Shown: positions 1 to 47,617 of the stretch, piece after piece
How positions within the stretch are numbered: position 1 is the stretch's first letter
Layout of the letters: every line of letters starts with the position of its first letter
Translations under genes and position numbers: made by a program
NCBI GenBank assembly: GCA_965178125.1
Contig: OZ237742.1
Coordinates: 1,364,001-1,411,617, forward strand
Source: Bilabrum cf. latius
Taxonomy: Eukaryota
DNA: 47,617 nucleotides
Reading direction: 5' to 3'
Notes under the pieces: model-generated
Databases searched by the model: none
The model's input: the letters and a program-made list of their open reading frames with translations, nothing else
Told to the model about the DNA's origin: nothing

Positions 1-744
1 CTGGAAGACCCCCGAGGGGAGGGAGCGGCTGGCCCACAGCACGGTGCACGGGGCATCCTGATCCTGATCCTGATCCTGATCCTGATCCTGATCCAGAACT
101 GCTGGTTGCGGGGCACTGGGGGCTGCATCCGGGTCCTGGAATAGCGGGGTGATGAGACCTGAAGGCTTGTTCGGCCCTGTACCGACAGCTTCCATCGGCA
201 GTGCCTTTGGCTCGCTCCCAAGTCCAGGCAGCACCCGCGCTCCGGCCCGTCGCTCCCTCGCGGCTGCGCGCTGGCGACTGCGGCTGCCGGCACCGATCTA
301 GCCTGAAGACTTCAACGATCCGTTTGTCTACGCATTGTGAGCAGCCATCATCGCAGGGTGAGGCTTGAGACCAGCCTGAGCGAACGTCATGTGAACCACG
401 CGAGCCGCTGGTCCCACCACGCAGTATGAACCCGACGGCGTTCCAGTAGCCGAGGGAGGTTTCGCACGCGCATCAATAAGAGCGAATGCGGGCACAGGAG
501 CAAAAGTGATCAGGCCGGAGCAGCGCATAGCAAGCTACTTGGTGTAACAAGACTTGTGCTGACTCTCGATGCTTGCTGCGCAGGCTTCAGCGCGAGATGG
601 CTCCCGACTGGGGCGCGTGTCGCCATCGATATGGTCCATGGGTATAACTGCAGCGCCAAACGCAACAACTGGCTCCTGCTTGCTCTCTTCAGACCGGCCC
701 AAAGACTGCCGTGCACCACGCAGCACTGACGAAACAGAGCTCAT
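1..744 (-). CDS. 5' part of a gene running off the window; possibly tubulin-tyrosine-ligase-like (TTLL) family
   Basis: ORFs 535..780 and 328..528 share one frame. It continues to base 1 through three TAGs (537-535, 330-328, 300-298) with no TAA/TGA. The segment YCVVGPAARVVHMTFAQAGLKPH...CTVLWASRSLPSGVFQ resembles the region just before the QxxNHFP motif of TTLL proteins (family call tentative). The (GATCCT)n at ~55-94 encodes a Ser-Gly linker. Start Met uncertain. Confidence 0.5.
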
Positions 745-1000
745 TCGGGACGCTGGGACTGCCTCGAGTTGTTCACGCAAAAAGTATGCGCATGGCGACA
801 GTCCTGACTAGAATATGACAGTTTGTGGCTAGCAATTCGAAGAGGTGCGATTTCAACCGTCATTAGCAGGTGTGTGATGAGTGACTATAGGTGGTGCTTC
901 CGATTGGCGGAAAGACGCCTATTCTCAACAGTAGCACACATTGTTGCCTCGGTTAACAACATAATCATATTTTTCTACTATTTTGGACGCTTGAAGAGAA

Positions 1001-2779
1001 ATGGCGAAGCAGTTGAACTGGGATGACTTGGGTAAGACCAGCTTTACTACTCAAGGGCCGTGGCAAGCTTGCGTTTGAACCATGAGCCCCTACAGATACC
1101 CCCATCCCTTCTTTACCTCGCAGATAAAAACAAGTTTTATGTGTACAGTCCAATGGTTTTCTTCATGGTCCGCTTGGTCAACCACCCTGGTGAGACTTGT
1201 CACGATGAGCACATGGTCCGCCTCCAAGTATAGCTTCCGTACGTTGGCGTCCATCTGAACCCGAGCACGAACACAGTGAGGAATTTTAACGATTAACGTA
1301 CTTCATTTCGCAGCTACATTGGTAAAGACGCGACTGCAGATGCAGAAAGAACGCGTAGCTGGGGGTCTAGGTGCTAGGTAGTACCGGGGCTCGTGGCACG
1401 CGGTTTAGTCGATCGTGAGAGAGGAGGGATTTCGAGGTCTTTGGAAAGGTTTCGGGACGAACTCGCTTAACCTGGCAGTAGGACAGGTGTACATTACAAT
1501 CTTCGAATACCTGAAGACCCCGCGGGTGTTCGGCAGCAGCGTACCGGAAGAAGCTCGCACTGCGATGGCTGCGTGCACAGCCGTGATGACGGCGTAGACA
1601 CTGGCAAATCCCATTGATATCCTTGCCCAGAGACTCATGGTAGAGCGTGGGGATGGCCGCAGCACCGCAGGAAATGCTCAGGGCGCTGCAGGGGAGTCTG
1701 CCAGCAAGACGGCGGGCAAGGGTGCTGGTGCCTCGGCCTCCAGCAGCACGCGCGGCATGCACACGATGGCAGGAGAGTGGGCGGGCAATTCAAGGCAACA
1801 AGGTGCCTCTGTACCTCGGGGATACAGCCGGGCAGGGGCTCTTGCTGCACGGGCCGCTGGATCTGCAGGGGTAAGCACGGGCCGGTGGGCCTGGTCCGCG
1901 GCTGTCTCTGGCGGTGTGACGAGTGCGAGGAGAGCTGCCAGGCGCGCGGCGGGGAGCTGGCGCCGATGGCTGTCCAACGGAGAGCCGGGGGAGGGCGCGA
2001 AGGGGACGGGCCCGCGAGCCGCTGGCTCTGGGGCTTCCGGTGCAGGCGTTAGGACTGGGGCAGGTGTGGGGGTGGGGGCTGGGTCTGGGGCTGCTGGGGC
2101 GTCGTCAGGCGGAACTATGTCGGTCCCGTCCTCTGTGGCGTCTTCCAGCCGTCTGCGGGCGGCGGAGCGGTTCCCGGGTGCGTTGGGGAACAGGGGTGGG
2201 TTGCTTGCGCCCTTTGTGCTGGCCTCGTCGGTGTGGCGGGCCGAGGGCATGCGGGGGTTCTACAGGGGGTACTTCGCCGCTATCGTGCAGAATGCGCCTA
2301 GCTCTGCGCTCTGGTGGTCCTCGTACGGGTACTACAGGAAAGCCATGCTCAGGGGCATGGGCTCGGCAGGGGCAGGGGGAGGGGGCAAGAAGGCTGCGGC
2401 GGGTGCAGCGCAGAGCAAACCGGGGCAGGTGCCGGGGCACAACAAGTTCGCCGCAGATGCTGGGCCATCACCTGGTCCCAAGGCAGCCGAAGGCAGCGAG
2501 TTTGGTGGTTGGCGGGAACGCGTGTGCGAGTCTGTTTCCGGGGCCATGGCTGGCACCACCGTGGCGATTCTGGGCAACCCGCTGGACGTGATCAGGACTC
2601 GGGTGCAGGTGGAAGGGGGCACCGTGTCGGGTGTGACGAGGGAGATGCTGGCCCAGGAGGGCGTCTCGGCGCTGGGAAAGGGCATCACAGCGAGGATATG
2701 GATGCTGGCGCCCAACGGAGCCGTGATCATGACTGCCTATGAGCTCATCAAGCGACTCTCGGCCAAAGACGCGGAGTGA
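1001..2779 (+). CDS. Mitochondrial carrier, SLC25A44-like; 3 exons (1001-1031, 1124-1189, 1314-2779), 520 aa
   Basis: Spliced product MAKQLNWDDLDKNKFY...NHPATLVKTRLQ...EGFRGLWKGF...NPIDILAQRL...EGMRGFYRGY...NPLDVIRTRVQ has three carrier-repeat signatures. Introns GTAAG..CAG (1032-1123) and GTGAG..CAG (1190-1313) keep the frame. In-frame TAG at 1379, 1406 and 1595; ends TGA. Confidence 0.9.
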
Positions 2780-2937
2780 AGGAGCGATCGAGCGGGCACG
2801 TGGTCCAAGCGAATGATTGGATAGCATGACGTGGTGTGCGAGGCAAGAATGAACAGAAGCACTGAACCTGGATCAACACAATTCACATTTTGTTCACGGC
2901 AAGAAGGTTGGCCCACCCCCCTCACGCCACGGGTCCC

Positions 2938-4233
2938 TCACGCCTTGCCACCGGCCGCCTGTGCCGCCACCGCCGCAGCTGCCTTCTCGATCTCGGCCTG
3001 GTCACCCAGGTACCTCCCGCTGAGCGTGCCCTTGGGCTCCCCGTTGCGGCGCAGGGGCAGCATGTCGGGCCCCAGCTCGTACACGAGAGGCACGCCCGTG
3101 GGGATGTTGAGCTCCGTGATGTCCTCGTCGCTGATCGCGTCCAGGTGCTTGACGAGTGCCCTGAGGGAGTTGCCGTGCGCCGCGATGAGGAGCCGCTTCC
3201 CGCTGCGGATGTGCTGCTCCACGTTGTCCTCCCACCACGGGATCACCCGCTTCACCGTGTCCTTGAGGCTCTCGCTGCGGGGGATGTCCCCGGGGGCCAG
3301 CTGGGCATACCTGGGGTCATTCCCCGAAAAGTGGGGGTGCGACTCGTCCAGCTCCGGGGGAGGGATGTCGTAGCTGCGGCGCCAGATCTTGACCTGGTCC
3401 GCCCCGTGCTTGGCCGCGGTCTCTGCCTTGTCCAGCCCTGCGAGAGACCCGTAGTGCCTCTCGTTGAGGTGCCAGTCCTTGCGCACCGGGATCCACAGCT
3501 GGCCCATCTCCTCGAGGGCGGTGTTGCACGTCATGATGGCCCTGGACAGCACCGAGGTGAAGGCCTCGTCGAACTCGAGGCCTTCCTCCTTCATCAGCTG
3601 GCCCGCCTGCCTGGCCTCGGCCTTGCCTGCATAGGGGGGAGCACGGGACAGGCGAGAGCGTGGCGAGATAGGGAGTGCGCAGATATTGCTGTACCGATAA
3701 TGCTGCGGTCCTAGATCCAAGCAGTTGTGTCGCTGATACTAGCGGCAATTTGCGGGAAGCGGCATGGCTGGTGGGCTGCCCACCACTGCTCGATCGGCTG
3801 GCTTTGGTCACTGGGCGGTCTTCGCCCACTCGCACAATGCAGCAAACTTTCTTCGGGCTGCTGTTCGCCGCTCAGCAAGATACAGCACGCGCACGCCCGA
3901 AGTTGCCCAGAACCATGTCGCATCAGCAACCTGTCACTCCGTGGATTCGAAGATCCAAGCCTTCCTCACCTTGTTCAGTTAGCTTCACATCCACCCAGCC
4001 AGTGAATCTGTTTTGCAAGTTCCATTCGCTCTATCTGCACGAAACATATTGAAACGTCAGTCCATTCTAAGTGTTCAGCGAAGCAGCGCTAGCATCTGGA
4101 TGTGACTGGCAGGTGATTTCTCATGACGCGCACCTCACCCGTGCCGCATCAAGACCAAAGTGTGGCTGCTTGCGAATCTCCGCGCTCCCTATGATCCAAA
4201 CAAGCGACGAGATAGCCGTCCAACTCGCATCAT
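2938..4233 (-). CDS. gpmA: 2,3-bisphosphoglycerate-dependent phosphoglycerate mutase with N-terminal mitochondrial presequence; exons 4233-4139, 4034-3970, 3626-2938 (282 aa)
   Basis: Spliced sequence [28 protein letters not shown]...FTSVLSRA...WHLNERHYG...[10 protein letters not shown]...SESLKDT...AHGNSLR...[13 protein letters not shown] matches all dPGM motifs. Introns 4138-4035 and 3969-3627 are GTGAG..CAG. TAG at 4191-4189 and 4033-4031; ends TGA. Confidence 0.95.
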
Positions 4234-4500
4234 TCTGCTACAGCCAAAGATTTTCTGTGACCTGGGCGAGGCGCCGACCGGTCGCAAACAGAAACCGCGA
4301 AACAACCGGAAACAGCGGAACCGAGAGGCGCCGCGAATCCAAGACATCCGTGTGATGAGTGGAATTGACCGGTTCTTTCCGTGGGCATGTCAGCCGACGA
4401 ACTGGCTGTTCCACGGCCATGTGGAATCATAACTTAAATCAGTGAAATCCACAGACTCCAATTCAGCTTCGCGTCACACCAATTAGTGTTCTCGCTTGCC

Positions 4501-5763
4501 ATGTCGGGTACACAGGCCGCACATTAGCTTGTCCTCGAGCGCTGGTATGGTGGCCGAATTGGAGTCGACACAGAAGAAACGGGGCCATTTGAGGCCAAAA
4601 GTGGAGGATCGCTCTCACGCTTTATCGAAAAGGAGTCTCTGGAAAAGTCAGTTCCGATGGTGATTCGGCAGTTCGGACGCAGCTTTCCGGACGGTTGTCC
4701 AGACTGGGCAGAGATCCGGGCTATGTGCGGCAGGAACCAGGAGGCAACGGTCGCTGTATCAAGAGGTGTTGAGGAGCATGACGGGCCAACCACTAAAGTT
4801 CGAGTACCAGTGCCGCTGGCCGACTTTGTTGATGGCATCCTTGCTGGAAACCCAGAAGCTGCAGTGGTGCAAGCACAGTCCAGCTCTGGTGACGACGAGA
4901 TGACATCATAGGCAGGCGGCTGCTCATCTGAACCCTAGGTTGATGGCTCCTCGCAAAAGCCCCGCGGTGACGGCGTCCTGTATGCCAAGCAGTTCGACAT
5001 CGTGTCCCTGCTGCCCGAGCTCAAGGCGCGCCTGCCCAGCTGGAGCGAGCCGCTGGCACTGGCCCCTGCCACGACCGGGCTCGGTGGGGACCGCATTAAG
5101 GAGGTTAGTTGCAAGGGTCTCTTCAGTCCCTGGCGCTGCCTGCACACAGTGTGCGGGTGGATCGCCCCCGCGGGTGCAGTCACCGGCGCTCACACGGACG
5201 ACGAGCACAACGTCCTGGTGGTGCTCGCGGGGGAGAAGGCAGTCACCCTGGTGCCGCCTGCGGACGCGAGACTGTGCTACCCGAACAGCAAGTATGACAG
5301 CGGCACGGTGTGCTTCGACGCCAACATCGAGTCCCCCGACCTGGGGGCACACCCATCGGTGGCCCGGGCCAGGAGACAGACGGTCCTGCTGCGGGCGGGT
5401 GACGCCCTGGTGCTGCCGCAGGGGTGGGTGCACCAGGTGAGGAGCCCCGTTGCATCTGCCAGCCTCAACGTGTTCGCAAGCACTGTGGGCGAGGCGGTCA
5501 CTCACGGGGCGGGCAGGATGCTGGCGGAGTGGATGCACGGCATTGGGGTGTACCGGTGGGGGCACTGCGTGTGCCATGCAGCGCCAGATTGCAAAGAGTG
5601 CGGTTGGGAGGATGACGAGTGCGGCAGGGAGGTCAAGGACAGGGCCCGGGTGGCCAGGGGCTCGCTGCTGGCGCTGGCGGGGGCGGCGGTTGGCGTCGGG
5701 CTCGCGGGCGCGTTTGCGTCTCGAATGGCCGCGGTTGGATCGGGATGTCTCGGACTGAGATGA
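4501..5763 (+). CDS. JmjC/cupin-8 2-oxoglutarate Fe(II) oxygenase (420 aa), hydrophobic C-terminus
   Basis: One frame from ATG 4501 to TGA 5763 through TAG at 4525, 4909 and 4936. Motifs PMVIR, LYAKQFDI..LPEL, WI...TGAHTD (HxD) and LRAGDALVLPQGWVHQV (distal His). Confidence 0.85.
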
Positions 5764-5915
5764 CAAGGATTTGGGTGCAATCAATCCGTACGCTTCGCCA
5801 TTCACGATCGCTTGACTGCTTGGACCACCGGAGGGCCGACTTGAGTTCCGCTGCTCCTCGCGTTGATGCGCGGCGCCAATATATTTGAATCTAAGAACTG
5901 CAACCCCAAATTACC

Positions 5916-8900
5916 ATGGCGGCAGCGTCTGCAGCCTCTACCGTCGACGGTTCATGGGTAGAAATATTTGCTAGCTCAGATGTGGCCGGAGTTGATTTCG
6001 ATTCTGACGGAAAGATCCTGGGTTGTGGTGGAAAGGAGGACGACCGATGCGGTGTCCGCTACTATAAGTCTACGGTGAAGGCATCGGAAGAGCTTTACGA
6101 TGCAGACTTCTTGCGTGGACCATCGCAAACCTTTGAATTGGTTCACTATGGCAAGCATGGATTCGGACGCAACGAGGCCGCGATCTTCGTTGGATGCGGG
6201 GACGAAGTGCACCGCCTCAACCCAATCACAATGTCACCGAAAGGAATGGTGCTCAAGGCCCAGCTCAAGATTTAGAGCATCCATACGTGTCCTTCCAAAG
6301 CATGGGTGTGAGTTCGCAGATTTCTCACTAGGCAACCTACGTCTCTGGATCGCGTCCCGCATTCAAACCAGAGCGCGTCGCGTTTCATCCCCACAAGGCA
6401 GACCGATGCGTTCCTTTGCTTCCAAGTAGGCCATATGGCATGATACAGATGATTTCCCTGTTTCGCTTGCTACTTCATTCGCAGGGTCGTGGCCAGTGAG
6501 GACGGCGACCTCGCTTTCTTGTCCACGGCGAACCACGAGGTCCTCTTCCGGGAGCGCCGCGCCCACGGAGGAGCAGGACTGCGCCACGCCCAGTTCTCCC
6601 CGTGTGGAAACTACGCTGCGTCCCTGGACTGCGAGGGCAAGGTCAGGTTTTGGTGCACCGCGCGGCTTCCCGCAGACGGCAAGCCAGCGGCAGGCACGGA
6701 CATGGGAGACGCCGAGTGGCGGGACTCGGTCCGCCCCATGCCCCTTGGGCCCGATGTGCGCGCCCTGGAAGATATGCCCGCCGGCGACAAGGCCCCCGCG
6801 GCTGCTCTTAGGGGCCAGGGGGAGGAGGTGCCCGGCCTGCGGCTGAGCTGGCACCCGTCCTCCCTGGCAGTGGCTGTGCCGGGGGCCAGGCACGTGCTGC
6901 TGGTCAGGAGGCCCAGGAGGGTGGGGCTGCCTGCGGGGAGCCCGCCCTCGCAGGAAGAAGCTGCCACCGGAGTGCTGCGTGCCGCTCGTGCTGCCAAAGC
7001 GGCCGTGCACAGGTGCCCCACTGCAGCCATGTCGCTGGCGTGGTCTCCCGGAGGCAGGCTGCTGGCGTGCGCCACGCTGGGAGGAAAGGTGAGACGCACT
7101 GCGGAGAGGATCCACTCGTCGTGCTGCAGCACGCTGCACCCCGTTTGCATCGCCCCTCCTGTGCCCTTCCTCACCGCACTGCACTGCACTGCCCCCCCCC
7201 TACAGCCACCCCCTGTGCCACACCCGCAGCTCATGTACCTCAAGGCACCCGCCGACGAGGACTCCACGTGGGCCCAGTGGCGGGCCCCCGATGCCTCCTT
7301 CCAGGCCCCTGAGAAAGCCCCTGTCTTCGCCCCCACGGGGCCGCTGGCTGACCTGGGATCAGCGGTGTGCGAGCTCAGGTGGAGCGAGGCGGGGACCCAG
7401 CTGGCCGCAGCCAACAGCGGAGGCTAGCTCCTTGTGGATGCTCCCCCTATTGTGGACGCGGCTGAGGGTGCCCTGGGTGAGGCCAAGGTCGCTGAGAAAC
7501 CCGGCGCTGTTGCCGAGGGCTCGGCAGCGAGTGCGGATGGGGCCAAGCAGGAGGAGGAGGATGAGGAGAAAGCCCCAGAGGGCAATCCAGCCGAAAAGGA
7601 AGCGAAGGACGGTAAGGACGAGGAGGACCAGTCGCCCTCGCTGAGCCCCGAGGAGCTGGCAGATCTGGAGGCGATGCAGGCCATGGTGGACGGGGAAACG
7701 GAGGAGGAGAACAACGAGGATGCTCAGCAGGGACAGGCCAGAGAGGGATCGGCCCAGGTCGACTCGAGCAAGGAAGAGGGCTCGGAGGAAGGGGAGGCCA
7801 AGGAGGAGTCTGCCGAGGTGGTATCGCTGGCGATGCTGGCCGAGGAGGAGGACTCGGACGAGGACGAGGAGCTCGCGGGGGCGCGCAACATGGGCAAGCG
7901 GAGGAAGGGCAGGAAGGCGAGGAGGGGCGCGGGGCTGCTGGACGATGAGGCGGCAGAGGGCAGCGACGGGGAAGAGGGGGGCAGGGGCGAGGACGAGGAC
8001 GAGGACGGGGAGGGCAAGCGTGTGGGTGGGATCAACCGCATGCGTGAGATCCTGGAGCGCCAGGAGCAGCTGGCTCGGCTGGTGGAGGAGTCCGAGGAGG
8101 CCAGGGAGCGCGAGGACAGGGCGGCCAGGACGGACAAGAGGGGCGAGGGGGAGAAAGACGCGATGGCGGAGGCCATGGTGGGTGCGGAGGAGGGGGCTGA
8201 TGCGGCGGATGGAAGCACGTAGGGAGTGGGGATCGGGCAGCAGGCCATGGACGGCGAGGGGCCGCACGACGATGACGAGGAGGAGGACGTAGACGAACAC
8301 GAGGGCGCGGATGGGGGCGTGGACCATGCGCAGGCCGGCGGGATGATGATGATGCAGGGGCCCATCGCCGCCGCCCCCGTCTCTCACCCCGTGGTGCAGC
8401 CGGGCGCAGCGCCGCCCACCCGGAGAGACCCGACCCGGTCCTACCTCTGCTGGAACCCCTTCGGCACCGTGGTGCGCAGGGAGGCGCACGACGCTGACGA
8501 GGTGCGCGTGGACATCGAGTTCGCCGCGCTGGCGGGGCAAGGGGGGGACAGGGACGGGGCGGGCTCAGCCGATGCAGGTGGGCTCGGGAGGGCAGCTAGT
8601 GCGGGTCGGGTGCAGATCAACGAGAACGCTGCGGGGGTGACCTGCGCGACGGTCGGCGCTGCGGGCGCTCTGCTGTGCTGTCCTGAGATCGAGGAGGACG
8701 GGGAGGAGGACGAGGAGGTGCGCAAGAGGAAGAAGGAGGCGCGGAAGAGGGGCGAGAAGTACGTGGGAGGGGAGGCCGCCACTGTGCAGTTCGTGCCCGT
8801 GAAGAGGTGGGACCTGGGAGGGGGGGCGGCGGGCCAGGGGCAGTGGGTGCTGCCGCTGCCCCGCGGGGAGGACGCGCTGGCCTGTGCCGTGGGGAGGGAG

Positions 8901-10976
8901 TGGTGCGCGGTGGCGACGAGCCAGAGGATGCTGCGAGTGTTCGGCCCTTCTGGAACCCAGGAGGCCCCCCTGATGCTCCCAGGGCCCGTGGTCTCGATGG
9001 CCGGCAGGGGGCCCCTCCTCCTGGTGGTGTACGCCATGGCCCCTGCCAGCGCGAGGCAGCACCCCTTGGGGTGGCAGCTCATGGCCTGCCCGGACTCGAG
9101 GTCAAGCCAGCTCGGGGGCCTGGCGGGGGTCGGGGGTGCCAGAGCAAGCAGGGGCAGGCAGTCGGGCGCTTCGTCCTCGTCGTCCTCTGCGGCGGGCAGG
9201 GGCGAGGAGGAGGAGCTGCTGCCCCTGGGCGCGCCTGCCGCGGTGGGCGTGGGCGGCACGCCGGGCTTTAAGGGAGTCGGGACTTCGGCCGGAATGCACG
9301 GCGGGCTGGGCGTGGGCACAGTCCCGCGGGTGCTCGCGCATGGCCAGCTGCCACTCCGGCCAGGGGCTAGGCTCGCGTGGGTGGGGGTGACGGCTGAGGG
9401 CGTGGCGTGCGCGCTGGACACTAGGGGGATGCTGACTGCGCTGTCTCCCGGGCACGGCTTCTCCTGGGTGCCCATCCTGGACCTGCCCTCGGACGGGGTG
9501 TGCATGCGCGCCGACGAGACGCCCTTCATGGTGGAAGTGGACGGGCGAGAGGCACAGCTGTACGTGTGCAGGCACGGGGAGAGGAGTCCTCCGCACGTGC
9601 CTCGCCCGCTGCCCATCAACGTGCCCCTGCGCGCCCCCATGGCCGGCATGCGGCCCGCCCTCAAGAAGAACGCCGCCCTCGAGGACATGCCCGTCCCCGC
9701 CTGGCAGCAGGACGCGGATGCGGTGCTGGTGCGCGTCAGGCAGGACGTGAGGAGGTGGTGCGCGGCGTGCGGGCTGCGCATGTCCCTGGGCAAGGGGGAC
9801 GCCCCTGGCGGTGACGTCAGCCGGGTGGCATCCGCCGCGGTGGGCACGTCTGGATGGGCGGCCACCAACCGCCGGGAGATCTTGGCGGCCAGGGGCTCCG
9901 ACAAGGCGGTGCTCAAGCTGCTGATCCAGTCTCTGCAGGGCAAGGGGCCAGGGGCGGCGGGAGGCGCGCTGGGGCAGGCGGGCGGGCCTCCCCGTGCCCT
10001 GGAGCTGGCTCGCAGGCTGCAGCTGCCCAGGTCCATGGAGCTCGCGGCCCGCATCGCGCAGCAAGCCAGCCCCCCGCAGCCCGCGCTGGCCGACCGCATC
10101 GCGCAGCTGGGGAGGGCGAGGGCAGTCGAGCGCCAGCGGGCGGCGGCACACCCGGTGCTGGCACCCTCGAATGCTGGGGTCCAGGCCTCTGCCTCTTCCT
10201 CTTCCTCTGCGGCTGCGGGGGGTGCCAGCACGGAGGAGGCCCGCACGGCGGCTCGCGAGGAGATCCGGGCAGTGGCCCCCAGGCTGGGGGAGAGGGCACA
10301 GCGGTTCGGGGCGGAGGCGGCGCGGGAGGCCATGGCGGGGCTGGAGGAGGCGCTGCTGGCGCGGCTGCGGGCCGAGATTGTAGCGCTGACGGGGACTGGC
10401 AAACCAGCGCTGGGGTCAAAGCGGGTGCGATTTGAGCGGGAGAATGAGGAGAAGGGCGAGAGCGAGATAGAGGGAGTCGCCGCATCGGGTGGGGAAAGCG
10501 CTGTCATGGAGGACGAGGAGGACAAGGCCCAAGTTGATGCGGACGAGCCCAAGTCGAAGAGGGCGAGGGTGCACGAGCAAGACGAGGACAAGGGCGAGGA
10601 AGCAGGGACGCCCCCTCCGGGGCAGCGGGGTGCCTCTGCACCTGGTGGGACCAACTCGGCGGTGAGGAGCGCCGGCGTGTCACCATCGCGCGGCAAGGGC
10701 TAGGGCAAGAGGCGCGGCGCAGGCGGGAGCAACCCGTTCGCTCGCCGTGAAGTGGCATCGCCTCCACGGCGTGGGGGTCTCTCTCAGCTGGTTGCAGGGT
10801 CACCTGCGAGGGAGGCTGACAAAGTGAGCCTCGGGCTGGACGGTTCTCCTGCACGCGGCGGCTCGAAAGCCTCCGAGGAGAGCAACGGAGCGATGCTGAG
10901 CCCGCTTCGCAGGAACAGCACCCTGGCACGCGAGGGCAGGCAGAAGATGAGGCACGACATCGACGCTATGGAATGA
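5916..10976 (+). CDS. WDHD1: Ctf4/And-1 (WDHD1) replisome hub protein; exons 5916-6307, 6485-7088, 7230-10976 (~1580 aa)
   Basis: N-terminal WD40-like repeats (AQFSPCGNYAASLDCEGKVRFW, SLAWSPGGRLLACA), an acidic linker, then a SepB-type domain (VVQPGAAP..RSYLCWNPFGTV; LPRGEDALACAVG.EWCAVATSQRMLRVF; LAWVGVT.EG...LDTRG...WVPILD). Five ORF-track pieces join through two GTGAG..CAG introns and TAG at 6273, 7425, 8220 and 10701; ends TGA. Confidence 0.85.
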
Positions 10977-11072
10977 TTTGAAATGACAACTAGAGCAATG
11001 CGGATTCAGCAGGCGCCTGCCACAGCAAAGTGCAAAACTGGACAAAAATATCGCCCCAGCAAGTGCCAGGGG

Positions 11073-13551
11073 TCATGCAACGATGCCAACCTGGCCAGTC
11101 CCACTAGTGTTGAATCCAGCGCCTTTGGAACGAGAGGGTCCGGCCGTTGATCCAAGCTTGCCACCAAACGCTACTTTCTCCGCCTGCCTGCGGGCTTGCA
11201 TCATGGCATGCACGCCAGATTTAGCTGCCGCCACTCGCGCCCGGCTTGCGTCTGCTGCGGCCACGGCAAGCCGGAAGCGCCCCAGAGCGCCAAACAAGCC
11301 AGCTTGCGCCTGGATGACCGCCCTTTCCTGTCCGAACACACGGAGACCAACGGGCAGCTCACCCAACGACCGCCCTTGCCCTAGGGGAAGTGCCCCAGCC
11401 TGCCCTGTTCCGCTCTTGTCCGAGGCAATTTCGACCCGGAGCCCCCCTCCCTTGCCCCTGCCTGCCTGCTGCCTTCCAATCGCGTGTCGCCGCCCCTTCG
11501 CTCCGGGTGTCACCTAGACAGACCCCGCGCTGCTCTCCCGCTGCACGGTGCTAAGCGCGGACCCAGCGCTGCCACCCCGCTAGAGTGTGCCAAGCGCCGA
11601 ATCTGCGCTGCTGCCCCGCTGCACTGGCGTCATTGGTAGTGCGCTGCTGCTGCTGCTGCTACTGCTGCTGCTCGATTGCTCCCGTATATCAGCCGCTTCT
11701 TCGCCCATTTCCACATGCAAGCCCCCCATGCCAGCCTTGGGCGGTGGAGGCGGCCGGACCGCTGCCCCTGCCACCTGCAGGCCGCGCCCGCCCCTCCCAT
11801 CTATGGGCACCCCCCACCGGTTCCCACCACCTCCCTCTCGCGATTGAGCCCCGCTCGCACCCGACTGGGCCGTACTAGTGTGACCGCCCCACCTCTCGCG
11901 ATACTGGCCCGCTCCTGATGACACGCCACGCGCTGCATCTGGCCGGCTGTGCGAGCCCGTAAGCGCGCCGGCATGGGCCTCGCTTGTTCCCTGCTGCCAA
12001 GTCGTCTGCCCACTGGGCGGTTGCACCACGAGACCTCCTCGGGATGAGGGCTGGAGATGCAGCGCGGGCTGGTCTGAGTCCATCGGTGCACTACCGGTGG
12101 CACCCACGCCAATGGAGGAGCCCCCGGATGCCTGCATGGCGCGGGCTGCAGCTTCCGCCAGTGCTCGCGCGGAGGGGGGCGGTGGAGGCGGCGGCAGAGA
12201 CGGGGCTCCGTATGTTCTACCAGCACCAACACCAGTCGCAACAGCAAAGTGAGGGCTCTAATCGTGGACGCGCGACTTACTCGCCCATGCAGCACCGGCC
12301 CCTGCCCCTGCCCCTGCCCCTGCCCCTGCCCCTGCCCCTGCCCCTGCCCCTGCCCCTGCCCCTGCCCCTGCCCCTGCCCCTGCCCCTGCACCTTGCCTCG
12401 CCCCGGCCTCCGCCCCCACCATTGGCATAGCACCGTAGCCCTCCGACCCCCCTTCCCTCGCTCCCTCCCAACCTCTCGTCGACCCGTCACTCCCACCCTG
12501 TCCCCCGCCCCATTGCTGGCCTGCCCTTTCACCCTCCTGTCCCCCGCCCCATTGCTGGCCTGCCCTTTCACCCTCCTGTCCCCCGCCCCATTGCTGGCCT
12601 GCCCTTTCACCCTCCTGTCCCCCGCCCCACCGCTGGCCTGCCCTTTCACCCTCCTGTCCCCCGCCCCATTGCTGGCCTGCCCTTTCACCCTCCTGTCCCC
12701 CGCCCCATTGCTGGCCTGCCCTTTCACCCTCCTGTCCCCCGCCCCACCGCTGGCCTGCCCTTTCACCCTCCTGCCAATCCCCATGAGACCCCCGGTGGTG
12801 CCCACCAGCCCTCCCGCGGCCCCTGCCTCTGCCACGGCCTCGGCCTATTGCCCTACCGCGCTAGTCGTAGTCTCCCCCCTGCTGCCCTCTCCAGTTGCCC
12901 TTGCCACGAAAATCACGAGACTCAGAAGCAGGTCCGCTCGAAGCGGATGGGGCGCGTCGCCAGTCCACCTAACCCGCGCTGCTAGTGCGGTCCATCGGCG
13001 GCGGTGGCAACACTACCTTGTGACTGGAACCATGCCCTTCCTGTGGTGCCGGCTCAGAATGATTCCGCTCAATCGTAACCCCGGTCCAATTTGCGCTGCT
13101 TGACGAGGAAGCGGCTCCTCGGAAGCTGGCTGGCTTACTCGGAGCTGACTCGCCACGGGAAAGAGCTCCATATGTAGCCGCAGCTTGTGCTTGTGGCGGA
13201 GGCGGTGGAAGATGTGAGCCGTAGGTCATCGGCTGCTGCTGCCTTCCAACTCGAGGTGACTGCGAAAGGAGACAATCAAGGACATTTATGTTCATTTGTA
13301 AATAAAATGTGAGCTGCAGCATTCCAAAGTGCTTCAATTGTGCATCTCACATTAGACGACGCTGCTGCGTAGGGATCAGGCTTTCCAATGCTGCCCCTAC
13401 GCTGCCTACCAGTATGCGATGCTTGATACGGGTTGCCTCTGGCTCCCTATGAGGACCTCTATGCGCTCCCACCTCCGTACTGTCCGCCTCTACTTCCAGA
13501 TGCATACGGACTCCTTGAATCTCTTTGCTTGGGACCTCGTTTTCGTCCCAT
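11073..13551 (-). CDS. Low-complexity Gly/Arg/Ser-rich (RG/RGG) protein; exons 13551-13351 and 13259-11073 (~795 aa)
   Basis: Starts MGRKRGPKQRDS. A phase-0 intron GTGAG..TTTCGCAG lies at 13350-13260. ORFs 12969..13337, 11580..12137 and 11073..11513 share one frame. Seven TAGs in total and no TAA/TGA until the TGA at 11075-11073. Contains GRGRGRGRGR and QEGERAGQQWGGG repeats. Confidence 0.7.
12299..12772. repeat. Coding repeats: (CCCCTG)n at ~12299-12389 and a 39-bp tandem repeat x~7 at ~12497-12772
   Basis: The unit cctgtcccccgccccattgctggcctgccctttcaccct is directly visible. On the minus strand the repeats encode (GA)n and QEGERAGQ(Q/R)WGGG. Confidence 0.9.
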
Positions 13552-13727
13552 GGGGGGCCAAAATATGTGCGTACAGAAATCGGCCCCGAAACCGACAGGT
13601 TTTAATCTTCTTCTTGAAAGTTCAACACGCAAGGTTGCAACCGGCAGAATATTTCGCAGGATCCGTGGTGTGGTGCTAGCCACTTGAACCGGCATTCCGA
13701 CAATAAGAAATTGTTGCTTTCTCAGCA

Positions 13728-15518
13728 ATGTCAGCTGCTGCAAAGGGTGAAGCTGGCAGCTCTTCGCTTGACGTTAAGCCCCCATCCAAGGAGCTAGAGA
13801 GCGTGCTGGACTCATTGAAGCGAATTTACCGAACCTCACTCAAGCCAGTGGAGGAGCGGTACAACTACGGGGAGTTCTATCAGCCTATTCTCACCGATGC
13901 TGACTTTGATGCCAGACCAATGGTGCTCCTTGTAGGCCAGTACAGCGTTGGCAAGACGAGTTTCATTCGCTACCTGATCGGGCGCGACTTTCCCGGTATC
14001 CGCATCGGACCTGAGCCTACGACAGATCGGTTCCACATCGTACTTCATGGTGATGCAGATAGGGAGATCCCTGGCAACGCTCTATCCGTCCACAAAGATT
14101 TGCCGTTCACCTCCCTCTCAAAGTTCGGCTCCGGCTTCCTCTCGAGGCTGCAGGCCTCGCAGTGCGATGCGCCTCTCCTGAAGCACGTGACGCTGGTGGA
14201 TAGCCCCGGCGTGCTGTCTGGTGCAAAACAGCGGATCGGTCGGCAGTACGACTTCACGCGCGTGATCGAGTGGTTCGCCGACCGCTGCGACATGATCCTG
14301 CTGCTCTTCGACGCGCACAAGCTGGACATCTCGGACGAGTTCAAGAGCGCCATCGAGGCGCTGCGGGGCCACGACGACAAGATCAGGGTGGTACTCAACA
14401 AGGCCGACAAGGTGTCCTCCCAGCAGCTCATGCGCGTGTACGGGGCCATGATGTGGAGCCTTGGCAAGGTGGTGCGCACCCCTGAGGTGATGCGCGTGTA
14501 CATCGGGAGCTTCTGGGACCAGCCCTGCCAGAACCCGAGCATGGAGGAGTTCTTCGCCGCCGAGCAGAGCGATCTGCTGAAGGACCTGCAGGCCATGCCC
14601 CACAACGCTGCGGTCCGGCGAGTGAACGACCTCATCAAGCGGACGAGGCTCTCCAGGGTGCACGCGCTCATCGTGTCCCACCTGCGGGAATCCATGCCCG
14701 TCATGTGGGGCCACGAGGCCAAGCAGAAGGAGCTGCTGGACAACATGGCGAACGAGTTCTTTAAGGTGATGAAGAAGCACCACCTGCACAAGGCCGACTT
14801 CCCCAACCTCCGGAGGTTCCAGGAGGTCGCGGCCAACTTCGAGTTCACCAAGTTCAAGAACATCAAGCCGGAGCTCATTGAGGTCGCCCAGCGGGCCGTG
14901 CAGGAGGAGATCCCCGCGCTGCTGGCCCGCATGAGCGACGAGGCCACGGCCAAGGCGGCCACCCAGATCAAGGGGACGCTGGCCATGTCCGGGGGTCGCA
15001 TCGTGGCGGCGGGGGGAAGGGCCGGCTCGGGGGCCGCTACGGGGGGGGCGGGCAGCGTGCCTCTCATCCGAGACGCGCCCGGGGCCGCGTCCCCGGGTGC
15101 GGCTTCGGCCGGGCCCGACTCGGCGGTGGCGGCCCCGGCCGCGAGCGGGGCCGGGGCCGGGGACCCGTTCGCCAGCGGGGGCGGCGACTCGGGCAACCCT
15201 TTCGGCACGAACACGCACGACGCGTGGTCCCGGCTGGTGAACAAGGCCGAGTCGGACAAGCTATTCGCGGGGTTTGCGGGCGCCAAGGAATCGGGGCGCA
15301 TCGCGGGGTCCGCTCTTCGGGAGTTCATGCTCGAGAGGAGCGGGCTGCCCGGGCCCGACCTGTCCAAGGTGTGGACCCTGTCGGACATCGACAAGGATGG
15401 CTACCTCGACCCGCTCGAGTTTGCCGTGTGCGTGTACATCATGGACCAGGCCAAGGCGGGCTCGGGGGTGCCAGATGTGCTGCCCCAGGAGTGGGTGCCT
15501 CCGTCCAAGCGCAAGTGA
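13728..15518 (+). CDS. EHD1: EH-domain-containing dynamin-like ATPase (EHD1/RME-1 family), 596 aa
   Basis: P-loop GQYSVGKT, IGPEPTTDRF, DSPGVLSG, LFDAHKLDISDEF, VLNKAD, RVYIGSFW, an NPF motif and a C-terminal EH domain (LSKVWTLSDIDKDGYLD). Single exon, no TAG, ends TGA. Confidence 0.97.
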   Translation: MSAAAKGEAGSSSLDVKPPSKELESVLDSLKRIYRTSLKPVEERYNYGEFYQPILTDADFDARPMVLLVGQYSVGKTSFIRYLIGRDFPGIRIGPEPTTDRFHIVLHGDADREIPGNALSVHKDLPFTSLSKFGSGFLSRLQASQCDAPLLKHVTLVDSPGVLSGAKQRIGRQYDFTRVIEWFADRCDMILLLFDAHKLDISDEFKSAIEALRGHDDKIRVVLNKADKVSSQQLMRVYGAMMWSLGKVVRTPEVMRVYIGSFWDQPCQNPSMEEFFAAEQSDLLKDLQAMPHNAAVRRVNDLIKRTRLSRVHALIVSHLRESMPVMWGHEAKQKELLDNMANEFFKVMKKHHLHKADFPNLRRFQEVAANFEFTKFKNIKPELIEVAQRAVQEEIPALLARMSDEATAKAATQIKGTLAMSGGRIVAAGGRAGSGAATGGAGSVPLIRDAPGAASPGAASAGPDSAVAAPAASGAGAGDPFASGGGDSGNPFGTNTHDAWSRLVNKAESDKLFAGFAGAKESGRIAGSALREFMLERSGLPGPDLSKVWTLSDIDKDGYLDPLEFAVCVYIMDQAKAGSGVPDVLPQEWVPPSKRK

Positions 15519-15621
15519 TCCCTAAACCCGTGGCAAACGTGCGATTGGCAAAAGTCAAGTAGGCTGAAGTGCTTAGCTTAAAGTATTGCGAATCTAGTTT
15601 TCATCTATTCAAGCTGCGTCG

Positions 15622-16029
15622 TTACAATCGCCTGGCCTTCCTCGGTCGGCAGCCATTCGTAGGCAACGGAGTGATGTCTTCCATGCGCGTGATTCCCAAC
15701 CCGTGCGCCACAATCTATTGCGCCATAACTGGCCTTCCTCTACCAAGACCTTTAAATCGAAGCACAATGTTCCTAGCGCCTAACTTGTACGCTTGGCCGG
15801 CTGCTTTCGCAGCGGCCTGGGCTGCGAATTCGGTTTCAGACCGCATATGCCCCCTCTGGAACTGGCCCGAGGAGCTCTTGCACATAACTTCTCCATTCAT
15901 TTTCGAAAATACAACATGCGCGTTATTCATCGTGACAGTGCAGGTCGCAAACGAATCCGGTCGAACTACCTGTCTCATCAGCCGCTGTCCTCCTGATCTC
16001 AACGCGGCAGAAATCCTGCTCGAAGCCAT
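15622..16029 (-). CDS. rps11: Ribosomal protein uS11, organellar (mitochondrial) type, nucleus-encoded; 5' end uncertain
   Basis: [22 protein letters not shown]...[11 protein letters not shown]...[11 protein letters not shown]. Reading through the TAG at 15717-15715 gives the S11 C-terminal signature [19 protein letters not shown], ending in TAA at 15624-15622. Confidence 0.85.
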
Positions 16030-16267
16030 CCTTAATAACTCGCTTGAATTACTAGATGTAGGATATTGAAGCCAAATTCAGGCCTCGGCGAGCACAAACT
16101 GGAGAAGTGTACATTTTCTGGCCACGAAATCGTTTTCATATTGTTGCGTGTACCTGGGCGCAGCGGAAACCGCGAACCCGTAGTGCTTGATGTGTTGCCC
16201 CATCACTTGAAACTCGGGTACAACGTTTCGAAAATGTTTCGCTTAAAGCCTACTACTCGCTGCAGCA

Positions 16268-17155
16268 ATGAGCGACTCTAAGTCACAGCAGCCTTTTTTG
16301 AATTGTCTGCTTTCGCGACTGCAAGTCGATTTGCGCGTTGAATCTAGTCTCGACAGCTCGGTTCAACTGGATACGGTACAAACTTCTAGCTTGAATGGTA
16401 GCCAAAGCATTGCGCGCATGCTGCTAGCGAGACGTTCGTTAGTGGAAGTGTCAGGCATGATCGGAAGACGCCACAGCGTTGCAAGTGTAGCGCTGTGCCT
16501 CTTACGAGCTGAGTTGAAGCGTAGGAGTGAGTGTGGACCCGCCAGTAGAGCTCTCTACATGTTGAAACGAATGCCACCGACCAGACTGTCTCGCACAGAA
16601 GCAGGAGGTGTACTAGGTGCACCGCCTGCTCGCGAAGTATAGGCAGCCGCAATTGACCGAAATCCCACGATTGAGGTACTACTAGCACCTCACGGTCCGC
16701 ACAGGGGTGACCGCGCTGACTCCGCGCACGCGATATCAGTGACTCTGCCGCGTATTGGCGCGTGCCCACCGCAGCAGACATCCATCCCCATTGAGGCCGC
16801 CCCTAGTCACATTGTAGCAGCATCCACAGGTCCGGAGCTGTCAGACGGCGTCCGACACCGATGCACTCGAAGGGGCTGCGCAGCCATTGCAATACCTACC
16901 AGTTATACATTGTCCCAACCTGCCCCCAGTGGCAGCATCGCATAGATTGCCCGAGGTTCCGGTATGAAATACGGGGTCCCCACGCCAGCGCCAGTCGACC
17001 GGCTAGCCAGAGCAGGCGGCTTCTACATCGACCGGGGCTCTGCGAAGGATGGCTCTTATAGCCTGCGCATAGACGTGTCAGGAACGGGTGCCAGGGTAAA
17101 TGCCACTATTTTGAGGTGCATTGTAGCGCAGCCCAAGTCACGGCAGGCTCAGGCC

Positions 17156-17202
<47 letters not shown>

Positions 17203-18110
17203 CCAGGCTCAGGCTCAGGCCAGGTAGAGCGCGGCTGGTCGGGTATGGCACAGACTTGCTGTGTGTGTGGTGGCCAGGGGAGAGACCGCTGTGGCGTGTG
17301 AAGTGGCATTCCGGAGAGGACTTGCTGCGCTGCTTCGCGCCTCTGTGCACTGCGGGGGCCATGCGGTGCTGAGGGGCCAGCAGCGGCTCGCAGCAGATGG
17401 TTAGGAAGCGGGCCAGGGGGTTGTCCGCGGGAGCGGCGTGGGCCTGGTGGCAGACAAGCAGCACACTGCAACTCGGCGATGCCTTGAGGCTGTCGCTGCT
17501 GGTTCGGGCTCGCAGATGGCATCAAGCACGACATCATGTGACACCGTGAGAGCAGTTGGTGCGGTGTTGCACTGCAACGGGCTAGATCTGTCATGATTGC
17601 ACGATAACGGATGGCAACAATAGTCGAGACCACAAGCTGGTGAATCTTTGCGTACAAGGTCAATTGGCATTCAACGAACGTTCACAGCGCAGGCCCATGC
17701 TGGTGCTCGCTGCTCACACAATCGTGCCGCTAGAAGCAGATAGGCTTGCCTCCATGCTCGGTAGGAAGGCAGCCCTGCGGCAAACCTAGTGCATGCCAGT
17801 GGGGGGCACTAGATCTAGCACTACTAGTAGCGCTGATTGGCCGGTTCTTCGCATATCTACCGAGTAGGCCCGATCGCGGTCTCCGAGTCGTCAGCGGTGG
17901 CCGCGTATTATGTCAGTGATGAGGACCTGTCTGCACGGTTATTTAGGCCCTCGGGCACCGAGCTGGATGCCTCTGCCTCCTCATTGGCTCCCCTGCTATG
18001 ATAGACGCTTGATTTGCTTGCGAACTGCCTTTGCTTGCAAACTGCCGGAACTTTAGTTCAGGAAAGCAGCGCCACAAGAATGGGATCCCTGCCAAGTCAC
18101 TTCTTGTTGA
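16268..18110 (+). CDS. Hypothetical protein; predicted exons 16268-17545 and 17688-18110
   Basis: ORFs 16268..16642, 16739..16945 and 16964..17227 share one frame, each ending in TAG. A phase-0 GTGAG..TTCACAG intron (17546-17687) would extend the frame to TGA 18110. Seven TAGs; an (AQ)n run comes from (GCTCAG)n at ~17146-17222. No recognisable domain. Confidence 0.5.
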
Positions 18111-18142
18111 GTTGCGTGTCCCATCTTCATTCTACCCACAGA

Positions 18143-18613
18143 TCACCTGTTGAATACCGCAGCTCCGAATACGCTCGCTATGCAGTACATGGACACGCCT
18201 TCGCTCTTCTTTTGGCTGGGCCACTTGTACGTCACATGATTATCGTTCACGCCATCCCAAAAAAATGAATCGGCCGAATGGATACCAGCACCAGTATCTT
18301 GAGCAATCGTGCAGTGTACAATGTACTTGAATGGCTTCACTGCTGCCAAGCGGGCCATCACACCATCACAAATGGCATCGATCCAGCCTGGGACATCATC
18401 TTCTTTGTACTCTTTCTTTTCTAACACCTCATCGACAACGCTCTGCAGGATACCTTCAACTTCCTCGTTGATGAAAGCAGACTGCAAGGTAGGTCAAGAT
18501 TAGGCAGGCAGTGCAACACAAATATCACGTTCCATACCACCTGTATCCTATATCAACTATACAGTAGTACTTCTTACGTCATCAGCTGTCTCAATGGCCT
18601 CCACAGACGACAT
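18143..18613 (-). CDS. DYNLT1: Dynein light chain Tctex-1 family; exons 18613-18578 and 18481-18143 (124 aa)
   Basis: AFINEEVEGILQSVVDEVL..KEY....V..WIDAIC...KPFKYIVHCTIAQDTGAGIHSADSFFWD...D...SMYCIASVFG; GTAAG..TTGCAG intron; ends TGA. Confidence 0.92.
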
Positions 18614-18990
18614 TAGCTTTAGACAGCACCGTTTTGGCTTTCTTGTGCAACCGCTCTACGAATGTTCCGCAAGAAATGCGCGGCGTCCGACAATGTGGTG
18701 ACGGCCACTCGGTGTTTTTCCGCAGATTCACGCCTAGCAACTGCCGGCTGAAATTTGCATTTTGTATGTGAGAAGAAAAATGATCAAGTATTGAAACGTT
18801 GTATCCCCAGCTCCTTCGCATCTCTCTTGTCAATACTTGTCAAGGGCGTTTCAACCTTGAAGTGAAACCGAATCCTCCCAGTAACCTTCTTTGCGAGAAC
18901 GGCTTATATTCGATCAATCAGATCACGTTTTTCACCACACTCTGTACTTTTATTTGTTTTTCTATTCATCGCAGGCAAGATTCTGGCAAA

Positions 18991-21900
18991 ATGAGGCATT
19001 TTAGGCGCTCCAGACTTGACGATGGTAGTATCACACGTAGGAGTGGGAGCTGCAAGCCGCGCAGGTCGGGGCGGCATGGATGCGCGGTGAGTTACAACGA
19101 AATGTCATTGTTAGAATTGCGTTTGCAACTAGCCCGTTGGTGCGTTGCAACGGACGAAGGATTACACGTTGGAATTGCCACTTTGAAGAAGCTTCCTGAC
19201 GTATCGCAGAAGAGACTGGTCAAGAATGAAAGCGGCGCAGCTGGAATTGAGGAAACTGGCGCCCAACTATCTGAAGGGTCTTAGTCTCGGGCCATCGCGA
19301 TTAGATCACACAAGCCCTTCTCGCTGCAGTACAGGATCCCTCCGAGCAACCGGCGATGCCAATCTGCGAGGAGTCGGAGGCAGCGAGCCGAATCTAGAAG
19401 TAGTGCAGGCAGCCTAGAATCACGTGCTGTACGCTGGGGGTATTCTTCTGACGATGATAGCCATATTGGCATGCTCTCGCCCCGCCGGCCTCGTTATGAT
19501 AGCGGGACCTCCGAGAGCGACTTGGACGGTGGAGTCCTAGAGCCGTTCCATGGCAGTGGCATCGAGGGGGATAGAGAGAGAGTCAGTGGGAGGGTCGAAG
19601 TGGCTGAAAGCACGCTGGCAGAGCCCCACCATTCACCAATGTCTCCCTCCCCAGCCCCCAGCGGCAGCAGTCGCCCGCTGCCCAGCGGGGGGTCCTCTGT
19701 GGCCCGGTCCATGGGCAGGGCCTCCCCTCCCATCGCTGCAGGGACGGCCAGAGCTGGAAGCGAGCAGGAGAACTAGGTGCGCATGTCACCAGAGGGGGAT
19801 GGTCCGGTTGCCCTCGGCAGCGAGGCGGGGACCTGCGCCGGCACACCGGTGCGCATGGCCTCCTCGTGCGCCTTCAGCTGCGACGGAGCTGAGCAGGACG
19901 GCGACGAGTGTGACGAGTGCACTGGTGGCCCCAAAGGGCCTGAGGCATCACCCGGCATGGTTAGCGTTGGGTATGATCCCAGAGGTGCGAACAGCAGCGT
20001 GTGGGGGTCTGGGTGTCTGTCTGGTTCTGACATCGATGAGGAAGAGGCTGGCACCGGGCTGGGGGGCAGCTGCGCGCCGCTGACCATGCCCAGGATACTG
20101 GACTTGGGCGGCAGTGCCGCTATGGAGCGGCCCAAGAACAGCAACGCGGCTCGCGGTCCCAGTTCACCCGTCCGTCTGCGTCGAGATGCGCCCAACAGTG
20201 GTGGGCCGGACTCGATGGACACGGTGCCATTCTCGGTGCGGATGCAGGACTTCTCTCACACCAAGCCGCAGGTGCAAGTGCAGCAAGGCACCTGTATGGT
20301 CCATCAGAAGGCAGGTGCGAAGTCAAGGACGGTGTCCTTCCGCGATGACGTCAGCAGGCCCGCCCCGCTGAACCCCCCAGGGGTGTCCCACGAGCACGCG
20401 ATCGAGGCTCTCTCGCCCGTGCTCAGTCACCAGGCAGTGGTGGTGGTTGCCAGGACGGCGGTTGTTGCCGCGCCTGACGCCGCCACGGGACGCCAGCAGG
20501 GCAGTTCCTCTTCATCGTCCTCGTCTGCTGGTGCCCCTGGCAGGCGCGGCAGGCCAGGGCCCAGCGCTCAGGGCGGTTCCCCCCGGCAGGAGGAAGCGCG
20601 CCATGGGACATTGGAGCATGTGCTGCGACGCCACCCTTCGGACGTGCAGCTGGCGCCATCCCGGTCCTTCGATGAGGCAGGTGACGAGGCTGAGGAGGCC
20701 TTCGAGGGGCACGCGGGGGATGTCGGGGTGGGGGAGGAAGCGGGTGAGAGCAAGCGATCCCTGGCGCGGATGGGCAGCATCCTGCAGGGGTTACGGCTGG
20801 ACGACGTGCGCACGGGCGAGAACAGGGGCAGGAGCACGCACAGGAAGGGCAGGTCTGGACAGGGAGCAGGCAAGGCTCGCAAGCTGCCATCTGCCTCGCC
20901 CTTGGCGTCTCCGACGGGTATGAACAGCCTGCCATCTGCTTCGCCCACCGGTGGGGATGCTAGTGAGGAGAGCGCGTGGGGGCATGGGTGGATTGCCTCG
21001 CTGGGCCGCATGTCGCAGGACTCGCTGCACTCGGGCGGCTCCAGGGGCTCGCTGAGATCCAAGCCCGCTGCGGCAACCTCGCGGTCCAAGCTCGGGTCCT
21101 CCTCTTCCTCCTCCTCTCGGTCGATCGGCCGGCGGGACAGGCCTGGCTCTGCCACGGGCTCGATATCCGGTGGCTCCCCAGACCTGGGCCTGAACATCGA
21201 CAGCAGCACCTGCGGGCCGTTAGACAGCCCCGCCCGTGCTGCAGGAGACAGCCCCGTGGAGCAAGCCGCCAGCAAGGGCAAGGGCAAGGGCGGGGCCCTG
21301 GCTCGGGTATCGAGCGCGGTGCGGCGCGCCGCATCTTCGAGCCAGGACACTCGCGCGGGGTGGATGTCCCCGGTGGGGGGCCAGCATTCGGATGGCGGTT
21401 CTGTGCTCGAGACAGAGGAGGGCGAGGCTGCCGTGGAGCTGGCTGAGCTGATGGCGAGGCAATCAATCAAGCGGTCTAGGAGCGATTTCGAGATGGGAGG
21501 ACAAGTCCCAGTCGAACGCAGGTGGAAGGGGGTCGGCATGGACCAGGTGGCACCGCCCCAGGCATGCAATATCGACCGTGCGAGCAAGCGGCCCAGACTG
21601 GTGCGGGGAGCATCGCACGAGGTGCTTCCTAGCCTGGGGCAAGAGGGCTAGAGTGCCAGCATGCAGGATGACGAGGGGTGCGTGTCCATCGGAGGGGCGG
21701 TCCACCGGCCCATTATCCCCACGCTCCACATGGCGCCCCCGCTGCTGGCGGGACACCTGGGCGGTCCTCCCCCGAAGACGGCGTATGACTGGCGGCACCA
21801 GGTCTCGATGCCCACGGTCTAGGGGCCCATGCCCATGGACACAGACAATGAGGGCATTGCCAAAGGCAAGGATGGGTCGCGGTTTGCAGCGTCATCGCCA

Positions 21901-23082
21901 GCGCAGCCGGTGGGTGAATTCAGCGGCTCAGCTTCTCGTATGGGTCCTATCGTGCTGCCCCAGTCCGCCCTTGAATACTCCATGCAATAGGGCCTGGAGC
22001 TGGATGAGGAGGAGGGGCGGCCGGACAGCGTGCTCATGACAGACATGCAACGCATGACCATGGCTGCCGCTGCTGTCACGCAGGCCTCCCTCCACGCCTT
22101 CGGGATCACAGCATGCGCTGCTCTGGCCGTGTGCACGCCTGTCGGGGGCAAGGACGGTACCGGGTCATCGTCGGCATTTCATAGTGCTAAGGCAAGTGGA
22201 GCCTCTGACACAGGAGCTCAGACTAGCACAAGCTCCGATCGCATGCCTGATGAGCCGTGGGTGCAGCGCACGGCGGATGCGCTCGACAGGCAGGGTGTGC
22301 CGCGGTCTGCCGAGGCCTTCGCGCGAGCATGGGTCGGTGAGCAGGGCCTGGCTTGCGCCCTTGCGGCGCACGAGTCCAGCACGGCCACATCCTCCTCCAC
22401 GTCTGCCGAATACGCCGCGAGAGTCCCCTCGGCAGCCTCATACCGTAAGGGGCGCGTGGGAAGGTACTGCCTGTCGGAGCGGCGGGCCATGCTGCGGCGC
22501 TGGATGGGCAAGCGCAAGCGCCGCGTGTGGGGCAAGGACCAGGTCAGGTACAAGTACCGGCAGGTGGTCGCGCTGGCGAGGGCCAGGGAGGGCAAGGGCC
22601 GCTTCGGGAACTCGTCACTGGGCAAGAACGCGCTGATGGAGGCGGCAGGCAGCGATCCCGAGATGCTGCGCAAGGTGCAGGCTACCATCCGGAAGAAGGG
22701 CAGCCACGGGGGTAGGAGTGGCTCCAGTGGCTCCAGTGGGTCGAGGGCCAGGTCACGGTCCATCAGCAACGAGGAGGCCGCGGGACTGGGGCGGTAGCGC
22801 AAGATGAGCGCAGGCAGCGACGAGCAGGATGTGGTGGGCCTGTCCGACCTGGATGGGCCTGCACCTGCAGGCCTGGGGCTTGGGCGGGGCAGTGGACGTG
22901 GTCGGGGTACGCGAGGCGGGTCCAAGCAGAGGAGGAGGGGCCGCGGGCAGTCCTGGTCCAGCCGAGGGGGCGCCCCGATGGTGAGCTCCGAGGATGGAAG
23001 CGGAGAGGAGGACGAGCCCGAGTATGTGCCGAGAGCCACCACCACCAGGTCTGGGCGCAAGACGGGGCGCAGGCTGGTGTGA
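18991..23082 (+). CDS. Large disordered Ser/Gly-rich protein with C-terminal CCT domain (~1363 aa)
   Basis: One frame from ATG 18991 to TGA 23082 with six TAGs (19282, 19774, 21649, 21820, 21988, 22795) and no TAA/TGA. CCT-like motif VGRYCLSERRAMLRRWMGKRKRRVWGKDQVRYKYRQVVALARAREGKGRF at ~22455-22605. Start Met uncertain. Confidence 0.75.
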
Positions 23083-23551
23083 GGTAGGGTAAGGGCAAGG
23101 TGAGGGCGGAGTGCTCCGTGACAGGGGAATACCCCGGATCTTTGGCGCTGTGAACATCTCGCTGCACAAGCTCGCGATGTGACACACAAGACCGACGGCC
23201 GGACGGATTCTCCTGTCCCGGATGCAACACGGGAACCAATGAAAAGGTGCTGGTGCACGAACGCAAAGCAACAGCTGGCTGCGGCTGAGATGGGATGCCA
23301 TCCCATCAGCCCGGGCGGCTTCTGAACTGCGCATGTACCGCACCTTTACATCGTGTGTGCCTGCAGGCCACCGGATATGAAGCGCTAGTGGGGGGACGAT
23401 CCGATCGCGGGGTCCTTGCCACGTAGCTGCCGGTATGGCTTGCACCATGATTCATTCGATGAACAGATCTATGTATGTGTGTGATCACAGATACTACAGA
23501 ACCTGTGCATGTAAAAGTTACCGTCGGCCTGCTGGATCCTCTCTCGATGGA

Positions 23552-24496
23552 TCATCTTTGCGACATTGGCCCGTCTCGCCCCTCCTGGACATCGGTATCT
23601 TCGGATGTCACTGCCGCAGCAAGTGCGTCCATTTCTTTCTCGCGCTGCTGCCTCTCCTGTACCCTCCGCATAGACGATGCCAGCCGCTCCTCCGCCTCCT
23701 GCCGCAATCTGCTCCTCTCCCGTACGATCCTCTCAGGGGGCTCCCCGCGCATGCCGTCCATGGTCGACTTGGCTGACGCAAGTGAGCACGCGAGAGAACC
23801 ATTGAACGACCTAAAATTCTCGACTAGCAGGCCAAAAATGCCTGCGCTGTGCCTGCTCGGCAGCGCCACGCCGTTCCAGCAGTCCTCCACCCGGCACAGC
23901 TGGCACTGCTCGTCAAGGCGGACTCGTATGCCTGTTTGCAGCGGGAACTGGATCCCAGAGCCATTCGATGAGAATCCATACCTAGCCCTTAGCCATAGTG
24001 TAGCCTCATCTGGTCGAATCTCCGTGGCTTCCTCACCTTCTGCATCGTTTCCACTGCTATCAGATCCCGGTCCCACTGCCAGGTCCGGCTGCCCGCTGGA
24101 CTCGCGGCCGGACCACCACTTGTAGTCGTCAATCTCTGCATATGGCAACACCATAGCTAGTACTTGCATTCCCTTCTTGAATTCGTCTGGGCCATTCAAA
24201 CGCCAAACTGGGTCTTCGAAGGTGACTGCTGCGGCCAACATGGAATCCCCCTCCTTGTTTTGATGCTGGCAAGAATACCACCGCAACAATACTTTTTCAA
24301 CCTTCTTCATGTCGCATCGTCTTTCAATCGGAATGCTCAGCTTGCGATCCACATCGACAGCTAAACCATTGGCGGCTGCATCTTGAGCAGATTCTGTGGC
24401 AACTGCGTCTGGTCCACACAAAAGTGGAGTAGCCACCAAACCTCCGAAATACGCCATGCTTCTGTATCTGTATAGCGAGCCGAGGGCTCTGCGCAT
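23552..24496 (-). CDS. Hypothetical protein, possible SnoaL/NTF2-like fold, Arg-rich presequence-like N-terminus, C-terminal coiled coil
   Basis: Open frame ending TGA. The likely start is MRRALGSLYRYRS. The segment WY...AAVTFEDPVWRLNGPDEF...RVEDCWNG resembles SnoaL-like/DUF2358 proteins. This is the last gene before the first telomere array. Confidence 0.6.
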   Translation of the reverse strand: MRRALGSLYRYRSMAYFGGLVATPLLCGPDAVATESAQDAAANGLAVDVDRKLSIPIERRCDMKKVEKVLLRWYSCQHQNKEGDSMLAAAVTFEDPVWRLNGPDEFKKGMQVLAMVLPYAEIDDYKWWSGRESSGQPDLAVGPGSDSSGNDAEGEEATEIRPDEATLWLRARYGFSSNGSGIQFPLQTGIRVRLDEQCQLCRVEDCWNGVALPSRHSAGIFGLLVENFRSFNGSLACSLASAKSTMDGMRGEPPERIVRERSRLRQEAEERLASSMRRVQERQQREKEMDALAAAVTSEDTDVQEGRDGPMSQR

Positions 24497-24704
24497 GATT
24501 GCTGTGGTGCAGAAATTTAGCTTATAGACTCCGAGTCTAAATCGATCGGATGCCCCACCAACAAGTAGACCTGTTATCTGCGGACCAGGCAGCATTTGGC
24601 AAATTCCTAGACTTCAATGATGGATCTTCCCTGCAATGTCTGATAATTGTCAGATCCCTGTCCTTGGGTTGTTATTTGCTACTCACACATACATGCACCA
24701 TGGT

Positions 24705-24976
24705 CCATCCATCGCCCGCACACCCAATCTGCTTGCCCCGGCATGTACCATGACCCCATCCACCGCCCGCACACCCAATCTGCTTGCGCCAGCACATGTA
24801 CCATGTCCCCATCCACCGCCCGCACACCCGACCTGCTTGCGCCAGCACATGTACCATGACCCCATCCACCGCCCGCACACCCGACCTGCTTGCGCCAGCA
24901 CATGTACCATGACCCCATCCACCGCCCGCACACCCAACCTGCTTGCTCTAGCACATGTACCATGACCCCATCCACC
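24705..24976. repeat. 53-bp telomere-adjacent satellite, ~5 copies
   Basis: ccatcc unit starts at 24705, 24756, 24809, 24862, 24915 and 24968. The last unit is truncated and runs directly into TTAGGG. Confidence 0.92.
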
Positions 24977-25070
24977 GGTTAGGGTTAGGGTTAGGGTTAG
25001 GGTTAGGGTTAGGGTTAGGGTTAGGGTTAGGGTTAGGGTTAGGGTTAGGGTTAGGGTTAGGGTTAGGGTT
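24977..25070 (+). repeat. (TTAGGG)n array T1, ~15 units
   Basis: Perfect TTAGGG repeats. Confidence 0.99.
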
Positions 25071-26719
25071 ACAGTACCATCCTAGGCCAGGCCCGGGCGC
25101 CGCGAAAGTATCATGTTCCGCAAAAAGTATCATGTTCCGCATAGACGGTGTTGCCGCGCAGTGTCCAAGTGGTCGCAAGATCGCACTGAGGCAGATCTGG
25201 GCCAGTTGCAGAGATGCAAGCAGTCGACAAGAGGTGCAAAGTCGACAAGAGGTGCAAGTGATTAGCAATGCATATTTGGTGTATGATTATGATTGTCTGC
25301 TTGGTTTGCAATGAATCTCGGCCTCGGTCTCCTCGGTGGTGCGGCCCGTGGGTGACGAGCACCCAGGGGGCTGCACGGGATGGACGCCCACCCGGCGAGT
25401 CTGGACCAAACCGCGTCGTGCAAATTGGGTTTGCCAAGGAGGTGTGCCCTGCTGTGTTTCGCCCGCGAGAATAGGGGGTTGTCTCCCCGTCGGGCAGGTG
25501 CTCCATCCAGCTCGCCCGTCCATGACTGAGACAGCACGGGCCGCGACAAGTGCGCGAGCCCGGGGATCAAGTCAGCGGCCGATGGCAGCGAGCCGGCATG
25601 AAGCGCGTGCACGAGGAGCTTGCGCTCCCCATGCACTGCCTGCCCCACCTCATTGCGGATCTGGGACATCAGGTTCATCGTGTTGCCACACACACCTCCA
25701 CACTCGACGATCGGATCTACAGAGACACCTGTCCCGGGATGCTGCTCCTCGTCATTGGCCTGCTCCTTCTCGCCCCGGGGGCACGCGCTGCCTCGAAGCA
25801 CGCACCCGCGCTCCCGCCCGACTCAAGGACTGAGTGCTGGGAGGGTGCGCGGGCAGCCGCGTGAGAGGACGACGGGCGTGCCGCCGAAGGCCGAGTCCAG
25901 GAGCTGGGGACGGGACGCATCATTGGGACTGCCCTGAGGAGACCAAAGAATCAACCGCCATCCGTACGGATCCCTATACGGTTGGCCGGTCTGACTCTCT
26001 GCTCGCCCACTGCACGGATCTGCTCAGTTCCATGCAATGTTTGCCAAAAGCGGCGAGAGGGTCTCATCAGCACAGGTGGGTCCTAAAAGCTGCCTGCAAT
26101 GCATAGGAAAAGAATAAAACGATTGAAAACAAATTAATAGCCCCTCAATGCAAGGCAACATACCCGAGTGCTGCCATGAAAACCGGACAACGCACAAGCA
26201 CGTCAGCAGACCAGCGATGATCCCATACAGATGCCAGAACCACACACAATTACAAAGCAAACAAACTGAATGAATACAATAGAATTAAAACACCTGGCGG
26301 TTGTTTTACTCGGGCTATGCTGTACCTAGCTGTTCTGTCTGCAAGCGCCATCGCGCGCCCCAATGAGGCGAGACCTAAGCAGAGCTACAGCAGCATGCCA
26401 CCTTGGACACACCGCGATATATGGCAGGAAATGGCAATTAACATTAATCCCAACAGGTTCCAGGACAGTTGAGCCTGTCTGTGGTGCTGAGAGGTGTGGT
26501 TGCGCTAGAATTCGCCAACGGTTGTGAACACTGGCAGCGGAACCAGTTAGCTAGGCGGCGCGGCGTCTTAGGCTGCACAATACTGTCAGACTTTGCAGTG
26601 AATACCGTCAATCTCGCATCATAGTTTCAAACGATGAGTACTTTTGTTGATTGTGATAGTGGAAGTCAGTCCGAGTGCATTGGTTGGGCGAATATTTGAG
26701 ATTCCTCATCTTCGGAGTT
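25071..26719. mobile_element. Telomere-embedded cassette A, copy 1 (1649 bp)
   Basis: Begins ACAGTACCATCCTAGG right after GGGTT and ends CGGAGTT before GGGTTAGGGTAGGG. Near-identical to 27588-29218; the left ~1.45 kb is homologous to 36073-~37520. Mobility is inferred. Confidence 0.7.
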
Positions 26720-27587
26720 GGGTTAGGGTAGGGTTAGGGTTAGGGTTAGGGTTAGGGTTAGGGTTAGGGTTAGGGTTAGGGTTAGGGTTAGGGTTAGGGT
26801 TAGGGTTAGGGTTAGGGTTAGGGTTAGGGTTAGGGTTAGGGTTAGGGTTAGGGTTAGGGTTAGGGTTAGGGTTAGGGTTAGGGTTAGGGTTAGGGTTAGG
26901 GTTAGGGTTAGGGTTAGGGTTAGGGTTAGGGTTAGGGTTAGGGTTAGGGTTAGGGTTAGGGTTAGGGTTAGGGTTAGGGTTAGGGTTAGGGTTAGGGTTA
27001 GGGTTAGGGTTAGGGTTAGGGTTAGGGTTAGGGTTAGGGTTAGGGTTAGGGTTAGGGTTAGGGTTAGGGTTAGGGTTAGGGTTAGGGTTAGGGTTAGGGT
27101 TAGGGTTAGGGTTAGGGTTAGGGTTAGGGTTAGGGTTAGGGTTAGGGTTAGGGTTAGGGTTAGGGTTAGGGTTAGGGTTAGGGTTAGGGTTAGGGTTAGG
27201 GTTAGGGTTAGGGTTAGGGTTAGGGTTAGGGTTAGGGTTAGGGTTAGGGTTAGGGTTAGGGTTAGGGTTAGGGTTAGGGTTAGGGTTAGGGTTAGGGTTA
27301 GGGTTAGGGTTAGGGTTAGGGTTAGGGTTAGGGTTAGGGTTAGGGTTAGGGTTAGGGTTAGGGTTAGGGTTAGGGTTAGGGTTAGGGTTAGGGTTAGGGT
27401 TAGGGTTAGGGTTAGGGTTAGGGTTAGGGTTAGGGTTAGGGTTAGGGTTAGGGTTAGGGTTAGGGTTAGGGTTAGGGTTAGGGTTAGGGTTAGGGTTAGG
27501 GTTAGGGTTAGGGTTAGGGTTAGGGTTAGGGTTAGGGTTAGGGTTAGGGTTAGGGTTAGGGTTAGGGTTAGGGTTAGGGTTAGGGTT
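26720..27587 (+). repeat. (TTAGGG)n array T2, ~144 units
   Basis: Perfect repeats after one TAGGG variant unit near the start. Confidence 0.99.
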
Positions 27588-29218
27588 ACAGTACCATCCT
27601 AGGCCAGGCCCGGGCGCCGCGAAAGTATCATGTTCCGCAAAAAGTATCATGTTCCGCATAGACGGTGTTGCCGCGCAGTGTCCAAGTGGTCGCAAGATCG
27701 CACTGAGGCAGATCTGGGCCAGTTGCAGAGATGCAAGCAGTCGACAAGAGGTGCAAGTGATTAGCAATGCATATTTGGTGTATGATTATGATTGTCTGCT
27801 TGGTTTGCAATGAATCTCGGCCTCGGTCTCCTCGGTGGTGCGGCCCGTGGGTGACGAGCACCCAGGGGGCTGCACGGGATGGACGCCCACCCGGCGAGTC
27901 TGGACCAAACCGCGTCGTGCAAATTGGGTTTGCCAAGGAGGTGTGCCCTGCTGTGTTTCGCCCGCGAGAATAGGGGGTTGTCTCCCCGTCGGGCAGGTGC
28001 TCCATCCAGCTCGCCCGTCCATGACTGAGACAGCACGGGCCGCGACAAGTGCGCGAGCCCGGGGATCAAGTCAGCGGCCGATGGCAGCGAGCCGGCATGA
28101 AGCGCGTGCACGAGGAGCTTGCGCTCCCCATGCACTGCCTGCCCCACCTCATTGCGGATCTGGGACATCAGGTTCATCGTGTTGCCACACACACCTCCAC
28201 ACTCGACGATCGGATCTACAGAGACACCTGTCCCGGGATGCTGCTCCTCGTCATTGGCCTGCTCCTTCTCGCCCCGGGGGCACGCGCTGCCTCGAAGCAC
28301 GCACCCGCGCTCCCGCCCGACTCAAGGACTGAGTGCTGGGAGGGTGCGCGGGCAGCCGCGTGAGAGGACGACGGGCGTGCCGCCGAAGGCCGAGTCCAGG
28401 AGCTGGGGACGGGACGCATCATTGGGACTGCCCTGAGGAGACCAAAGAATCAACCGCCATCCGTACGGATCCCTATACGGTTGGCCGGTCTGACTCTCTG
28501 CTCGCCCACTGCACGGATCTGCTCAGTTCCATGCAATGTTTGCCAAAAGCGGCGAGAGGGTCTCATCAGCACAGGTGGGTCCTAAAAGCTGCCTGCAATG
28601 CATAGGAAAAGAATAAAACGATTGAAAACAAATTAATAGCCCCTCAATGCAAGGCAACATACCCGAGTGCTGCCATGAAAACCGGACAACGCACAAGCAC
28701 GTCAGCAGACCAGCGATGATCCCATACAGATGCCAGAACCACACACAATTACAAAGCAAACAAACTGAATGAATACAATAGAATTAAAACACCTGGCGGT
28801 TGTTTTACTCGGGCTATGCTGTACCTAGCTGTTCTGTCTGCAAGCGCCATCGCGCGCCCCAATGAGGCGAGACCTAAGCAGAGCTACAGCAGCATGCCAC
28901 CTTGGACACACCGCGATATATGGCAGGAAATGGCAATTAACATTAATCCCAACAGGTTCCAGGACAGTTGAGCCTGTCTGTGGTGCTGAGAGGTGTGGTT
29001 GCGCTAGAATTCGCCAACGGTTGTGAACACTGGCAGCGGAACCAGTTAGCTAGGCGGCGCGGCGTCTTAGGCTGCACAATACTGTCAGACTTTGCAGTGA
29101 ATACCGTCAATCTCGCATCATAGTTTCAAACGATGAGTACTTTTGTTGATTGTGATAGTGGAAGTCAGTCCGAGTGCATTGGTTGGGCGAATATTTGAGA
29201 TTCCTCATCTTCGGAGTT
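27588..29218. mobile_element. Telomere-embedded cassette A, copy 2 (1631 bp)
   Basis: Same termini as copy 1; lacks the 18-bp duplication (agtcgacaagaggtgcaa) present in copy 1. Confidence 0.7.
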
Positions 29219-29689
29219 GGGTTAGGGTAGGGTTAGGGTTAGGGTTAGGGTTAGGGTTAGGGTTAGGGTTAGGGTTAGGGTTAGGGTTAGGGTTAGGGTT
29301 AGGGTTAGGGTTAGGGTTAGGGTTAGGGTTAGGGTTAGGGTTAGGGTTAGGGTTAGGGTTAGGGTTAGGGTTAGGGTTAGGGTTAGGGTTAGGGTTAGGG
29401 TTAGGGTTAGGGTTAGGGTTAGGGTTAGGGTTAGGGTTAGGGTTAGGGTTAGGGTTAGGGTTAGGGTTAGGGTTAGGGTTAGGGTTAGGGTTAGGGTTAG
29501 GGTTAGGGTTAGGGTTAGGGTTAGGGTTAGGGTTAGGGTTAGGGTTAGGGTTAGGGTTAGGGTTAGGGTTAGGGTTAGGGTTAGGGTTAGGGTTAGGGTT
29601 AGGGTTAGGGTTAGGGTTAGGGTTAGGGTTAGGGTTAGGGTTAGGGTTAGGGTTAGGGTTAGGGTTAGGGTTAGGGTTAGGGTTAGGGT
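29219..29689 (+). repeat. (TTAGGG)n array T3, ~78 units
   Basis: Perfect repeats, with the same TAGGG variant near the start as T2. Confidence 0.99.
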
Positions 29690-29799
29690 ATCTGGGGGTC
29701 ATGTTAGGATCGGGGCACGCCCTTTTTTGGACCAAAAATAAAAACGCCGCACATTATATATATTTAGATAGCCCTTGATCAGGAGAGTTGTTTTATGGT

Positions 29800-31170
29800 T
29801 AGTTGGCGGCACTCATTTCCAATATTGAGCGAGATATGGGGAGGTTTCGGGTCACCAGTTGAGCGGATGATTTTGGCAGGTCGTTTTAGGCATGTTCAAA
29901 GACGAATGGCCGTTTGATTGTCTATGTGGTTATCAGAAATGGCCAACAATATGGGATGCATAGCTTGTGTGCCCTGGTTGGGCATTCGCGGCGCCAGTTC
30001 CGCAGGATTGGTGAAAACTCCTTCTAGGAGCGGTTTCTCCTAGTGGTCCATCCGGAGTCAATATTGAGTGGTCCCATCGGATGCGTCTCGATGAGTAGAT
30101 CACTTTGATGGTTGGTTGGCGGCACTCATTTCCAATATTGAGCGAGATATGCCCAGGTTGGCGGTTGGCACCCAGCTGTGCCAGGGCTACTTGTAGGTTG
30201 GCGGTTGGCGAAAATTCAAATTTCGATTCACAAATCGAGACTTATATCATTCGATAGCTCGAGATCATAGAAGTCCTACACGGTAATTTGGGCGTGTCAT
30301 CATGCGATGCGGCGCCGGTTCCGCAGGATTGGTGAAAACCTTCTAGGAGCGGTTTCGCCTAGTGGTCCATCCGGAGTCAATATTGAGTGGTCGCATCGGA
30401 TGCGTCTCGATGAGTAGATCACTTTGATGGTTGGTTGGCGGCACTCATTTCCAATATTGAGCGAGATATGCCCAGGTTGGCGGTCGGCACCCAGCTGTAC
30501 TTGTAGGTTGGCGGTTGGCGAAAATTCAAATTTCGATTCACAAATCGAGACTTATATCATTCGATAGCCCTGGATCATAGAAGTCCTACACGGTAATTTG
30601 GGCGTGTCATCATGCGATGCGGCGCCGGTTCCGCAGGATTGGTGAAAACCTTCTAGGAGCGGTTTCTCCTAGTGGTCCATCCGGAGTCAATATTGAGTGG
30701 TCCCATCGGATGCGTCTCGATGAGTAGATCACTTTGATGGTTGGTTGGCGGCACTCATTTCCAATATTGAGCGAGATATGCCCAGGTTGGCGGTTGGCAC
30801 CCAGCTGTGCCAGGGCTACTTGTAGGTTGGCGGTTGGCGAAAATTCAAATTTCGATTCACAAATCGAGACTTATATCATTCGATAGCCCTGGATCATAGA
30901 AGTCCTACACGGTAATTTGGGCGTGTCATCATGCGATGCGGCGCCGGTTCCGCAGGATTGGTGAAAACCTTCTAGGAGCGGTTTCGCCTAGTGGTCCATC
31001 CGGAGTCAATATTGAGTGGTCGCATCGGATGCGTCTCGATGAGTAGATCACTTTGATGGTTGGTTGGCGGCACTCATTTCCAAAATTGAGCGAGATATGC
31101 CCAGGTTGGCGGTTGGCACCCAGCCGTACTTGTAGGTTGGCGGTTGGCGAAAACTCAAAGTTCAATTCAC
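29800..31170. repeat. ~310-319-bp tandem satellite, ~4.3 copies, with alternating unit types
   Basis: The anchor ggcactcatttcc occurs at 29808, 30121, 30440, 30750 and 31069 (spacings 313, 319, 310, 319). Confidence 0.9.
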
Positions 31171-31223
31171 ATATCAAGGCACAAATAGCTCACAAGGAAG
31201 GAGATGCCGATATCAAGGCATTT

Positions 31224-32945
31224 TCAATGCTCTGCTCCGTCCGCTGCTGCGGCCGCTTGGCGGGCATCCAGGACTCCTGTGATGTAGGCCATGCGCTGCT
31301 CCAGGCGTTCCAGCAGCCAGTCTGCATTCTCGCCTTCACGGACATCGCACATCCGGACCTGGTTTCCAGCTCTGCGCTTCTGCTTCCCGATCCTCTTGGA
31401 GTTGTCCTTGTACTTTTGAACCTCCTAGACGGTGATCGGGGCTGCACCTGCTGCTTGTGGTGCTGGCGGGACTGGTGCTTGACCTGCAGCTCCTGCAGCA
31501 GCTTGTGCTGGCGGGGCTGGTGCTTGACCCGCAGCTCCTGCTGCAGCGTGCGGTGCTGGCGGGACTGGTGCTTGACCCGCGGCTCCTGCAGCAGCTTGTG
31601 CTGGTGGGACTGGCCCTTGACCTGCAGCTCCTGCAGCAGCTTGTGCTGGTGGGACTGGTGCTTGACCTGCAGCTCCTGCAGCAGCTTGTTGGGCTGGCGG
31701 GACTGGTGCTTGACCTGCAGCTCCTGCAGCAGCTTGTTGGGCTGGCGGGGCTGGTGCTTGACCCGCAGCTCCTGCTGCAGCGTGCGGTGCTGGCGGGACT
31801 GGTGCTTGACCTGCAGCTCCTGCAGCAGCGTGTGGTGCTGGTGGTGCTGGAGCCGGGGCTGGGGCCTGGGAGTTCCCGCGACGAGCTCTTAGGCGACCAT
31901 TTGACCGCCCTTTGCGGCTCCGCATACCTGATGCATGCATCTCCGCCTCCTCCTCTGCCTTCTCGTCGTCGAAATCAGAGCCCTCATCGTCGCTCTCGGA
32001 GTCGTCGTCACTGGGAGCCGCCTCACCATCGTGCTCATCCTCGCTGTCGCTCCCACTTTCATCATGCTGGTCGTAGGACGAGGCACTTCCCGCGCCCCTG
32101 CCTGCACCCGATGCAGCGCCCGTGCGTCCAGGAGCCTTCCCCTTGTGACGAGCCGCAGAGCGTTTGGACTTGGCTGCTGCTGCTGCCGCGCCCGCCTCGT
32201 CGTCCTCATCGGATTCGCCCTCCTCAAAGACATGCCTGAGCAGAGCATTCCGAAATCCTCGGCTGGCCTTGGAGCCCGAGATGCGCCGCGACTTGCCAGG
32301 TGCACCCCTCGCGGCTCGCCCCCGTGCCGGGCCGATCGAGCCCTTGGCCGAACTGGACCCGCCGCGGGCCTTATGACGTCCAACTGGCCCTGGTTGGGGC
32401 ACTGCCAGAATCCTTGGCATCATGTCGTCCTTGGTGCTGAACCAGGACGTCTGCATGTCCTCTGACCCGAAGACATCCTGCAAGACCGCCTGCATAGCGT
32501 TGTCTTCCGTACGACTGCCGTGTCGCCGTGCCATCCTCACAAGCCACCCAGGAATATCATGCACCTTCCTCTTGTTTAGGGCAGCGCGACCATTCACCAA
32601 CCATGTGATCTTGCCTACAGTCCAGTCATCGTCACGAGCCTTCCTGACCGCCTCCAAGAAGTTTTCTACGCCGTCCTCCGCTCCCCCGCGACTGGCGAAC
32701 GCGTAGGCAACTGCATCGGTTGTCGTGTTGTCTGCAACTTCCACGTCGACCTCCATGTCCTCCAGAACGGCCTGAACTTGCTCGCGGACTCGGCCTCGCA
32801 CATCCTCGGCGGGCGCAAGCACGCAGCCTGTCCCCTTCAGGAAGCCATGCAGCGTAACCACAAGGACCTTGGCGGCGTTGGCCCTCGGTGTCTTGCCGAT
32901 GATGTCCACGATGGTCTGAGAGATGTCGTTGTGCTTGGGTGGCAT
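31224..32945 (-). CDS. Hypothetical protein of cassette B (~573 aa): globular N-terminus, basic and acidic tracts, Ala/Pro/Gly/Gln repeats
   Basis: Long ORF 31425..33125, likely start MPPKHNDISQ at 32945. Reading through the TAG at 31427-31425 adds a helical tail (EVQKYKDNSKR...WLLERLEQRMAYITGVLDARQAAAAADGAEH) ending TGA. The repeat APVPPAQAAAGAAGQ occurs ~8 times. Confidence 0.7.
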
Positions 32946-34260
32946 GGCCTGCGCGAAGAAGAAGTGCGGCAGATAGCGCAAGATAGGTTGTGGCTGCGGT
33001 GGGAGGGCGGCACCACATGCAGCTGCCGTGCGCAGACACAGCACTGGACCAACCATTCGATATGGCACCAAGGGGTCCATTCCAATCAGGAAACATGCCA
33101 CTATTCGATGCAACATAGGTTGCAACCGGGCATCTCAAGTTGCAACCGATCGTGTCACACAAGCAAACCAGATTTGCAGTAGCGTGCACTTTCCAGCCAC
33201 CACCAATTGCAGTTGGGAGGGATGCCCTCATTTCAGCTCGGACAAAGGCCACAGTGAGACAACCAGGCATTCGTGTGTACTTAAATAGTAATATTGCATA
33301 CATCTGACAAGGTCGGAAGTCACAAAGCTCGAGCATTGCAACGATCATACGGTCATGTCAGCCGGCGCACCTCGCTCCCAGACAAATCACCAAATTGCGC
33401 CCCGCAGGAAAAGAAAATCGCCGCGGCGCGCGTTGCAAACAAAACGTGAGACAACAATGCAACTATAGACGCGCGGCTGCATGGCAGTTTGCGCGCAGGA
33501 TAGTGCGCGCACAGGGCGAATCCATTCCAGCTGTCCGGCGCACCCAGCACGTTGGGCCAATTTTTGCCATGTTCCCGCGGACAATTTTCAATCGCAGGCT
33601 CCCAAAGTCTATTTTAGACATCATTGAATACAACTGTTCGCTATAATTCTCACGTGAGTTCTTTTTTGTGGGTTTGAAAAATGAGCGTCTCGCGTCCGAC
33701 AGCGGGCCGGCTGCGTGGCCGTCCGGAGCCGTTTTGCGGGGGAGGGGTGTGATGAGTGCACCGTGCGCCGTGCCCCGGTTGGATGGCATGCCTAACTGAA
33801 GCTCATTGGAGTACTATTACCCCTGTGCCATGGTTCCCCGGCCCTGGACCAGGCCTCGTGCACCCAAATTCCGGCCGCCCGGCACCAGCCCTCCAGACGG
33901 GGGTGCGCGCGGCCCCGGGAGGCGACGGGGGCGGGTGCCCGACCATGCAATGTGTTCTTGTGGCCCTTGGGGGCTAAGGCAGCCGCCCCTTGTTCCCTGA
34001 TGATGTGTGTCTGGCTTGCTGCACCGGTGTGGAGGTGCTCGCCGGGTGGGCCCCGCGCTGCGGGGCCTTCCCAGGCTCCTATCCTACAGTGTGCTGCAGG
34101 GTGCACTGCAGGGTGCTGTTAGTGTCTGCTGCATGTATTGTCGCATGTCTGCTACGTTGCTAGTGCCGCGGGAGCGTTCTCGACCCGTCCCGCCAAGCTC
34201 CCCCACTGCCCCCCACTGCCGCCCAACGCACCATCCGCATGTATGGAGTGCTGCGTTCTG

Positions 34261-34717
34261 GTAGGGTTAGGGTTAGGGTTAGGGTTAGGGTTAGGGTTAG
34301 GGTTAGGGTTAGGGTTAGGGTTAGGGTTAGGGTTAGGGTTAGGGTTAGGGTTAGGGTTAGGGTTAGGGTTAGGGTTAGGGTTAGGGTTAGGGTTAGGGTT
34401 AGGGTTAGGGTTAGGGTTAGGGTTAGGGTTAGGGTTAGGGTTAGGGTTAGGGTTAGGGTTAGGGTTAGGGTTAGGGTTAGGGTTAGGGTTAGGGTTAGGG
34501 TTAGGGTTAGGGTTAGGGTTAGGGTTAGGATTAGGGTTAGGGTTAGGGTTAGGGTTAGGGTTAGGGTTAGGGTTAGGGTTAGGGTTAGGGTTAGGGTTAG
34601 GGTTAGGGTTAGGGTTAGGGTTAGGGTTAGGGTTAGGGTTAGGGTTAGGGTTAGGGTTAGGGTTAGGGTTAGGGTTAGGGTTAGGGTTAGGGTTAGGGTT
34701 AGGGTTAGGGTTAGGGT
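34261..34717 (+). repeat. (TTAGGG)n array T4, ~76 units
   Basis: Perfect except one TTAGGA at ~34525-34530. Confidence 0.99.
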
Positions 34718-35454
34718 ATCTATTATAAAGTCAGGGACAGGGTCGGGGAAAAAATATTTTCATCTTCACTTTTTGTCAAAAATATGCAACATAGGATCTC
34801 GGCAACCACAGGAGATATGAAGACCGTTGAAACTGCATTGGGACGGCCTAGGTGCACAACATTGGCCAAATGTTCCCCAGGTTCCGTTTCTGCCGCGCGG
34901 CGCCAATATGGGCCAATGAAGATTTGCATGCTGAAAATATGCAACATAGGATCTCGGCAACCACAGGAGATATGAAGACCGTTGAAACTGCATTGGGACG
35001 GCCTAGGTGCACAACATTGGCCAAATGTTCTCCAGGTTCCGTTTCTGCCGCGCGGCACCAATATGGGCCAATGAAGATTTGCATGCTGAAAATATGCAAC
35101 ATAGGATCTCGGCAACCACAGGAGATATGAAGACCGTTGAAACTGCATTGGGACGGCCTAGGTCCATACCATTGGCCAAATGTTCCCCAGGTTCCGTTTC
35201 TGCCGCGCGGCGCCAATATGGGCCAATGAAGATTTGCATGCTGAAAATATGCAACATAGGATCTCGGCAACCACAGGAGATATGAAGACCGTTGAAACTG
35301 CATTGGGACGGCCTAGGTGCACAACATTGGCCAAATGTTCCCCAGGTTCCGTTTCTGCCGCGCGGCGCCAATATGGGCCAATGAAGATTTGCATGCTGAA
35401 AATATGCAACATAGGATCTCGGCAACCACAGGAGATATGAAGACCGTTGAAACT
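34718..35454. repeat. Cassette C: short unique head plus 155-bp satellite, ~4.4 copies
   Basis: The anchor aatatgcaacatagg occurs at 34781, 34936, 35091, 35246 and 35401. The last unit is truncated into TTAGGG. Confidence 0.93.
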
Positions 35455-36072
35455 GGGTTAGGGTTAGGGTTAGGGTTAGGGTTAGGGTTAGGGTTAGGGT
35501 TAGGGTTAGGGTTAGGGTTAGGGTTAGGGTTAGGGTTAGGGTTAGGGTTAGGGTTAGGGTTAGGGTTAGGGTTAGGGTTAGGGTTAGGGTTAGGGTTAGG
35601 GTTAGGGTTAGGGTTAGGGTTAGGGTTAGGGTTAGGGTTAGGGTTAGGGTTAGGGTTAGGGTTAGGGTTAGGGTTAGGGTTAGGGTTAGGGTTAGGGTTA
35701 GGGTTAGGGTTAGGGTTAGGGTTAGGGTTAGGGTTAGGGTTAGGGTTAGGGTTAGGGTTAGGGTTAGGGTTAGGGTTAGGGTTAGGGTTAGGGTTAGGGT
35801 TAGGGTTAGGGTTAGGGTTAGGGTTAGGGTTAGGGTTAGGGTTAGGGTTAGGGTTAGGGTTAGGGTTAGGGTTAGGGTTAGGGTTAGGGTTAGGGTTAGG
35901 GTTAGGGTTAGGGTTAGGGTTAGGGTTAGGGTTAGGGTTAGGGTTAGGGTTAGGGTTAGGGTTAGGGTTAGGGTTAGGGTTAGGGTTAGGGTTAGGGTTA
36001 GGGTTAGGGGTAGGGGTTAGGGTTAGGGTTAGGGTTAGGGTTAGGGTTAGGGTTAGGGTTAGGGTTAGGGTT
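35455..36072 (+). repeat. (TTAGGG)n array T5, ~103 units
   Basis: Perfect repeats with a ttaggggtaggggttaggg variant near 36004-36022. Confidence 0.99.
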
Positions 36073-37926
36073 ACAGTACCATCCTAGGCCAGGCCCGGGC
36101 GCCGCGAAAGTATCATGTTCCGCAAAATGTATCATGTTCCGCAAAGACGGTGTTGCCGCGCAGTGTCCAAGTGGTCGCAAGATCGCACTGAGGCAGATCT
36201 GGGCCAGTTGCAGATATGCAAGCAGTCGACAAGAGGTGCAAGTGATTAGCAATGCATATTTGGTGTATGATTATGCTTGTCTGCTTGGTTTGCAATGAAT
36301 CTCGGCCTCGGTCTCCTCGGTGGTGCTGCCCGTGGGTGACGAGCACCCAGGGGGCTGCACGGGATGGACGCCCACCCGGCGAGTCTGGACCAAACCGCGT
36401 CGTGCAAATTGGGTTTGCCAAGGAGGTGTGCCCTGCTGTGTTTCGCCCGCGAGAATAGGGGGTTGTCTCCCCGTCGGGCAGGTGCTCCATCCAGCTCGCC
36501 CGTCCGTGACTGAGACAGCACGGGCCGCGACAAGTGCGCGAGCCCGGGGATCAAGTCAGCGGCCGATGGCAGCGAGCCGGCATGAAGCGCGTGCACGAGA
36601 AGCTTGCGCTCCCCATGCACTGCCTGCCCCACCTCATTGCGGATCTGGGACATCAGGTTCATCGTGTTGCCACACACACCTCCACACTCGACGATCGGAT
36701 CTACAGAGACACCTGTCCCGGGATGCTGCTCCTCGTCATTGGCCTGCTCCTTCTCGCCCCGGGGGCACGCGCTGCCTCGAAGCACGCACCCGCGCTCCCG
36801 CCCGACTCAAGGACTGAGTGCTGGGAGGGTGCGCGGGCAGCCGCGTGAGAGGATGACGGGCGTGCCGCCGAAGGCCGAGTCCAGGAGCTGGGGACGGGAC
36901 GCATCATTGGGACTGCCCTGAAGAGACCAAAGAATCAACCGCCATCCGTACGGATCCCTATACGGTTGGCCGGTCTGACTCTCTGCTCGCCCACCGCACA
37001 GATCTGCTCAGTTCCATGCAATGTTTGCCAGAAGCGGCGAGAGGGTCTCATCAGCACAGGTGGGTCCTAAAGGCTGCCTGCAATGCATAGAAAAAGAATA
37101 TAACGATTGAAACTAATTAATAGCCCCTCGATGCATGGCAACATACCCGAGTGCTGCCATGAAAACCGGACAACGCACAAGCACGTTAGCAGACCAGCGA
37201 TGATCCCATACAGATGCCAGAACCTAACAGAAACACCAACAATCAATTTGAATGAATACAATAGAATCAAAATACCTGGCGGTTGTTGTACTCGGGCTAT
37301 GCGGTACCTAGCTGTTCTGTCTGCAAACGCCATGGCGCGCCCCAATGAGGCGAGACCAAAAGCAGACCCACAGCAGCATGTCACCTTGAACACACAACGA
37401 TGTATGGCAGTAAATGGTAATTAACATGAATCCCAACAGGCCTCAGTACAGTTGAGCCGGTATGTGGCGCTGAGAGGTGTGGTTGCGCCAGAATCCGCAA
37501 ACGGTCGTGAACAGCGGAACCAGCATGCGCGGCGCCGAGGACGTCCAGCAGGGCAAGCCTGTAGCAGGGTGTGCACCGGTTCACGGTACCGATGCTTGGA
37601 TGTTTGTGGGCTAGGAATCTGTTTTGTAATACACATGATAGGGTTAGCCCTAACCCTTCAGAATCGGATGCATGGTTCATTTACTTCCATGAGAAGGGCT
37701 GACGTCCTGCATGCACTACATTAGCCCAAATACAACACACGCACATGTCGTCTTGAAACAGTGTAATTTGCACCTCTTTATATTACAGTGGATATAACTC
37801 ATGGCGAGAGAGGCCTGTCTGTCTGCAGTGCTGCAATGCAGCTCTTCACTGCTGCACATGCAGCTCGAGGTTCTGCAAGTTATCTGTTCTGCATAGAAAA
37901 TCACAGAACATGACACCTCACTGGCC

Positions 37927-40900
37927 TCATGTCCATTTCTCATCAAACCCCCAGCCTTCTTGCTCAATTGCTGGGATGTGTACCCACCGTGGAGCGGTGC
38001 CAAGAAGAAGGATCTCGATTTCGCCACGTGCCCGTGAAATATCTCGCTGGCCCATACCACGCAATCCAGCGCCGGGCACTGATGGCGCCATGTTCTGGTC
38101 ACCACGAATTCCTCTAGGTCGTGACAGTGCTGAAGTCGGCGGCTGCGTGATGGCGCTGGAGGCTGCTCCCAGCGGCGGCTGCAACTCGGCAAGGCCGTCA
38201 CTACCAGCCTTGTCGGTAGGCATCTGCAGCAATCGACCGATTGGATCATCATCGCTGCCAGCCCCACTGGATGCTGATGCCGAGGCAGGCCTCAATGGTT
38301 CCGATGCCCTGCTGCCGATCGCAGTTCGGTTGAATGCGTTGGCCTCCGTTCGTTCTGCGGGTCTCGAGCTCGCATGCTCGCCGGATTGCCGCATGTGCCT
38401 TGATCGCTTCTATTGCCCTTCTTCCTCATCGCTCTCATGGCCGGGCCAAATATGTCCCAACGAATCTAGGCTATGCTCAAGAGCAGAAGTAGCGGTGGAT
38501 GCCTGTGACAGGATGCTGTCGCCATCGTCAAGAGGACGAGCACGTGTGTACATCCGAAGAACCTAGCTGCAGTGTTGCGATTGAGGTATGTGATACGCAC
38601 GCCAAAGCTCGTGCCTCTGGTCGGCACTCACGCCTGCTTCTCCTGCTTCTGCACGTGCTCGGGCCACCATGGATCGGACATCTCCCACAGCTTTCAAGCT
38701 TTGAGCTAGTGACCTGCGTACCAGCCCCTTGCCTGCTGCCTTGTAGTACGGGGCTTCTGATAGTGCAGGCACTACTGATGGACTACAGGGCAGGTTAATG
38801 CAGAGACCAGCGCCGTAGTAGCCTACATCGATGACACGACGCAGTGACCCATCCTACCTGTTCAGCGCCCCTCTGAAGACTTGAGGACAATCAAAGCCTG
38901 GGTTCATCCACTTGAAATGATCTAGCACGACAGACTCCACGTGCTGGGCAATGGTAACGGCAGGCTGGGCGGTTCTTGGTGGTGGCGAGACGTCGAGCAC
39001 TGTCTAAAGTCCAGATCGTGCAATCGGCGGCTGGCCTCCCCTTGGTCGCTTCGTTCCAGGCAGAGGGGGCCGCTGCAACCGATCGGGCAGCAATACTGCA
39101 GACCCAATCACACACGCAGGTAAAAGCCACACTGATACCATACGACGAAACTGCTCGTCTGCGAGGGATGGCTGTCCGTTCTGCCTGGTGCCTACGACAG
39201 CACGAAGAATTGAAGCGACGTACGAGGTCCGGACAGATGACTCGGCAGCAAGCTTGCGTTGCATGGTCCAGGATAACGTTGTTATCAACGCATAGCCTAG
39301 CTTGGAGGCCCTAGCAGATGTCGTGGTCGCCAAGTCACCCCTGAGATTCCCAGCGTTCTTAGAGCCGCGCCACATTGCGCCTGCATCTGGCCTGGGACTG
39401 AAGGCAATCTTGGATATGCACATCTGCAAGCCAACTAGTATTGCACTCCTTGAGCACCTGAGCCGAGATAGGAGCAGCCCGTACAGTGCTACAGCTAGGC
39501 TGCCCCTTGCTAGCATTCCTTTCCGTGTGCCACTGCGAAGGTGGAGCTTTGCCAGGTGCATTTGCGCAAGGTAAAGCTTCCGTAGCTGCTGCTCCATGAC
39601 TACAGCGTGGGACATGTCTGTAGACTTGGCAAAGTGCAACAATAGCCTGGACCGCTCAGGCAGTCGAGACAAAATGTCAGCCTGCACGTCAGCCCGTACC
39701 ATAGCACGAAAGCCGGTGATTCCGTTGTTCACACCGCTGATGCCCAACTGGAAGTGCTCGTCACCTTGCGTTGATACGAGTCCAGAAAGACCATACCTCT
39801 CGGAGATCCGAGAGATCTGCCATGTCATGCCCAAGCCTTCTGCCAACGCACACAGGCTCCAAGACGTTACCATAACCTCACAGACGGCAAGCACAGTCCA
39901 CGAGTTCAAGAACGTACCGTTGCACCCCCCAGCCCTGACTGACTACACCGCATTTCCGATTTGATCAATGATGGCGGATGCAACCGCCATTACATTAGAC
40001 TGCTCAGGCATACTGCTAGCAGATTGCAAACAGTCACGGACGCTGGACCACTCCAGTGTCGAAGGCCCTAAGTTTCGAAGAACTGGCCTAGTAGCGGGAA
40101 GCCACGTTACGGCAATTTGCTCTGCAACAACCTGAGACCATGCATCTGTCCGTAGAGCCACGCAGCCTTCCATACAGCATCTGCTCATCGATGCAGCTAG
40201 CGCCCACATCGCCGATCGCTGATACGTGGGAATCCTGTCTGCACCACAGACAGCTGCTACGAGCAGTCTTTCGATTCTGCAAAGTGCCCGACGGAGTGTA
40301 TACCTGAGCATTTCCAAGTGATTCATGATGGATGTCTTCTTCACGACCTCCACGAAGCATTGCGAGAATGGAGCCACTGACAAATGCTCGATAGTGTCGG
40401 CGCGATGTTCACTCCGTAACTGTCCGTACTGCAGTTCAGCTGGTAGCACTACGGAGGCCAGCATCAGACTCATGGTTGACGCGGGTACATCGAACTCGCC
40501 CCTGGTCGATCCAAGGATTCCTGCAGTTAGCCTTGCATAGCTTTGAGTGAATGCCGTTTGCAGCCCAAGGTATATCCGCCGGCGGGTTGGCAGTGCATCC
40601 AGAGCTGCCTAGGCTCGAATCATGCTTGCAGTTCTCGAACTCAAAGTCGATGGAGCATGTGCACCCGATTCAGCGAAGTGGCGAACCTTAGAGAGAACTC
40701 GTCGGCGAAACTGGTCATATGCAGAGTCGTGCGCCCCTGGACTAGGCTGAAATGCTCGGAATGCTCCAGGCTGGTACAAATGCAGCTGAGATGACAGCAT
40801 GCAGCCAAGTGACATAAATGAAGGCATGCCGTAGTCGTTGCCAGTGTCATTCTCGGCTAAAACACGTCGGTGCACGGAAAGCACGTCACCCCAGGATAGC

Positions 40901-43900
40901 GTAGCTGGAAGCATTCCTTGGAAGGTTCCGGCGTACTCTCCAACGGACGCCAGCGCCGCATATGGACGAATTCGCTCTTGCATCACGGCATACCGTGCGT
41001 GTTCGAGCCGTGTTCCGTGTATGACTCCTCGCAGCAACTGATCCCGACAGCTATGCATGTACTGAACTGTTGCTGGGTTCGGTACAGCAACTGACACTGA
41101 GCGTTCACCACACACCTCAAAGCCTACGCCAAAACTGCAGTACATGGCCATATCCGCATCCTGTTGCGGCCACAGCTGTCCGTACGGATGAATTATGGCT
41201 GCGAGATCTCTCATACCTCGGCGTTGATGACGTCCAGTCCAAGCAGGTGCTCGCGCCGCGCCGCGGTACAGCTCTTCCCGAGCACTGCGTGTCAGTGTTT
41301 TCCTGCTCACCTTCCTGTTTGTAGCGCCTGACGCCGATCGCTTGCCATCTCCTGTTGGACCAAACCATTCACCTCTGCGGCCTCTGGCAAACTCCTCATC
41401 GCTCTCATCCATTGCGATCTCCCGAGCACGTTCTTCTTCTGCCTGCTGGGCAGCCAAGTCTTCATGAGCTTTGCGAAGCTGTCCCTGTGCTGCCTGTTGC
41501 AAGAGAGACATAGGATTGCATGCTTTGCAGCCCACTCGCTAGGCGTAGAACACGGAGCACCTGGCTATCTGTCTCATCAGCAGTATCATGAGGAAGCAGT
41601 TGTAGTGTGATACTAAGTGCAGATGATCAAGTAAAGAGTCGTGACTCAAAGACCACTCGTAGGAGCTGCTGTGCTATGCTTCATCATCCTCCACGCCACG
41701 TTGCTTAGCGAAGTCGTCGTCCTCATCCACGTCCACGTCGGTGTCGTCTGAATCGCTCTGCGCAGCAGCACCACCGCTTATTCCCACGCCTTCATTCTGC
41801 TGAGCCTCGTCAGAATCAGAGTCAGAGTCACTCAACTAGTCAACGGCTGGGTAGCCAAGCCACCGTACCCAATGAAATGCGCACGAAAGCAACCGGGATG
41901 GGCTTCTGTGCAGGGTGTGAGAGCCAGGCCAGAATCTACTTGTCTGTGGACCAGGTCCACTCCCAGCGTGTGCGAGCGACGAATGGTATCCACCGGCTTG
42001 GCCTCCACCACGTTGGACACGTACCACTAGCTCTGGACCTAGCCAGTCGAGCCTGCTGGCAGCAGCCGTGAGCCCGCAGCCGAAGACGTACAGCACACAG
42101 CTTCGGATTACATCCACATGGGAGCCCTGGGTCCAGAAGCCTTCATGCATACTCATTTCTACAACACCCTCAGTATCAAGCGTTTGCTGCAAGGACTGAG
42201 ACGGAGGTTCGAACGAGTCTATCAGGTCACGGCAAAGATCAAGCAATCCACTAGGTACAAGAATAGATACCGTAGCAGCACCAACATCGAAAAGTTGAAC
42301 GTGGATGTCAGCAGCGAGTCCGCGCAGTATACGAAGCGTTGGCAATTTCGACGATTGATCGTTTGCGTTTTCTGCTTGCGTGCTGACAGCCCTACTCCAC
42401 AAGGTTCCAGAATGCGGCACCACTGAAGCCCACCCTTCCCTTGCAGCCTTGTCGACATCACGATGGAACTATCGGGTGCACTCCTACTCAATTAGTTTGC
42501 TATACTTGGTAACATCAGACAAGGCTCCGGCAGCCAACACCCGGATGCTTGAGCCACCAAGTCCATTCGGACACTTCTGCTGCAGATCGGTCACCTTGGA
42601 TCGTAAGCTATCAATCTGCTCTTGGTCGCAACGACGCTCAGCCCACAGCATCGCAGTTTGCTAGTCTTTGAAAACGTCATCCCCGTCATCAAGGAATGCT
42701 GTCCATGATATGCGCATTGATCCGCCGGCAGGCGGCCGCTGTGCGTGCGGGGCGCGAACTACCACGCCAGTTGAGGGTGATTGAGACAAGCTGGTATACG
42801 ACGGAAGCAGCGAATCTGAGTCATGTACACCTAGAACGCCATCTGTGATCCAGTCCAGCAGTGCATGGTCCGATCCATCAAGCCCCAGTGGGCTTGCCAA
42901 CGTGTGAGGCAGAAAGTGGTTCGAAGTCTCGTCTGCACTGGATCCATTGAGGTCTGCGACAGCTCCAAGAACAGTGAACCCATCTAAATCAAATGCAGAA
43001 TCGCTGTGACAAGACAGCGGTACGTTTCTGGAACCTGGTGCAGACTTGAACGCTCTATATATCGCAGGCTGGTCCGGAATTGTGCTGTCCATTGATCTTC
43101 GCGGAGAGGCCGAGCTTGACAGGCCTCGGCTTGCACTCGGAGTGACGGGCTAGCTGGATGTTCGACTCTCTTTGACAGCGACTTTCTTCCTTGCTGCGGC
43201 ACGAGATCCTTGCCTTCGGACGGCGGGCAATGGAGCGAACCCAAGGCACATGCCTGCCAAGAAGTCCAGGGGGGATGACAGGTGCTGTTGAGGTCCAGAC
43301 TCCGTTTCTGGTTGGGACATCTGATCGAGCGAGCTGCCAGTGGCCTAGCTGGCACCATGAGAACTACTGCTGGGGCTGCTTGCGGCGCCTGACGACTGTC
43401 GACGGCGGCTTGGCGAGCTGCCAGTGGCCTAGCTGGCACCACGAGAACTACTGCTGGGGCTGCTTGCGGCGCCTGACGACTGTCGACGGCGGCTTGGCGA
43501 GCTGCCAGTGGCCTAGCTGGCACCACGAGAACTACTGCTGTGGCTGCTTGCGGCGCCTGACGACTGTCGACGGCGGCTTGGCGAGCTGCCAGTGGCCTAG
43601 CTGGCACCACGAGAACTACTGCTGGGGCTGCTTGCGGCGCCTGACGACTGTCGACGGCGGCTTGGCGAGCTGCCAGTGGCCTAGCTGGCACCACGAGAAC
43701 TACTGCTGGGGCTGCTTGCGGCGCCTGACGACTGTCGACGGCGGCTTGGCGAGCTGCCAGTGGCCTAGCTGGCACCACGAGAACTACTGCTGTGGCTGCT
43801 TGCGGCGCCTGACGACTGTCGACGGCGGCTTGGCGAGCTGCCAGTGGCCTAGCTGGCACCACGAGAACTACTGCTGGGGCTGCTTGCGCCTCGTGACGAT

Positions 43901-44605
43901 CGTGCACGAGTAGCCGTTTCAGGAAGATCGAATCCCCGCATCTCACTGTGTGCTCCTGACATCTCTGCTCGGGCAGCGAGAGCAGCTTGGGCAGGCAGAT
44001 ATCCAGTTGGCGCGTACTAGCAGCAATCAACCAGCGATACGTATGTATGCAGATCTGACTCCTTGATCAAGTCGTCAATTAATTGTTTGTGAAATATTTC
44101 TGCATCAGCGCTGGGTGTATCGTAGACCGTGAGAAGATCGGCCAGCATGCCATTTTCGATGACATCGCTTGAGACTCCAAGTTCTCGAAGGCACTCCTAA
44201 ATTTCTTCGACTTCGATGCCATCCATCTGCGATATAATAAACTGAAGTTCAATATACTGCGGTTGCTGCTGAGATGTACTCCTATTATCCCAACTGTAGC
44301 TCTGCCTTACTTCAGCTGGCGGATTCGGCTGCTGGGGATCGAAAGTGCGGATCATCTCTAATTTTTCTTCGGATATCTGCGTAACAATGCAACATAAGTA
44401 TGTATTGAGCTGTCTGCGGCGGATAGCAAATCAATACTGCCCATATACTCCACATAGAACTCACTGGAACGTGCTACCAAAACAGAGCTCGACGATTCAT
44501 TGCTCGCTGCAATCTTTTGAGTACTTTGTGCATAGATTGCATCTAGCGTGTATCATCTAAGACTTTACATGCATCGTCAATGGAACACAAGGTTTCGTCA
44601 GACAT
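37927..44605 (-). CDS. Giant hypothetical protein (~2,170 aa) visible only with UAG read as sense; predicted exons 44605-44465, 44376-44311, 44226-37927
   Basis: ORFs 42661..43092, 41836..42423, 40609..41535, 39943..40473, 39004..39909, 38563..38772 and 37927..38394 all share one frame. Scanning the gaps found only TAG (~22 in 6.3 kb) and no TAA/TGA until 37929-37927. The 5' exons are joined by GTGAG..CAG and GTAAG..CAG introns. No known domain recognised; further 3' exons are not excluded. Confidence 0.8.
43329..43887. repeat. 84-bp coding tandem repeat, ~6.7 copies
   Basis: gcgagctgccagtgg starts at 43329, 43413, 43497, 43581, 43665, 43749 and 43833. It encodes GAS*ATGSSPSRRRQSSGAASS(P/H)SSSSR in the giant ORF frame, with one TAG per unit. 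Confidence 0.95.
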
Positions 44606-44816
44606 CTTTAGGCCGGTTCTGGCGCAAGCAATACTCAACGGAATATTGTGCGCGTCCCCCTCGTGGGGGGCGAGTGCCACCAGTGGGGGGTGCGTGCGGC
44701 GCCGCGCTCGACGGCGGAACACAGTATCTCAAACTGCAAGTGGTCTCGAACATCAAGATTTTTTTGTTTGCTTGCTGGCATTTTGTTTCTCTTCTGCCAG
44801 GCAGTGTGAAAAATAT

Positions 44817-45764
44817 ATGTCAGACCATGCATCACCGTGGGCATTGCTTGGATTGAAGCCTGTAGACTTCGCAACGGAAAGTCTCGCAATCCGCCGAGGC
44901 TTGTGTATCGCAGCTTGCGGCATATCGGTTGAAACCGTGCGGTGCATCTTTTAGGATGGTGCCTATGTATCTGCGCGATAGCGTACATCACTTCATAGTG
45001 TAATGCAGCGTATTTGTGCGACAGATGACGGCAAAGTGCTGCGTGTCGACCCAAGCTTCTTGCTTGCGGAAACAGGCCAAAGACACTTGCGTTATGCTAT
45101 CAATAGTATTAAAGAGAAGTCTGACGACGCAATCAGACGTGCCATGATGAAACTGGCTCCACAGAATGGGTTGGCGTTGCATGGAACCGGCAAGCACGCA
45201 CCAAGCTCGTCGAAGCACGTCGAAAAGATGGCATGTGCTACTGCAGCTGAAGACGACACTGCAAATACTCAAAAGGGCTCATGCCTGAGATCATCTGCCT
45301 CTGGGTGTGCAAGATCGGAATCGAAAGGCAATGTTGGCTCAGGCTCCAGCCAGTAGCACCGGCGTGCACGGCGGGGCTAGTCCAAGGTCCACGGCCAGAA
45401 GATGCCGACTCAAGCCCAAGTATACTCGTGGCAAGAGGCAGTACTGCATCTGCGAACGCTCTGTGACGCATGCGAGCAGAAGGCTCACCTGACCGGAGCG
45501 GAAGCTCGCAGCTTGGTCAGATTGGCTAGCAGCAGCATCGAACCAGCTCTCGGGCGTCTAATGCAACTGGCGCGCGCAGACAAGTCTAAGAGGTCTGTGC
45601 CACTTAAGCGGACTGCTACAGCGAGAACGAGCCTATCGCGTACACCCGTCGAGTTGCCCAAAAGGAGGAGAGGGGAGAAAAGGAAATTGCTCGCTGGGGA
45701 TGCGACGCCATCGAAAAGGTGTAGGAGCATCCCTGGTGCAGTTTCGTTTCTTTCAGGGAAGTAA
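44817..45764 (+). CDS. Hypothetical basic protein of cassette D (315 aa), divergent from the giant ORF
   Basis: ORFs 44580..44954, 45003..45356 and 45402..45764 share one frame, linked by four TAGs. Likely start MSDHASPW; ends TAA. NLS-like PKRRRGEKRK near the C-terminus. Confidence 0.65.
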
Positions 45765-45859
45765 ATACTAGGTCAATACAGGTGGGCACTCGCCATCTCA
45801 CTTCTATATCCACCCAACACTCCCCCCTCCTAACTTCCAGCCAAATTGGCACCACGGCG

Positions 45860-46095
45860 CCATCCATCGCCCGCACAAACAACCTCCTTGCCCCGGCACA
45901 GCCACCATGGCCCCCATCCATCGCCCGCACACCCACCCTCCTTGCCCCGGCACAGCCACCATGGCCCCCATCCATCGCCCGCACACCCAACCTCCTTGCC
46001 CCGGCACAGCCACCATGGCCCCCATCCATCGCCCGCACACCCACCCTCCTTGCCCCGGCACAGCCACCATGGCCCCCATCCATCGCCCGAACACC
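45860..46095. repeat. 54-bp telomere-adjacent satellite, ~4.3 copies, related to the 53-bp satellite at 24705
   Basis: ccatccatcgcccg starts at 45860, 45914, 45968, 46022 and 46076. Confidence 0.92.
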
Positions 46096-47300
46096 TTAGG
46101 TTAGGGTTAGGGTTAGGGTTAGGGTTAGGGTTAGGGTTAGGGTTAGGGTTAGGGTTAGGGTTAGGGTTAGGGTTAGGGTTAGGGTTAGGGTTAGGGTTAG
46201 GGTTAGGGTTAGGGTTAGGGTTAGGGTTAGGGTTAGGGTTAGGGTTAGGGTTAGGGTTAGGGTTAGGGTTAGGGTTAGGGTTAGGGTTAGGGTTAGGGTT
46301 AGGGTTAGGGTTAGGGTTAGGGTTAGGGTTAGGGTTAGGGTTAGGGTTAGGGTTAGGGTTAGGGTTAGGGTTAGGGTTAGGGTTAGGGTTAGGGTTAGGG
46401 TTAGGGTTAGGGTTAGGGTTAGGGTTAGGGTTAGGGTTAGGGTTAGGGTTAGGGTTAGGGTTAGGGTTAGGGTTAGGGTTAGGGTTAGGGTTAGGGTTAG
46501 GGTTAGGGTTAGGGTTAGGGTTAGGGTTAGGGTTAGGGTTAGGGTTAGGGTTAGGGTTAGGGTTAGGGTTAGGGTTAGGGTTAGGGTTAGGGTTAGGGTT
46601 AGGGTTAGGGTTAGGGTTAGGGTTAGGGTTAGGGTTAGGGTTAGGGTTAGGGTTAGGGTTAGGGTTAGGGTTAGGGTTAGGGTTAGGGTTAGGGTTAGGG
46701 TTAGGGTTAGGGTTAGGGTTAGGGTTAGGGTTAGGGTTAGGGTTAGGGTTAGGGTTAGGGTTAGGGTTAGGGTTAGGGTTAGGGTTAGGGTTAGGGTTAG
46801 GGTTAGGGTTAGGGTTAGGGTTAGGGTTAGGGTTAGGGTTAGGGTTAGGGTTAGGGTTAGGGTTAGGGTTAGGGTTAGGGTTAGGGTTAGGGTTAGGGTT
46901 AGGGTTAGGGTTAGGGTTAGGGTTAGGGTTAGGGTTAGGGTTAGGGTTAGGGTTAGGGTTAGGGTTAGGGTTAGGGTTAGGGTTAGGGTTAGGGTTAGGG
47001 TTAGGGTTAGGGTTAGGGTTAGGGTTAGGGTTAGGGTTAGGGTTAGGGTTAGGGTTAGGGTTAGGGTTAGGGTTAGGGTTAGGGTTAGGGTTAGGGTTAG
47101 GGTTAGGGTTAGGGTTAGGGTTAGGGTTAGGGTTAGGGTTAGGGTTAGGGTTAGGGTTAGGGTTAGGGTTAGGGTTAGGGTTAGGGTTAGGGTTAGGGTT
47201 AGGGTTAGGGTTAGGGTTAGGGTTAGGGTTAGGGTTAGGGTTAGGGTTAGGGTTAGGGTTAGGGTTAGGGTTAGGGTTAGGGTTAGGGTTAGGTTAGGGT
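46096..47300 (+). repeat. (TTAGGG)n array T6, ~200 units; probable true terminal telomere
   Basis: Longest array, G-rich strand running 5'->3' toward the window end, followed only by bacterial sequence. Confidence 0.97.
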
Positions 47301-47617
47301 TCGGCACCGTGCAGGTGGACGAGGCGTTGCTTGGGGGTGAGGTTCGCCCGGCCCTGCTCAAGCAGGCCTATGTCCGGATTCATGCGAACAAGCGCCAGGG
47401 GACGTCCAAGACCAAGGCCCGCGGTGAGGTCGAGGGTTCGACCCGCAAGCTTTACAAGCAGAAGGGCACGGGCAACGCGCGGCGTGGCTCGATTCGGGCC
47501 AACATCCTTCGCGGCGGTGGTCATGCCAAGGCTAAGCGTCCCAAGAGCTGGCGTCAGGGGATGCCGGTGAAGATGCGTCGCCTGGCCAATCGGAATGCGA
47601 TTCTTGCCAAGGCGGTG
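47300..47617 (+). CDS. rplD: Internal fragment of bacterial 50S ribosomal protein L4 (probable chimeric/contaminant sequence)
   Basis: The frame from 47300 reads FGTVQVDEALLGGEVRPALLKQAYVRIHANKRQGTSKTKARGEVEGSTRKLYKQKGTGNARRGSIRANILRGGG..., containing the L4 signature RQGT..TK.R.EV.G..RK...QKGTG.AR.G. It has no start codon, so it is absent from the ORF track. Confidence 0.92.

Follow-up and report, generated by a model that had tools for sequence, protein, structure and literature searches.

The 47,617-nucleotide stretch of DNA analysed here (the window) is a chromosome end of a GC-rich, flagellate-like eukaryote, with Cafeteria the nearest among named organisms, and it raises the question of how a nuclear genome whose genes are repeatedly interrupted by in-frame TAG codons is translated. 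The original prediction, made from the letters of the sequence, was that UAG alone has become a sense codon while UAA and UGA remain stops. This proposal is borne out here, and an amino acid can be added to it: UAG is very probably a standard glutamine codon in the nuclear genes of this organism, and in those of one or more related species, with translation terminated at UGA (mostly) and at UAA. Such a code equals NCBI table 15.

In-frame codons in the window

The 13 gene models of the window comprise 9009 codons, of which 48 are in-frame TAG and none is TAA or TGA, as had been claimed, with the two zeros arising partly by construction because TAA and TGA were used to delimit the ORFs. When these 13 stretches are read in their two alternative frames, 46 TAA and 306 TGA codons occupy 352 of 18018 positions (summed by hand), a frequency that predicts ~176 in-frame TAA and TGA codons if the reading frames were unconstrained, such that their absence is far from chance. 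The frequency of TAG, in contrast, is similar in frame (48/9009, or 0.53%) and out of frame (120/18018, or 0.67%), and UAG would account for ~11% (48/429) of the glutamine codons in the window. ORF length is less informative. For instance, reading through TGA gives 61 ORFs that are 300 aa or longer, versus 50 by reading through TAG; read-through of TGA also lengthens ORFs in GC-rich DNA, and GC content here is ~52-73% per 2-kb segment. Length alone is thus not discriminating, and the case is carried by homologous proteins, RNA and the sequence of a relative, rather than by the size of the ORFs.

In the chromosomal part of the window, 21 TAG codons lie in six supported genes and up to 9 more in two unsupported ORFs on the minus strand, at 1-780 (3 TAG) and 16203-17681 (6 TAG, or 4 if the opposite-strand ORF is read instead), fewer than the 'about 36' given previously. 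TAG codons fall within conserved domains of an SLC25A44-like mitochondrial carrier, a JmjC/Cupin_8 protein and a Ctf4 protein, as defined by Pfam, and of mitochondrial uS11, as defined by matches in the PDB. The last exon of the carrier gene (1313..2779, plus strand; Pfam Mito_carr, E=2.7e-40) has TAG at 1379, 1406 and 1595 and ends with TGA, with upstream introns at 1031-1122 and 1189-1312 placed by spliced contigs. The JmjC gene (4501..5763, plus strand; stop TGA) has TAG at 4525, 4909 and 4936, the latter two spanned by the match to Cupin_8 (E=2.2e-24), and a JMJD5-like catalytic core is present downstream of its TAGs. In the Ctf4/Mcl1 (WDHD1-like) gene (6489..10976, plus strand; Pfam Mcl1_mid, E=1.2e-40; stop TGA), TAG is found at 7425, 8220 and 10701, and the gene for uS11m (15622..16029, minus strand), which ends with TAA at 15622-15624, has a single TAG at 15717.

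The remaining two supported genes with TAG codons are g11076 and a CCT-motif gene. An exon of g11076, whose function is unassigned (11073..13259, minus strand; stop TGA), has five TAGs (12971, 12863, 12260, 11582 and 11516), an internal 39-bp repeat at 11508-11624, and an intron at 13260-13350 evident from spliced X6 and X8 contigs. The main exon of a CCT-motif gene (19209..23082, plus strand; stop TGA) has six TAGs (19282, 19774, 21649, 21820, 21988 and 22795) and follows an intron at 19086-19208 that is likewise taken from spliced contigs; its CCT match (E=5.5e-5) is short of the Pfam cut-off.

Other genes have no TAG at all and end with TGA. These are the EHD/RME-1 dynamin-like ATPase identified by Pfam (13728..15518, plus strand), an exon of a Tctex-1-like dynein light chain (18143..18481, minus strand, bordered by an intron at 18482-18577), a 347-codon ORF at 23552..24595 (minus strand) for which no Pfam family was matched, and the last exon of the phosphoglycerate mutase dPGM (2938..3625, minus strand). 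In the case of dPGM, contigs of X6 and X8 have joints at 3625/3969 and 4034/4139 with CT..AC ends, and these spliced contigs place the TAG at ~3739-3741 (minus strand) in the intron 3626-3968, leaving the last exon without a coding TAG. Of the conserved genes originally described as interrupted by TAG, Ctf4, uS11m and the carrier therefore stand, whereas dPGM does not.

The subtelomeric genes contribute 27 TAGs (22 + 4 + 1), a number that rises to 29 when the ORF at 44409 is taken from stop to stop, in agreement with the earlier figure of 'about 29'. Most are in a 2142-codon ORF at 37927..44355 (minus strand; stop TGA) that has 22 TAG and no TAA or TGA in frame, whereas its other two frames have 50 TAG, 17 TAA and 98 TGA; seven of the 22 are inside an 84-bp tandem repeat. 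No Pfam family was matched by this ORF, and an orthologue in a relative is represented by two fragments, with 83% and 85% identity to it. A 633-codon ORF at 31224..33125 (minus strand; stop TGA) has one TAG, at 31427, and an ORF at 44577..45764 (plus strand; stop TAA) has four TAGs from its first ATG, and six in the stop-to-stop frame.

TAG codons in independent DNA and transcript contigs

Positions 1-20000 of the window were compared with contigs from four studies, namely the DNA contigs of X4 and X5 and the contigs of X6 and X8. Over the parts covered (23/30 bins in the case of X5), a single difference from the window was found, 3401 G>T. Some X6 and X8 contigs skip GT..AG introns, and hence are derived from RNA; in these, the TAGs at 12971, 12863, 19282 and 19774 are unchanged in both X6 and X8. 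In unspliced contigs, the TAGs at 4525, 4909 and 4936 are unchanged in X6 and X8, with the JmjC gene covered at 4401-5836 and 4404-5838 without any difference, and the TAG at 10701 is unchanged in X6. TAG is retained in the DNA contigs of two studies and in the spliced transcript contigs of the two others. Taken as a whole, the in-frame TAGs are not sequencing errors, edited sites or introns.

The amino acid at UAG

Codon alignment of the window with L001, a metagenome contig that is syntenic with it and comes from a related species, yielded 37 pairs in which TAG in one sequence is opposite a codon in the other. L001 keeps the same genes open with TAGs of its own at glutamine positions: its six models (2711 codons) have 34 in-frame TAGs and no TAA or TGA, and UAG would make up ~26% (34/132) of its glutamine codons. 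In all eight pairs for which 10 or more of the 12 flanking residues are identical, TAG is opposite a glutamine codon (six CAG and two CAA). Seven of these are TAGs of L001 opposite glutamine codons of the window, as in EHD (13881, 14421 and 14565), in Ctf4 (CAG at 9975 and CAA at 10062), in uS11m (CAG at 15864), and in the Tctex-1-like gene, where the window CAA at 18301 is TAG in L001 and 12/12 flanking residues are identical. The eighth is the window TAG at 15717 in uS11m, opposite CAG in L001, and an L001 CAG is also opposite the window TAG at 10701 in Ctf4. None of the eight best pairs carries leucine, serine or glutamate, and these were rejected as candidates for the meaning of UAG.

Comparisons beyond the pair of contigs are consistent with this assignment. 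The L001 TAG at 4750 is in a column that is Q in 119/120 EHD homologues, and the window TAG at 1595 corresponds to Q, with identical flanks, in a relative's fragment, P0126, that is 88% identical; this column is Q in 10/10, 18/20, 31/40 and 52/141 carrier homologues ranked by identity. In g11076, the other two copies of the internal repeat have CAG at the position of TAG 11582, creating the arrangement GTG CAG CGG / CTC TAG CGG / GTG CAG CGG. For the TAGs of the window itself, the direct evidence comprises three good sites and one moderate site, the other seven good sites being TAGs of L001.

Other sites, however, run counter to glutamine. The window TAG at 1406 is R in P0126 and in 7/10 of the nearest carrier homologues, the TAG at 1379 is in a variable column (A, H, L, K), and the TAG at 15717 is aligned to Ala in bacterial uS11. 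One well-aligned pair (8/12 flanks) sets a window TTC (Phe) against the L001 TAG at 1902, and the column of the L001 TAG at 4210 is S in 102/120 homologues, with Q in the window. The 28 pairs in poorly aligned regions have mixed residues, with Gln in four. The alignments as a whole nevertheless show that UAG corresponds to glutamine, an assignment beyond the original prediction.

Termination codons and alternative readings

Gene ends in the window are TGA in 11 cases and TAA in two (uS11m and the 44577-45764 gene). All five gene ends in L001 are TGA, and TAG ends none of the 18 genes in this small sample, as anticipated by the original prediction. UAA and UGA are therefore terminators rather than sense codons, although for UAA the basis is one conserved, homology-supported C-terminus (uS11m), the end of an ORF that has no support, and the lack of any TAA in frame.

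This basis is where a code of the ciliate and ulvophyte type (NCBI table 6) would have to be accommodated, with UAA and UAG both specifying glutamine, UAA rare from GC-richness, and UGA the sole true stop. TAA is at only 2/18 gene ends, CAA is also rare in the homology-supported genes of both species (23 codons, by hand count), and the TAG/CAG ratio leads to an expectation of only ~3 in-frame TAA in these genes. Against this, the conserved C-terminus of uS11m, ...KARRL, is followed by TAA in the window and by TGA at the same position in L001, and no TAA is in frame in 9009 + 2711 codons of the window and L001 in spite of 109 + 30 CAA and 48 + 34 TAG, making a table 6 code very unlikely. It is scarcely more credible, and if anything less so, that UAG is ambiguous, read as glutamine inside genes but as a stop close to the 3' ends of mRNAs, the situation in Condylostoma and karyorelict ciliates. 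The sample of gene ends is small for this question (13 in the window and five in L001), but TAG is at none of them, and in the carrier, EHD and uS11m the stop that falls at the conserved C-terminus is TGA or TAA.

A further reading is that the TAGs are never translated, representing sequencing errors, edited sites, intronic codons, or pseudogene lesions in a decaying subtelomere. The dPGM codon is indeed intronic and several of the TAG-rich ORFs belong to no known family, yet decay would scatter TAA and TGA as well as TAG, rather than leave none where ~176 are expected; a second species maintains the same genes as open frames, and contigs from all four studies match the window over the parts covered, with TAG retained after splicing. 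This reading is already contradicted, and retains next to no probability. For the preferred code, with UAG as glutamine and UAA and UGA as stops, the decoding mechanism would involve a tRNA-Gln whose anticodon had changed from CUG to CUA, and an eRF1 that had lost recognition of UAG while keeping that of UAA and UGA; new TAG codons would arise mainly by C-to-T change of CAG. Within the two sequences at hand, ARAGORN predicts no tRNA genes in either the window or L001, and the eRF1 gene is absent from both.

Relatives and origin of the code

Among named organisms, the EHD protein is best matched in Cafeteria roenbergensis (53% identity, with 96% of the query covered) and in Bicosoecida sp. CB-2014 (59% identity, with 66% covered). 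In a single-gene EHD tree, the window, L001 and P0001 are grouped (SH-aLRT 100) within a 12-row clade that includes Cafeteria roenbergensis (SH-aLRT 98; 80 for the link to Cafeteria itself), with Bicosoecida sp. just outside this clade and the position of Ectocarpus unresolved. On this one gene, the organism would fit a stramenopile near bicosoecids, in keeping with the earlier suggestion of a 'probable stramenopile'. Database proteins of a relative (P0001, P0121, P0122 and P0126) are each shorter than their counterparts in the window and cover them only in part, a pattern that truncation at in-frame stops would produce, with only the end of P0121 at a window TAG. The same DNA is also present in runs deposited under the names of four different organisms, and the organism may thus be an unnoticed co-inhabitant of cultures.

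Among the cases listed in PMC11687900, UAG is glutamine, with UAA and UGA as stops, in the fornicate Iotanema spirale, the ciliate Protocruzia tuzeti and some phyllopharyngean ciliates. The window organism shares these three assignments and the uncoupling of UAG from UAA, but differs from this group in probably belonging to another supergroup lineage (a stramenopile near bicosoecids, as judged from EHD), in its GC-rich genome, and in having a code common to at least one further species, that of L001. The same source gives UAR as glutamine (NCBI table 6) in many ciliates, ulvophyte green algae, Hexamita, Streblomastix and Amoeboaphelidium; there, a stop codon was likewise captured by glutamine, presumably via a mutated tRNA-Gln anticodon, whereas here UAA is not reassigned, ending uS11m and never being found in frame. 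UAG is also uncoupled from UAA, with a different amino acid from the glutamine of the 8/8 well-aligned pairs, in the rhizarian exLh and some phyllopharyngeans (UAG=Leu) and in Scotinosphaera (UAG=Ser), as given in PMC11687900, and in the ciliate PL0344 (UAG=Glu, UAA=Lys), as described in PMC10553269.

Cafeteria roenbergensis is a GC-rich heterotrophic stramenopile. Its EHD, which groups with the clade of the window, is deposited as a full-length protein of 600 aa under the standard code, and no report of a code change in this species was found in the literature. A full-text literature search found no report of a nuclear code change in stramenopiles, and no stramenopile is among the known UAG-only nuclear cases listed in the Discussion of PMC11687900. 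The reassignment here is likely to be of independent origin. The balance tips modestly towards an independent change in a clade not yet described, made up of heterotrophic stramenopiles that are GC-rich and near bicosoecids, namely the window organism, that of L001 and, probably, the one from which P0001 and P0126 come. In this clade, UAG would have become a glutamine codon, with UAA and UGA kept as stops.

As judged from PMC11687900, few nuclear code changes set UAG apart from UAA, and each independent UAG-only case tests how eRF1 drops one of two codons that are normally read together. With a stramenopile, a further supergroup lineage would join these cases and, if the reading is true, a nuclear change of the genetic code would be on record for stramenopiles for the first time. 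The case would also be an instance of stop-codon capture under GC-richness, a setting in which scarcity of UAG is not expected, and the GC content of ~60% speaks against simple scenarios of 'codon capture' under AT pressure. For the organism itself, gene calling under the standard code breaks its proteins at every UAG, and the annotations and phylogenomic matrices that result from such calling would be wrong.

Stop codons and in-frame TAG

With TAG read through, the 13 gene models of the window (9009 codons) contain 48 in-frame TAG codons and no in-frame TAA or TGA, which confirms what the original prediction had observed, and the models themselves end at TGA (11) or TAA (2). Because the limits of these ORFs were set by TAA and TGA, the two other frames of the same stretches were used as the control. 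In 18018 positions these frames hold 46 TAA, 306 TGA and 120 TAG codons (summed by hand), so that about 176 TAA and TGA codons would be expected in an unconstrained frame, as against the zero observed. The frequency of TAG, on the other hand, is comparable in frame (0.53%) and out of frame (0.67%). The most extreme case is the 2142-codon subtelomeric ORF at 37927-44355(-), with 22 TAG and neither TAA nor TGA in frame, versus 17 TAA and 98 TGA in the other frames. Seven of these 22 TAGs are copies of one site, since an 84-bp tandem repeat at 43329-43899(-) (6.8 copies, 98% alike) has a single TAG in each unit (...SRGAS-TAG-ATGSS...). The lengths of ORFs under other sets of stops were discarded as a test; read-through of TGA yielded 61 ORFs of at least 300 aa and read-through of TAG 50, the former because GC-rich genes leave their antisense frames open.

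The same pattern is found in L001, a metagenome contig locus from a related species that was the only one returned when JGI metagenome contigs were scanned with the EHD protein. This locus (12265 bp, 54.5% G+C) is syntenic with 9.7-21 kb of the window, from the Ctf4 3' end through an unknown gene, EHD, uS11m and Tctex to the CCT-motif gene, at a DNA identity of 66-83%. It has 34 TAG and no TAA or TGA in 2711 in-frame codons, and all five of its complete gene ends are TGA. Within the syntenic part, 16203-17681 of the window has long open frames on both strands, with six TAG on the minus strand and four on the plus; the plus-strand frame aligns better with L001 (31% over 223 aa versus 27% over 66 aa), and the region is covered by contigs of X6 and X8, two sequencing runs with spliced forms.

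After the conserved C-terminus of uS11m (...KARRL), the window has TAA and L001 has TGA at the same position, and the final residues of the carrier and EHD match the ends of their orthologues and are followed by TGA. UAA is less firmly supported as a stop than UGA, its evidence being a single gene end backed by homology, another without such backing and the lack of TAA in frame. A code in which both UAR codons specify glutamine and UAA is simply rare could draw on this difference, yet it is very improbable when zero in-frame TAA is set against 109 CAA and 48 TAG in the window and 30 CAA and 34 TAG in L001. Also very improbable is a context-dependent UAG, which would serve as sense codon within genes and as stop near mRNA 3' ends; none of 18 gene ends in the window and L001 is TAG. 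The main explanation is, with high probability, that UAG specifies glutamine while UAA and UGA are stops, which makes the code identical to NCBI table 15.

The amino acid assigned to UAG

Codon-level alignment of the window with L001 gave 37 positions with TAG in either sequence. In all eight pairs where at least 10 of 12 flanking residues are identical, the partner codon encodes glutamine. In seven of them the TAG is in L001, opposite window CAG 9975 and CAA 10062 in Ctf4, CAG 13881, CAG 14421 and CAG 14565 in EHD, CAG 15864 in uS11m and CAA 18301 in Tctex; in the eighth, TAG 15717 of uS11m in the window lies opposite CAG. A ninth pair, with 8 of 12 flanks identical, has an L001 TAG opposite TTC (Phe) in the window. 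The remaining 28 pairs, which are poorly aligned, of low complexity or in doubtful frames, show mixed residues, with Gln in four, among them window TAG 10701 opposite L001 CAG. Among 120 EHD homologues, the columns of the three L001 EHD TAGs hold Q in 119 for one (TAG 4750), E (49), Q (33) and M (26) for another, and S in 102 for the remaining one (TAG 4210), where the window nevertheless has Q. From these sequence comparisons, UAG is read as glutamine in both the window organism and the L001 organism. The interpretation of UAG alone as a sense codon is thus supported and sharpened, with the amino acid named and the code common to a related species.

Clues from the window alone are mixed. In the carrier, the two nearest orthologues have Q at TAG 1595, R at TAG 1406 and A at TAG 1379. 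A word-indexed search returned three matches only, and 1.84 billion representatives were searched in full with HMMER instead, columns being counted over the 141 homologues covering the region. Ranked by identity, site 1595 is Q in 10/10, 18/20, 31/40 and 52/141 homologues, whereas site 1406 is R in 7/10 and 51/141 and Q in 9/141, and site 1379 falls in a variable column. P0126, a carrier fragment from a close relative (88% identical), reads Q at 1595, where the flanking residues are identical, and R at 1406. In the unknown gene at 11073-13259(-), three units of a 39-bp repeat start GTG CAG CGG, CTC TAG CGG and GTG CAG CGG; among the paralogous contexts of 52 TAG sites within the window, the sole informative match was at 11582, TAG versus CAG. 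The uS11m TAG lies opposite Ala in bacterial uS11, PDB matches to the JmjC protein begin only downstream of its TAG sites, and a PDB search with the N-terminal part of Ctf4 containing TAG 7425 gave no matches.

TAG codons in assembled contigs

Contigs of four runs from four studies (X4, X5, X6 and X8) were compared over window positions 1-20000, X4 being the probable origin of the window sequence and X5 independent, of low depth and covering 23 of 30 bins. Within each run's coverage there are no indels and a single difference, 3401 G>T; this sole variant in 20 kb occurs in X4 contigs (minor) and in X5, inside a dPGM exon. In X6 and X8, but in neither X4 nor X5, some contigs lack introns bounded by GT..AG or CT..AC. 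The skipped introns are 1031-1122, 1189-1312, 3626-3968, 4035-4138, 13260-13350, 18482-18577, 18768-18881 or 18768-18974, and 19086-19208. In the CCT-motif gene, one donor is thus joined to two acceptors, 18767 to 18882 in X8 and 18767 to 18975 in X6. These contigs are therefore taken to come from spliced RNA, an origin deduced from intron skipping only; no run is recorded as RNA, and X6 is classed 'probably DNA'.

TAGs 12971, 12863, 19282 and 19774 are unaltered in spliced contigs of X6 and X8, and TAGs 4525, 4909 and 4936 (X6 and X8) and 10701 (X6) are present in unspliced contigs. Because TAG is kept in these contigs, editing, base-call error and location in an intron are ruled out for the eight sites. 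The inclusion of dPGM among the TAG-interrupted genes does not hold, as that TAG, upstream of the dPGM body, sits in intron 3626-3968.

Affinity of the organism

The DNA of the window is nuclear and eukaryotic, with a G+C content of 51-73% per 2-kb segment and spliceosomal GT..AG introns that show up as junctions in the contigs assembled from two runs. From matches in Pfam and PDB, its genes encode an SLC25A44-like mitochondrial carrier, cofactor-dependent phosphoglycerate mutase (dPGM), a JmjC/Cupin_8 protein, Ctf4/Mcl1, an EHD/RME-1 ATPase, mitochondrial uS11 (uS11m), a Tctex-type dynein light chain and a CCT-motif protein. Among named organisms, EHD has its best matches in Cafeteria roenbergensis (96% of the query aligned at 53% identity) and Bicosoecida sp. 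CB-2014 (66% aligned at 59%); a scan of genome contigs for EHD relatives found none. In a 33-row EHD tree, the window and L001 form a clade with P0001, an EHD protein of a close relative (SH-aLRT 100), which is nested in a 12-row clade (SH-aLRT 98) that includes Cafeteria. The organism is placed near the bicosoecids among the stramenopiles as a working position, since the tree is of a single gene. DNA of window 1200-11000 occurs in sequencing runs that belong to four or more studies and carry four different coded organism labels, with depth ranging from about 2 to about 100, and the organism may be growing unnoticed alongside others in culture.

Each of P0001, P0126, P0121 and P0122, database proteins from a close relative, spans just part of the matching window gene, the last two being the only shorter homologues of the large ORF among 8000 scored candidates. 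The start of P0001 (86% identical) is at window Met65, which comes after Gln codon 13881, a TAG in L001. In the large ORF, the last residue of P0121 immediately precedes residue 840, a TAG in the window, and P0122 stops opposite L1238; none of the other limits could be linked to a TAG. As P0001 has glutamine at the position of L001 TAG 4750, there seem to be three or more related taxa or strains, and the code change is directly evident in two of them, the window and L001.

Structure of the subtelomere

Between 24977 and 47301 lie six (TTAGGG)n arrays, 95 to 1203 bp long and all in one orientation, with gene-bearing segments between them. The unit starting at 24977 is repeated at 27494-29689 (99.2% identical) and 35978-37513 (95%), and three of the six arrays are followed by the same sequence, in which there is a 19-bp direct repeat (AAAGTATCATGTTCCGCAA). 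The arrays and repeated units represent either chromosome ends that were healed or duplicated and became stacked, or an error of assembly. Adjoining the last array (1.2 kb), 47315-47617(+) at the window end holds 101 codons for a ribosomal protein uL4 of bacterial type (Pfam Ribosomal_L4, E=4.4e-31). Its best PDB matches are to bacterial L4 and begin at residue ~19, so the N-terminus is missing; the segment looks like bacterial DNA joined chimerically to the chromosome end, or like an organellar uL4 gene that has been truncated.

Proposed mechanism and relation to known codes

By analogy with other stop-to-Gln codes, the change would involve a tRNA-Gln whose anticodon has gone from CUG to CUA and an eRF1 that no longer recognizes UAG; ARAGORN found no tRNA genes in the window or L001. 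TAG codons may have arisen from CAG by a single C-to-T change, as suggested by six CAG/TAG pairs and the internal repeat. TAG makes up 48 of 429 Gln codons (11%) in the window and 34 of 132 (26%) in L001. It is scarce where GC3 is high (EHD, GC3 0.85, and dPGM, GC3 0.93, both without TAG) and most frequent in the low-GC3 subtelomeric genes. In L001, the orthologue of the unknown gene at 1669-3618(-) has 19 TAG in 649 codons, versus five in 728 for the window copy, including three in succession (...GTQ-TAG-TAG-TAG-RATY...).

Nuclear codes in which UAG differs from UAA, as named in Discussion passages of PMC11687900, include those of an uncultured rhizarian (Leu), Iotanema spirale (Gln), Scotinosphaera (Ser), the ciliate PL0344 (UAG Glu, UAA Lys), phyllopharyngean ciliates (Leu or Gln) and Protocruzia tuzeti (Gln), and no stramenopile is among the cases named there. 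Likewise, a full-text search of openly accessible articles found no paper on a nuclear UAG reassignment in a stramenopile. Iotanema and Protocruzia have the same kind of code as the window organism. UAG as glutamine, with UAA and UGA as stops, is thus a known kind of code in what is probably a new lineage.

Follow-up and report, generated by a model that had tools for sequence, protein, structure and literature searches.

In the window (the whole 47,617-nucleotide stretch of Bilabrum cf. latius DNA analysed here), UAG very probably serves as an ordinary, rather rare Gln codon of nuclear genes, and UGA and UAA still act as stops. UAG is found in frame in the mature mRNA of conserved genes (five TAGs in three RNA-like runs), its positions match Gln in orthologues (two informative homologue columns and the syntenic relative L001), and UGA terminates, with UAG as terminator in none of the 12 long open reading frames (ORFs). 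Two conserved sites are central to the assignment of the amino acid, and the homologue columns, as sequence comparisons, support reading both of them as Gln.

The first site lies in a gene for an SLC25A44-like mitochondrial carrier on the forward strand (1001..2779), with exons at 1001-1031, 1124-1189 and 1314-2779 and a TGA stop at 2777-2779. The product matched Pfam Mito_carr (E 2.7e-40) in three stretches, one for each of the expected repeats, and P0139, one of its close homologues, bears the name 'solute carrier family 25 protein 44'. The homologue set was obtained by a profile search of representatives with 548 hits at E<=1e-30; a word-based search gave 4 relatives. Named carrier homologues are spread across Guillardia, Albugo, Tribonema and Salpingoeca. 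The TAG at 1595-1597 is located in exon 3 in the context MTA-X-TLANPIDILAQRL, in short MTA-X-TLANP with X marking the TAG, 5 residues upstream of the Pro in the repeat 2 copy of the carrier motif P-x-D. The sequence-only reading had placed this TAG in frame after MTA and had stated that SLC25A44 orthologues carry Gln there, and both statements were confirmed: Q occupies 124 of the 149 non-gap rows, S 8 and L 2, and E, R, K, A, G and Y do not occur. Two further in-frame TAGs of the carrier fall in less favourable columns. The one at 1379..1381 (GAR-X-YRG) is aligned with a variable column (L25, G14, V12, A11, Q10; n=110). The one at 1406..1408 (HAV-X-SIV) meets mostly R and K (R59, K22, S15, V12 and, further down, Q5; n=144), and Q is thus not favoured at this position.

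The second site belongs to a gene for a cofactor-dependent phosphoglycerate mutase (dPGM) on the reverse strand (2938..4233). It begins with one of two candidate ATGs (4233-4231 and 4230-4228) in a first exon that ends at 4139, followed by a middle exon (4034-3969) and a last exon (3625-2938) with a TGA stop. Compared with 120 proteins, many of which are named 2,3-bisphosphoglycerate-dependent phosphoglycerate mutase, the product showed 61-68% identity; it has the Pfam His_Phos_1 fold and the N-terminal catalytic RHG, and RHG-x-SEWN is aligned. As had been claimed, the TAG at 4033-4031 directly follows RHG and precedes S-E-W-N across the joint 4034/4139. The Gly codon of RHG is divided by the intron (GG at the exon end 4139, A at 4034), so that the TAG is the first whole codon of the next exon. 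The pattern RHG[E/Q]S expected for dPGMs was recovered, with E in 64, Q in 54, F in 1 and L in 1 of the 120 rows and S, R, K, A, G, Y and W in none. Another in-frame TAG (4189..4191, RLFGS-X-GARRF) is situated in an Arg-rich N-terminal extension that is covered by RNA contigs over 4139-4200; its homologue column is absent, with gaps in 120 of 120 dPGM rows. The sole Met past this TAG sits four codons ahead of TAG 4033, and dPGM is therefore not producible without read-through of a TAG.

The syntenic metagenome contig L001 has the same carrier-then-dPGM order and an identical intron phase. It carries CAG at both focal positions, namely after RHG in dPGM and in LLA-Q-TVSNP in the carrier, which is one C/T transition apart from the TAG of the window. 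No in-frame TAG was present in the approximately 1390 codons of four ORFs of L001. In two ORFs (JHY and LRR_9), a TAG is found near the domain end, where sense and stop both fit. ARAGORN detected no tRNA on this contig.

A fifth alignable TAG was found in a gene for an organellar-type ribosomal protein S11 (15622..15978, reverse strand), at 15717-15715 (MAQ-X-IVAHG). Its column contains A4, G4 and S1 (n=9) and no Q. The Pfam Ribosomal_S11 match spans profile positions 5-110 of 110 and reaches the last residue, and the TAA stop at 15624-15622 coincides with the exact C-terminus of the family, which supports termination at UAA in this single gene. The database product P0128 from the same window has Q at the S11 TAG and ends at the TAA. 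As it is already read with Q, the depositors are probably aware of the code, and this reading is non-independent evidence for Gln.

Five TAG columns could thus be aligned (carrier 1379, 1406 and 1595, dPGM 4033 and S11), of which two are informative; the other 33 in-frame TAGs are in regions without alignable homologues. Over the five columns, the summed log-odds were +1.7 to +2.2 (log10) for Q and -2.2 to -2.9 for the next residue. Q was ahead by more than 4 log10 units, and Leu, Tyr, Ser, Glu and the others were at least 4 units lower. In their mean fraction of Q (0.28), the TAG columns resemble the 24 columns of true CAG/CAA codons (0.37); the columns of any other residue do not exceed 0.06. 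The expectation that columns at TAG sites would not be dominated by Glu or another residue was borne out in part: Q was best in the pooled columns and Glu was not dominant, but three of the five favour other residues, namely R/K (1406), L/G/V/A (1379) and A/G (S11). The amino acid call consequently comes mainly from two columns and one relative in a single window.

Were UAG a sense codon for glutamate, for which Blastocrithidia (UAR) and one oligohymenophorean ciliate (UAG) offer precedents, the dPGM column with slightly more E than Q would be explained. This assignment is very improbable, however, as Glu is missing from all 149 rows at carrier 1595, as its mean fraction at the TAG columns is 0.116 compared with a self-conservation of 0.366 for true E codons, and as it is outside the eight best residues in the summed log-odds. 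Moreover, L001 has CAG and not GAG after RHG. Assignment to a further residue, for which Ser (Scotinosphaera), Leu (a rhizarian and some ciliates), Arg/Lys, Ala/Gly, Tyr, Trp and pyrrolysine come into consideration, could draw on the R/K, L/G/V/A and A/G columns just mentioned, but each candidate is common in one column at most. At the dPGM site, they are absent except for one L, at 1595 S and L are represented and R, K, A, G and Y are absent, and all are at least 4 log10 units under Q; we regard such an assignment as highly unlikely. No pyrrolysine machinery is known from eukaryotic nuclei. The proposal that Gln is the sole residue compatible with both focal sites hence stood up, since it is the only one common in both columns and L001 has CAG at both; the exclusion of Leu and Tyr likewise agreed with the pooled log-odds.

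Spliced RNA-like contigs from the runs X6, X7 and X8 (studies P3 and P4) contained the joints 1030/1123, 1188/1313, 3625/3969 and 4034/4139, all of which have GT..AG ends on the coding strand. None of these four joints was found in the DNA run X4. The assignment of X6-X8 as RNA was made by guess, and the splice joints argue for it. The TAGs at 1379, 1406, 1595, 4033 and 4191 were unchanged in the spliced contigs of all three RNA-like runs, with no other letters, and DNA runs had the same letters at these five positions. They were thus neither spliced out nor visibly edited. Contigs lose rare variants, so the absence of other letters applies to the contig consensus, and low-level RNA editing may take place at the TAGs. 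Removal by splicing or editing is refuted for the five TAGs compared with the RNA-like contigs.

That the TAGs might be untranslated altogether, being spliced out, edited, or located in pseudogenes or assembly errors, has next to no probability. The comparison with RNA took in five of 38 TAGs, and in the cupin/JmjC ORF the TAGs fall outside residues 237-347, the stretch alignable to solved structures, both of which leave some room for this explanation. Against it stand the five TAGs retained in three runs with identical DNA, as well as the genes themselves, whose motifs are intact and which have Pfam domains and regular stop codons.

The window has 51-73% GC and contains (TTAGGG)n arrays; its GT..AG introns measure 92-343 nt. 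With TAG as sense, the longest ORFs had 2168, 1508 and 1433 codons, compared to a maximum of 827 under the standard code, and reading TAA as sense did not lengthen any ORF. The longest one (37927..44430, reverse strand, 2167 codons) has 22 in-frame TAGs, 7 of which lie within an 84-bp tandem repeat, no internal TAA or TGA, and a TGA end; it matched no Pfam family. On the forward strand, 6 in-frame TAGs lie in a CCT-motif ORF of 1432 codons (18784..23082) and 3 in a Ctf4/Mcl1 (WDHD1-like) ORF of 1507 codons (6453..10976). Both end in TGA, and the N-terminal TAG-bearing part of the Ctf4 ORF had no PDB match. Twelve further ORFs showed no real Pfam family. The coding segments comprised 38 TAG, 0 TAA and 0 TGA in 7065 codons; the two zero counts follow from the way the segments were defined, as frames running from stop to stop. 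UAG accounts for approx. 0.5% of the codons and approx. 12% of the Gln-type codons in the window. The suggestion that TAG often follows Gln codons was not upheld, as this was the case for 3 of 37 TAGs compared with a background of 3.8%, which is not above chance. Among the 12 long ORFs, a small sample in which some are predicted genes only, 11 end in TGA, one in TAA and none in TAG. A code in which UAR is Gln (NCBI table 6) was rejected: TAA as sense adds no ORF length, TAA ends S11, and it does not occur in frame in the 7065 codons, with the above restriction on this count.

UAG could also lack a dedicated tRNA or have a dual meaning; with leaky termination, the near-cognate tRNA-Gln(CUG) would read it as Gln, and it might serve as a stop in some contexts. 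Read-through of UAG by near-cognate tRNA-Gln occurs in standard-code organisms, according to the excerpt of PMC13192750 used here, and offers a precedent. The lack of TAG in conserved genes, i.e. EHD (0/597 codons), dPGM exon 3 (0/228), L4 (0/109) and Tctex (0/116), points in the same direction. However, the ORF with 22 TAGs would presumably not give a full-length product at ordinary read-through efficiencies, the essential catalytic-site codon of dPGM is TAG, and no long ORF ends in TAG. Leaky termination is accordingly considered unlikely.

For UAG as a regular Gln codon, decoding would be carried out by a dedicated tRNA-Gln with the anticodon CUA, probably derived from tRNA-Gln(CUG), and the recognition of UAG by eRF1 would be weakened. 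As UAA would not be read by a CUA tRNA, its retention as a stop would be accounted for. ARAGORN and Rfam detected no RNA genes, including tRNA genes, in the 47.6-kb window, and the gene for eRF1 lies outside it. It is possible, if somewhat short of probable, that UAG was captured for Gln independently and fairly recently here, in a flagellate-type eukaryote that has introns and a high GC content and belongs to neither the ciliates nor the metamonads.

Nuclear stop codon reassignments are rare, and a change of UAG with UAA kept as stop is rarer still. Gene calls with the standard code would truncate or lose genes on this genome: no product is obtained for dPGM, and the 2167-codon ORF is broken up into over 20 fragments. 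If such a recent capture did take place, the window and L001 would form a natural before-and-after pair for the escape of UAG from eRF1 with UAA kept as stop. Provided that this code has no earlier record in the lineage, the CAG codons of L001 make the order of events, tRNA first or eRF1 first, testable. The public database product that is already read with Q, probably by depositors who know the code, speaks against novelty.

UAG as Gln with UAA as stop is a rare but already described code variant. The cases with changed UAG and UAA as stop that are named in the excerpts of PMC5304391 and PMC11687900 used here are Iotanema, Protocruzia, a few phyllopharyngean ciliates, a rhizarian and Scotinosphaera. 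For algae and stramenopiles, no paper on a code with UAG as Gln was found in the literature, of which supplementary taxon tables might name the lineage of the window. UAR is Gln (table 6) in ciliates, ulvophycean green algae, hexamitids, Streblomastix and Amoeboaphelidium (PMC2984419, PMC11687900, both in excerpt). The window resembles these codes in the change from stop to Gln, CAG and TAG being one transition apart. In other changes that concern UAG only, the codon stands for Leu in the rhizarian exLh and in TARA ciliates, for Ser in Scotinosphaera (according to a citation in PMC11687900) and for Glu in an oligohymenophorean ciliate; UAG alone is altered likewise, but L, S and E are rejected by the columns of the window.

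Among ciliates, Protocruzia tuzeti and two phyllopharyngean lineages have reassigned UAG alone to Gln (PMC11687900, in excerpt). UAG is uncoupled from UAA there as well, and a suppressor tRNA with a CUA anticodon that is blind to UAA was proposed. The window differs from these cases by its ordinary introns and its (TTAGGG)n, which are not of the ciliate type. A close similarity also exists to the nuclear code of Iotanema spirale (Fornicata), in which, according to the excerpt of PMC5304391, UAG is Gln and UAA and UGA are stops, and eRF1 has the change T32G in the GTS motif. The codon and the residue are the same, UAA is kept as terminator (the pattern of NCBI table 15), and in both, UAG makes up a minor share of the Gln codons (approx. 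8% in Iotanema and approx. 12% in the window). The organisms are unrelated and differ in their main stop, which is UAA in Iotanema and TGA, used by 11 of the 12 long ORFs, in the window.

UAG is a sense codon in the genes of the window. When TAG was read as sense, ORFs of 2168, 1508 and 1433 codons were obtained, compared with at most 827 codons under the standard code, and reading TAA as sense left ORF lengths almost unaltered. The largest ORF contains 22 TAG and neither TGA nor TAA. Within the coding segments delimited by the analyst (7065 codons), TAG occurred 38 times, CAG 209 times and CAA 62 times. Eleven of 12 long ORFs end with TGA and one with TAA, none with TAG. The Pfam match of the organellar-type ribosomal protein S11 (15622-16077, minus strand) covers the profile up to position 110 of 110, and ...RKARRL-TAA is the end of the protein; TAA therefore terminates at the end of the family.

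The window (47.6 kb) is GC-rich eukaryotic nuclear DNA with 51-73% GC in 2-kb bins, and spliceosomal introns are present in its genes. Besides S11, Pfam families were assigned on the plus strand to a mitochondrial carrier (1001-2779), a Cupin_8/JmjC protein (4438-5763), Ctf4/Mcl1 (6453-10976), an EHD dynamin-like ATPase (13707-15518), a CCT-motif protein (18784-23082) and the start of ribosomal protein L4 (47291-47617), and on the minus strand to a His_Phos_1 phosphoglycerate mutase (dPGM; 2938-4233) and a Tctex-1 dynein light chain (18143-18493). A 2167-codon ORF (37927-44430, minus strand) matched no Pfam family. The carrier homologues with names came from a cryptophyte, an oomycete, a xanthophyte and a choanoflagellate.

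Two TAG codons had been singled out in the sequence-only reading, and both were found where it had placed them: TAG 1595-1597 is in frame within MTA*TLANPIDILAQRL of the carrier, and TAG 4033-4031 (minus strand) lies between R-H-G and S-E-W-N of dPGM. An intron splits the Gly codon of this RHG motif. That TAG 4033 forms the AG end of this intron was ruled out by the joints in contigs of the public runs X6, X7 (study P3) and X8 (study P4), which were taken as RNA by their spliced joints, the "RNA" label of the tool being a guess. In dPGM, these contigs connect 4139 with 4034 and 3969 with 3625, and in the carrier 1030/1031 with 1123/1124 and 1188/1189 with 1313/1314. Each of the four joints shows GT..AG ends when read on the coding strand, and none of them was present in the DNA run X4. 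The exon from 4034 reads A-TAG-AGC-GAA-TGG-AAC, so the mRNA codes R-H-G(GG|A)-TAG-S-E-W-N. Since the contig pieces over 1313-2055, 3969-4034 and 4139-4200 carry no other letters, TAGs 1379, 1406, 1595, 4033 and 4191 are unchanged in spliced RNA. The sole Met past TAG 4191 sits four codons ahead of TAG 4033, and thus no dPGM product arises without decoding of TAG.

Both proteins carry additional segments. Two long insertions rich in Gly, Ala and Ser, missing from all aligned homologues, occur in the carrier at approx. 1650-2600 (plus strand); the first is contained in an RNA contig at least to 2055 and hence is no intron up to there. The N-terminus of dPGM is extended by approx. 25 residues rich in Arg (4139-4233, minus strand). 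This extension is missing from the 120 mostly bacterial-type homologues and may be an organelle-targeting presequence. It has its own in-frame TAG (4191-4189).

The window proteins were aligned to retrieved homologues with X in place of each TAG. The best 120 of 8000 scored sequences were used for dPGM. A word-based search yielded only four carrier relatives; a profile of three sequences was therefore run against a representative library (31005 matches at E<=0.001), and its best 150 matches were aligned together with P0004 and P0005. The expected Gln at carrier position 1595 was borne out, with Q 124, S 8, T 7, I 2, L 2, C 2, one each of H, N, V and D, and no E among 149 non-gap residues. The residue after RHG in dPGM was likewise E or Q as claimed (E 64, Q 54, F 1, L 1; n=120). 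These are the two informative columns out of five, and Gln is allowed in both. The other three are variable or favour non-Gln residues, which argues against every TAG lying on a conserved Q: carrier TAG 1406 (R 59, K 22, S 15, V 12, A 6, L 5, Q 5 and others; n=144), carrier TAG 1379 (L 25, G 14, V 12, A 11, Q 10 and others; n=110) and S11 TAG 15717 (A 4, G 4, S 1; n=9).

Summed over the five columns, the log-odds were +1.7 to +2.2 for Q and -2.2 to -2.9 for the next residue (L or H), and E was outside the top eight. The mean homologue Q fraction was 0.28 at the TAG columns compared with 0.37 at 24 CAG/CAA columns, and at most 0.06 at the columns of every other residue. In this respect the TAG columns resemble Gln columns. 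Leu, Ser and Glu as the meaning of UAG do not match the homologue columns, which support the assignment to Gln proposed before. Gln is very probably the correct meaning of UAG in the window and by far the best supported one. The claimed tendency of TAG to come after Gln codons did not hold, as 3 of 37 cases do not exceed chance against a background of 3.8%.

The best carrier match, P0137, is coded by the metagenome contig L001 (10.5 kb, 1-10532; 64-70% GC), which is syntenic with window 1000-4200, the carrier (plus strand) being followed by dPGM (minus strand) in both. The Gly codon of its RHG motif is interrupted in the same intron phase (...CGT CAC GG|gtgagg...cgcag|T CAG TCG GAG TGG AAC). 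The codon after RHG is CAG, as is the codon aligned to window 1595, so each of the two TAGs is one C/T transition away from a Gln codon at an orthologous locus. In four ORFs of L001 that hold recognisable genes (305 + 294 + 458 + 333 = 1390 codons), no TAG was found, while approx. 7 were expected at the window rate; L001 therefore uses sense TAG much less, or never. A TAG just past the end of the JHY domain and of the LRR_9 gene fits either a stop or a sense reading. Over the whole contig, TGA outnumbers TAG fivefold (122 versus 25).

TAG was absent from 1050 codons of the best-conserved genes in the window, namely EHD (0/597; 13707-15518), dPGM exon 3 (0/228; 2938-3625), L4 (0/109; 47291-47617) and Tctex (0/116; 18143-18493), and made up approx. 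1% of codons in the family-less 2167-codon ORF. This spread fits a rare, recently acquired codon, though the sample is small.

Several repeats were observed. An 84-bp tandem repeat (43329-43899, minus strand; 6.8 copies, 98% matches) lies within the 2167-codon ORF and has one in-frame TAG per 28-residue unit. TTAGGG forms five long interstitial arrays of 79 to 201 copies in a single orientation (26720-27588, 29219-29689, 34262-34717, 35455-36073 and 46099-47301). Among them are repeated units near-identical in translation (25315-25830, 27814-28329 and 36299-36814) that matched no Pfam family. Tandem repeats of 53-54 bp precede two arrays (24691-24977 and 45860-46095), and others adjoin arrays at 29988-31175 (319 bp, 3.8 copies) and 34779-35455 (155 bp, 4.4 copies). 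The TTAGGG-associated repeats may be subtelomere-like or represent a mobile element. The L4 frame opens right after the 1.2-kb array, which may be placed in an L4 intron or 5' region.

Concerning the decoding mechanism, in-frame UAG in mRNA, Gln-like conservation and the retention of UAA and UGA as stops are seen directly. By analogy with known codes of this kind, as described in the consulted portions of PMC5304391 and PMC11687900, a tRNA-Gln with CUA anticodon would decode UAG and eRF1 would recognise UAG poorly. Under ordinary pairing rules, a CUA anticodon would not read UAA, leaving UAG free to change alone. No tRNA genes were found in the 47.6-kb window, nor is eRF1 among its genes, and UAG might instead be read by a near-cognate tRNA-Gln(CUG) or have a context-dependent dual meaning, with no dedicated tRNA. 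This fits poorly with 22 TAGs in a single ORF and with a TAG at a catalytic-site position.

The commoner UAR=Gln code does not match the window, in which TAA is a stop. According to the consulted portions of the two accounts, Iotanema spirale was the first documented case of UAG=Gln with UAA retained as stop (PMC5304391), and Protocruzia tuzeti and two phyllopharyngean ciliate lineages were reported later (PMC11687900); the present lineage is probably not named in these portions. In the literature, supplements aside, no paper was found on such a code in an alga or stramenopile. The database protein P0128, the S11 product of the window itself (15622-15978, minus strand), reads ...PVMAQQIVAHG... 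and ends at TAA; the gene has thus already been translated by others with TAG as Q and TAA as stop. This weighs against novelty and is no independent support of Gln; UAG=Gln has apparently been applied in a public translation of the window already. The code of the window is a further case of a known, rare variant.

Follow-up and report, generated by a model that had tools for sequence, protein, structure and literature searches.

Telomere-capped segments stacked between six TTAGGG arrays at an assembled chromosome end of Bilabrum cf. latius

To our knowledge, most described cases of telomere tracts alternating with unique DNA come from survivors of telomerase loss (type I in yeast, TALT in the worm) or are degenerate remnants in the subtelomeres of human chromosomes. 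HeT-A/TART, SART/TRAS and MoTeR are telomere-resident retroelements, and the Y' elements of yeast encode a helicase. Short yeast telomeres are described to gain Y' together with a terminal tract via internal-tract recombination and Pol32-dependent break-induced replication (BIR) (PMC4222662). TALT blocks of C. elegans are described to carry same-sense telomere-like tracts on their flanks and to lie in tandem in the telomeres (PMC4595603), while internal (TTAGGG)n tracts of human chromosomes are reported at duplicon boundaries, oriented to the telomere (Ambrosini et al. 2007, PMC2323237), and Terminons (Athena) are said to bear host genes between their copies (PMC6431247).

The window analysed here, i.e. 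the whole stretch of 47,617 nucleotides from contig OZ237742.1, contains six near-perfect arrays of TTAGGG that measure 95 to 1203 bp, all run along the + strand and separate five segments termed cassettes A1, A2, B, C and D. The assembled contig order is T1-A1-T2-A2-T3-B-T4-C-T5-D-T6, with each of the five segments telomere-capped (positions 24977-47301). Array limits and unit counts were obtained by TRF plus a tokenising script. T1 (24977..25071, +) consists of 15 perfect TTAGGG units and directly follows a native telomere-associated satellite (24691..24976, +) in which TRF finds a 53-bp unit repeated 5.5 times. T2 (26720..27588, +) holds 1 + 142 units, its initial units carrying the same variant as the start of T3 (29219..29689, +), which holds 1 + 76 units. 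T4 (34262..34717, +) is composed of 43 units, one TTAGGA variant and 31 further units, T5 (35455..36073, +) of 92 units, one variant and 9 units, and T6 (46099..47301, +) of 198 units, one short unit and 1 unit. The internal arrays thus measured 95-869 bp, none holding more than one variant unit, and tokenising also places the segment-to-array junctions at unrelated sequences, with irregular first units. All five cassettes end in a same-sense telomere tract within 0.7-10 kb. The 18-mer (TTAGGG)3 occurs 590 times on the + strand of the window against a mean of 0 in 100 shuffles, and (TTAGGG)2 is absent upstream of 24900. A first-pass annotation of this DNA had given an array range of 94-1205 bp, close to the measured values, and had described a single orientation and sharp cassette boundaries; the former is borne out by the absence of (CCCTAA)2 anywhere in the window and the latter by the array limits from TRF and tokenising. 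Its division of the cassettes into three unrelated families likewise holds, as self-BLAST and alignment return A/D, B and C. T1 is probably the remnant of the chromosome's original short telomere, and T6 is probably the true terminal telomere.

In cassette A1 (25072..26719, +), 1475 bp are homologous to the inner end of D and a further 173 bp are unique in the window; cassette A2 (27589..29218, +) matches A1 in the alignment apart from a single 18-bp repeat unit. At its inner end, D is 95-97% identical to A over its first 1.45 kb (36074-37523) by self-BLAST and alignment, which makes A a copy of the ~1.47 kb of D adjoining the inner telomere. Along the alignment, A-D identity falls from ~99% beside the tract to 82% at the far end, and the outermost 173 bp of A are not D sequence. 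That A and D share one terminus, as had been proposed, was confirmed by alignment: A1, A2 and D have a common start base after TTAGGGTTA in 3/3 copies, with substitutions between A and D scattered. The same start base together with these scattered substitutions points to a genuine paralogous, biological junction and not to a random break. As A1+T2 and A2+T3 share variant first telomere units, the duplicated unit is A plus its tract. Tandem copies split by an internal tract are present as A1-T2-A2 in the truncated form A only, and D is single in the window. An exact search for the A/D terminus gave 0 matches in a genome-contig collection and 0 in a viral-contig collection.

Cassette D (36074..46098, +) sits between T5 and T6, that is, between an internal and the terminal tract, and, besides the A-homologous inner end, includes a giant gene, a coding repeat with an 84-bp unit (43329-43899) and, at 45860-46095, a satellite of 54-bp units. 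The giant frame (37930..44430, - strand) spans 2167 codons with 22 in-frame TAG and 0 TAA/TGA, ends in a TGA stop, and is open only when TAG is read as sense. It carries no known domain: Pfam returned zero families for the 2167-residue frame. Nine database homologues were found, of which public protein sets contain only fragments. Compared with a 1902-codon, TAG-containing frame on the metagenome contig L081, which likewise uses TAG as sense, the giant frame shows 29% identity over 852 residues (E 5e-77) and 26% over 453 residues, the homologue thereby spanning about 1300 residues at 26-29% identity. L081 also carries a terminal, G-rich 49-bp minisatellite ~1.5 kb upstream of its giant frame, a layout as in D; outside the giant frame, the flanks of D as well as B and C have no counterpart in L081. 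Judged by this sequence conservation, D carries a real, conserved gene. Searched against PDB sequences, the D and L081 frames gave 0 hits, and a structure predicted for residues 1075-1790 of the D frame from a 12-row alignment reached a mean pLDDT of 31.5, too low for use. D or part of D was found in 8 sequencing-run rows from 4 studies, all of them Logan contigs, with no RNA among the rows. The outer 54-bp satellite of D is ~80-83% identical to the 53-bp satellite before T1 (self-BLAST), and by TRF and self-BLAST the chromosome's own end and D both finish with such a related 53/54-bp satellite followed by TTAGGG. Ending in a native-type satellite plus telomere, D resembles a copied chromosome tip rather than a discrete mobile unit.

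Cassette B (29690..34261, +) contains a 319-bp tandem repeat (29988-31175) and a 48/93-bp repeat (31456-31841), both detected by TRF, and a frame of 636 codons (31227-33134, - strand) with 1 TAG and a TGA stop. The B frame matches no Pfam family, and its residues 1-300 have no homologue among proteins of 349-1113 residues. Cassette C (34718..35454, +) consists of 61 bp followed by a 155-bp satellite repeated 4.4 times (TRF). Both B and C open with TATCT directly after the tract; beyond TATCT, the similarity of their starts is not significant, with 12.8% of 500 shuffles scoring equally. The T3-to-B region (29662-29990) was also compared with the contigs of four sequencing runs, X1, X2, X7 and X8. 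Positions 29662-29790 were uncovered in all 4 runs; in X2, 29809-29990 was covered with one mismatch, in X1 only a 48-bp piece common to the 319-bp repeat was covered, and X7 and X8 gave nothing, a comparison that skips repeat letters and in which gaps in coverage are not informative. A restriction-site or adapter origin of the junctions was considered as well and rejected, since the four junction types begin with different sequences.

Hallmarks of mobile elements were searched for throughout the stack. In a Pfam search of the 2167-residue D frame plus 138 frames of at least 70 residues (TAG=Q), no reverse transcriptase (RT), helicase, transposase or integrase was detected, and at E values up to 0.1 neither RVT nor any other enzyme family appeared apart from chance matches in repeats. 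In region 24600-47617, a chance miRNA match was the only Rfam hit, and no hammerhead was detected. Neither poly(A) nor poly(T) runs were found at the junctions, self-BLAST of the window lists no inverted or LTR-like self-matches, D has no terminal inverted repeats, the terminal folds of the cassettes are not significant (z 0 to +1.6), and no paralogue of the cassettes is present within the 24.7-kb chromosomal part. The statement of the first-pass annotation that the stack lacks a poly(A), LTR, TIR or RT motif is in line with these results (Pfam, self-BLAST, junction inspection and TIR test), and Pfam on the D frame and the 138 further frames shows neither an RT nor a helicase to be encoded. 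Its proposal of a gene-carrying, telomere-resident family stands in part: the kinship of A and D and the conserved D gene agree with it, whereas D looks like a copied tip, and B and C are not evidently elements. The most economical way for the cassettes to spread is by recombination through TTAGGG tracts.

Whereas the earlier description stopped at T6, the window continues at 47302-47617 into a truncated bacterial gene. This fragment of rplD (47302..47617, +), encoding ribosomal protein L4 (Pfam PF00573, E 8e-32), lacks the first 16 codons; compared with the start in L001, it is 5'-truncated and begins at residue 17, occupying the 316 bases after T6. It is of Phycisphaerae type, with a best amino-acid identity of 79% to Phycisphaeraceae MAGs. 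The T6-to-rplD junction is certainly not chromosomal, and the 316-base tail is an assembly or read chimera. Contigs of this assembly can therefore pass through telomere tracts into foreign DNA, which matters for annotation and for claims of horizontal gene transfer.

With slightly better than even confidence, we propose that Y'/TALT-like recombination via telomere tracts brought in the telomere-capped segments, which telomerase healed, the segment order T1-A-A-B-C-D being taken from the assembled contig. Positions 1-24976 would represent a gene-bearing chromosome end of a eukaryote with TAG as glutamine and TGA as stop, the native end comprising T1 and the 53-bp satellite before it. Beyond this end, A, A, B, C and then D would follow, each with its own telomere tract, and D may be a complete chromosome-tip copy consisting of the giant gene, the 54-bp satellite and the long telomere T6. 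To arrive at this structure, a telomere eroded to ~90 bp would have paired with an internal tract elsewhere, from which break-induced replication copied the distal DNA. Ends that broke or stalled within a segment would have been healed by telomerase, and such healing would result in arbitrary segment-to-TTAGGG junctions. The A+T unit may subsequently have been duplicated by unequal exchange between its flanking tracts. D and A would then act as a Y'-type subtelomeric family with a large conserved gene of unknown function, while B and C would be passenger pieces from other subtelomeres. The long perfect arrays and healed junctions suggest that telomerase is active. Some observations do not sit easily with recombination through tracts. 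B gave no homologue and C is nothing more than a satellite, the TATCT common to the starts of B and C is not predicted by simple BIR from a tract, and the internal arrays are unusually long and nearly perfect, which implies either very recent events or terminal telomeres of other molecules.

In two rival explanations, the contig joins what the genome keeps apart. An assembler mis-join would leave the tract-flanked cassettes real but on different chromosome ends, with the contig walking through identical repeats, namely the tracts and the 1.65-kb copies of A, and an order that does not reflect one molecule. T6 running into the truncated bacterial gene shows an array followed by foreign DNA, the same form as the other joins, so that this assembly has been falsely extended at a tract at least once; moreover, only 18 bp distinguish A1 from A2, and T2 and T3 have identical starts, which leaves an exact repeat of at least 2 kb open to mis-threading. 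Long-read assemblers, however, normally need overlaps longer than 95 bp or 456-619 bp, and T1 (95 bp) as well as T3, T4 and T5 (456-619 bp) fall below this usual requirement; arrays of 95-869 bp would be too short for an overlap assembler to join reads via the array alone. Each array also has a definite and different length, as expected if spanned by single reads, and two A copies 869 bp apart, distinguishable by an 18-bp unit, imply reads holding A-T-A. We regard a mis-join as unlikely, albeit worth keeping in mind. Library or read chimeras throughout, in which separate telomere-ended molecules became linked in vitro or in silico and everything past T1 is foreign to this chromosome, appear very improbable. 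Array lengths of 95-1203 bp do fit natural terminal telomeres, the arrays are almost variant-free, and the T6-to-rplD junction is exactly such a join, the only one shown to lead into DNA that is non-contiguous in the organism. Random partners, however, would for the most part lack telomeres and could point either way, and few of them would reach a same-sense telomere within 0.7-10 kb, as 5/5 cassettes do here. Three diverged paralogous cassettes with one start base and the TATCT shared by B and C are also hard to obtain in this way, and no sequence resembling familiar adapters was seen at the junctions.

Biological alternatives to tract recombination were weighed on the same junctions. Telomere-primed retrotransposition in trans would have an RT from another locus copy D (and B) transcripts, primed by the 3' end of the G strand, with A as 5'-truncated products and telomerase recapping the ends. 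The long D and B frames lie on the minus strand with their 3' ends abutting the inner tract, and HeT-A/TART show the same orientation, the 3' end of the element facing the inner chromosome side. This orientation also matches the 3' attachment stated for Terminons (PMC6431247), the junction base is constant in 3/3 A/D copies, and A is the repeat-capped, 3'-side 1.47 kb of D. RT is absent from all frames, however, as are a hammerhead or other Rfam family, poly(A)/poly(T) and a significant terminal fold; the outer end of D is of the native chromosome-end satellite type, the outermost 173 bp of A are foreign to D, and C amounts to nothing but satellite. That both frames share a strand is weak evidence as well (two of two, chance 0.25), and altogether we consider this route improbable. 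Equally doubtful to us is end-joining capture, in which broken tips (segment + telomere) of other chromosomes were successively ligated in vivo to an uncapped telomere. Fusion of uncapped telomeres gives mostly head-to-head tracts, which are absent from the window, and the common start base of A1, A2 and D is unlike random breaks, unless one event was followed by duplication. In favour of capture, the cassettes begin abruptly after a complete tract and end in their own tract, and orientation is kept, as in the tip-translocation model described for human subtelomeres (PMC2323237).

If the stack is real, it represents a natural wild-type case of long perfect internal tracts alternating with unique DNA, offers a system for studying tract recombination and telomerase healing at chromosome ends beyond model organisms, and points to a large conserved telomere-adjacent protein family without known domain. 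In a thin literature search, we found no paper on such a stack in a TAG-recoded alga. A bolder reading, possible but rather unlikely in our view, is that D/A represent a hitherto undescribed class of units that reside at telomeres, carry genes and lack an RT, in a lineage with TAG as glutamine, and that move between ends via long perfect tracts under active telomerase. The alga would then keep mosaic ALT-like telomeres, the giant protein would have a telomere function, and the terminal minisatellite, ~1.45 kb and ~2000-codon gene would have been kept together across species at 26-29% protein identity. As a much more remote extension of this reading, ends of this kind might even take up foreign DNA in vivo, the rplD piece being an example.

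Among described systems, the Y' ends of S. cerevisiae (X - internal TG1-3 - Y' - TG1-3 - Y' - terminal tract) share with this locus a multi-kb, long-ORF unit between an internal and a terminal tract, tandem copies divided by tracts (here A1/A2), a junction with a recipient tract that is short (here the 15 units of T1) and a terminal tract of the donor that is copied along. Unlike in Y', the D gene encodes no helicase or any known domain (Pfam, PDB) and is transcribed toward the centromere, Y' being transcribed in the opposite direction; the internal tracts are longer and perfect here, and the unrelated B and C are interspersed. Telomere retroelements (Athena/Terminons, HeT-A/TART, SART/TRAS, MoTeR) likewise form head-to-tail arrays divided by telomere repeats; the orientation of D and B fits their coding strand antisense to the G strand, and A resembles their repeat-capped truncated copies in part, its last 173 bp being foreign to D. 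RT, hammerhead and poly(A) are missing here and the outer end of D is a native-type subtelomeric satellite. TALT1/TALT2 ('template for ALT') are genomic blocks with same-sense tract flanks at a chromosome end, a description for which A, B, C and D all qualify. TALT arrays, as described, stem from telomerase-deleted survivors (PMC4595603), whereas the arrays here suggest active telomerase, and several different blocks are present instead of one amplified block. As in human duplicon stacks, the internal tracts lie exactly at segment boundaries and point endward, with D and A as copies of other tips; the human islands reported are degenerate and usually measure 150-200 bp, with a maximum of 823 bp (PMC2323237), compared with 95-869 bp and 0-1 variant here, and the cassettes are far smaller (0.7-10 kb). 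Overall, the stack looks much like the piled-up former chromosome ends of yeast and human.

The first-pass annotation had described six TTAGGG arrays in one orientation with cassettes strung between them, a description that proved correct by 18-mer counting, TRF and tokenising. The 18-mer (TTAGGG)3 occurs 590 times in the window, on the plus strand only, and in none of 100 shuffles; scripted searches detected no (CCCTAA)2 across the entire window and no (TTAGGG)2 upstream of position 24900. With limits set by TRF and a tokenising script, T1 (24977-25071) consists of 15 perfect units, T2 (26720-27588) of 1 + 142 units, T3 (29219-29689) of 1 + 76 units, T4 (34262-34717) of 43 units, one TTAGGA and 31 units, T5 (35455-36073) of 92 units, one variant and 9 units, and T6 (46099-47301) of 198 units, one short unit and 1 unit.

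The cassettes enclosed are A1 (25072-26719, between T1 and T2), A2 (27589-29218, between T2 and T3), B (29690-34261, between T3 and T4), C (34718-35454, between T4 and T5) and D (36074-46098, between T5 and T6). One 18-bp repeat unit is the sole difference between A1 and A2, and as the arrays following them, T2 and T3, open with identical irregular units, the duplicated unit is A together with its tract. D opens with 1450 bp that share 95-97% identity with A; following TTAGGGTTA, both begin at the identical base. Divergence between A and D consists of scattered substitutions, and identity is about 99% beside the tract, declining to 82% at the end farthest from it; the homology ends at A 26546 / D 37523, and the remaining 173 bp of A find no match in the window. 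A 19-bp direct repeat of about two copies, 30 bases inside the A/D terminus, is kept in all three (25105-25141, 27622-27658 and 36102-36145). B and C show no kinship to A/D or to each other apart from a common TATCT directly after the tract, and the overall similarity of their starts is not significant. Both carry degenerate telomere-like G-rich hexamers 10-30 bases inside the start (29690-29730 and 34718-34750, respectively). No cassette resembles the 24.7-kb chromosomal part at the DNA or protein level.

A 53-bp satellite (24691-24976) directly precedes T1, while a 54-bp satellite about 80-83% identical to it (45860-46095) precedes T6. Because of these related satellites, the chromosome proper, left of T1, and cassette D both terminate as 'satellite then TTAGGG', which we take to be the normal chromosome end in Bilabrum cf. 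latius. Where A, B and C meet the tracts that follow them, the sequences are unrelated and the first TTAGGG unit is incomplete, matching what telomerase healing of broken ends would give.

Cassette D contains a minus-strand frame of 2167 codons (37930-44430) in which TAG occurs 22 times and TAA and TGA are absent. Pfam assigned no family to its product or to any of 138 other cassette frames of at least 70 residues, a PDB sequence search with this frame and its long counterpart described below gave no match, and the AlphaFold model of D-protein residues 1075-1790 (pLDDT 31.5) was unusable. Nine proteins on ENA, Logan and JGI contigs came out of an exhaustive HMMER search in which residues 965-2000 served as query: eight are fragments with 56-88% identity, and the ninth, of 364 residues, has 35%. 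The long counterpart lies on an 8118-bp JGI metagenome contig (L081), whose 1902-codon frame (1671-7376; 24 TAG, no other stop) aligns with the D protein in two stretches, 852 residues with 29% identity (E 5e-77) and another 453 with 26%. The D gene is therefore real. One end of L081 is occupied by a G-rich minisatellite with a 49-bp unit, some 1.5 kb upstream of the frame. D is laid out likewise, its 54-bp satellite being separated from the frame by 1.43 kb. Beyond the giant frame the two loci have no sequence in common, and L081 contains no TTAGGG run. The D frame includes an 84-bp tandem unit (x 6.8, 43329-43899) encoding a Ser/Gly-rich 28-residue repeat, and the minus-strand frame of B (31227-33134) a 48/93-bp tandem unit (31456-31841) coding for an Ala/Pro/Gly-rich repeat.

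Left of the arrays, the window codes for proteins of ordinary eukaryotic kinds: a mitochondrial carrier, a cupin-8/JmjC-like protein, Ctf4/Mcl1, an EHD-type dynamin-like ATPase and a protein whose CCT match is sub-threshold. Four of the five need TAG to be read through for their frames to stay open. Long conserved TAG-bearing frames (1280-23079, 37930-44430 and L081) have 1-22 in-frame TAG in the window and no TAA or TGA, and TGA terminates all eight frames examined. The D/L081 protein alignment has four sites of conserved context at which TAG stands opposite canonical glutamine, and one TAG occurs in both. TAG is thus used as a sense codon, probably for glutamine. As far as TAG is concerned, the code resembles NCBI table 6; for TAA, of which the frames hold none, they give no indication either way. 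L081 represents a second organism also reading TAG as sense. The CCT match (E 5.5e-5, under the Pfam cut-off) is only a hint towards the green lineage. Nearest to the native satellite on its chromosomal side lies a frame (23555-24613, minus strand, 353 codons) that has no TAG, ends with TGA and belongs to no Pfam family. Minisatellites (GCCCCT x 20, a 39-bp unit x 7, CAGGCT x 14 and ATCCTG x 7; at 12298-12823, 17144-17224 and 55-94) also occur in the chromosomal part, some within long TAG-containing frames.

The 316 bases after T6 (47302-47617) encode ribosomal protein L4, rplD (PF00573, E 8e-32), with best matches in Phycisphaeraceae MAGs at 79% amino-acid identity; the gene is 5'-truncated, its start corresponding to residue 17 in an L4 of 226 residues used for comparison. 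As a telomere tract is here fused inside a bacterial gene at the very window end, the likeliest account of the fusion is a chimera, arising in a read or by extension during assembly. It proves that at least one 'array then foreign DNA' junction in contig OZ237742.1, T6-rplD, is false, and indicates a bacterial companion or contaminant, a Phycisphaerae-type planctomycete, in the sample. That random chimeras also created the cassettes is extremely improbable: three diverged A/D copies would hardly have one common start base, nor B and C a common 5-base start, and ligation partners would almost never reach a same-sense tract within 0.7-10 kb, as all five cassettes do. A pure graph walk by the assembler is unlikely too, given arrays of definite, differing lengths (95-869 bp), which the overlaps needed by long-read assemblers usually exceed, and two A copies distinguished by 18 bp, with a resolved 869-bp array between them. 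These points are arguments, not measurements, and the cassette order, like the B and C junctions, is provisional; the left junction of B lacks contig cover from sequencing runs, a kind of gap that carries no weight for or against a junction.

A retroelement origin would account for D and B frames antisense to the G strand, for the constant A/D junction and for the correspondence of A to the 3' side of D, a pattern shared with the Terminon arrays described in PMC6431247. We nevertheless hold it to be highly doubtful, since Pfam found no RT in the D protein or the 138 other cassette frames, no hammerhead, terminal structure, TIR or LTR was found, the junctions lack poly(A), and the outer end of D is a native-type satellite. 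The absence of poly(A), LTR, TIR and RT motif noted in the first pass was thus borne out by Pfam on the frames, self-comparison and junction inspection.

With the cassette order as assembled, we lean towards recombination of the yeast Y' type as the best fit. According to PMC4222662, a yeast telomere with a short terminal tract recombines with the internal tract lying between X and Y', after which the complete Y' together with its terminal tract is copied onto the short end by Pol32-dependent BIR. By analogy, T1 with its 15 units would be what is left of a recipient telomere that had eroded, and the copied chromosome tip would comprise D, its satellite and T6; unequal exchange between tracts could have duplicated A with its tract, and healing could have produced the arbitrary cassette-to-tract junctions. 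The initial proposal of a possibly undescribed family of telomere-resident elements, spread through TTAGGG tracts or mobilised in trans, is partly supported: tract recombination is retained, and the structure belongs to a known kind, in which internal telomere tracts mark the boundaries of subtelomeric segments. Like the stack, worm TALT consists of genomic DNA between same-sense tracts, in tandem in ALT telomeres (PMC4595603), and human subtelomeres have islands at duplicon boundaries (PMC2323237). The stack is unusual in its recoded host and, unlike Y', TALT and the human islands, in its long and perfect internal tracts and its small and varied cassettes, and its novel giant gene, unlike that of Y', is not a helicase.

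Follow-up and report, generated by a model that had tools for sequence, protein, structure and literature searches.

The chromosome end analysed here (the window, 47,617 nucleotides of Bilabrum cf. latius, GCA_965178125.1 OZ237742.1:1364001-1411617) carries a gene-bearing block between two arrays of the telomere repeat TTAGGG. Within it lies a long minus-strand open frame, whose product is named P0001, together with a smaller ORF that diverges from it on the plus strand. The features of this block and of the ORFs discussed with it are as follows.

36074-46095: gene block, low-GC, roughly 8-10 kb, between the interstitial and terminal TTAGGG arrays
35455-36073, plus: interstitial (TTAGGG)n array of about 103 units, flanking the gene block on its centromere side
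46099-47301, plus: terminal (TTAGGG)n array of about 200 units with its G-rich strand on plus
37927-44355, minus: main ORF (P0001), 2142 codons and a TGA stop, with 22 in-frame TAG read as Gln
37927-38394, 38563-38772, 39004-39909 and 39943-40473, minus: first four table-11 ORFs of the shared frame
40609-41535, 41836-42423 and 42661-43092, minus: last three table-11 ORFs of the shared frame
43329-43899, minus: 84-bp tandem repeat, 6.8 copies, 98% identity, encoding a 28-aa Ser/Arg-rich repeat
44465-44605, minus: putative exon 1, ATG at 44605, 47 codons, 2 TAG
44377-44464, minus: putative intron 1, 88 nt, GTGAGT...CGCAG
44227-44310, minus: putative intron 2, 84 nt, GTAAGG...CGCAG
44817-45764, plus: divergent second ORF, 315 codons from ATG 44817, 4 TAG, TAA stop
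31227-33134, minus: 633-aa ORF, a 636-codon open frame with TTG as first start codon and 1 TAG, in a telomere-flanked block at 29690-34261

Translation with table 11 yields seven minus-strand ORFs of at least 60 amino acids that share one frame (by coordinate modulo 3), and when TAG is read as sense these fuse into the single ORF 37927-44355. The initial annotation had described such scattered minus-strand ORFs in one frame free of TAA and TGA, and we found exactly this: 22 TAG, 0 TAA and 0 internal TGA over 2142 codons. Its figures of ~24 TAG and ~2,170 aa agree with the spliced model discussed below, whose upstream piece adds two TAG. The remaining five frames of the span contain TAA 3-11 times, TGA 30-67 times and TAG 20-27 times, so the stop counts mark a coding frame in which TAG is undepleted and TAA and TGA are absent. 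Among 1000 sequences simulated from the span with a first-order Markov model, the longest frame free of TAA and TGA reached 243 codons at the median and never more than 472, far below the length observed. Seven of the 22 TAG are copies of one codon multiplied within the 84-bp repeat, and P0001 thus has 16 independent TAG.

Composition and variation add to this picture. G occupies 34% of first codon positions and 26-27% of second and third positions. GC3 is 0.54, against 0.83-0.85 in neighbouring host genes, a gap which shows that the P0001 gene evolves unlike an ordinary host gene and is compatible with its being foreign or selfish in origin. Four other runs were aligned to 37600-45850, all of them contigs without splice joints. 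Against other runs, the ORF showed 7 synonymous and 11 non-synonymous SNPs, which indicates no more than weak constraint on P0001; none of the 18 creates a stop.

The case for a real gene is further supported by an intact homologue. Metagenome contig L001, found in a metagenome scan with the single protein P0007, carries a frame of 1886 codons (protein P0021) with 24 TAG, 0 TAA, 0 internal TGA and a TGA stop, in a span where the other frames have TAA 1-11 times and TGA 26-65 times. BLASTP aligns P0021 with P0001 in two segments, one of 852 aa at 29% identity (E 5e-77) and one of 453 aa at 26% (E 2e-24). Judged on these sequence properties, the P0001 frame is a genuine protein-coding gene. The contig also has a 336-aa ORF, P0022, whose position and orientation match those of the divergent second ORF; the two resemble each other weakly (a score attained by 14 of 500 shuffles), with residues 25-97 pairing with 24-96. 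No telomere repeat occurs on L001, and tblastx and blastn found no matches between its flanks and the window.

More distant searches returned only pieces. HMMER against 1.84 billion representatives gave 10 matches, all unnamed fragments of 43-364 aa, and three of them, with a cluster member of one, end exactly at the P0001 TAG positions 939, 1249 and 1834. The database fragments are 56-88% identical to P0001, besides a homologue at 35%, which indicates that several lineages or paralogues exist. A word-based search with P0001 aa 1-900 among shorter proteins found one fragment, at 83% identity, and was probably swamped by low-complexity words. A scan of IMG/VR produced 8 pattern matches, none of which was confirmed as a P0001 relative. 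By these comparisons the P0001 family reads as an orphan, lineage-restricted one.

The reading of TAG as sense extends beyond this gene. Host genes of the Mito_carr, Cupin_8, Mcl1/Ctf4 and CCT-motif types in the window also contain in-frame TAG, and we conclude from the reading frames that TAG is a sense codon throughout the organism. It probably specifies glutamine. In the mitochondrial carrier, GAR[TAG]YRG pairs with GARQFNG of ADP/ATP carriers, and one of the three carrier TAG sites lies opposite a Q found repeatedly in carriers of solved structure. In the homologue, HV[TAG]IFDVG of P0021 pairs with the Q in HVQLFDVG. Across all 46 TAG positions of P0001 and P0021, 4 face Q; of the five in stretches whose local identity is 0.33 or higher, two face Q (the HVQ motif and position 848), and the rest face H, A and S. 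Translation ends at TGA in P0001 and P0021 and at TAA in P0022 and P0023. We rejected TAA as a second Gln codon on the codon counts of P0001: 37 CAA, 67 CAG, 22 TAG and 0 TAA. The window contains no tRNA genes. The code pattern, with UAG as sense, UAA and UGA as stops, and TAA and TGA absent inside coding frames, corresponds in these genes to NCBI table 15.

The host itself is probably a GC-rich protist related to the bicosoecid stramenopiles. Nuclear codes in which UAG alone is reassigned are described in PMC5304391. Those cases and table 15 share with the window organism a sense UAG, most likely Gln here, and a UAA that still stops; the difference is that our host is apparently bicosoecid-related. 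In our literature searches, we found no paper reporting a UAG-only nuclear reassignment in bicosoecid-related lineages. The initial annotation had held that the gene is hidden by the standard code and supports a recoding, and the support for TAG as sense is indeed strong: the P0001 gene and its L001 homologue provide strong statistical evidence for reassignment of UAG alone in an apparently bicosoecid-related lineage.

The 5' end of the gene is less certain. Two introns had been proposed there, at 44464-44377 and 44310-44227, and their canonical ends (GTGAGT and GTAAGG to CGCAG) are present, with phases that fit. Putative intron 2 is in frame and stop-free, so the frame is open whether it is spliced or unspliced, and an ATG lies directly after it at 44226. 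Residue 1 of P0021 pairs with P0001 residue 48, just past this ATG (10-13 of 500 shuffles reached the score). Putative exon 1 shows no similarity to the P0021 N-terminus (its score was equalled or exceeded in 478 of 500 shuffles). On this alignment, the homologue gives the candidate introns no support. A host mitochondrial-carrier exon is likewise preceded by ...tttcgcag.

P0001 is made up of an N-terminal acidic domain, seven Ser/Arg-rich SPSR repeats, an acidic tract (about aa 841-895) and ~1,300 conserved residues that are predicted to be mostly helical. Each 84-bp repeat copy includes one TAG and one SPSR motif, and the initial annotation had already noticed the encoded 28-aa Ser/Arg-rich unit as well as the acidic tract. 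A Cys/His cluster was also reported there, but its residues are not conserved: C933 alone is invariant relative to P0021, and R replaces C920 in a close homologue fragment. We therefore rejected a Cys/His metal site, since the homologues do not keep its residues.

Searches for a known family or fold came back empty. Pfam assigned 0 families to P0001, and none of P0001, P0021, P0022, P0023 and the 633-aa ORF had a significant match in Pfam, NCBIfam or PHROGs; the weak library rows RICTOR_N (E 0.074) and Ribosomal_L44 (E 0.024) fall short of the cut-offs. Walker A, DEAD/H and CCHC motifs were all absent from P0001 in pattern scans, and this agrees, as do the Pfam results, with the earlier observation that motifs of reverse transcriptase, Walker A or similar are missing. 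A PDB sequence-profile search with the P0001 and P0021 alignment had 0 matches at E <= 1. The AlphaFold2 model of aa 747-1946 (14 alignment rows) had a mean pLDDT of 41.3, too poor for a fold search. The model of aa 430-850 (3 rows) had a mean of 40.8, with about residues 709-799 alone at 67-84; Foldseek of this model against PDB gave 0 matches at E <= 0.001, and with VIA-align the highest Z among 48,161 chains was 4.8, on a single long helix. P0001 is a member of no known family, and we found no solved relative or nameable fold. From composition and low-confidence models (pLDDT 41), we suggest very tentatively, as a rather doubtful assignment, that it might be a non-enzymatic protein, perhaps a nuclear scaffold or chromatin-associated protein.

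The divergent second ORF has KRRR near its C-terminus, and its stop-to-stop frame (44409-45761, 451 codons) includes an earlier ATG at 44580. The 633-aa ORF matched no family, and a search for related proteins of similar length came back empty; like P0001 it is on the minus strand, and both point to the centromere. The Pfam frame scan covered 78 frames of the window, namely P0001 and 77 more, comprising 15 window-wide (6 wholly from 24.6 kb on) and a further 62 (61 between 24.6 and 46.1 kb). No reverse transcriptase, integrase, helicase or nuclease family was found in these 78 frames. The other Pfam matches in window frames are host-gene families, low-complexity matches and a Ribosomal_L4 piece, and the telomeric frames have four matches, three of low complexity and the L4 piece. 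Pfam and PHROGs identified no viral hallmarks (capsid, packaging, replication) in the scanned frames, although divergent viral genes could escape such profiles.

The gene block is one of several blocks laid between telomere arrays, with these further features.

36074-37513: module M, 1.44 kb, after telomere arrays; junction GGGTTA/CAGTACCATCC identical in 3/3 copies
25072-26719: short block 1, module M (95% like 36074-37513) and 189 bp of its own, then an array at gagttggg/TTAGGGTAGGG
27589-29218: short block 2, 100% identical to 25072-26719 where aligned, and joined to the array after it in the same irregular way
45850-46095: 54-bp tandem repeat adjoining the terminal array, about 80% like a 53-bp repeat at 24691-24977
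47302-47617, plus: foreign tail, part of a bacterial ribosomal protein L4, past the last array

All six arrays of the window have the G-rich strand on plus and range from 90 to 1200 bp; each block follows a TTAGGG array, and the 53-bp repeat at 24691-24977 precedes the innermost one. On the centromere side, block-to-array junctions share 2-5 nt of microhomology with the repeat. The array/module junction has no poly(A) or A-rich 3' end and reads GGGTTA/CAGTACCATCCTAGG in all three copies. Contigs of run X5 reveal truncated versions of the gene block: one ends at 38797 in GGGTTA repeats, and a second repeat-capped end lies at 41983. Depth in this run is 2394-2974 over 37692-38797 and 494 over 38768-41983, which makes the 3' part of the gene 5-6 times deeper, and the telomere-capped copies are without the gene's 5' end and promoter side. 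Identical breakpoints and junction irregularities, with the gene's 5' end missing, indicate that the short and truncated blocks were copied as DNA. The inner subtelomere (23100-24700) had no tblastx or blastn matches to the blocks, and Rfam returned no family. The tail at 47302-47617 (Pfam Ribosomal_L4, E 1.1e-31) matches a Mucisphaera sp. MAG at 99% identity along 103 aa; by this match the assembly is chimeric at 47302, and the planctomycete L4 tail lies outside the locus.

The gene, its code with TAG as sense, and the layout of the blocks can be read off the assembled sequence. What the block is and how it spreads requires interpretation. We think it somewhat probable that P0001 comes from an orphan-family gene, written in a UAG=Gln code, that is the main cargo of a subtelomeric block copied as DNA. 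DNA-level copying, the lack of copying families and the second gene in the block together fit the cargo of a recombining block better than mobile-element machinery. The anatomy of the blocks, with identical duplicates and identical junction irregularities, points to a recombination mechanism. A telomeric 3' end would invade an interstitial TTAGGG array, on the same or another chromosome end, and copy all distal sequence through break-induced replication or an unequal exchange. Terminal erosion or breakage would then shorten the block, starting at the 5' side of the gene, and the broken end would be healed by telomerase at short G-rich microhomologies. The initial annotation had suggested the machinery or cargo of a new telomeric element. 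Its cargo half is borne out by a TTAGGG-bounded block with truncated, telomere-capped versions; the machinery half is not, as the 78 frames contain no family able to copy or integrate DNA.

This arrangement resembles the yeast Y' elements and fungal TLH genes, which are kb-sized subtelomeric gene blocks with interstitial telomere tracts between them, amplified by recombination and dominated by one ORF. The likeness lies in repeated gene-bearing blocks split by interstitial telomere tracts and in the dominance of one long ORF. However, Y' and TLH ORFs encode helicases, while P0001 has no Walker A, DEAD/H or Pfam family; moreover, the long ORF of the window block points to the centromere, and a second, divergent ORF is present. 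In structure, this chromosome end, with telomerase repeats interleaved with gene-bearing blocks, stands between ordinary telomerase telomeres and those built by transposons or recombination. Its intermediate structure makes the organism usable for studying end repair and the spread of subtelomeric gene families.

A rival reading is a non-autonomous telomere-targeted retroelement, either HeT-A-like or the cargo of a Terminon-like unit, with P0001 in a Gag-like or targeting role. Transcription would cross the gene and module M and continue into the proximal array; the transcripts, ending in telomere-complementary repeats, would pair with the G-overhang and be reverse-transcribed by an enzyme acting in trans. 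The long ORFs of the telomere-flanked blocks (P0001 and the 633-aa ORF) do point to the centromere, a constant 3' module directly follows the arrays, 5'-truncated copies are capped with repeats, and the composition is foreign-like (GC3 0.54). Constant orientation and 5' truncation fit a telomere-targeted retroelement equally well, and terminal erosion followed by healing explains the truncation equally well. According to PMC5537684, HeT-A, TART, TAHRE and other telomere-specific non-LTR retrotransposons (6-12 kb, with genes of their own) form arrays at the chromosome end in one orientation, 3' end to the centromere, with 5'-truncated copies. The window ORFs share this pattern of orientation and variable truncation (38797, 41983) with the described telomeric retroelements, but differ from them in having no reverse transcriptase, Gag zinc knuckles or poly(A) junction, and in having telomerase repeats between blocks whose truncated versions were copied as DNA.

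A second comparison is with EN-deficient Penelope-like elements (Athena) and the bdelloid rotifer Terminons, terminal units with telomere repeats at the 3' junction (PMC5537684, PMC8557442). These units are often 5'-truncated and carry extra ORFs of unknown function in one orientation, and Terminons are defined by an Athena-type reverse transcriptase. Each window block likewise has telomere repeats at its 3' junction, but as long arrays (90-1200 bp) rather than short stretches, and the window frames scanned contain no Athena-type enzyme. Against a retroelement of either kind stand the 78 frames free of reverse transcriptase, the lack of CCHC knuckles, and the junction without an A-rich 3' end. 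In addition, the truncated copies have lost the promoter and share identical breakpoints and junction errors, so they would not transcribe themselves and were copied as DNA, and the block holds an opposite-strand divergent gene and candidate introns. We consider a retroelement unlikely.

A new kind of selfish telomere-borne element without a reverse transcriptase is also conceivable and, in our estimate, quite unlikely. Here P0001 and the small basic divergent protein would promote the block's own copying onto telomeres, for example by steering strand invasion at interstitial TTAGGG arrays, and the element would persist across a UAG=Gln stramenopile clade. The UAG code change itself is apparently unpublished for the stramenopile group in the literature searched.

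The low GC3 relative to host genes could also reflect remnant or domesticated foreign DNA integrated at the telomere, such as a large DNA virus adapted to the host's UAG=Gln code. P0001 is an orphan with no cellular relatives beyond the TAG-cut fragments, telomere-integrating viruses flanked by telomere repeats are known (PMC5537684), and a herpes-like element has been reported in a stramenopile genome (10.1101/2023.06.15.545109). However, the scanned frames hold no viral hallmark family, the eight IMG/VR pattern matches yielded no confirmed relative, and the block has just two genes. Furthermore, a homologue at 29% identity with the same neighbour-ORF arrangement suggests long vertical residence. 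A viral source is thus decidedly improbable.

Very unlikely, in turn, is an ordinary single-copy host gene near a chromosome end, with the interspersed arrays and duplicated blocks as assembly artefacts. The assembly is indeed chimeric at 47302, where the planctomycete L4 is joined, and the read comparison covered 37600-45850, a stretch between the two arrays. Yet independent X5 contigs join 38797 and 41983 to telomere repeats, and the 3' part of the gene is 5-6 times deeper than its body in that run. Codon usage is also unlike that of host genes, and the database holds fragments at 56-88% identity besides the 35% homologue. Finally, an untranslated frame, whether a dead relic or open by chance or composition, could be suspected from a SNP ratio just mildly below neutral expectation, but is hardly credible for a frame open over 2142 codons where simulation reached at most 472, with a second intact frame of 1886 codons at 29% identity and not one of the 18 SNPs creating a stop.

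The gene also illustrates what annotation under the wrong code loses. Standard-code annotation would split the P0001 gene into at least seven pieces and miss it altogether, and all 10 relatives found by HMMER are themselves fragments, a concrete cost of an overlooked UAG reassignment.

A single long frame, hidden under the standard code, occupies the minus strand of the telomere-flanked part of the window. Standard or bacterial stops split 37927-44355 into seven ORFs of at least 60 aa, which coordinates modulo 3 assign to a common frame; with TAG read as sense, the seven fuse into one.

37927-44355, minus strand: big ORF, 2142 codons, TGA stop, TAG as sense
43329-43899, minus strand: tandem repeat inside the big ORF, 84-bp unit, 6.8 copies

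The initial annotation had proposed such a frame, with ~24 TAG and no TAA or TGA. It holds up: the frame has 22 TAG, no TAA and no internal TGA, and a search for an overlooked TAA or TGA within the 2142 codons found none. The other five frames of this interval contain 20-27 TAG, 3-11 TAA and 30-67 TGA. Thus, TAG is as common in the coding frame as in the non-coding ones, whereas the other two stops are kept out of it. The tandem repeat accounts for seven of the 22 TAG, all copies of a single codon, leaving 16 independent TAG. First-order Markov simulation of the interval (1000 runs) produced no TAA/TGA-free frame above 472 codons (median of the longest per run, 243), versus the 2142 observed. 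TAA as a second sense codon was also considered and ruled out, as the big ORF has no TAA against 37 CAA, 67 CAG and 22 TAG.

Homologues were sought by HMMER with residues 747-1946 of the predicted protein (P0001) against 1.84 billion representatives (E ≤ 0.001). Ten proteins matched (43-364 aa, 35-88% identity), from ENA, Logan and JGI contigs; none of the 19 cluster members listed for them is named. Three of these fragments, and a cluster member of one, terminate exactly at P0001 TAG positions 939, 1249 and 1834; the fragments are parts of homologues chopped through standard-code gene calling. The most distant match led to an 8118-nt metagenome contig (L001).

L001 1719-7379: homologue of the big ORF, 1886 codons, 24 TAG, no TAA or internal TGA

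The other frames of this interval contain 1-11 TAA and 26-65 TGA. BLASTP pairs 852 aa of the two proteins at 29% identity (E 5e-77) and 453 aa at 26% (E 2e-24). The big ORF is a real, conserved gene.

The TAG codons extend to the host genes. The left 23 kb carries GC-rich host genes encoding Mito_carr, Cupin_8, Mcl1/Ctf4, EHD-type dynamin and CCT-motif proteins, and four of these conserved genes (within 1280-23082) have in-frame TAG: three each in Mito_carr, Cupin_8 and Mcl1/Ctf4, and six in the CCT-motif gene. UAG is therefore a sense codon organism-wide. ORFs terminate with TGA or TAA, a combination that matches NCBI table 15. In the host carrier, GAR[TAG]YRG lines up with GARQFNG in ADP/ATP carriers of known structure. 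When P0001 is compared with its homologue, TAG faces Q at 4 of 46 positions; in well-aligned blocks, two of five TAG positions face Q, including HV[TAG]IFDVG against HVQLFDVG, and the other three face H, A and S. With these few sites as its basis, glutamine is the best reading of TAG. The host is tentatively placed as a relative of bicosoecid stramenopiles, because its EHD protein has its best named full-length relatives in Cafeteria roenbergensis, at 53% identity across 96% of the query, and in Bicosoecida sp., at 59% across 66%. Two arthropod-named entries outscore these, yet their coverage of the query is just 65% and 48%, and one unnamed protein is 86% identical. Literature searches turned up no report of nuclear UAG reassignment in that group.

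P0001 begins with a small acidic N-terminal domain, followed by seven Ser/Arg repeats of 28 aa, each with an SPSR motif, a ~400-aa conserved domain bearing HVQxFDVGxAxVSxxVPSG, an acidic tract, a ~850-aa conserved region and a poorly conserved tail. The Ser/Arg repeat and acidic tract had been noted from the sequence, as had a Cys/His cluster, whose residues are not conserved among relatives. There is no family match in Pfam, NCBIfam or PHROGs and no sequence relative in PDB or IMG/VR. Scans for sequence patterns turned up neither Walker A, DEAD/H nor CCHC motifs, and [YFLM]xDD matched only LIDD at 92 and FLDD at 554, neither kept in the homologue, in agreement with the earlier failure to see YxDD-type reverse transcriptase or Walker A motifs by eye. 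AlphaFold2 models are poor (mean pLDDT 41.3 and 40.8) and chiefly helical, and fold searches gave no match above background. A weak inference casts P0001 as a scaffold without enzymatic activity, probably in the nucleus, whose Ser/Arg region would be regulated by phosphorylation.

The 5' end of the gene has two candidate introns, with the canonical ends first described for them.

44464-44377, minus strand: candidate intron 1, GTGAGT...CGCAG
44310-44227, minus strand: candidate intron 2, GTAAGG...CGCAG

Their reading phases fit from an ATG at 44605, and a host mitochondrial-carrier exon is likewise preceded by ...tttcgcag. Putative exon 1 has no similarity to the L001 homologue (score matched in 478 of 500 shuffles), and residue 1 of the homologue aligns with P0001 residue 48, directly past an ATG at 44226 (equal score in 10-13 of 500 shuffles). 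Thus, three starts are possible: 44605 with two introns, 44355 without splicing, or 44226.

A second ORF diverges from the big gene and has a counterpart in L001.

44817-45764, plus strand: second ORF, 4 TAG, TAA stop, stop-to-stop frame of 451 codons
L001 241-1251, minus strand: small ORF, 336 aa, position and orientation as the second ORF, then a G/T-rich 49-bp tandem repeat

The small proteins (about 315-336 aa) both have a KRRR/KRRK motif close to the C-terminus and are weakly alike (equal score in 14 of 500 shuffles; BLASTP E 0.11). The two genes seem to be conserved as a pair, with small proteins that are hardly alignable.

The right half of the window is partitioned by six TTAGGG arrays, each G-rich on the plus strand.

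24977-25071, plus: array 1
25072-26719 and 27589-29218: two short blocks, 100% identical over the aligned part
26720-27588, plus: array 2
29219-29689, plus: array 3
29690-34261: telomere-flanked 4.6-kb block, 319-bp tandem repeats at 29988-31175
31227-33134, minus strand: 633-aa ORF in the 4.6-kb block
34262-34717, plus: array 4
34779-35455: 155-bp satellite, 4.4 copies, 98% identity, sole content between two arrays
35455-36073, plus: array 5
46099-47301, plus: array 6, outermost
47302-47617: part of a planctomycete ribosomal protein L4 gene, final 316 bases (Pfam E 1.1e-31)

The gene-bearing block between arrays is 10 kb. A 1.44-kb module lies directly past three arrays with the same junction each time, GGGTTA followed by CAGTACCATCC; its copies in the short blocks are 95-96% identical to that in the gene block, and the likeness stops at 37513. 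Block-to-next-array junctions have short repeat microhomology (gttggg/TTAGGG, ctgg/TAGGG and cctta/GGTTAG), and the irregular first repeats are identical in both short blocks. A 53/54-bp repeat adjoins the innermost and outermost arrays, ahead of each. All three module copies have a 186-codon minus-strand frame (36249-36806, 25265-25822 and 27764-28321; GC3 about 0.70, TAA stop) with no family match. The 633-aa ORF, which has no family or similar-length relatives, has an Ala/Pro/Gln-rich tract from 45/48-bp repeats, an acidic Ser/Asp tract and a basic tail.

Over 103 aa, the L4 piece has 99% identity with a MAG of Mucisphaera sp. (Phycisphaerae). The junction at 47302 is a chimeric assembly join, the partner probably being a planctomycete in co-culture. 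This join suggests that the chromosome truly ends with the 1.2-kb array.

How did the blocks multiply? In public run X5, contigs fuse gene positions 38797 and 41983 to telomere repeats, and depth is 2394-2974 over 37692-38797 versus 494 in the gene body, or 5-6x. The identical short blocks and the over-represented truncated copies have breakpoints and junction errors in common even though both are missing the 5' side of the gene; they were therefore multiplied as DNA. A telomeric end could invade an interstitial array and copy the sequence distal to it, giving the constant array-to-module junction, and telomerase healing would account for the look of the microhomology junctions. The main rival is a telomere-targeted retroelement; such elements, with constant orientation and truncations like those here, are described in PMC5537684. 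However, no reverse transcriptase was found in 78 scanned frames, and this absence, the DNA-level copying, the divergent gene and the possible introns make a retroelement unlikely and favor a recombining subtelomeric block with the big gene as cargo. Of the initial proposal, machinery or cargo of a telomeric element, the cargo half is supported; for the machinery half, the scanned frames gave no evidence. The arrangements nearest to this block are yeast Y' and fungal TLH blocks, from which it differs in having no helicase. A viral or foreign origin of the gene, kept in view because of its low GC3 (0.54 versus 0.83-0.85 in host genes), is more doubtful still.

Past the last GC-rich host gene, and ahead of the innermost 53-bp repeat with its array, the minus strand has another open frame at 23555-24613 (353 codons, 347 aa from the first ATG, no TAG, no family found). 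Its GC3 of 0.58 indicates that the low-GC subtelomeric domain already begins on the centromere side of array 1.

Compared with the window, contigs of runs X1, X2 and X5 have a 7-base deletion at 37762 and 22 substitutions in 37815-45283, 15 of them common to at least three runs, so public data contain alleles, copies or strains other than the one assembled. Inside the big ORF, contigs of three runs show 18 SNPs, 7 synonymous and 11 non-synonymous, none of which creates a stop.
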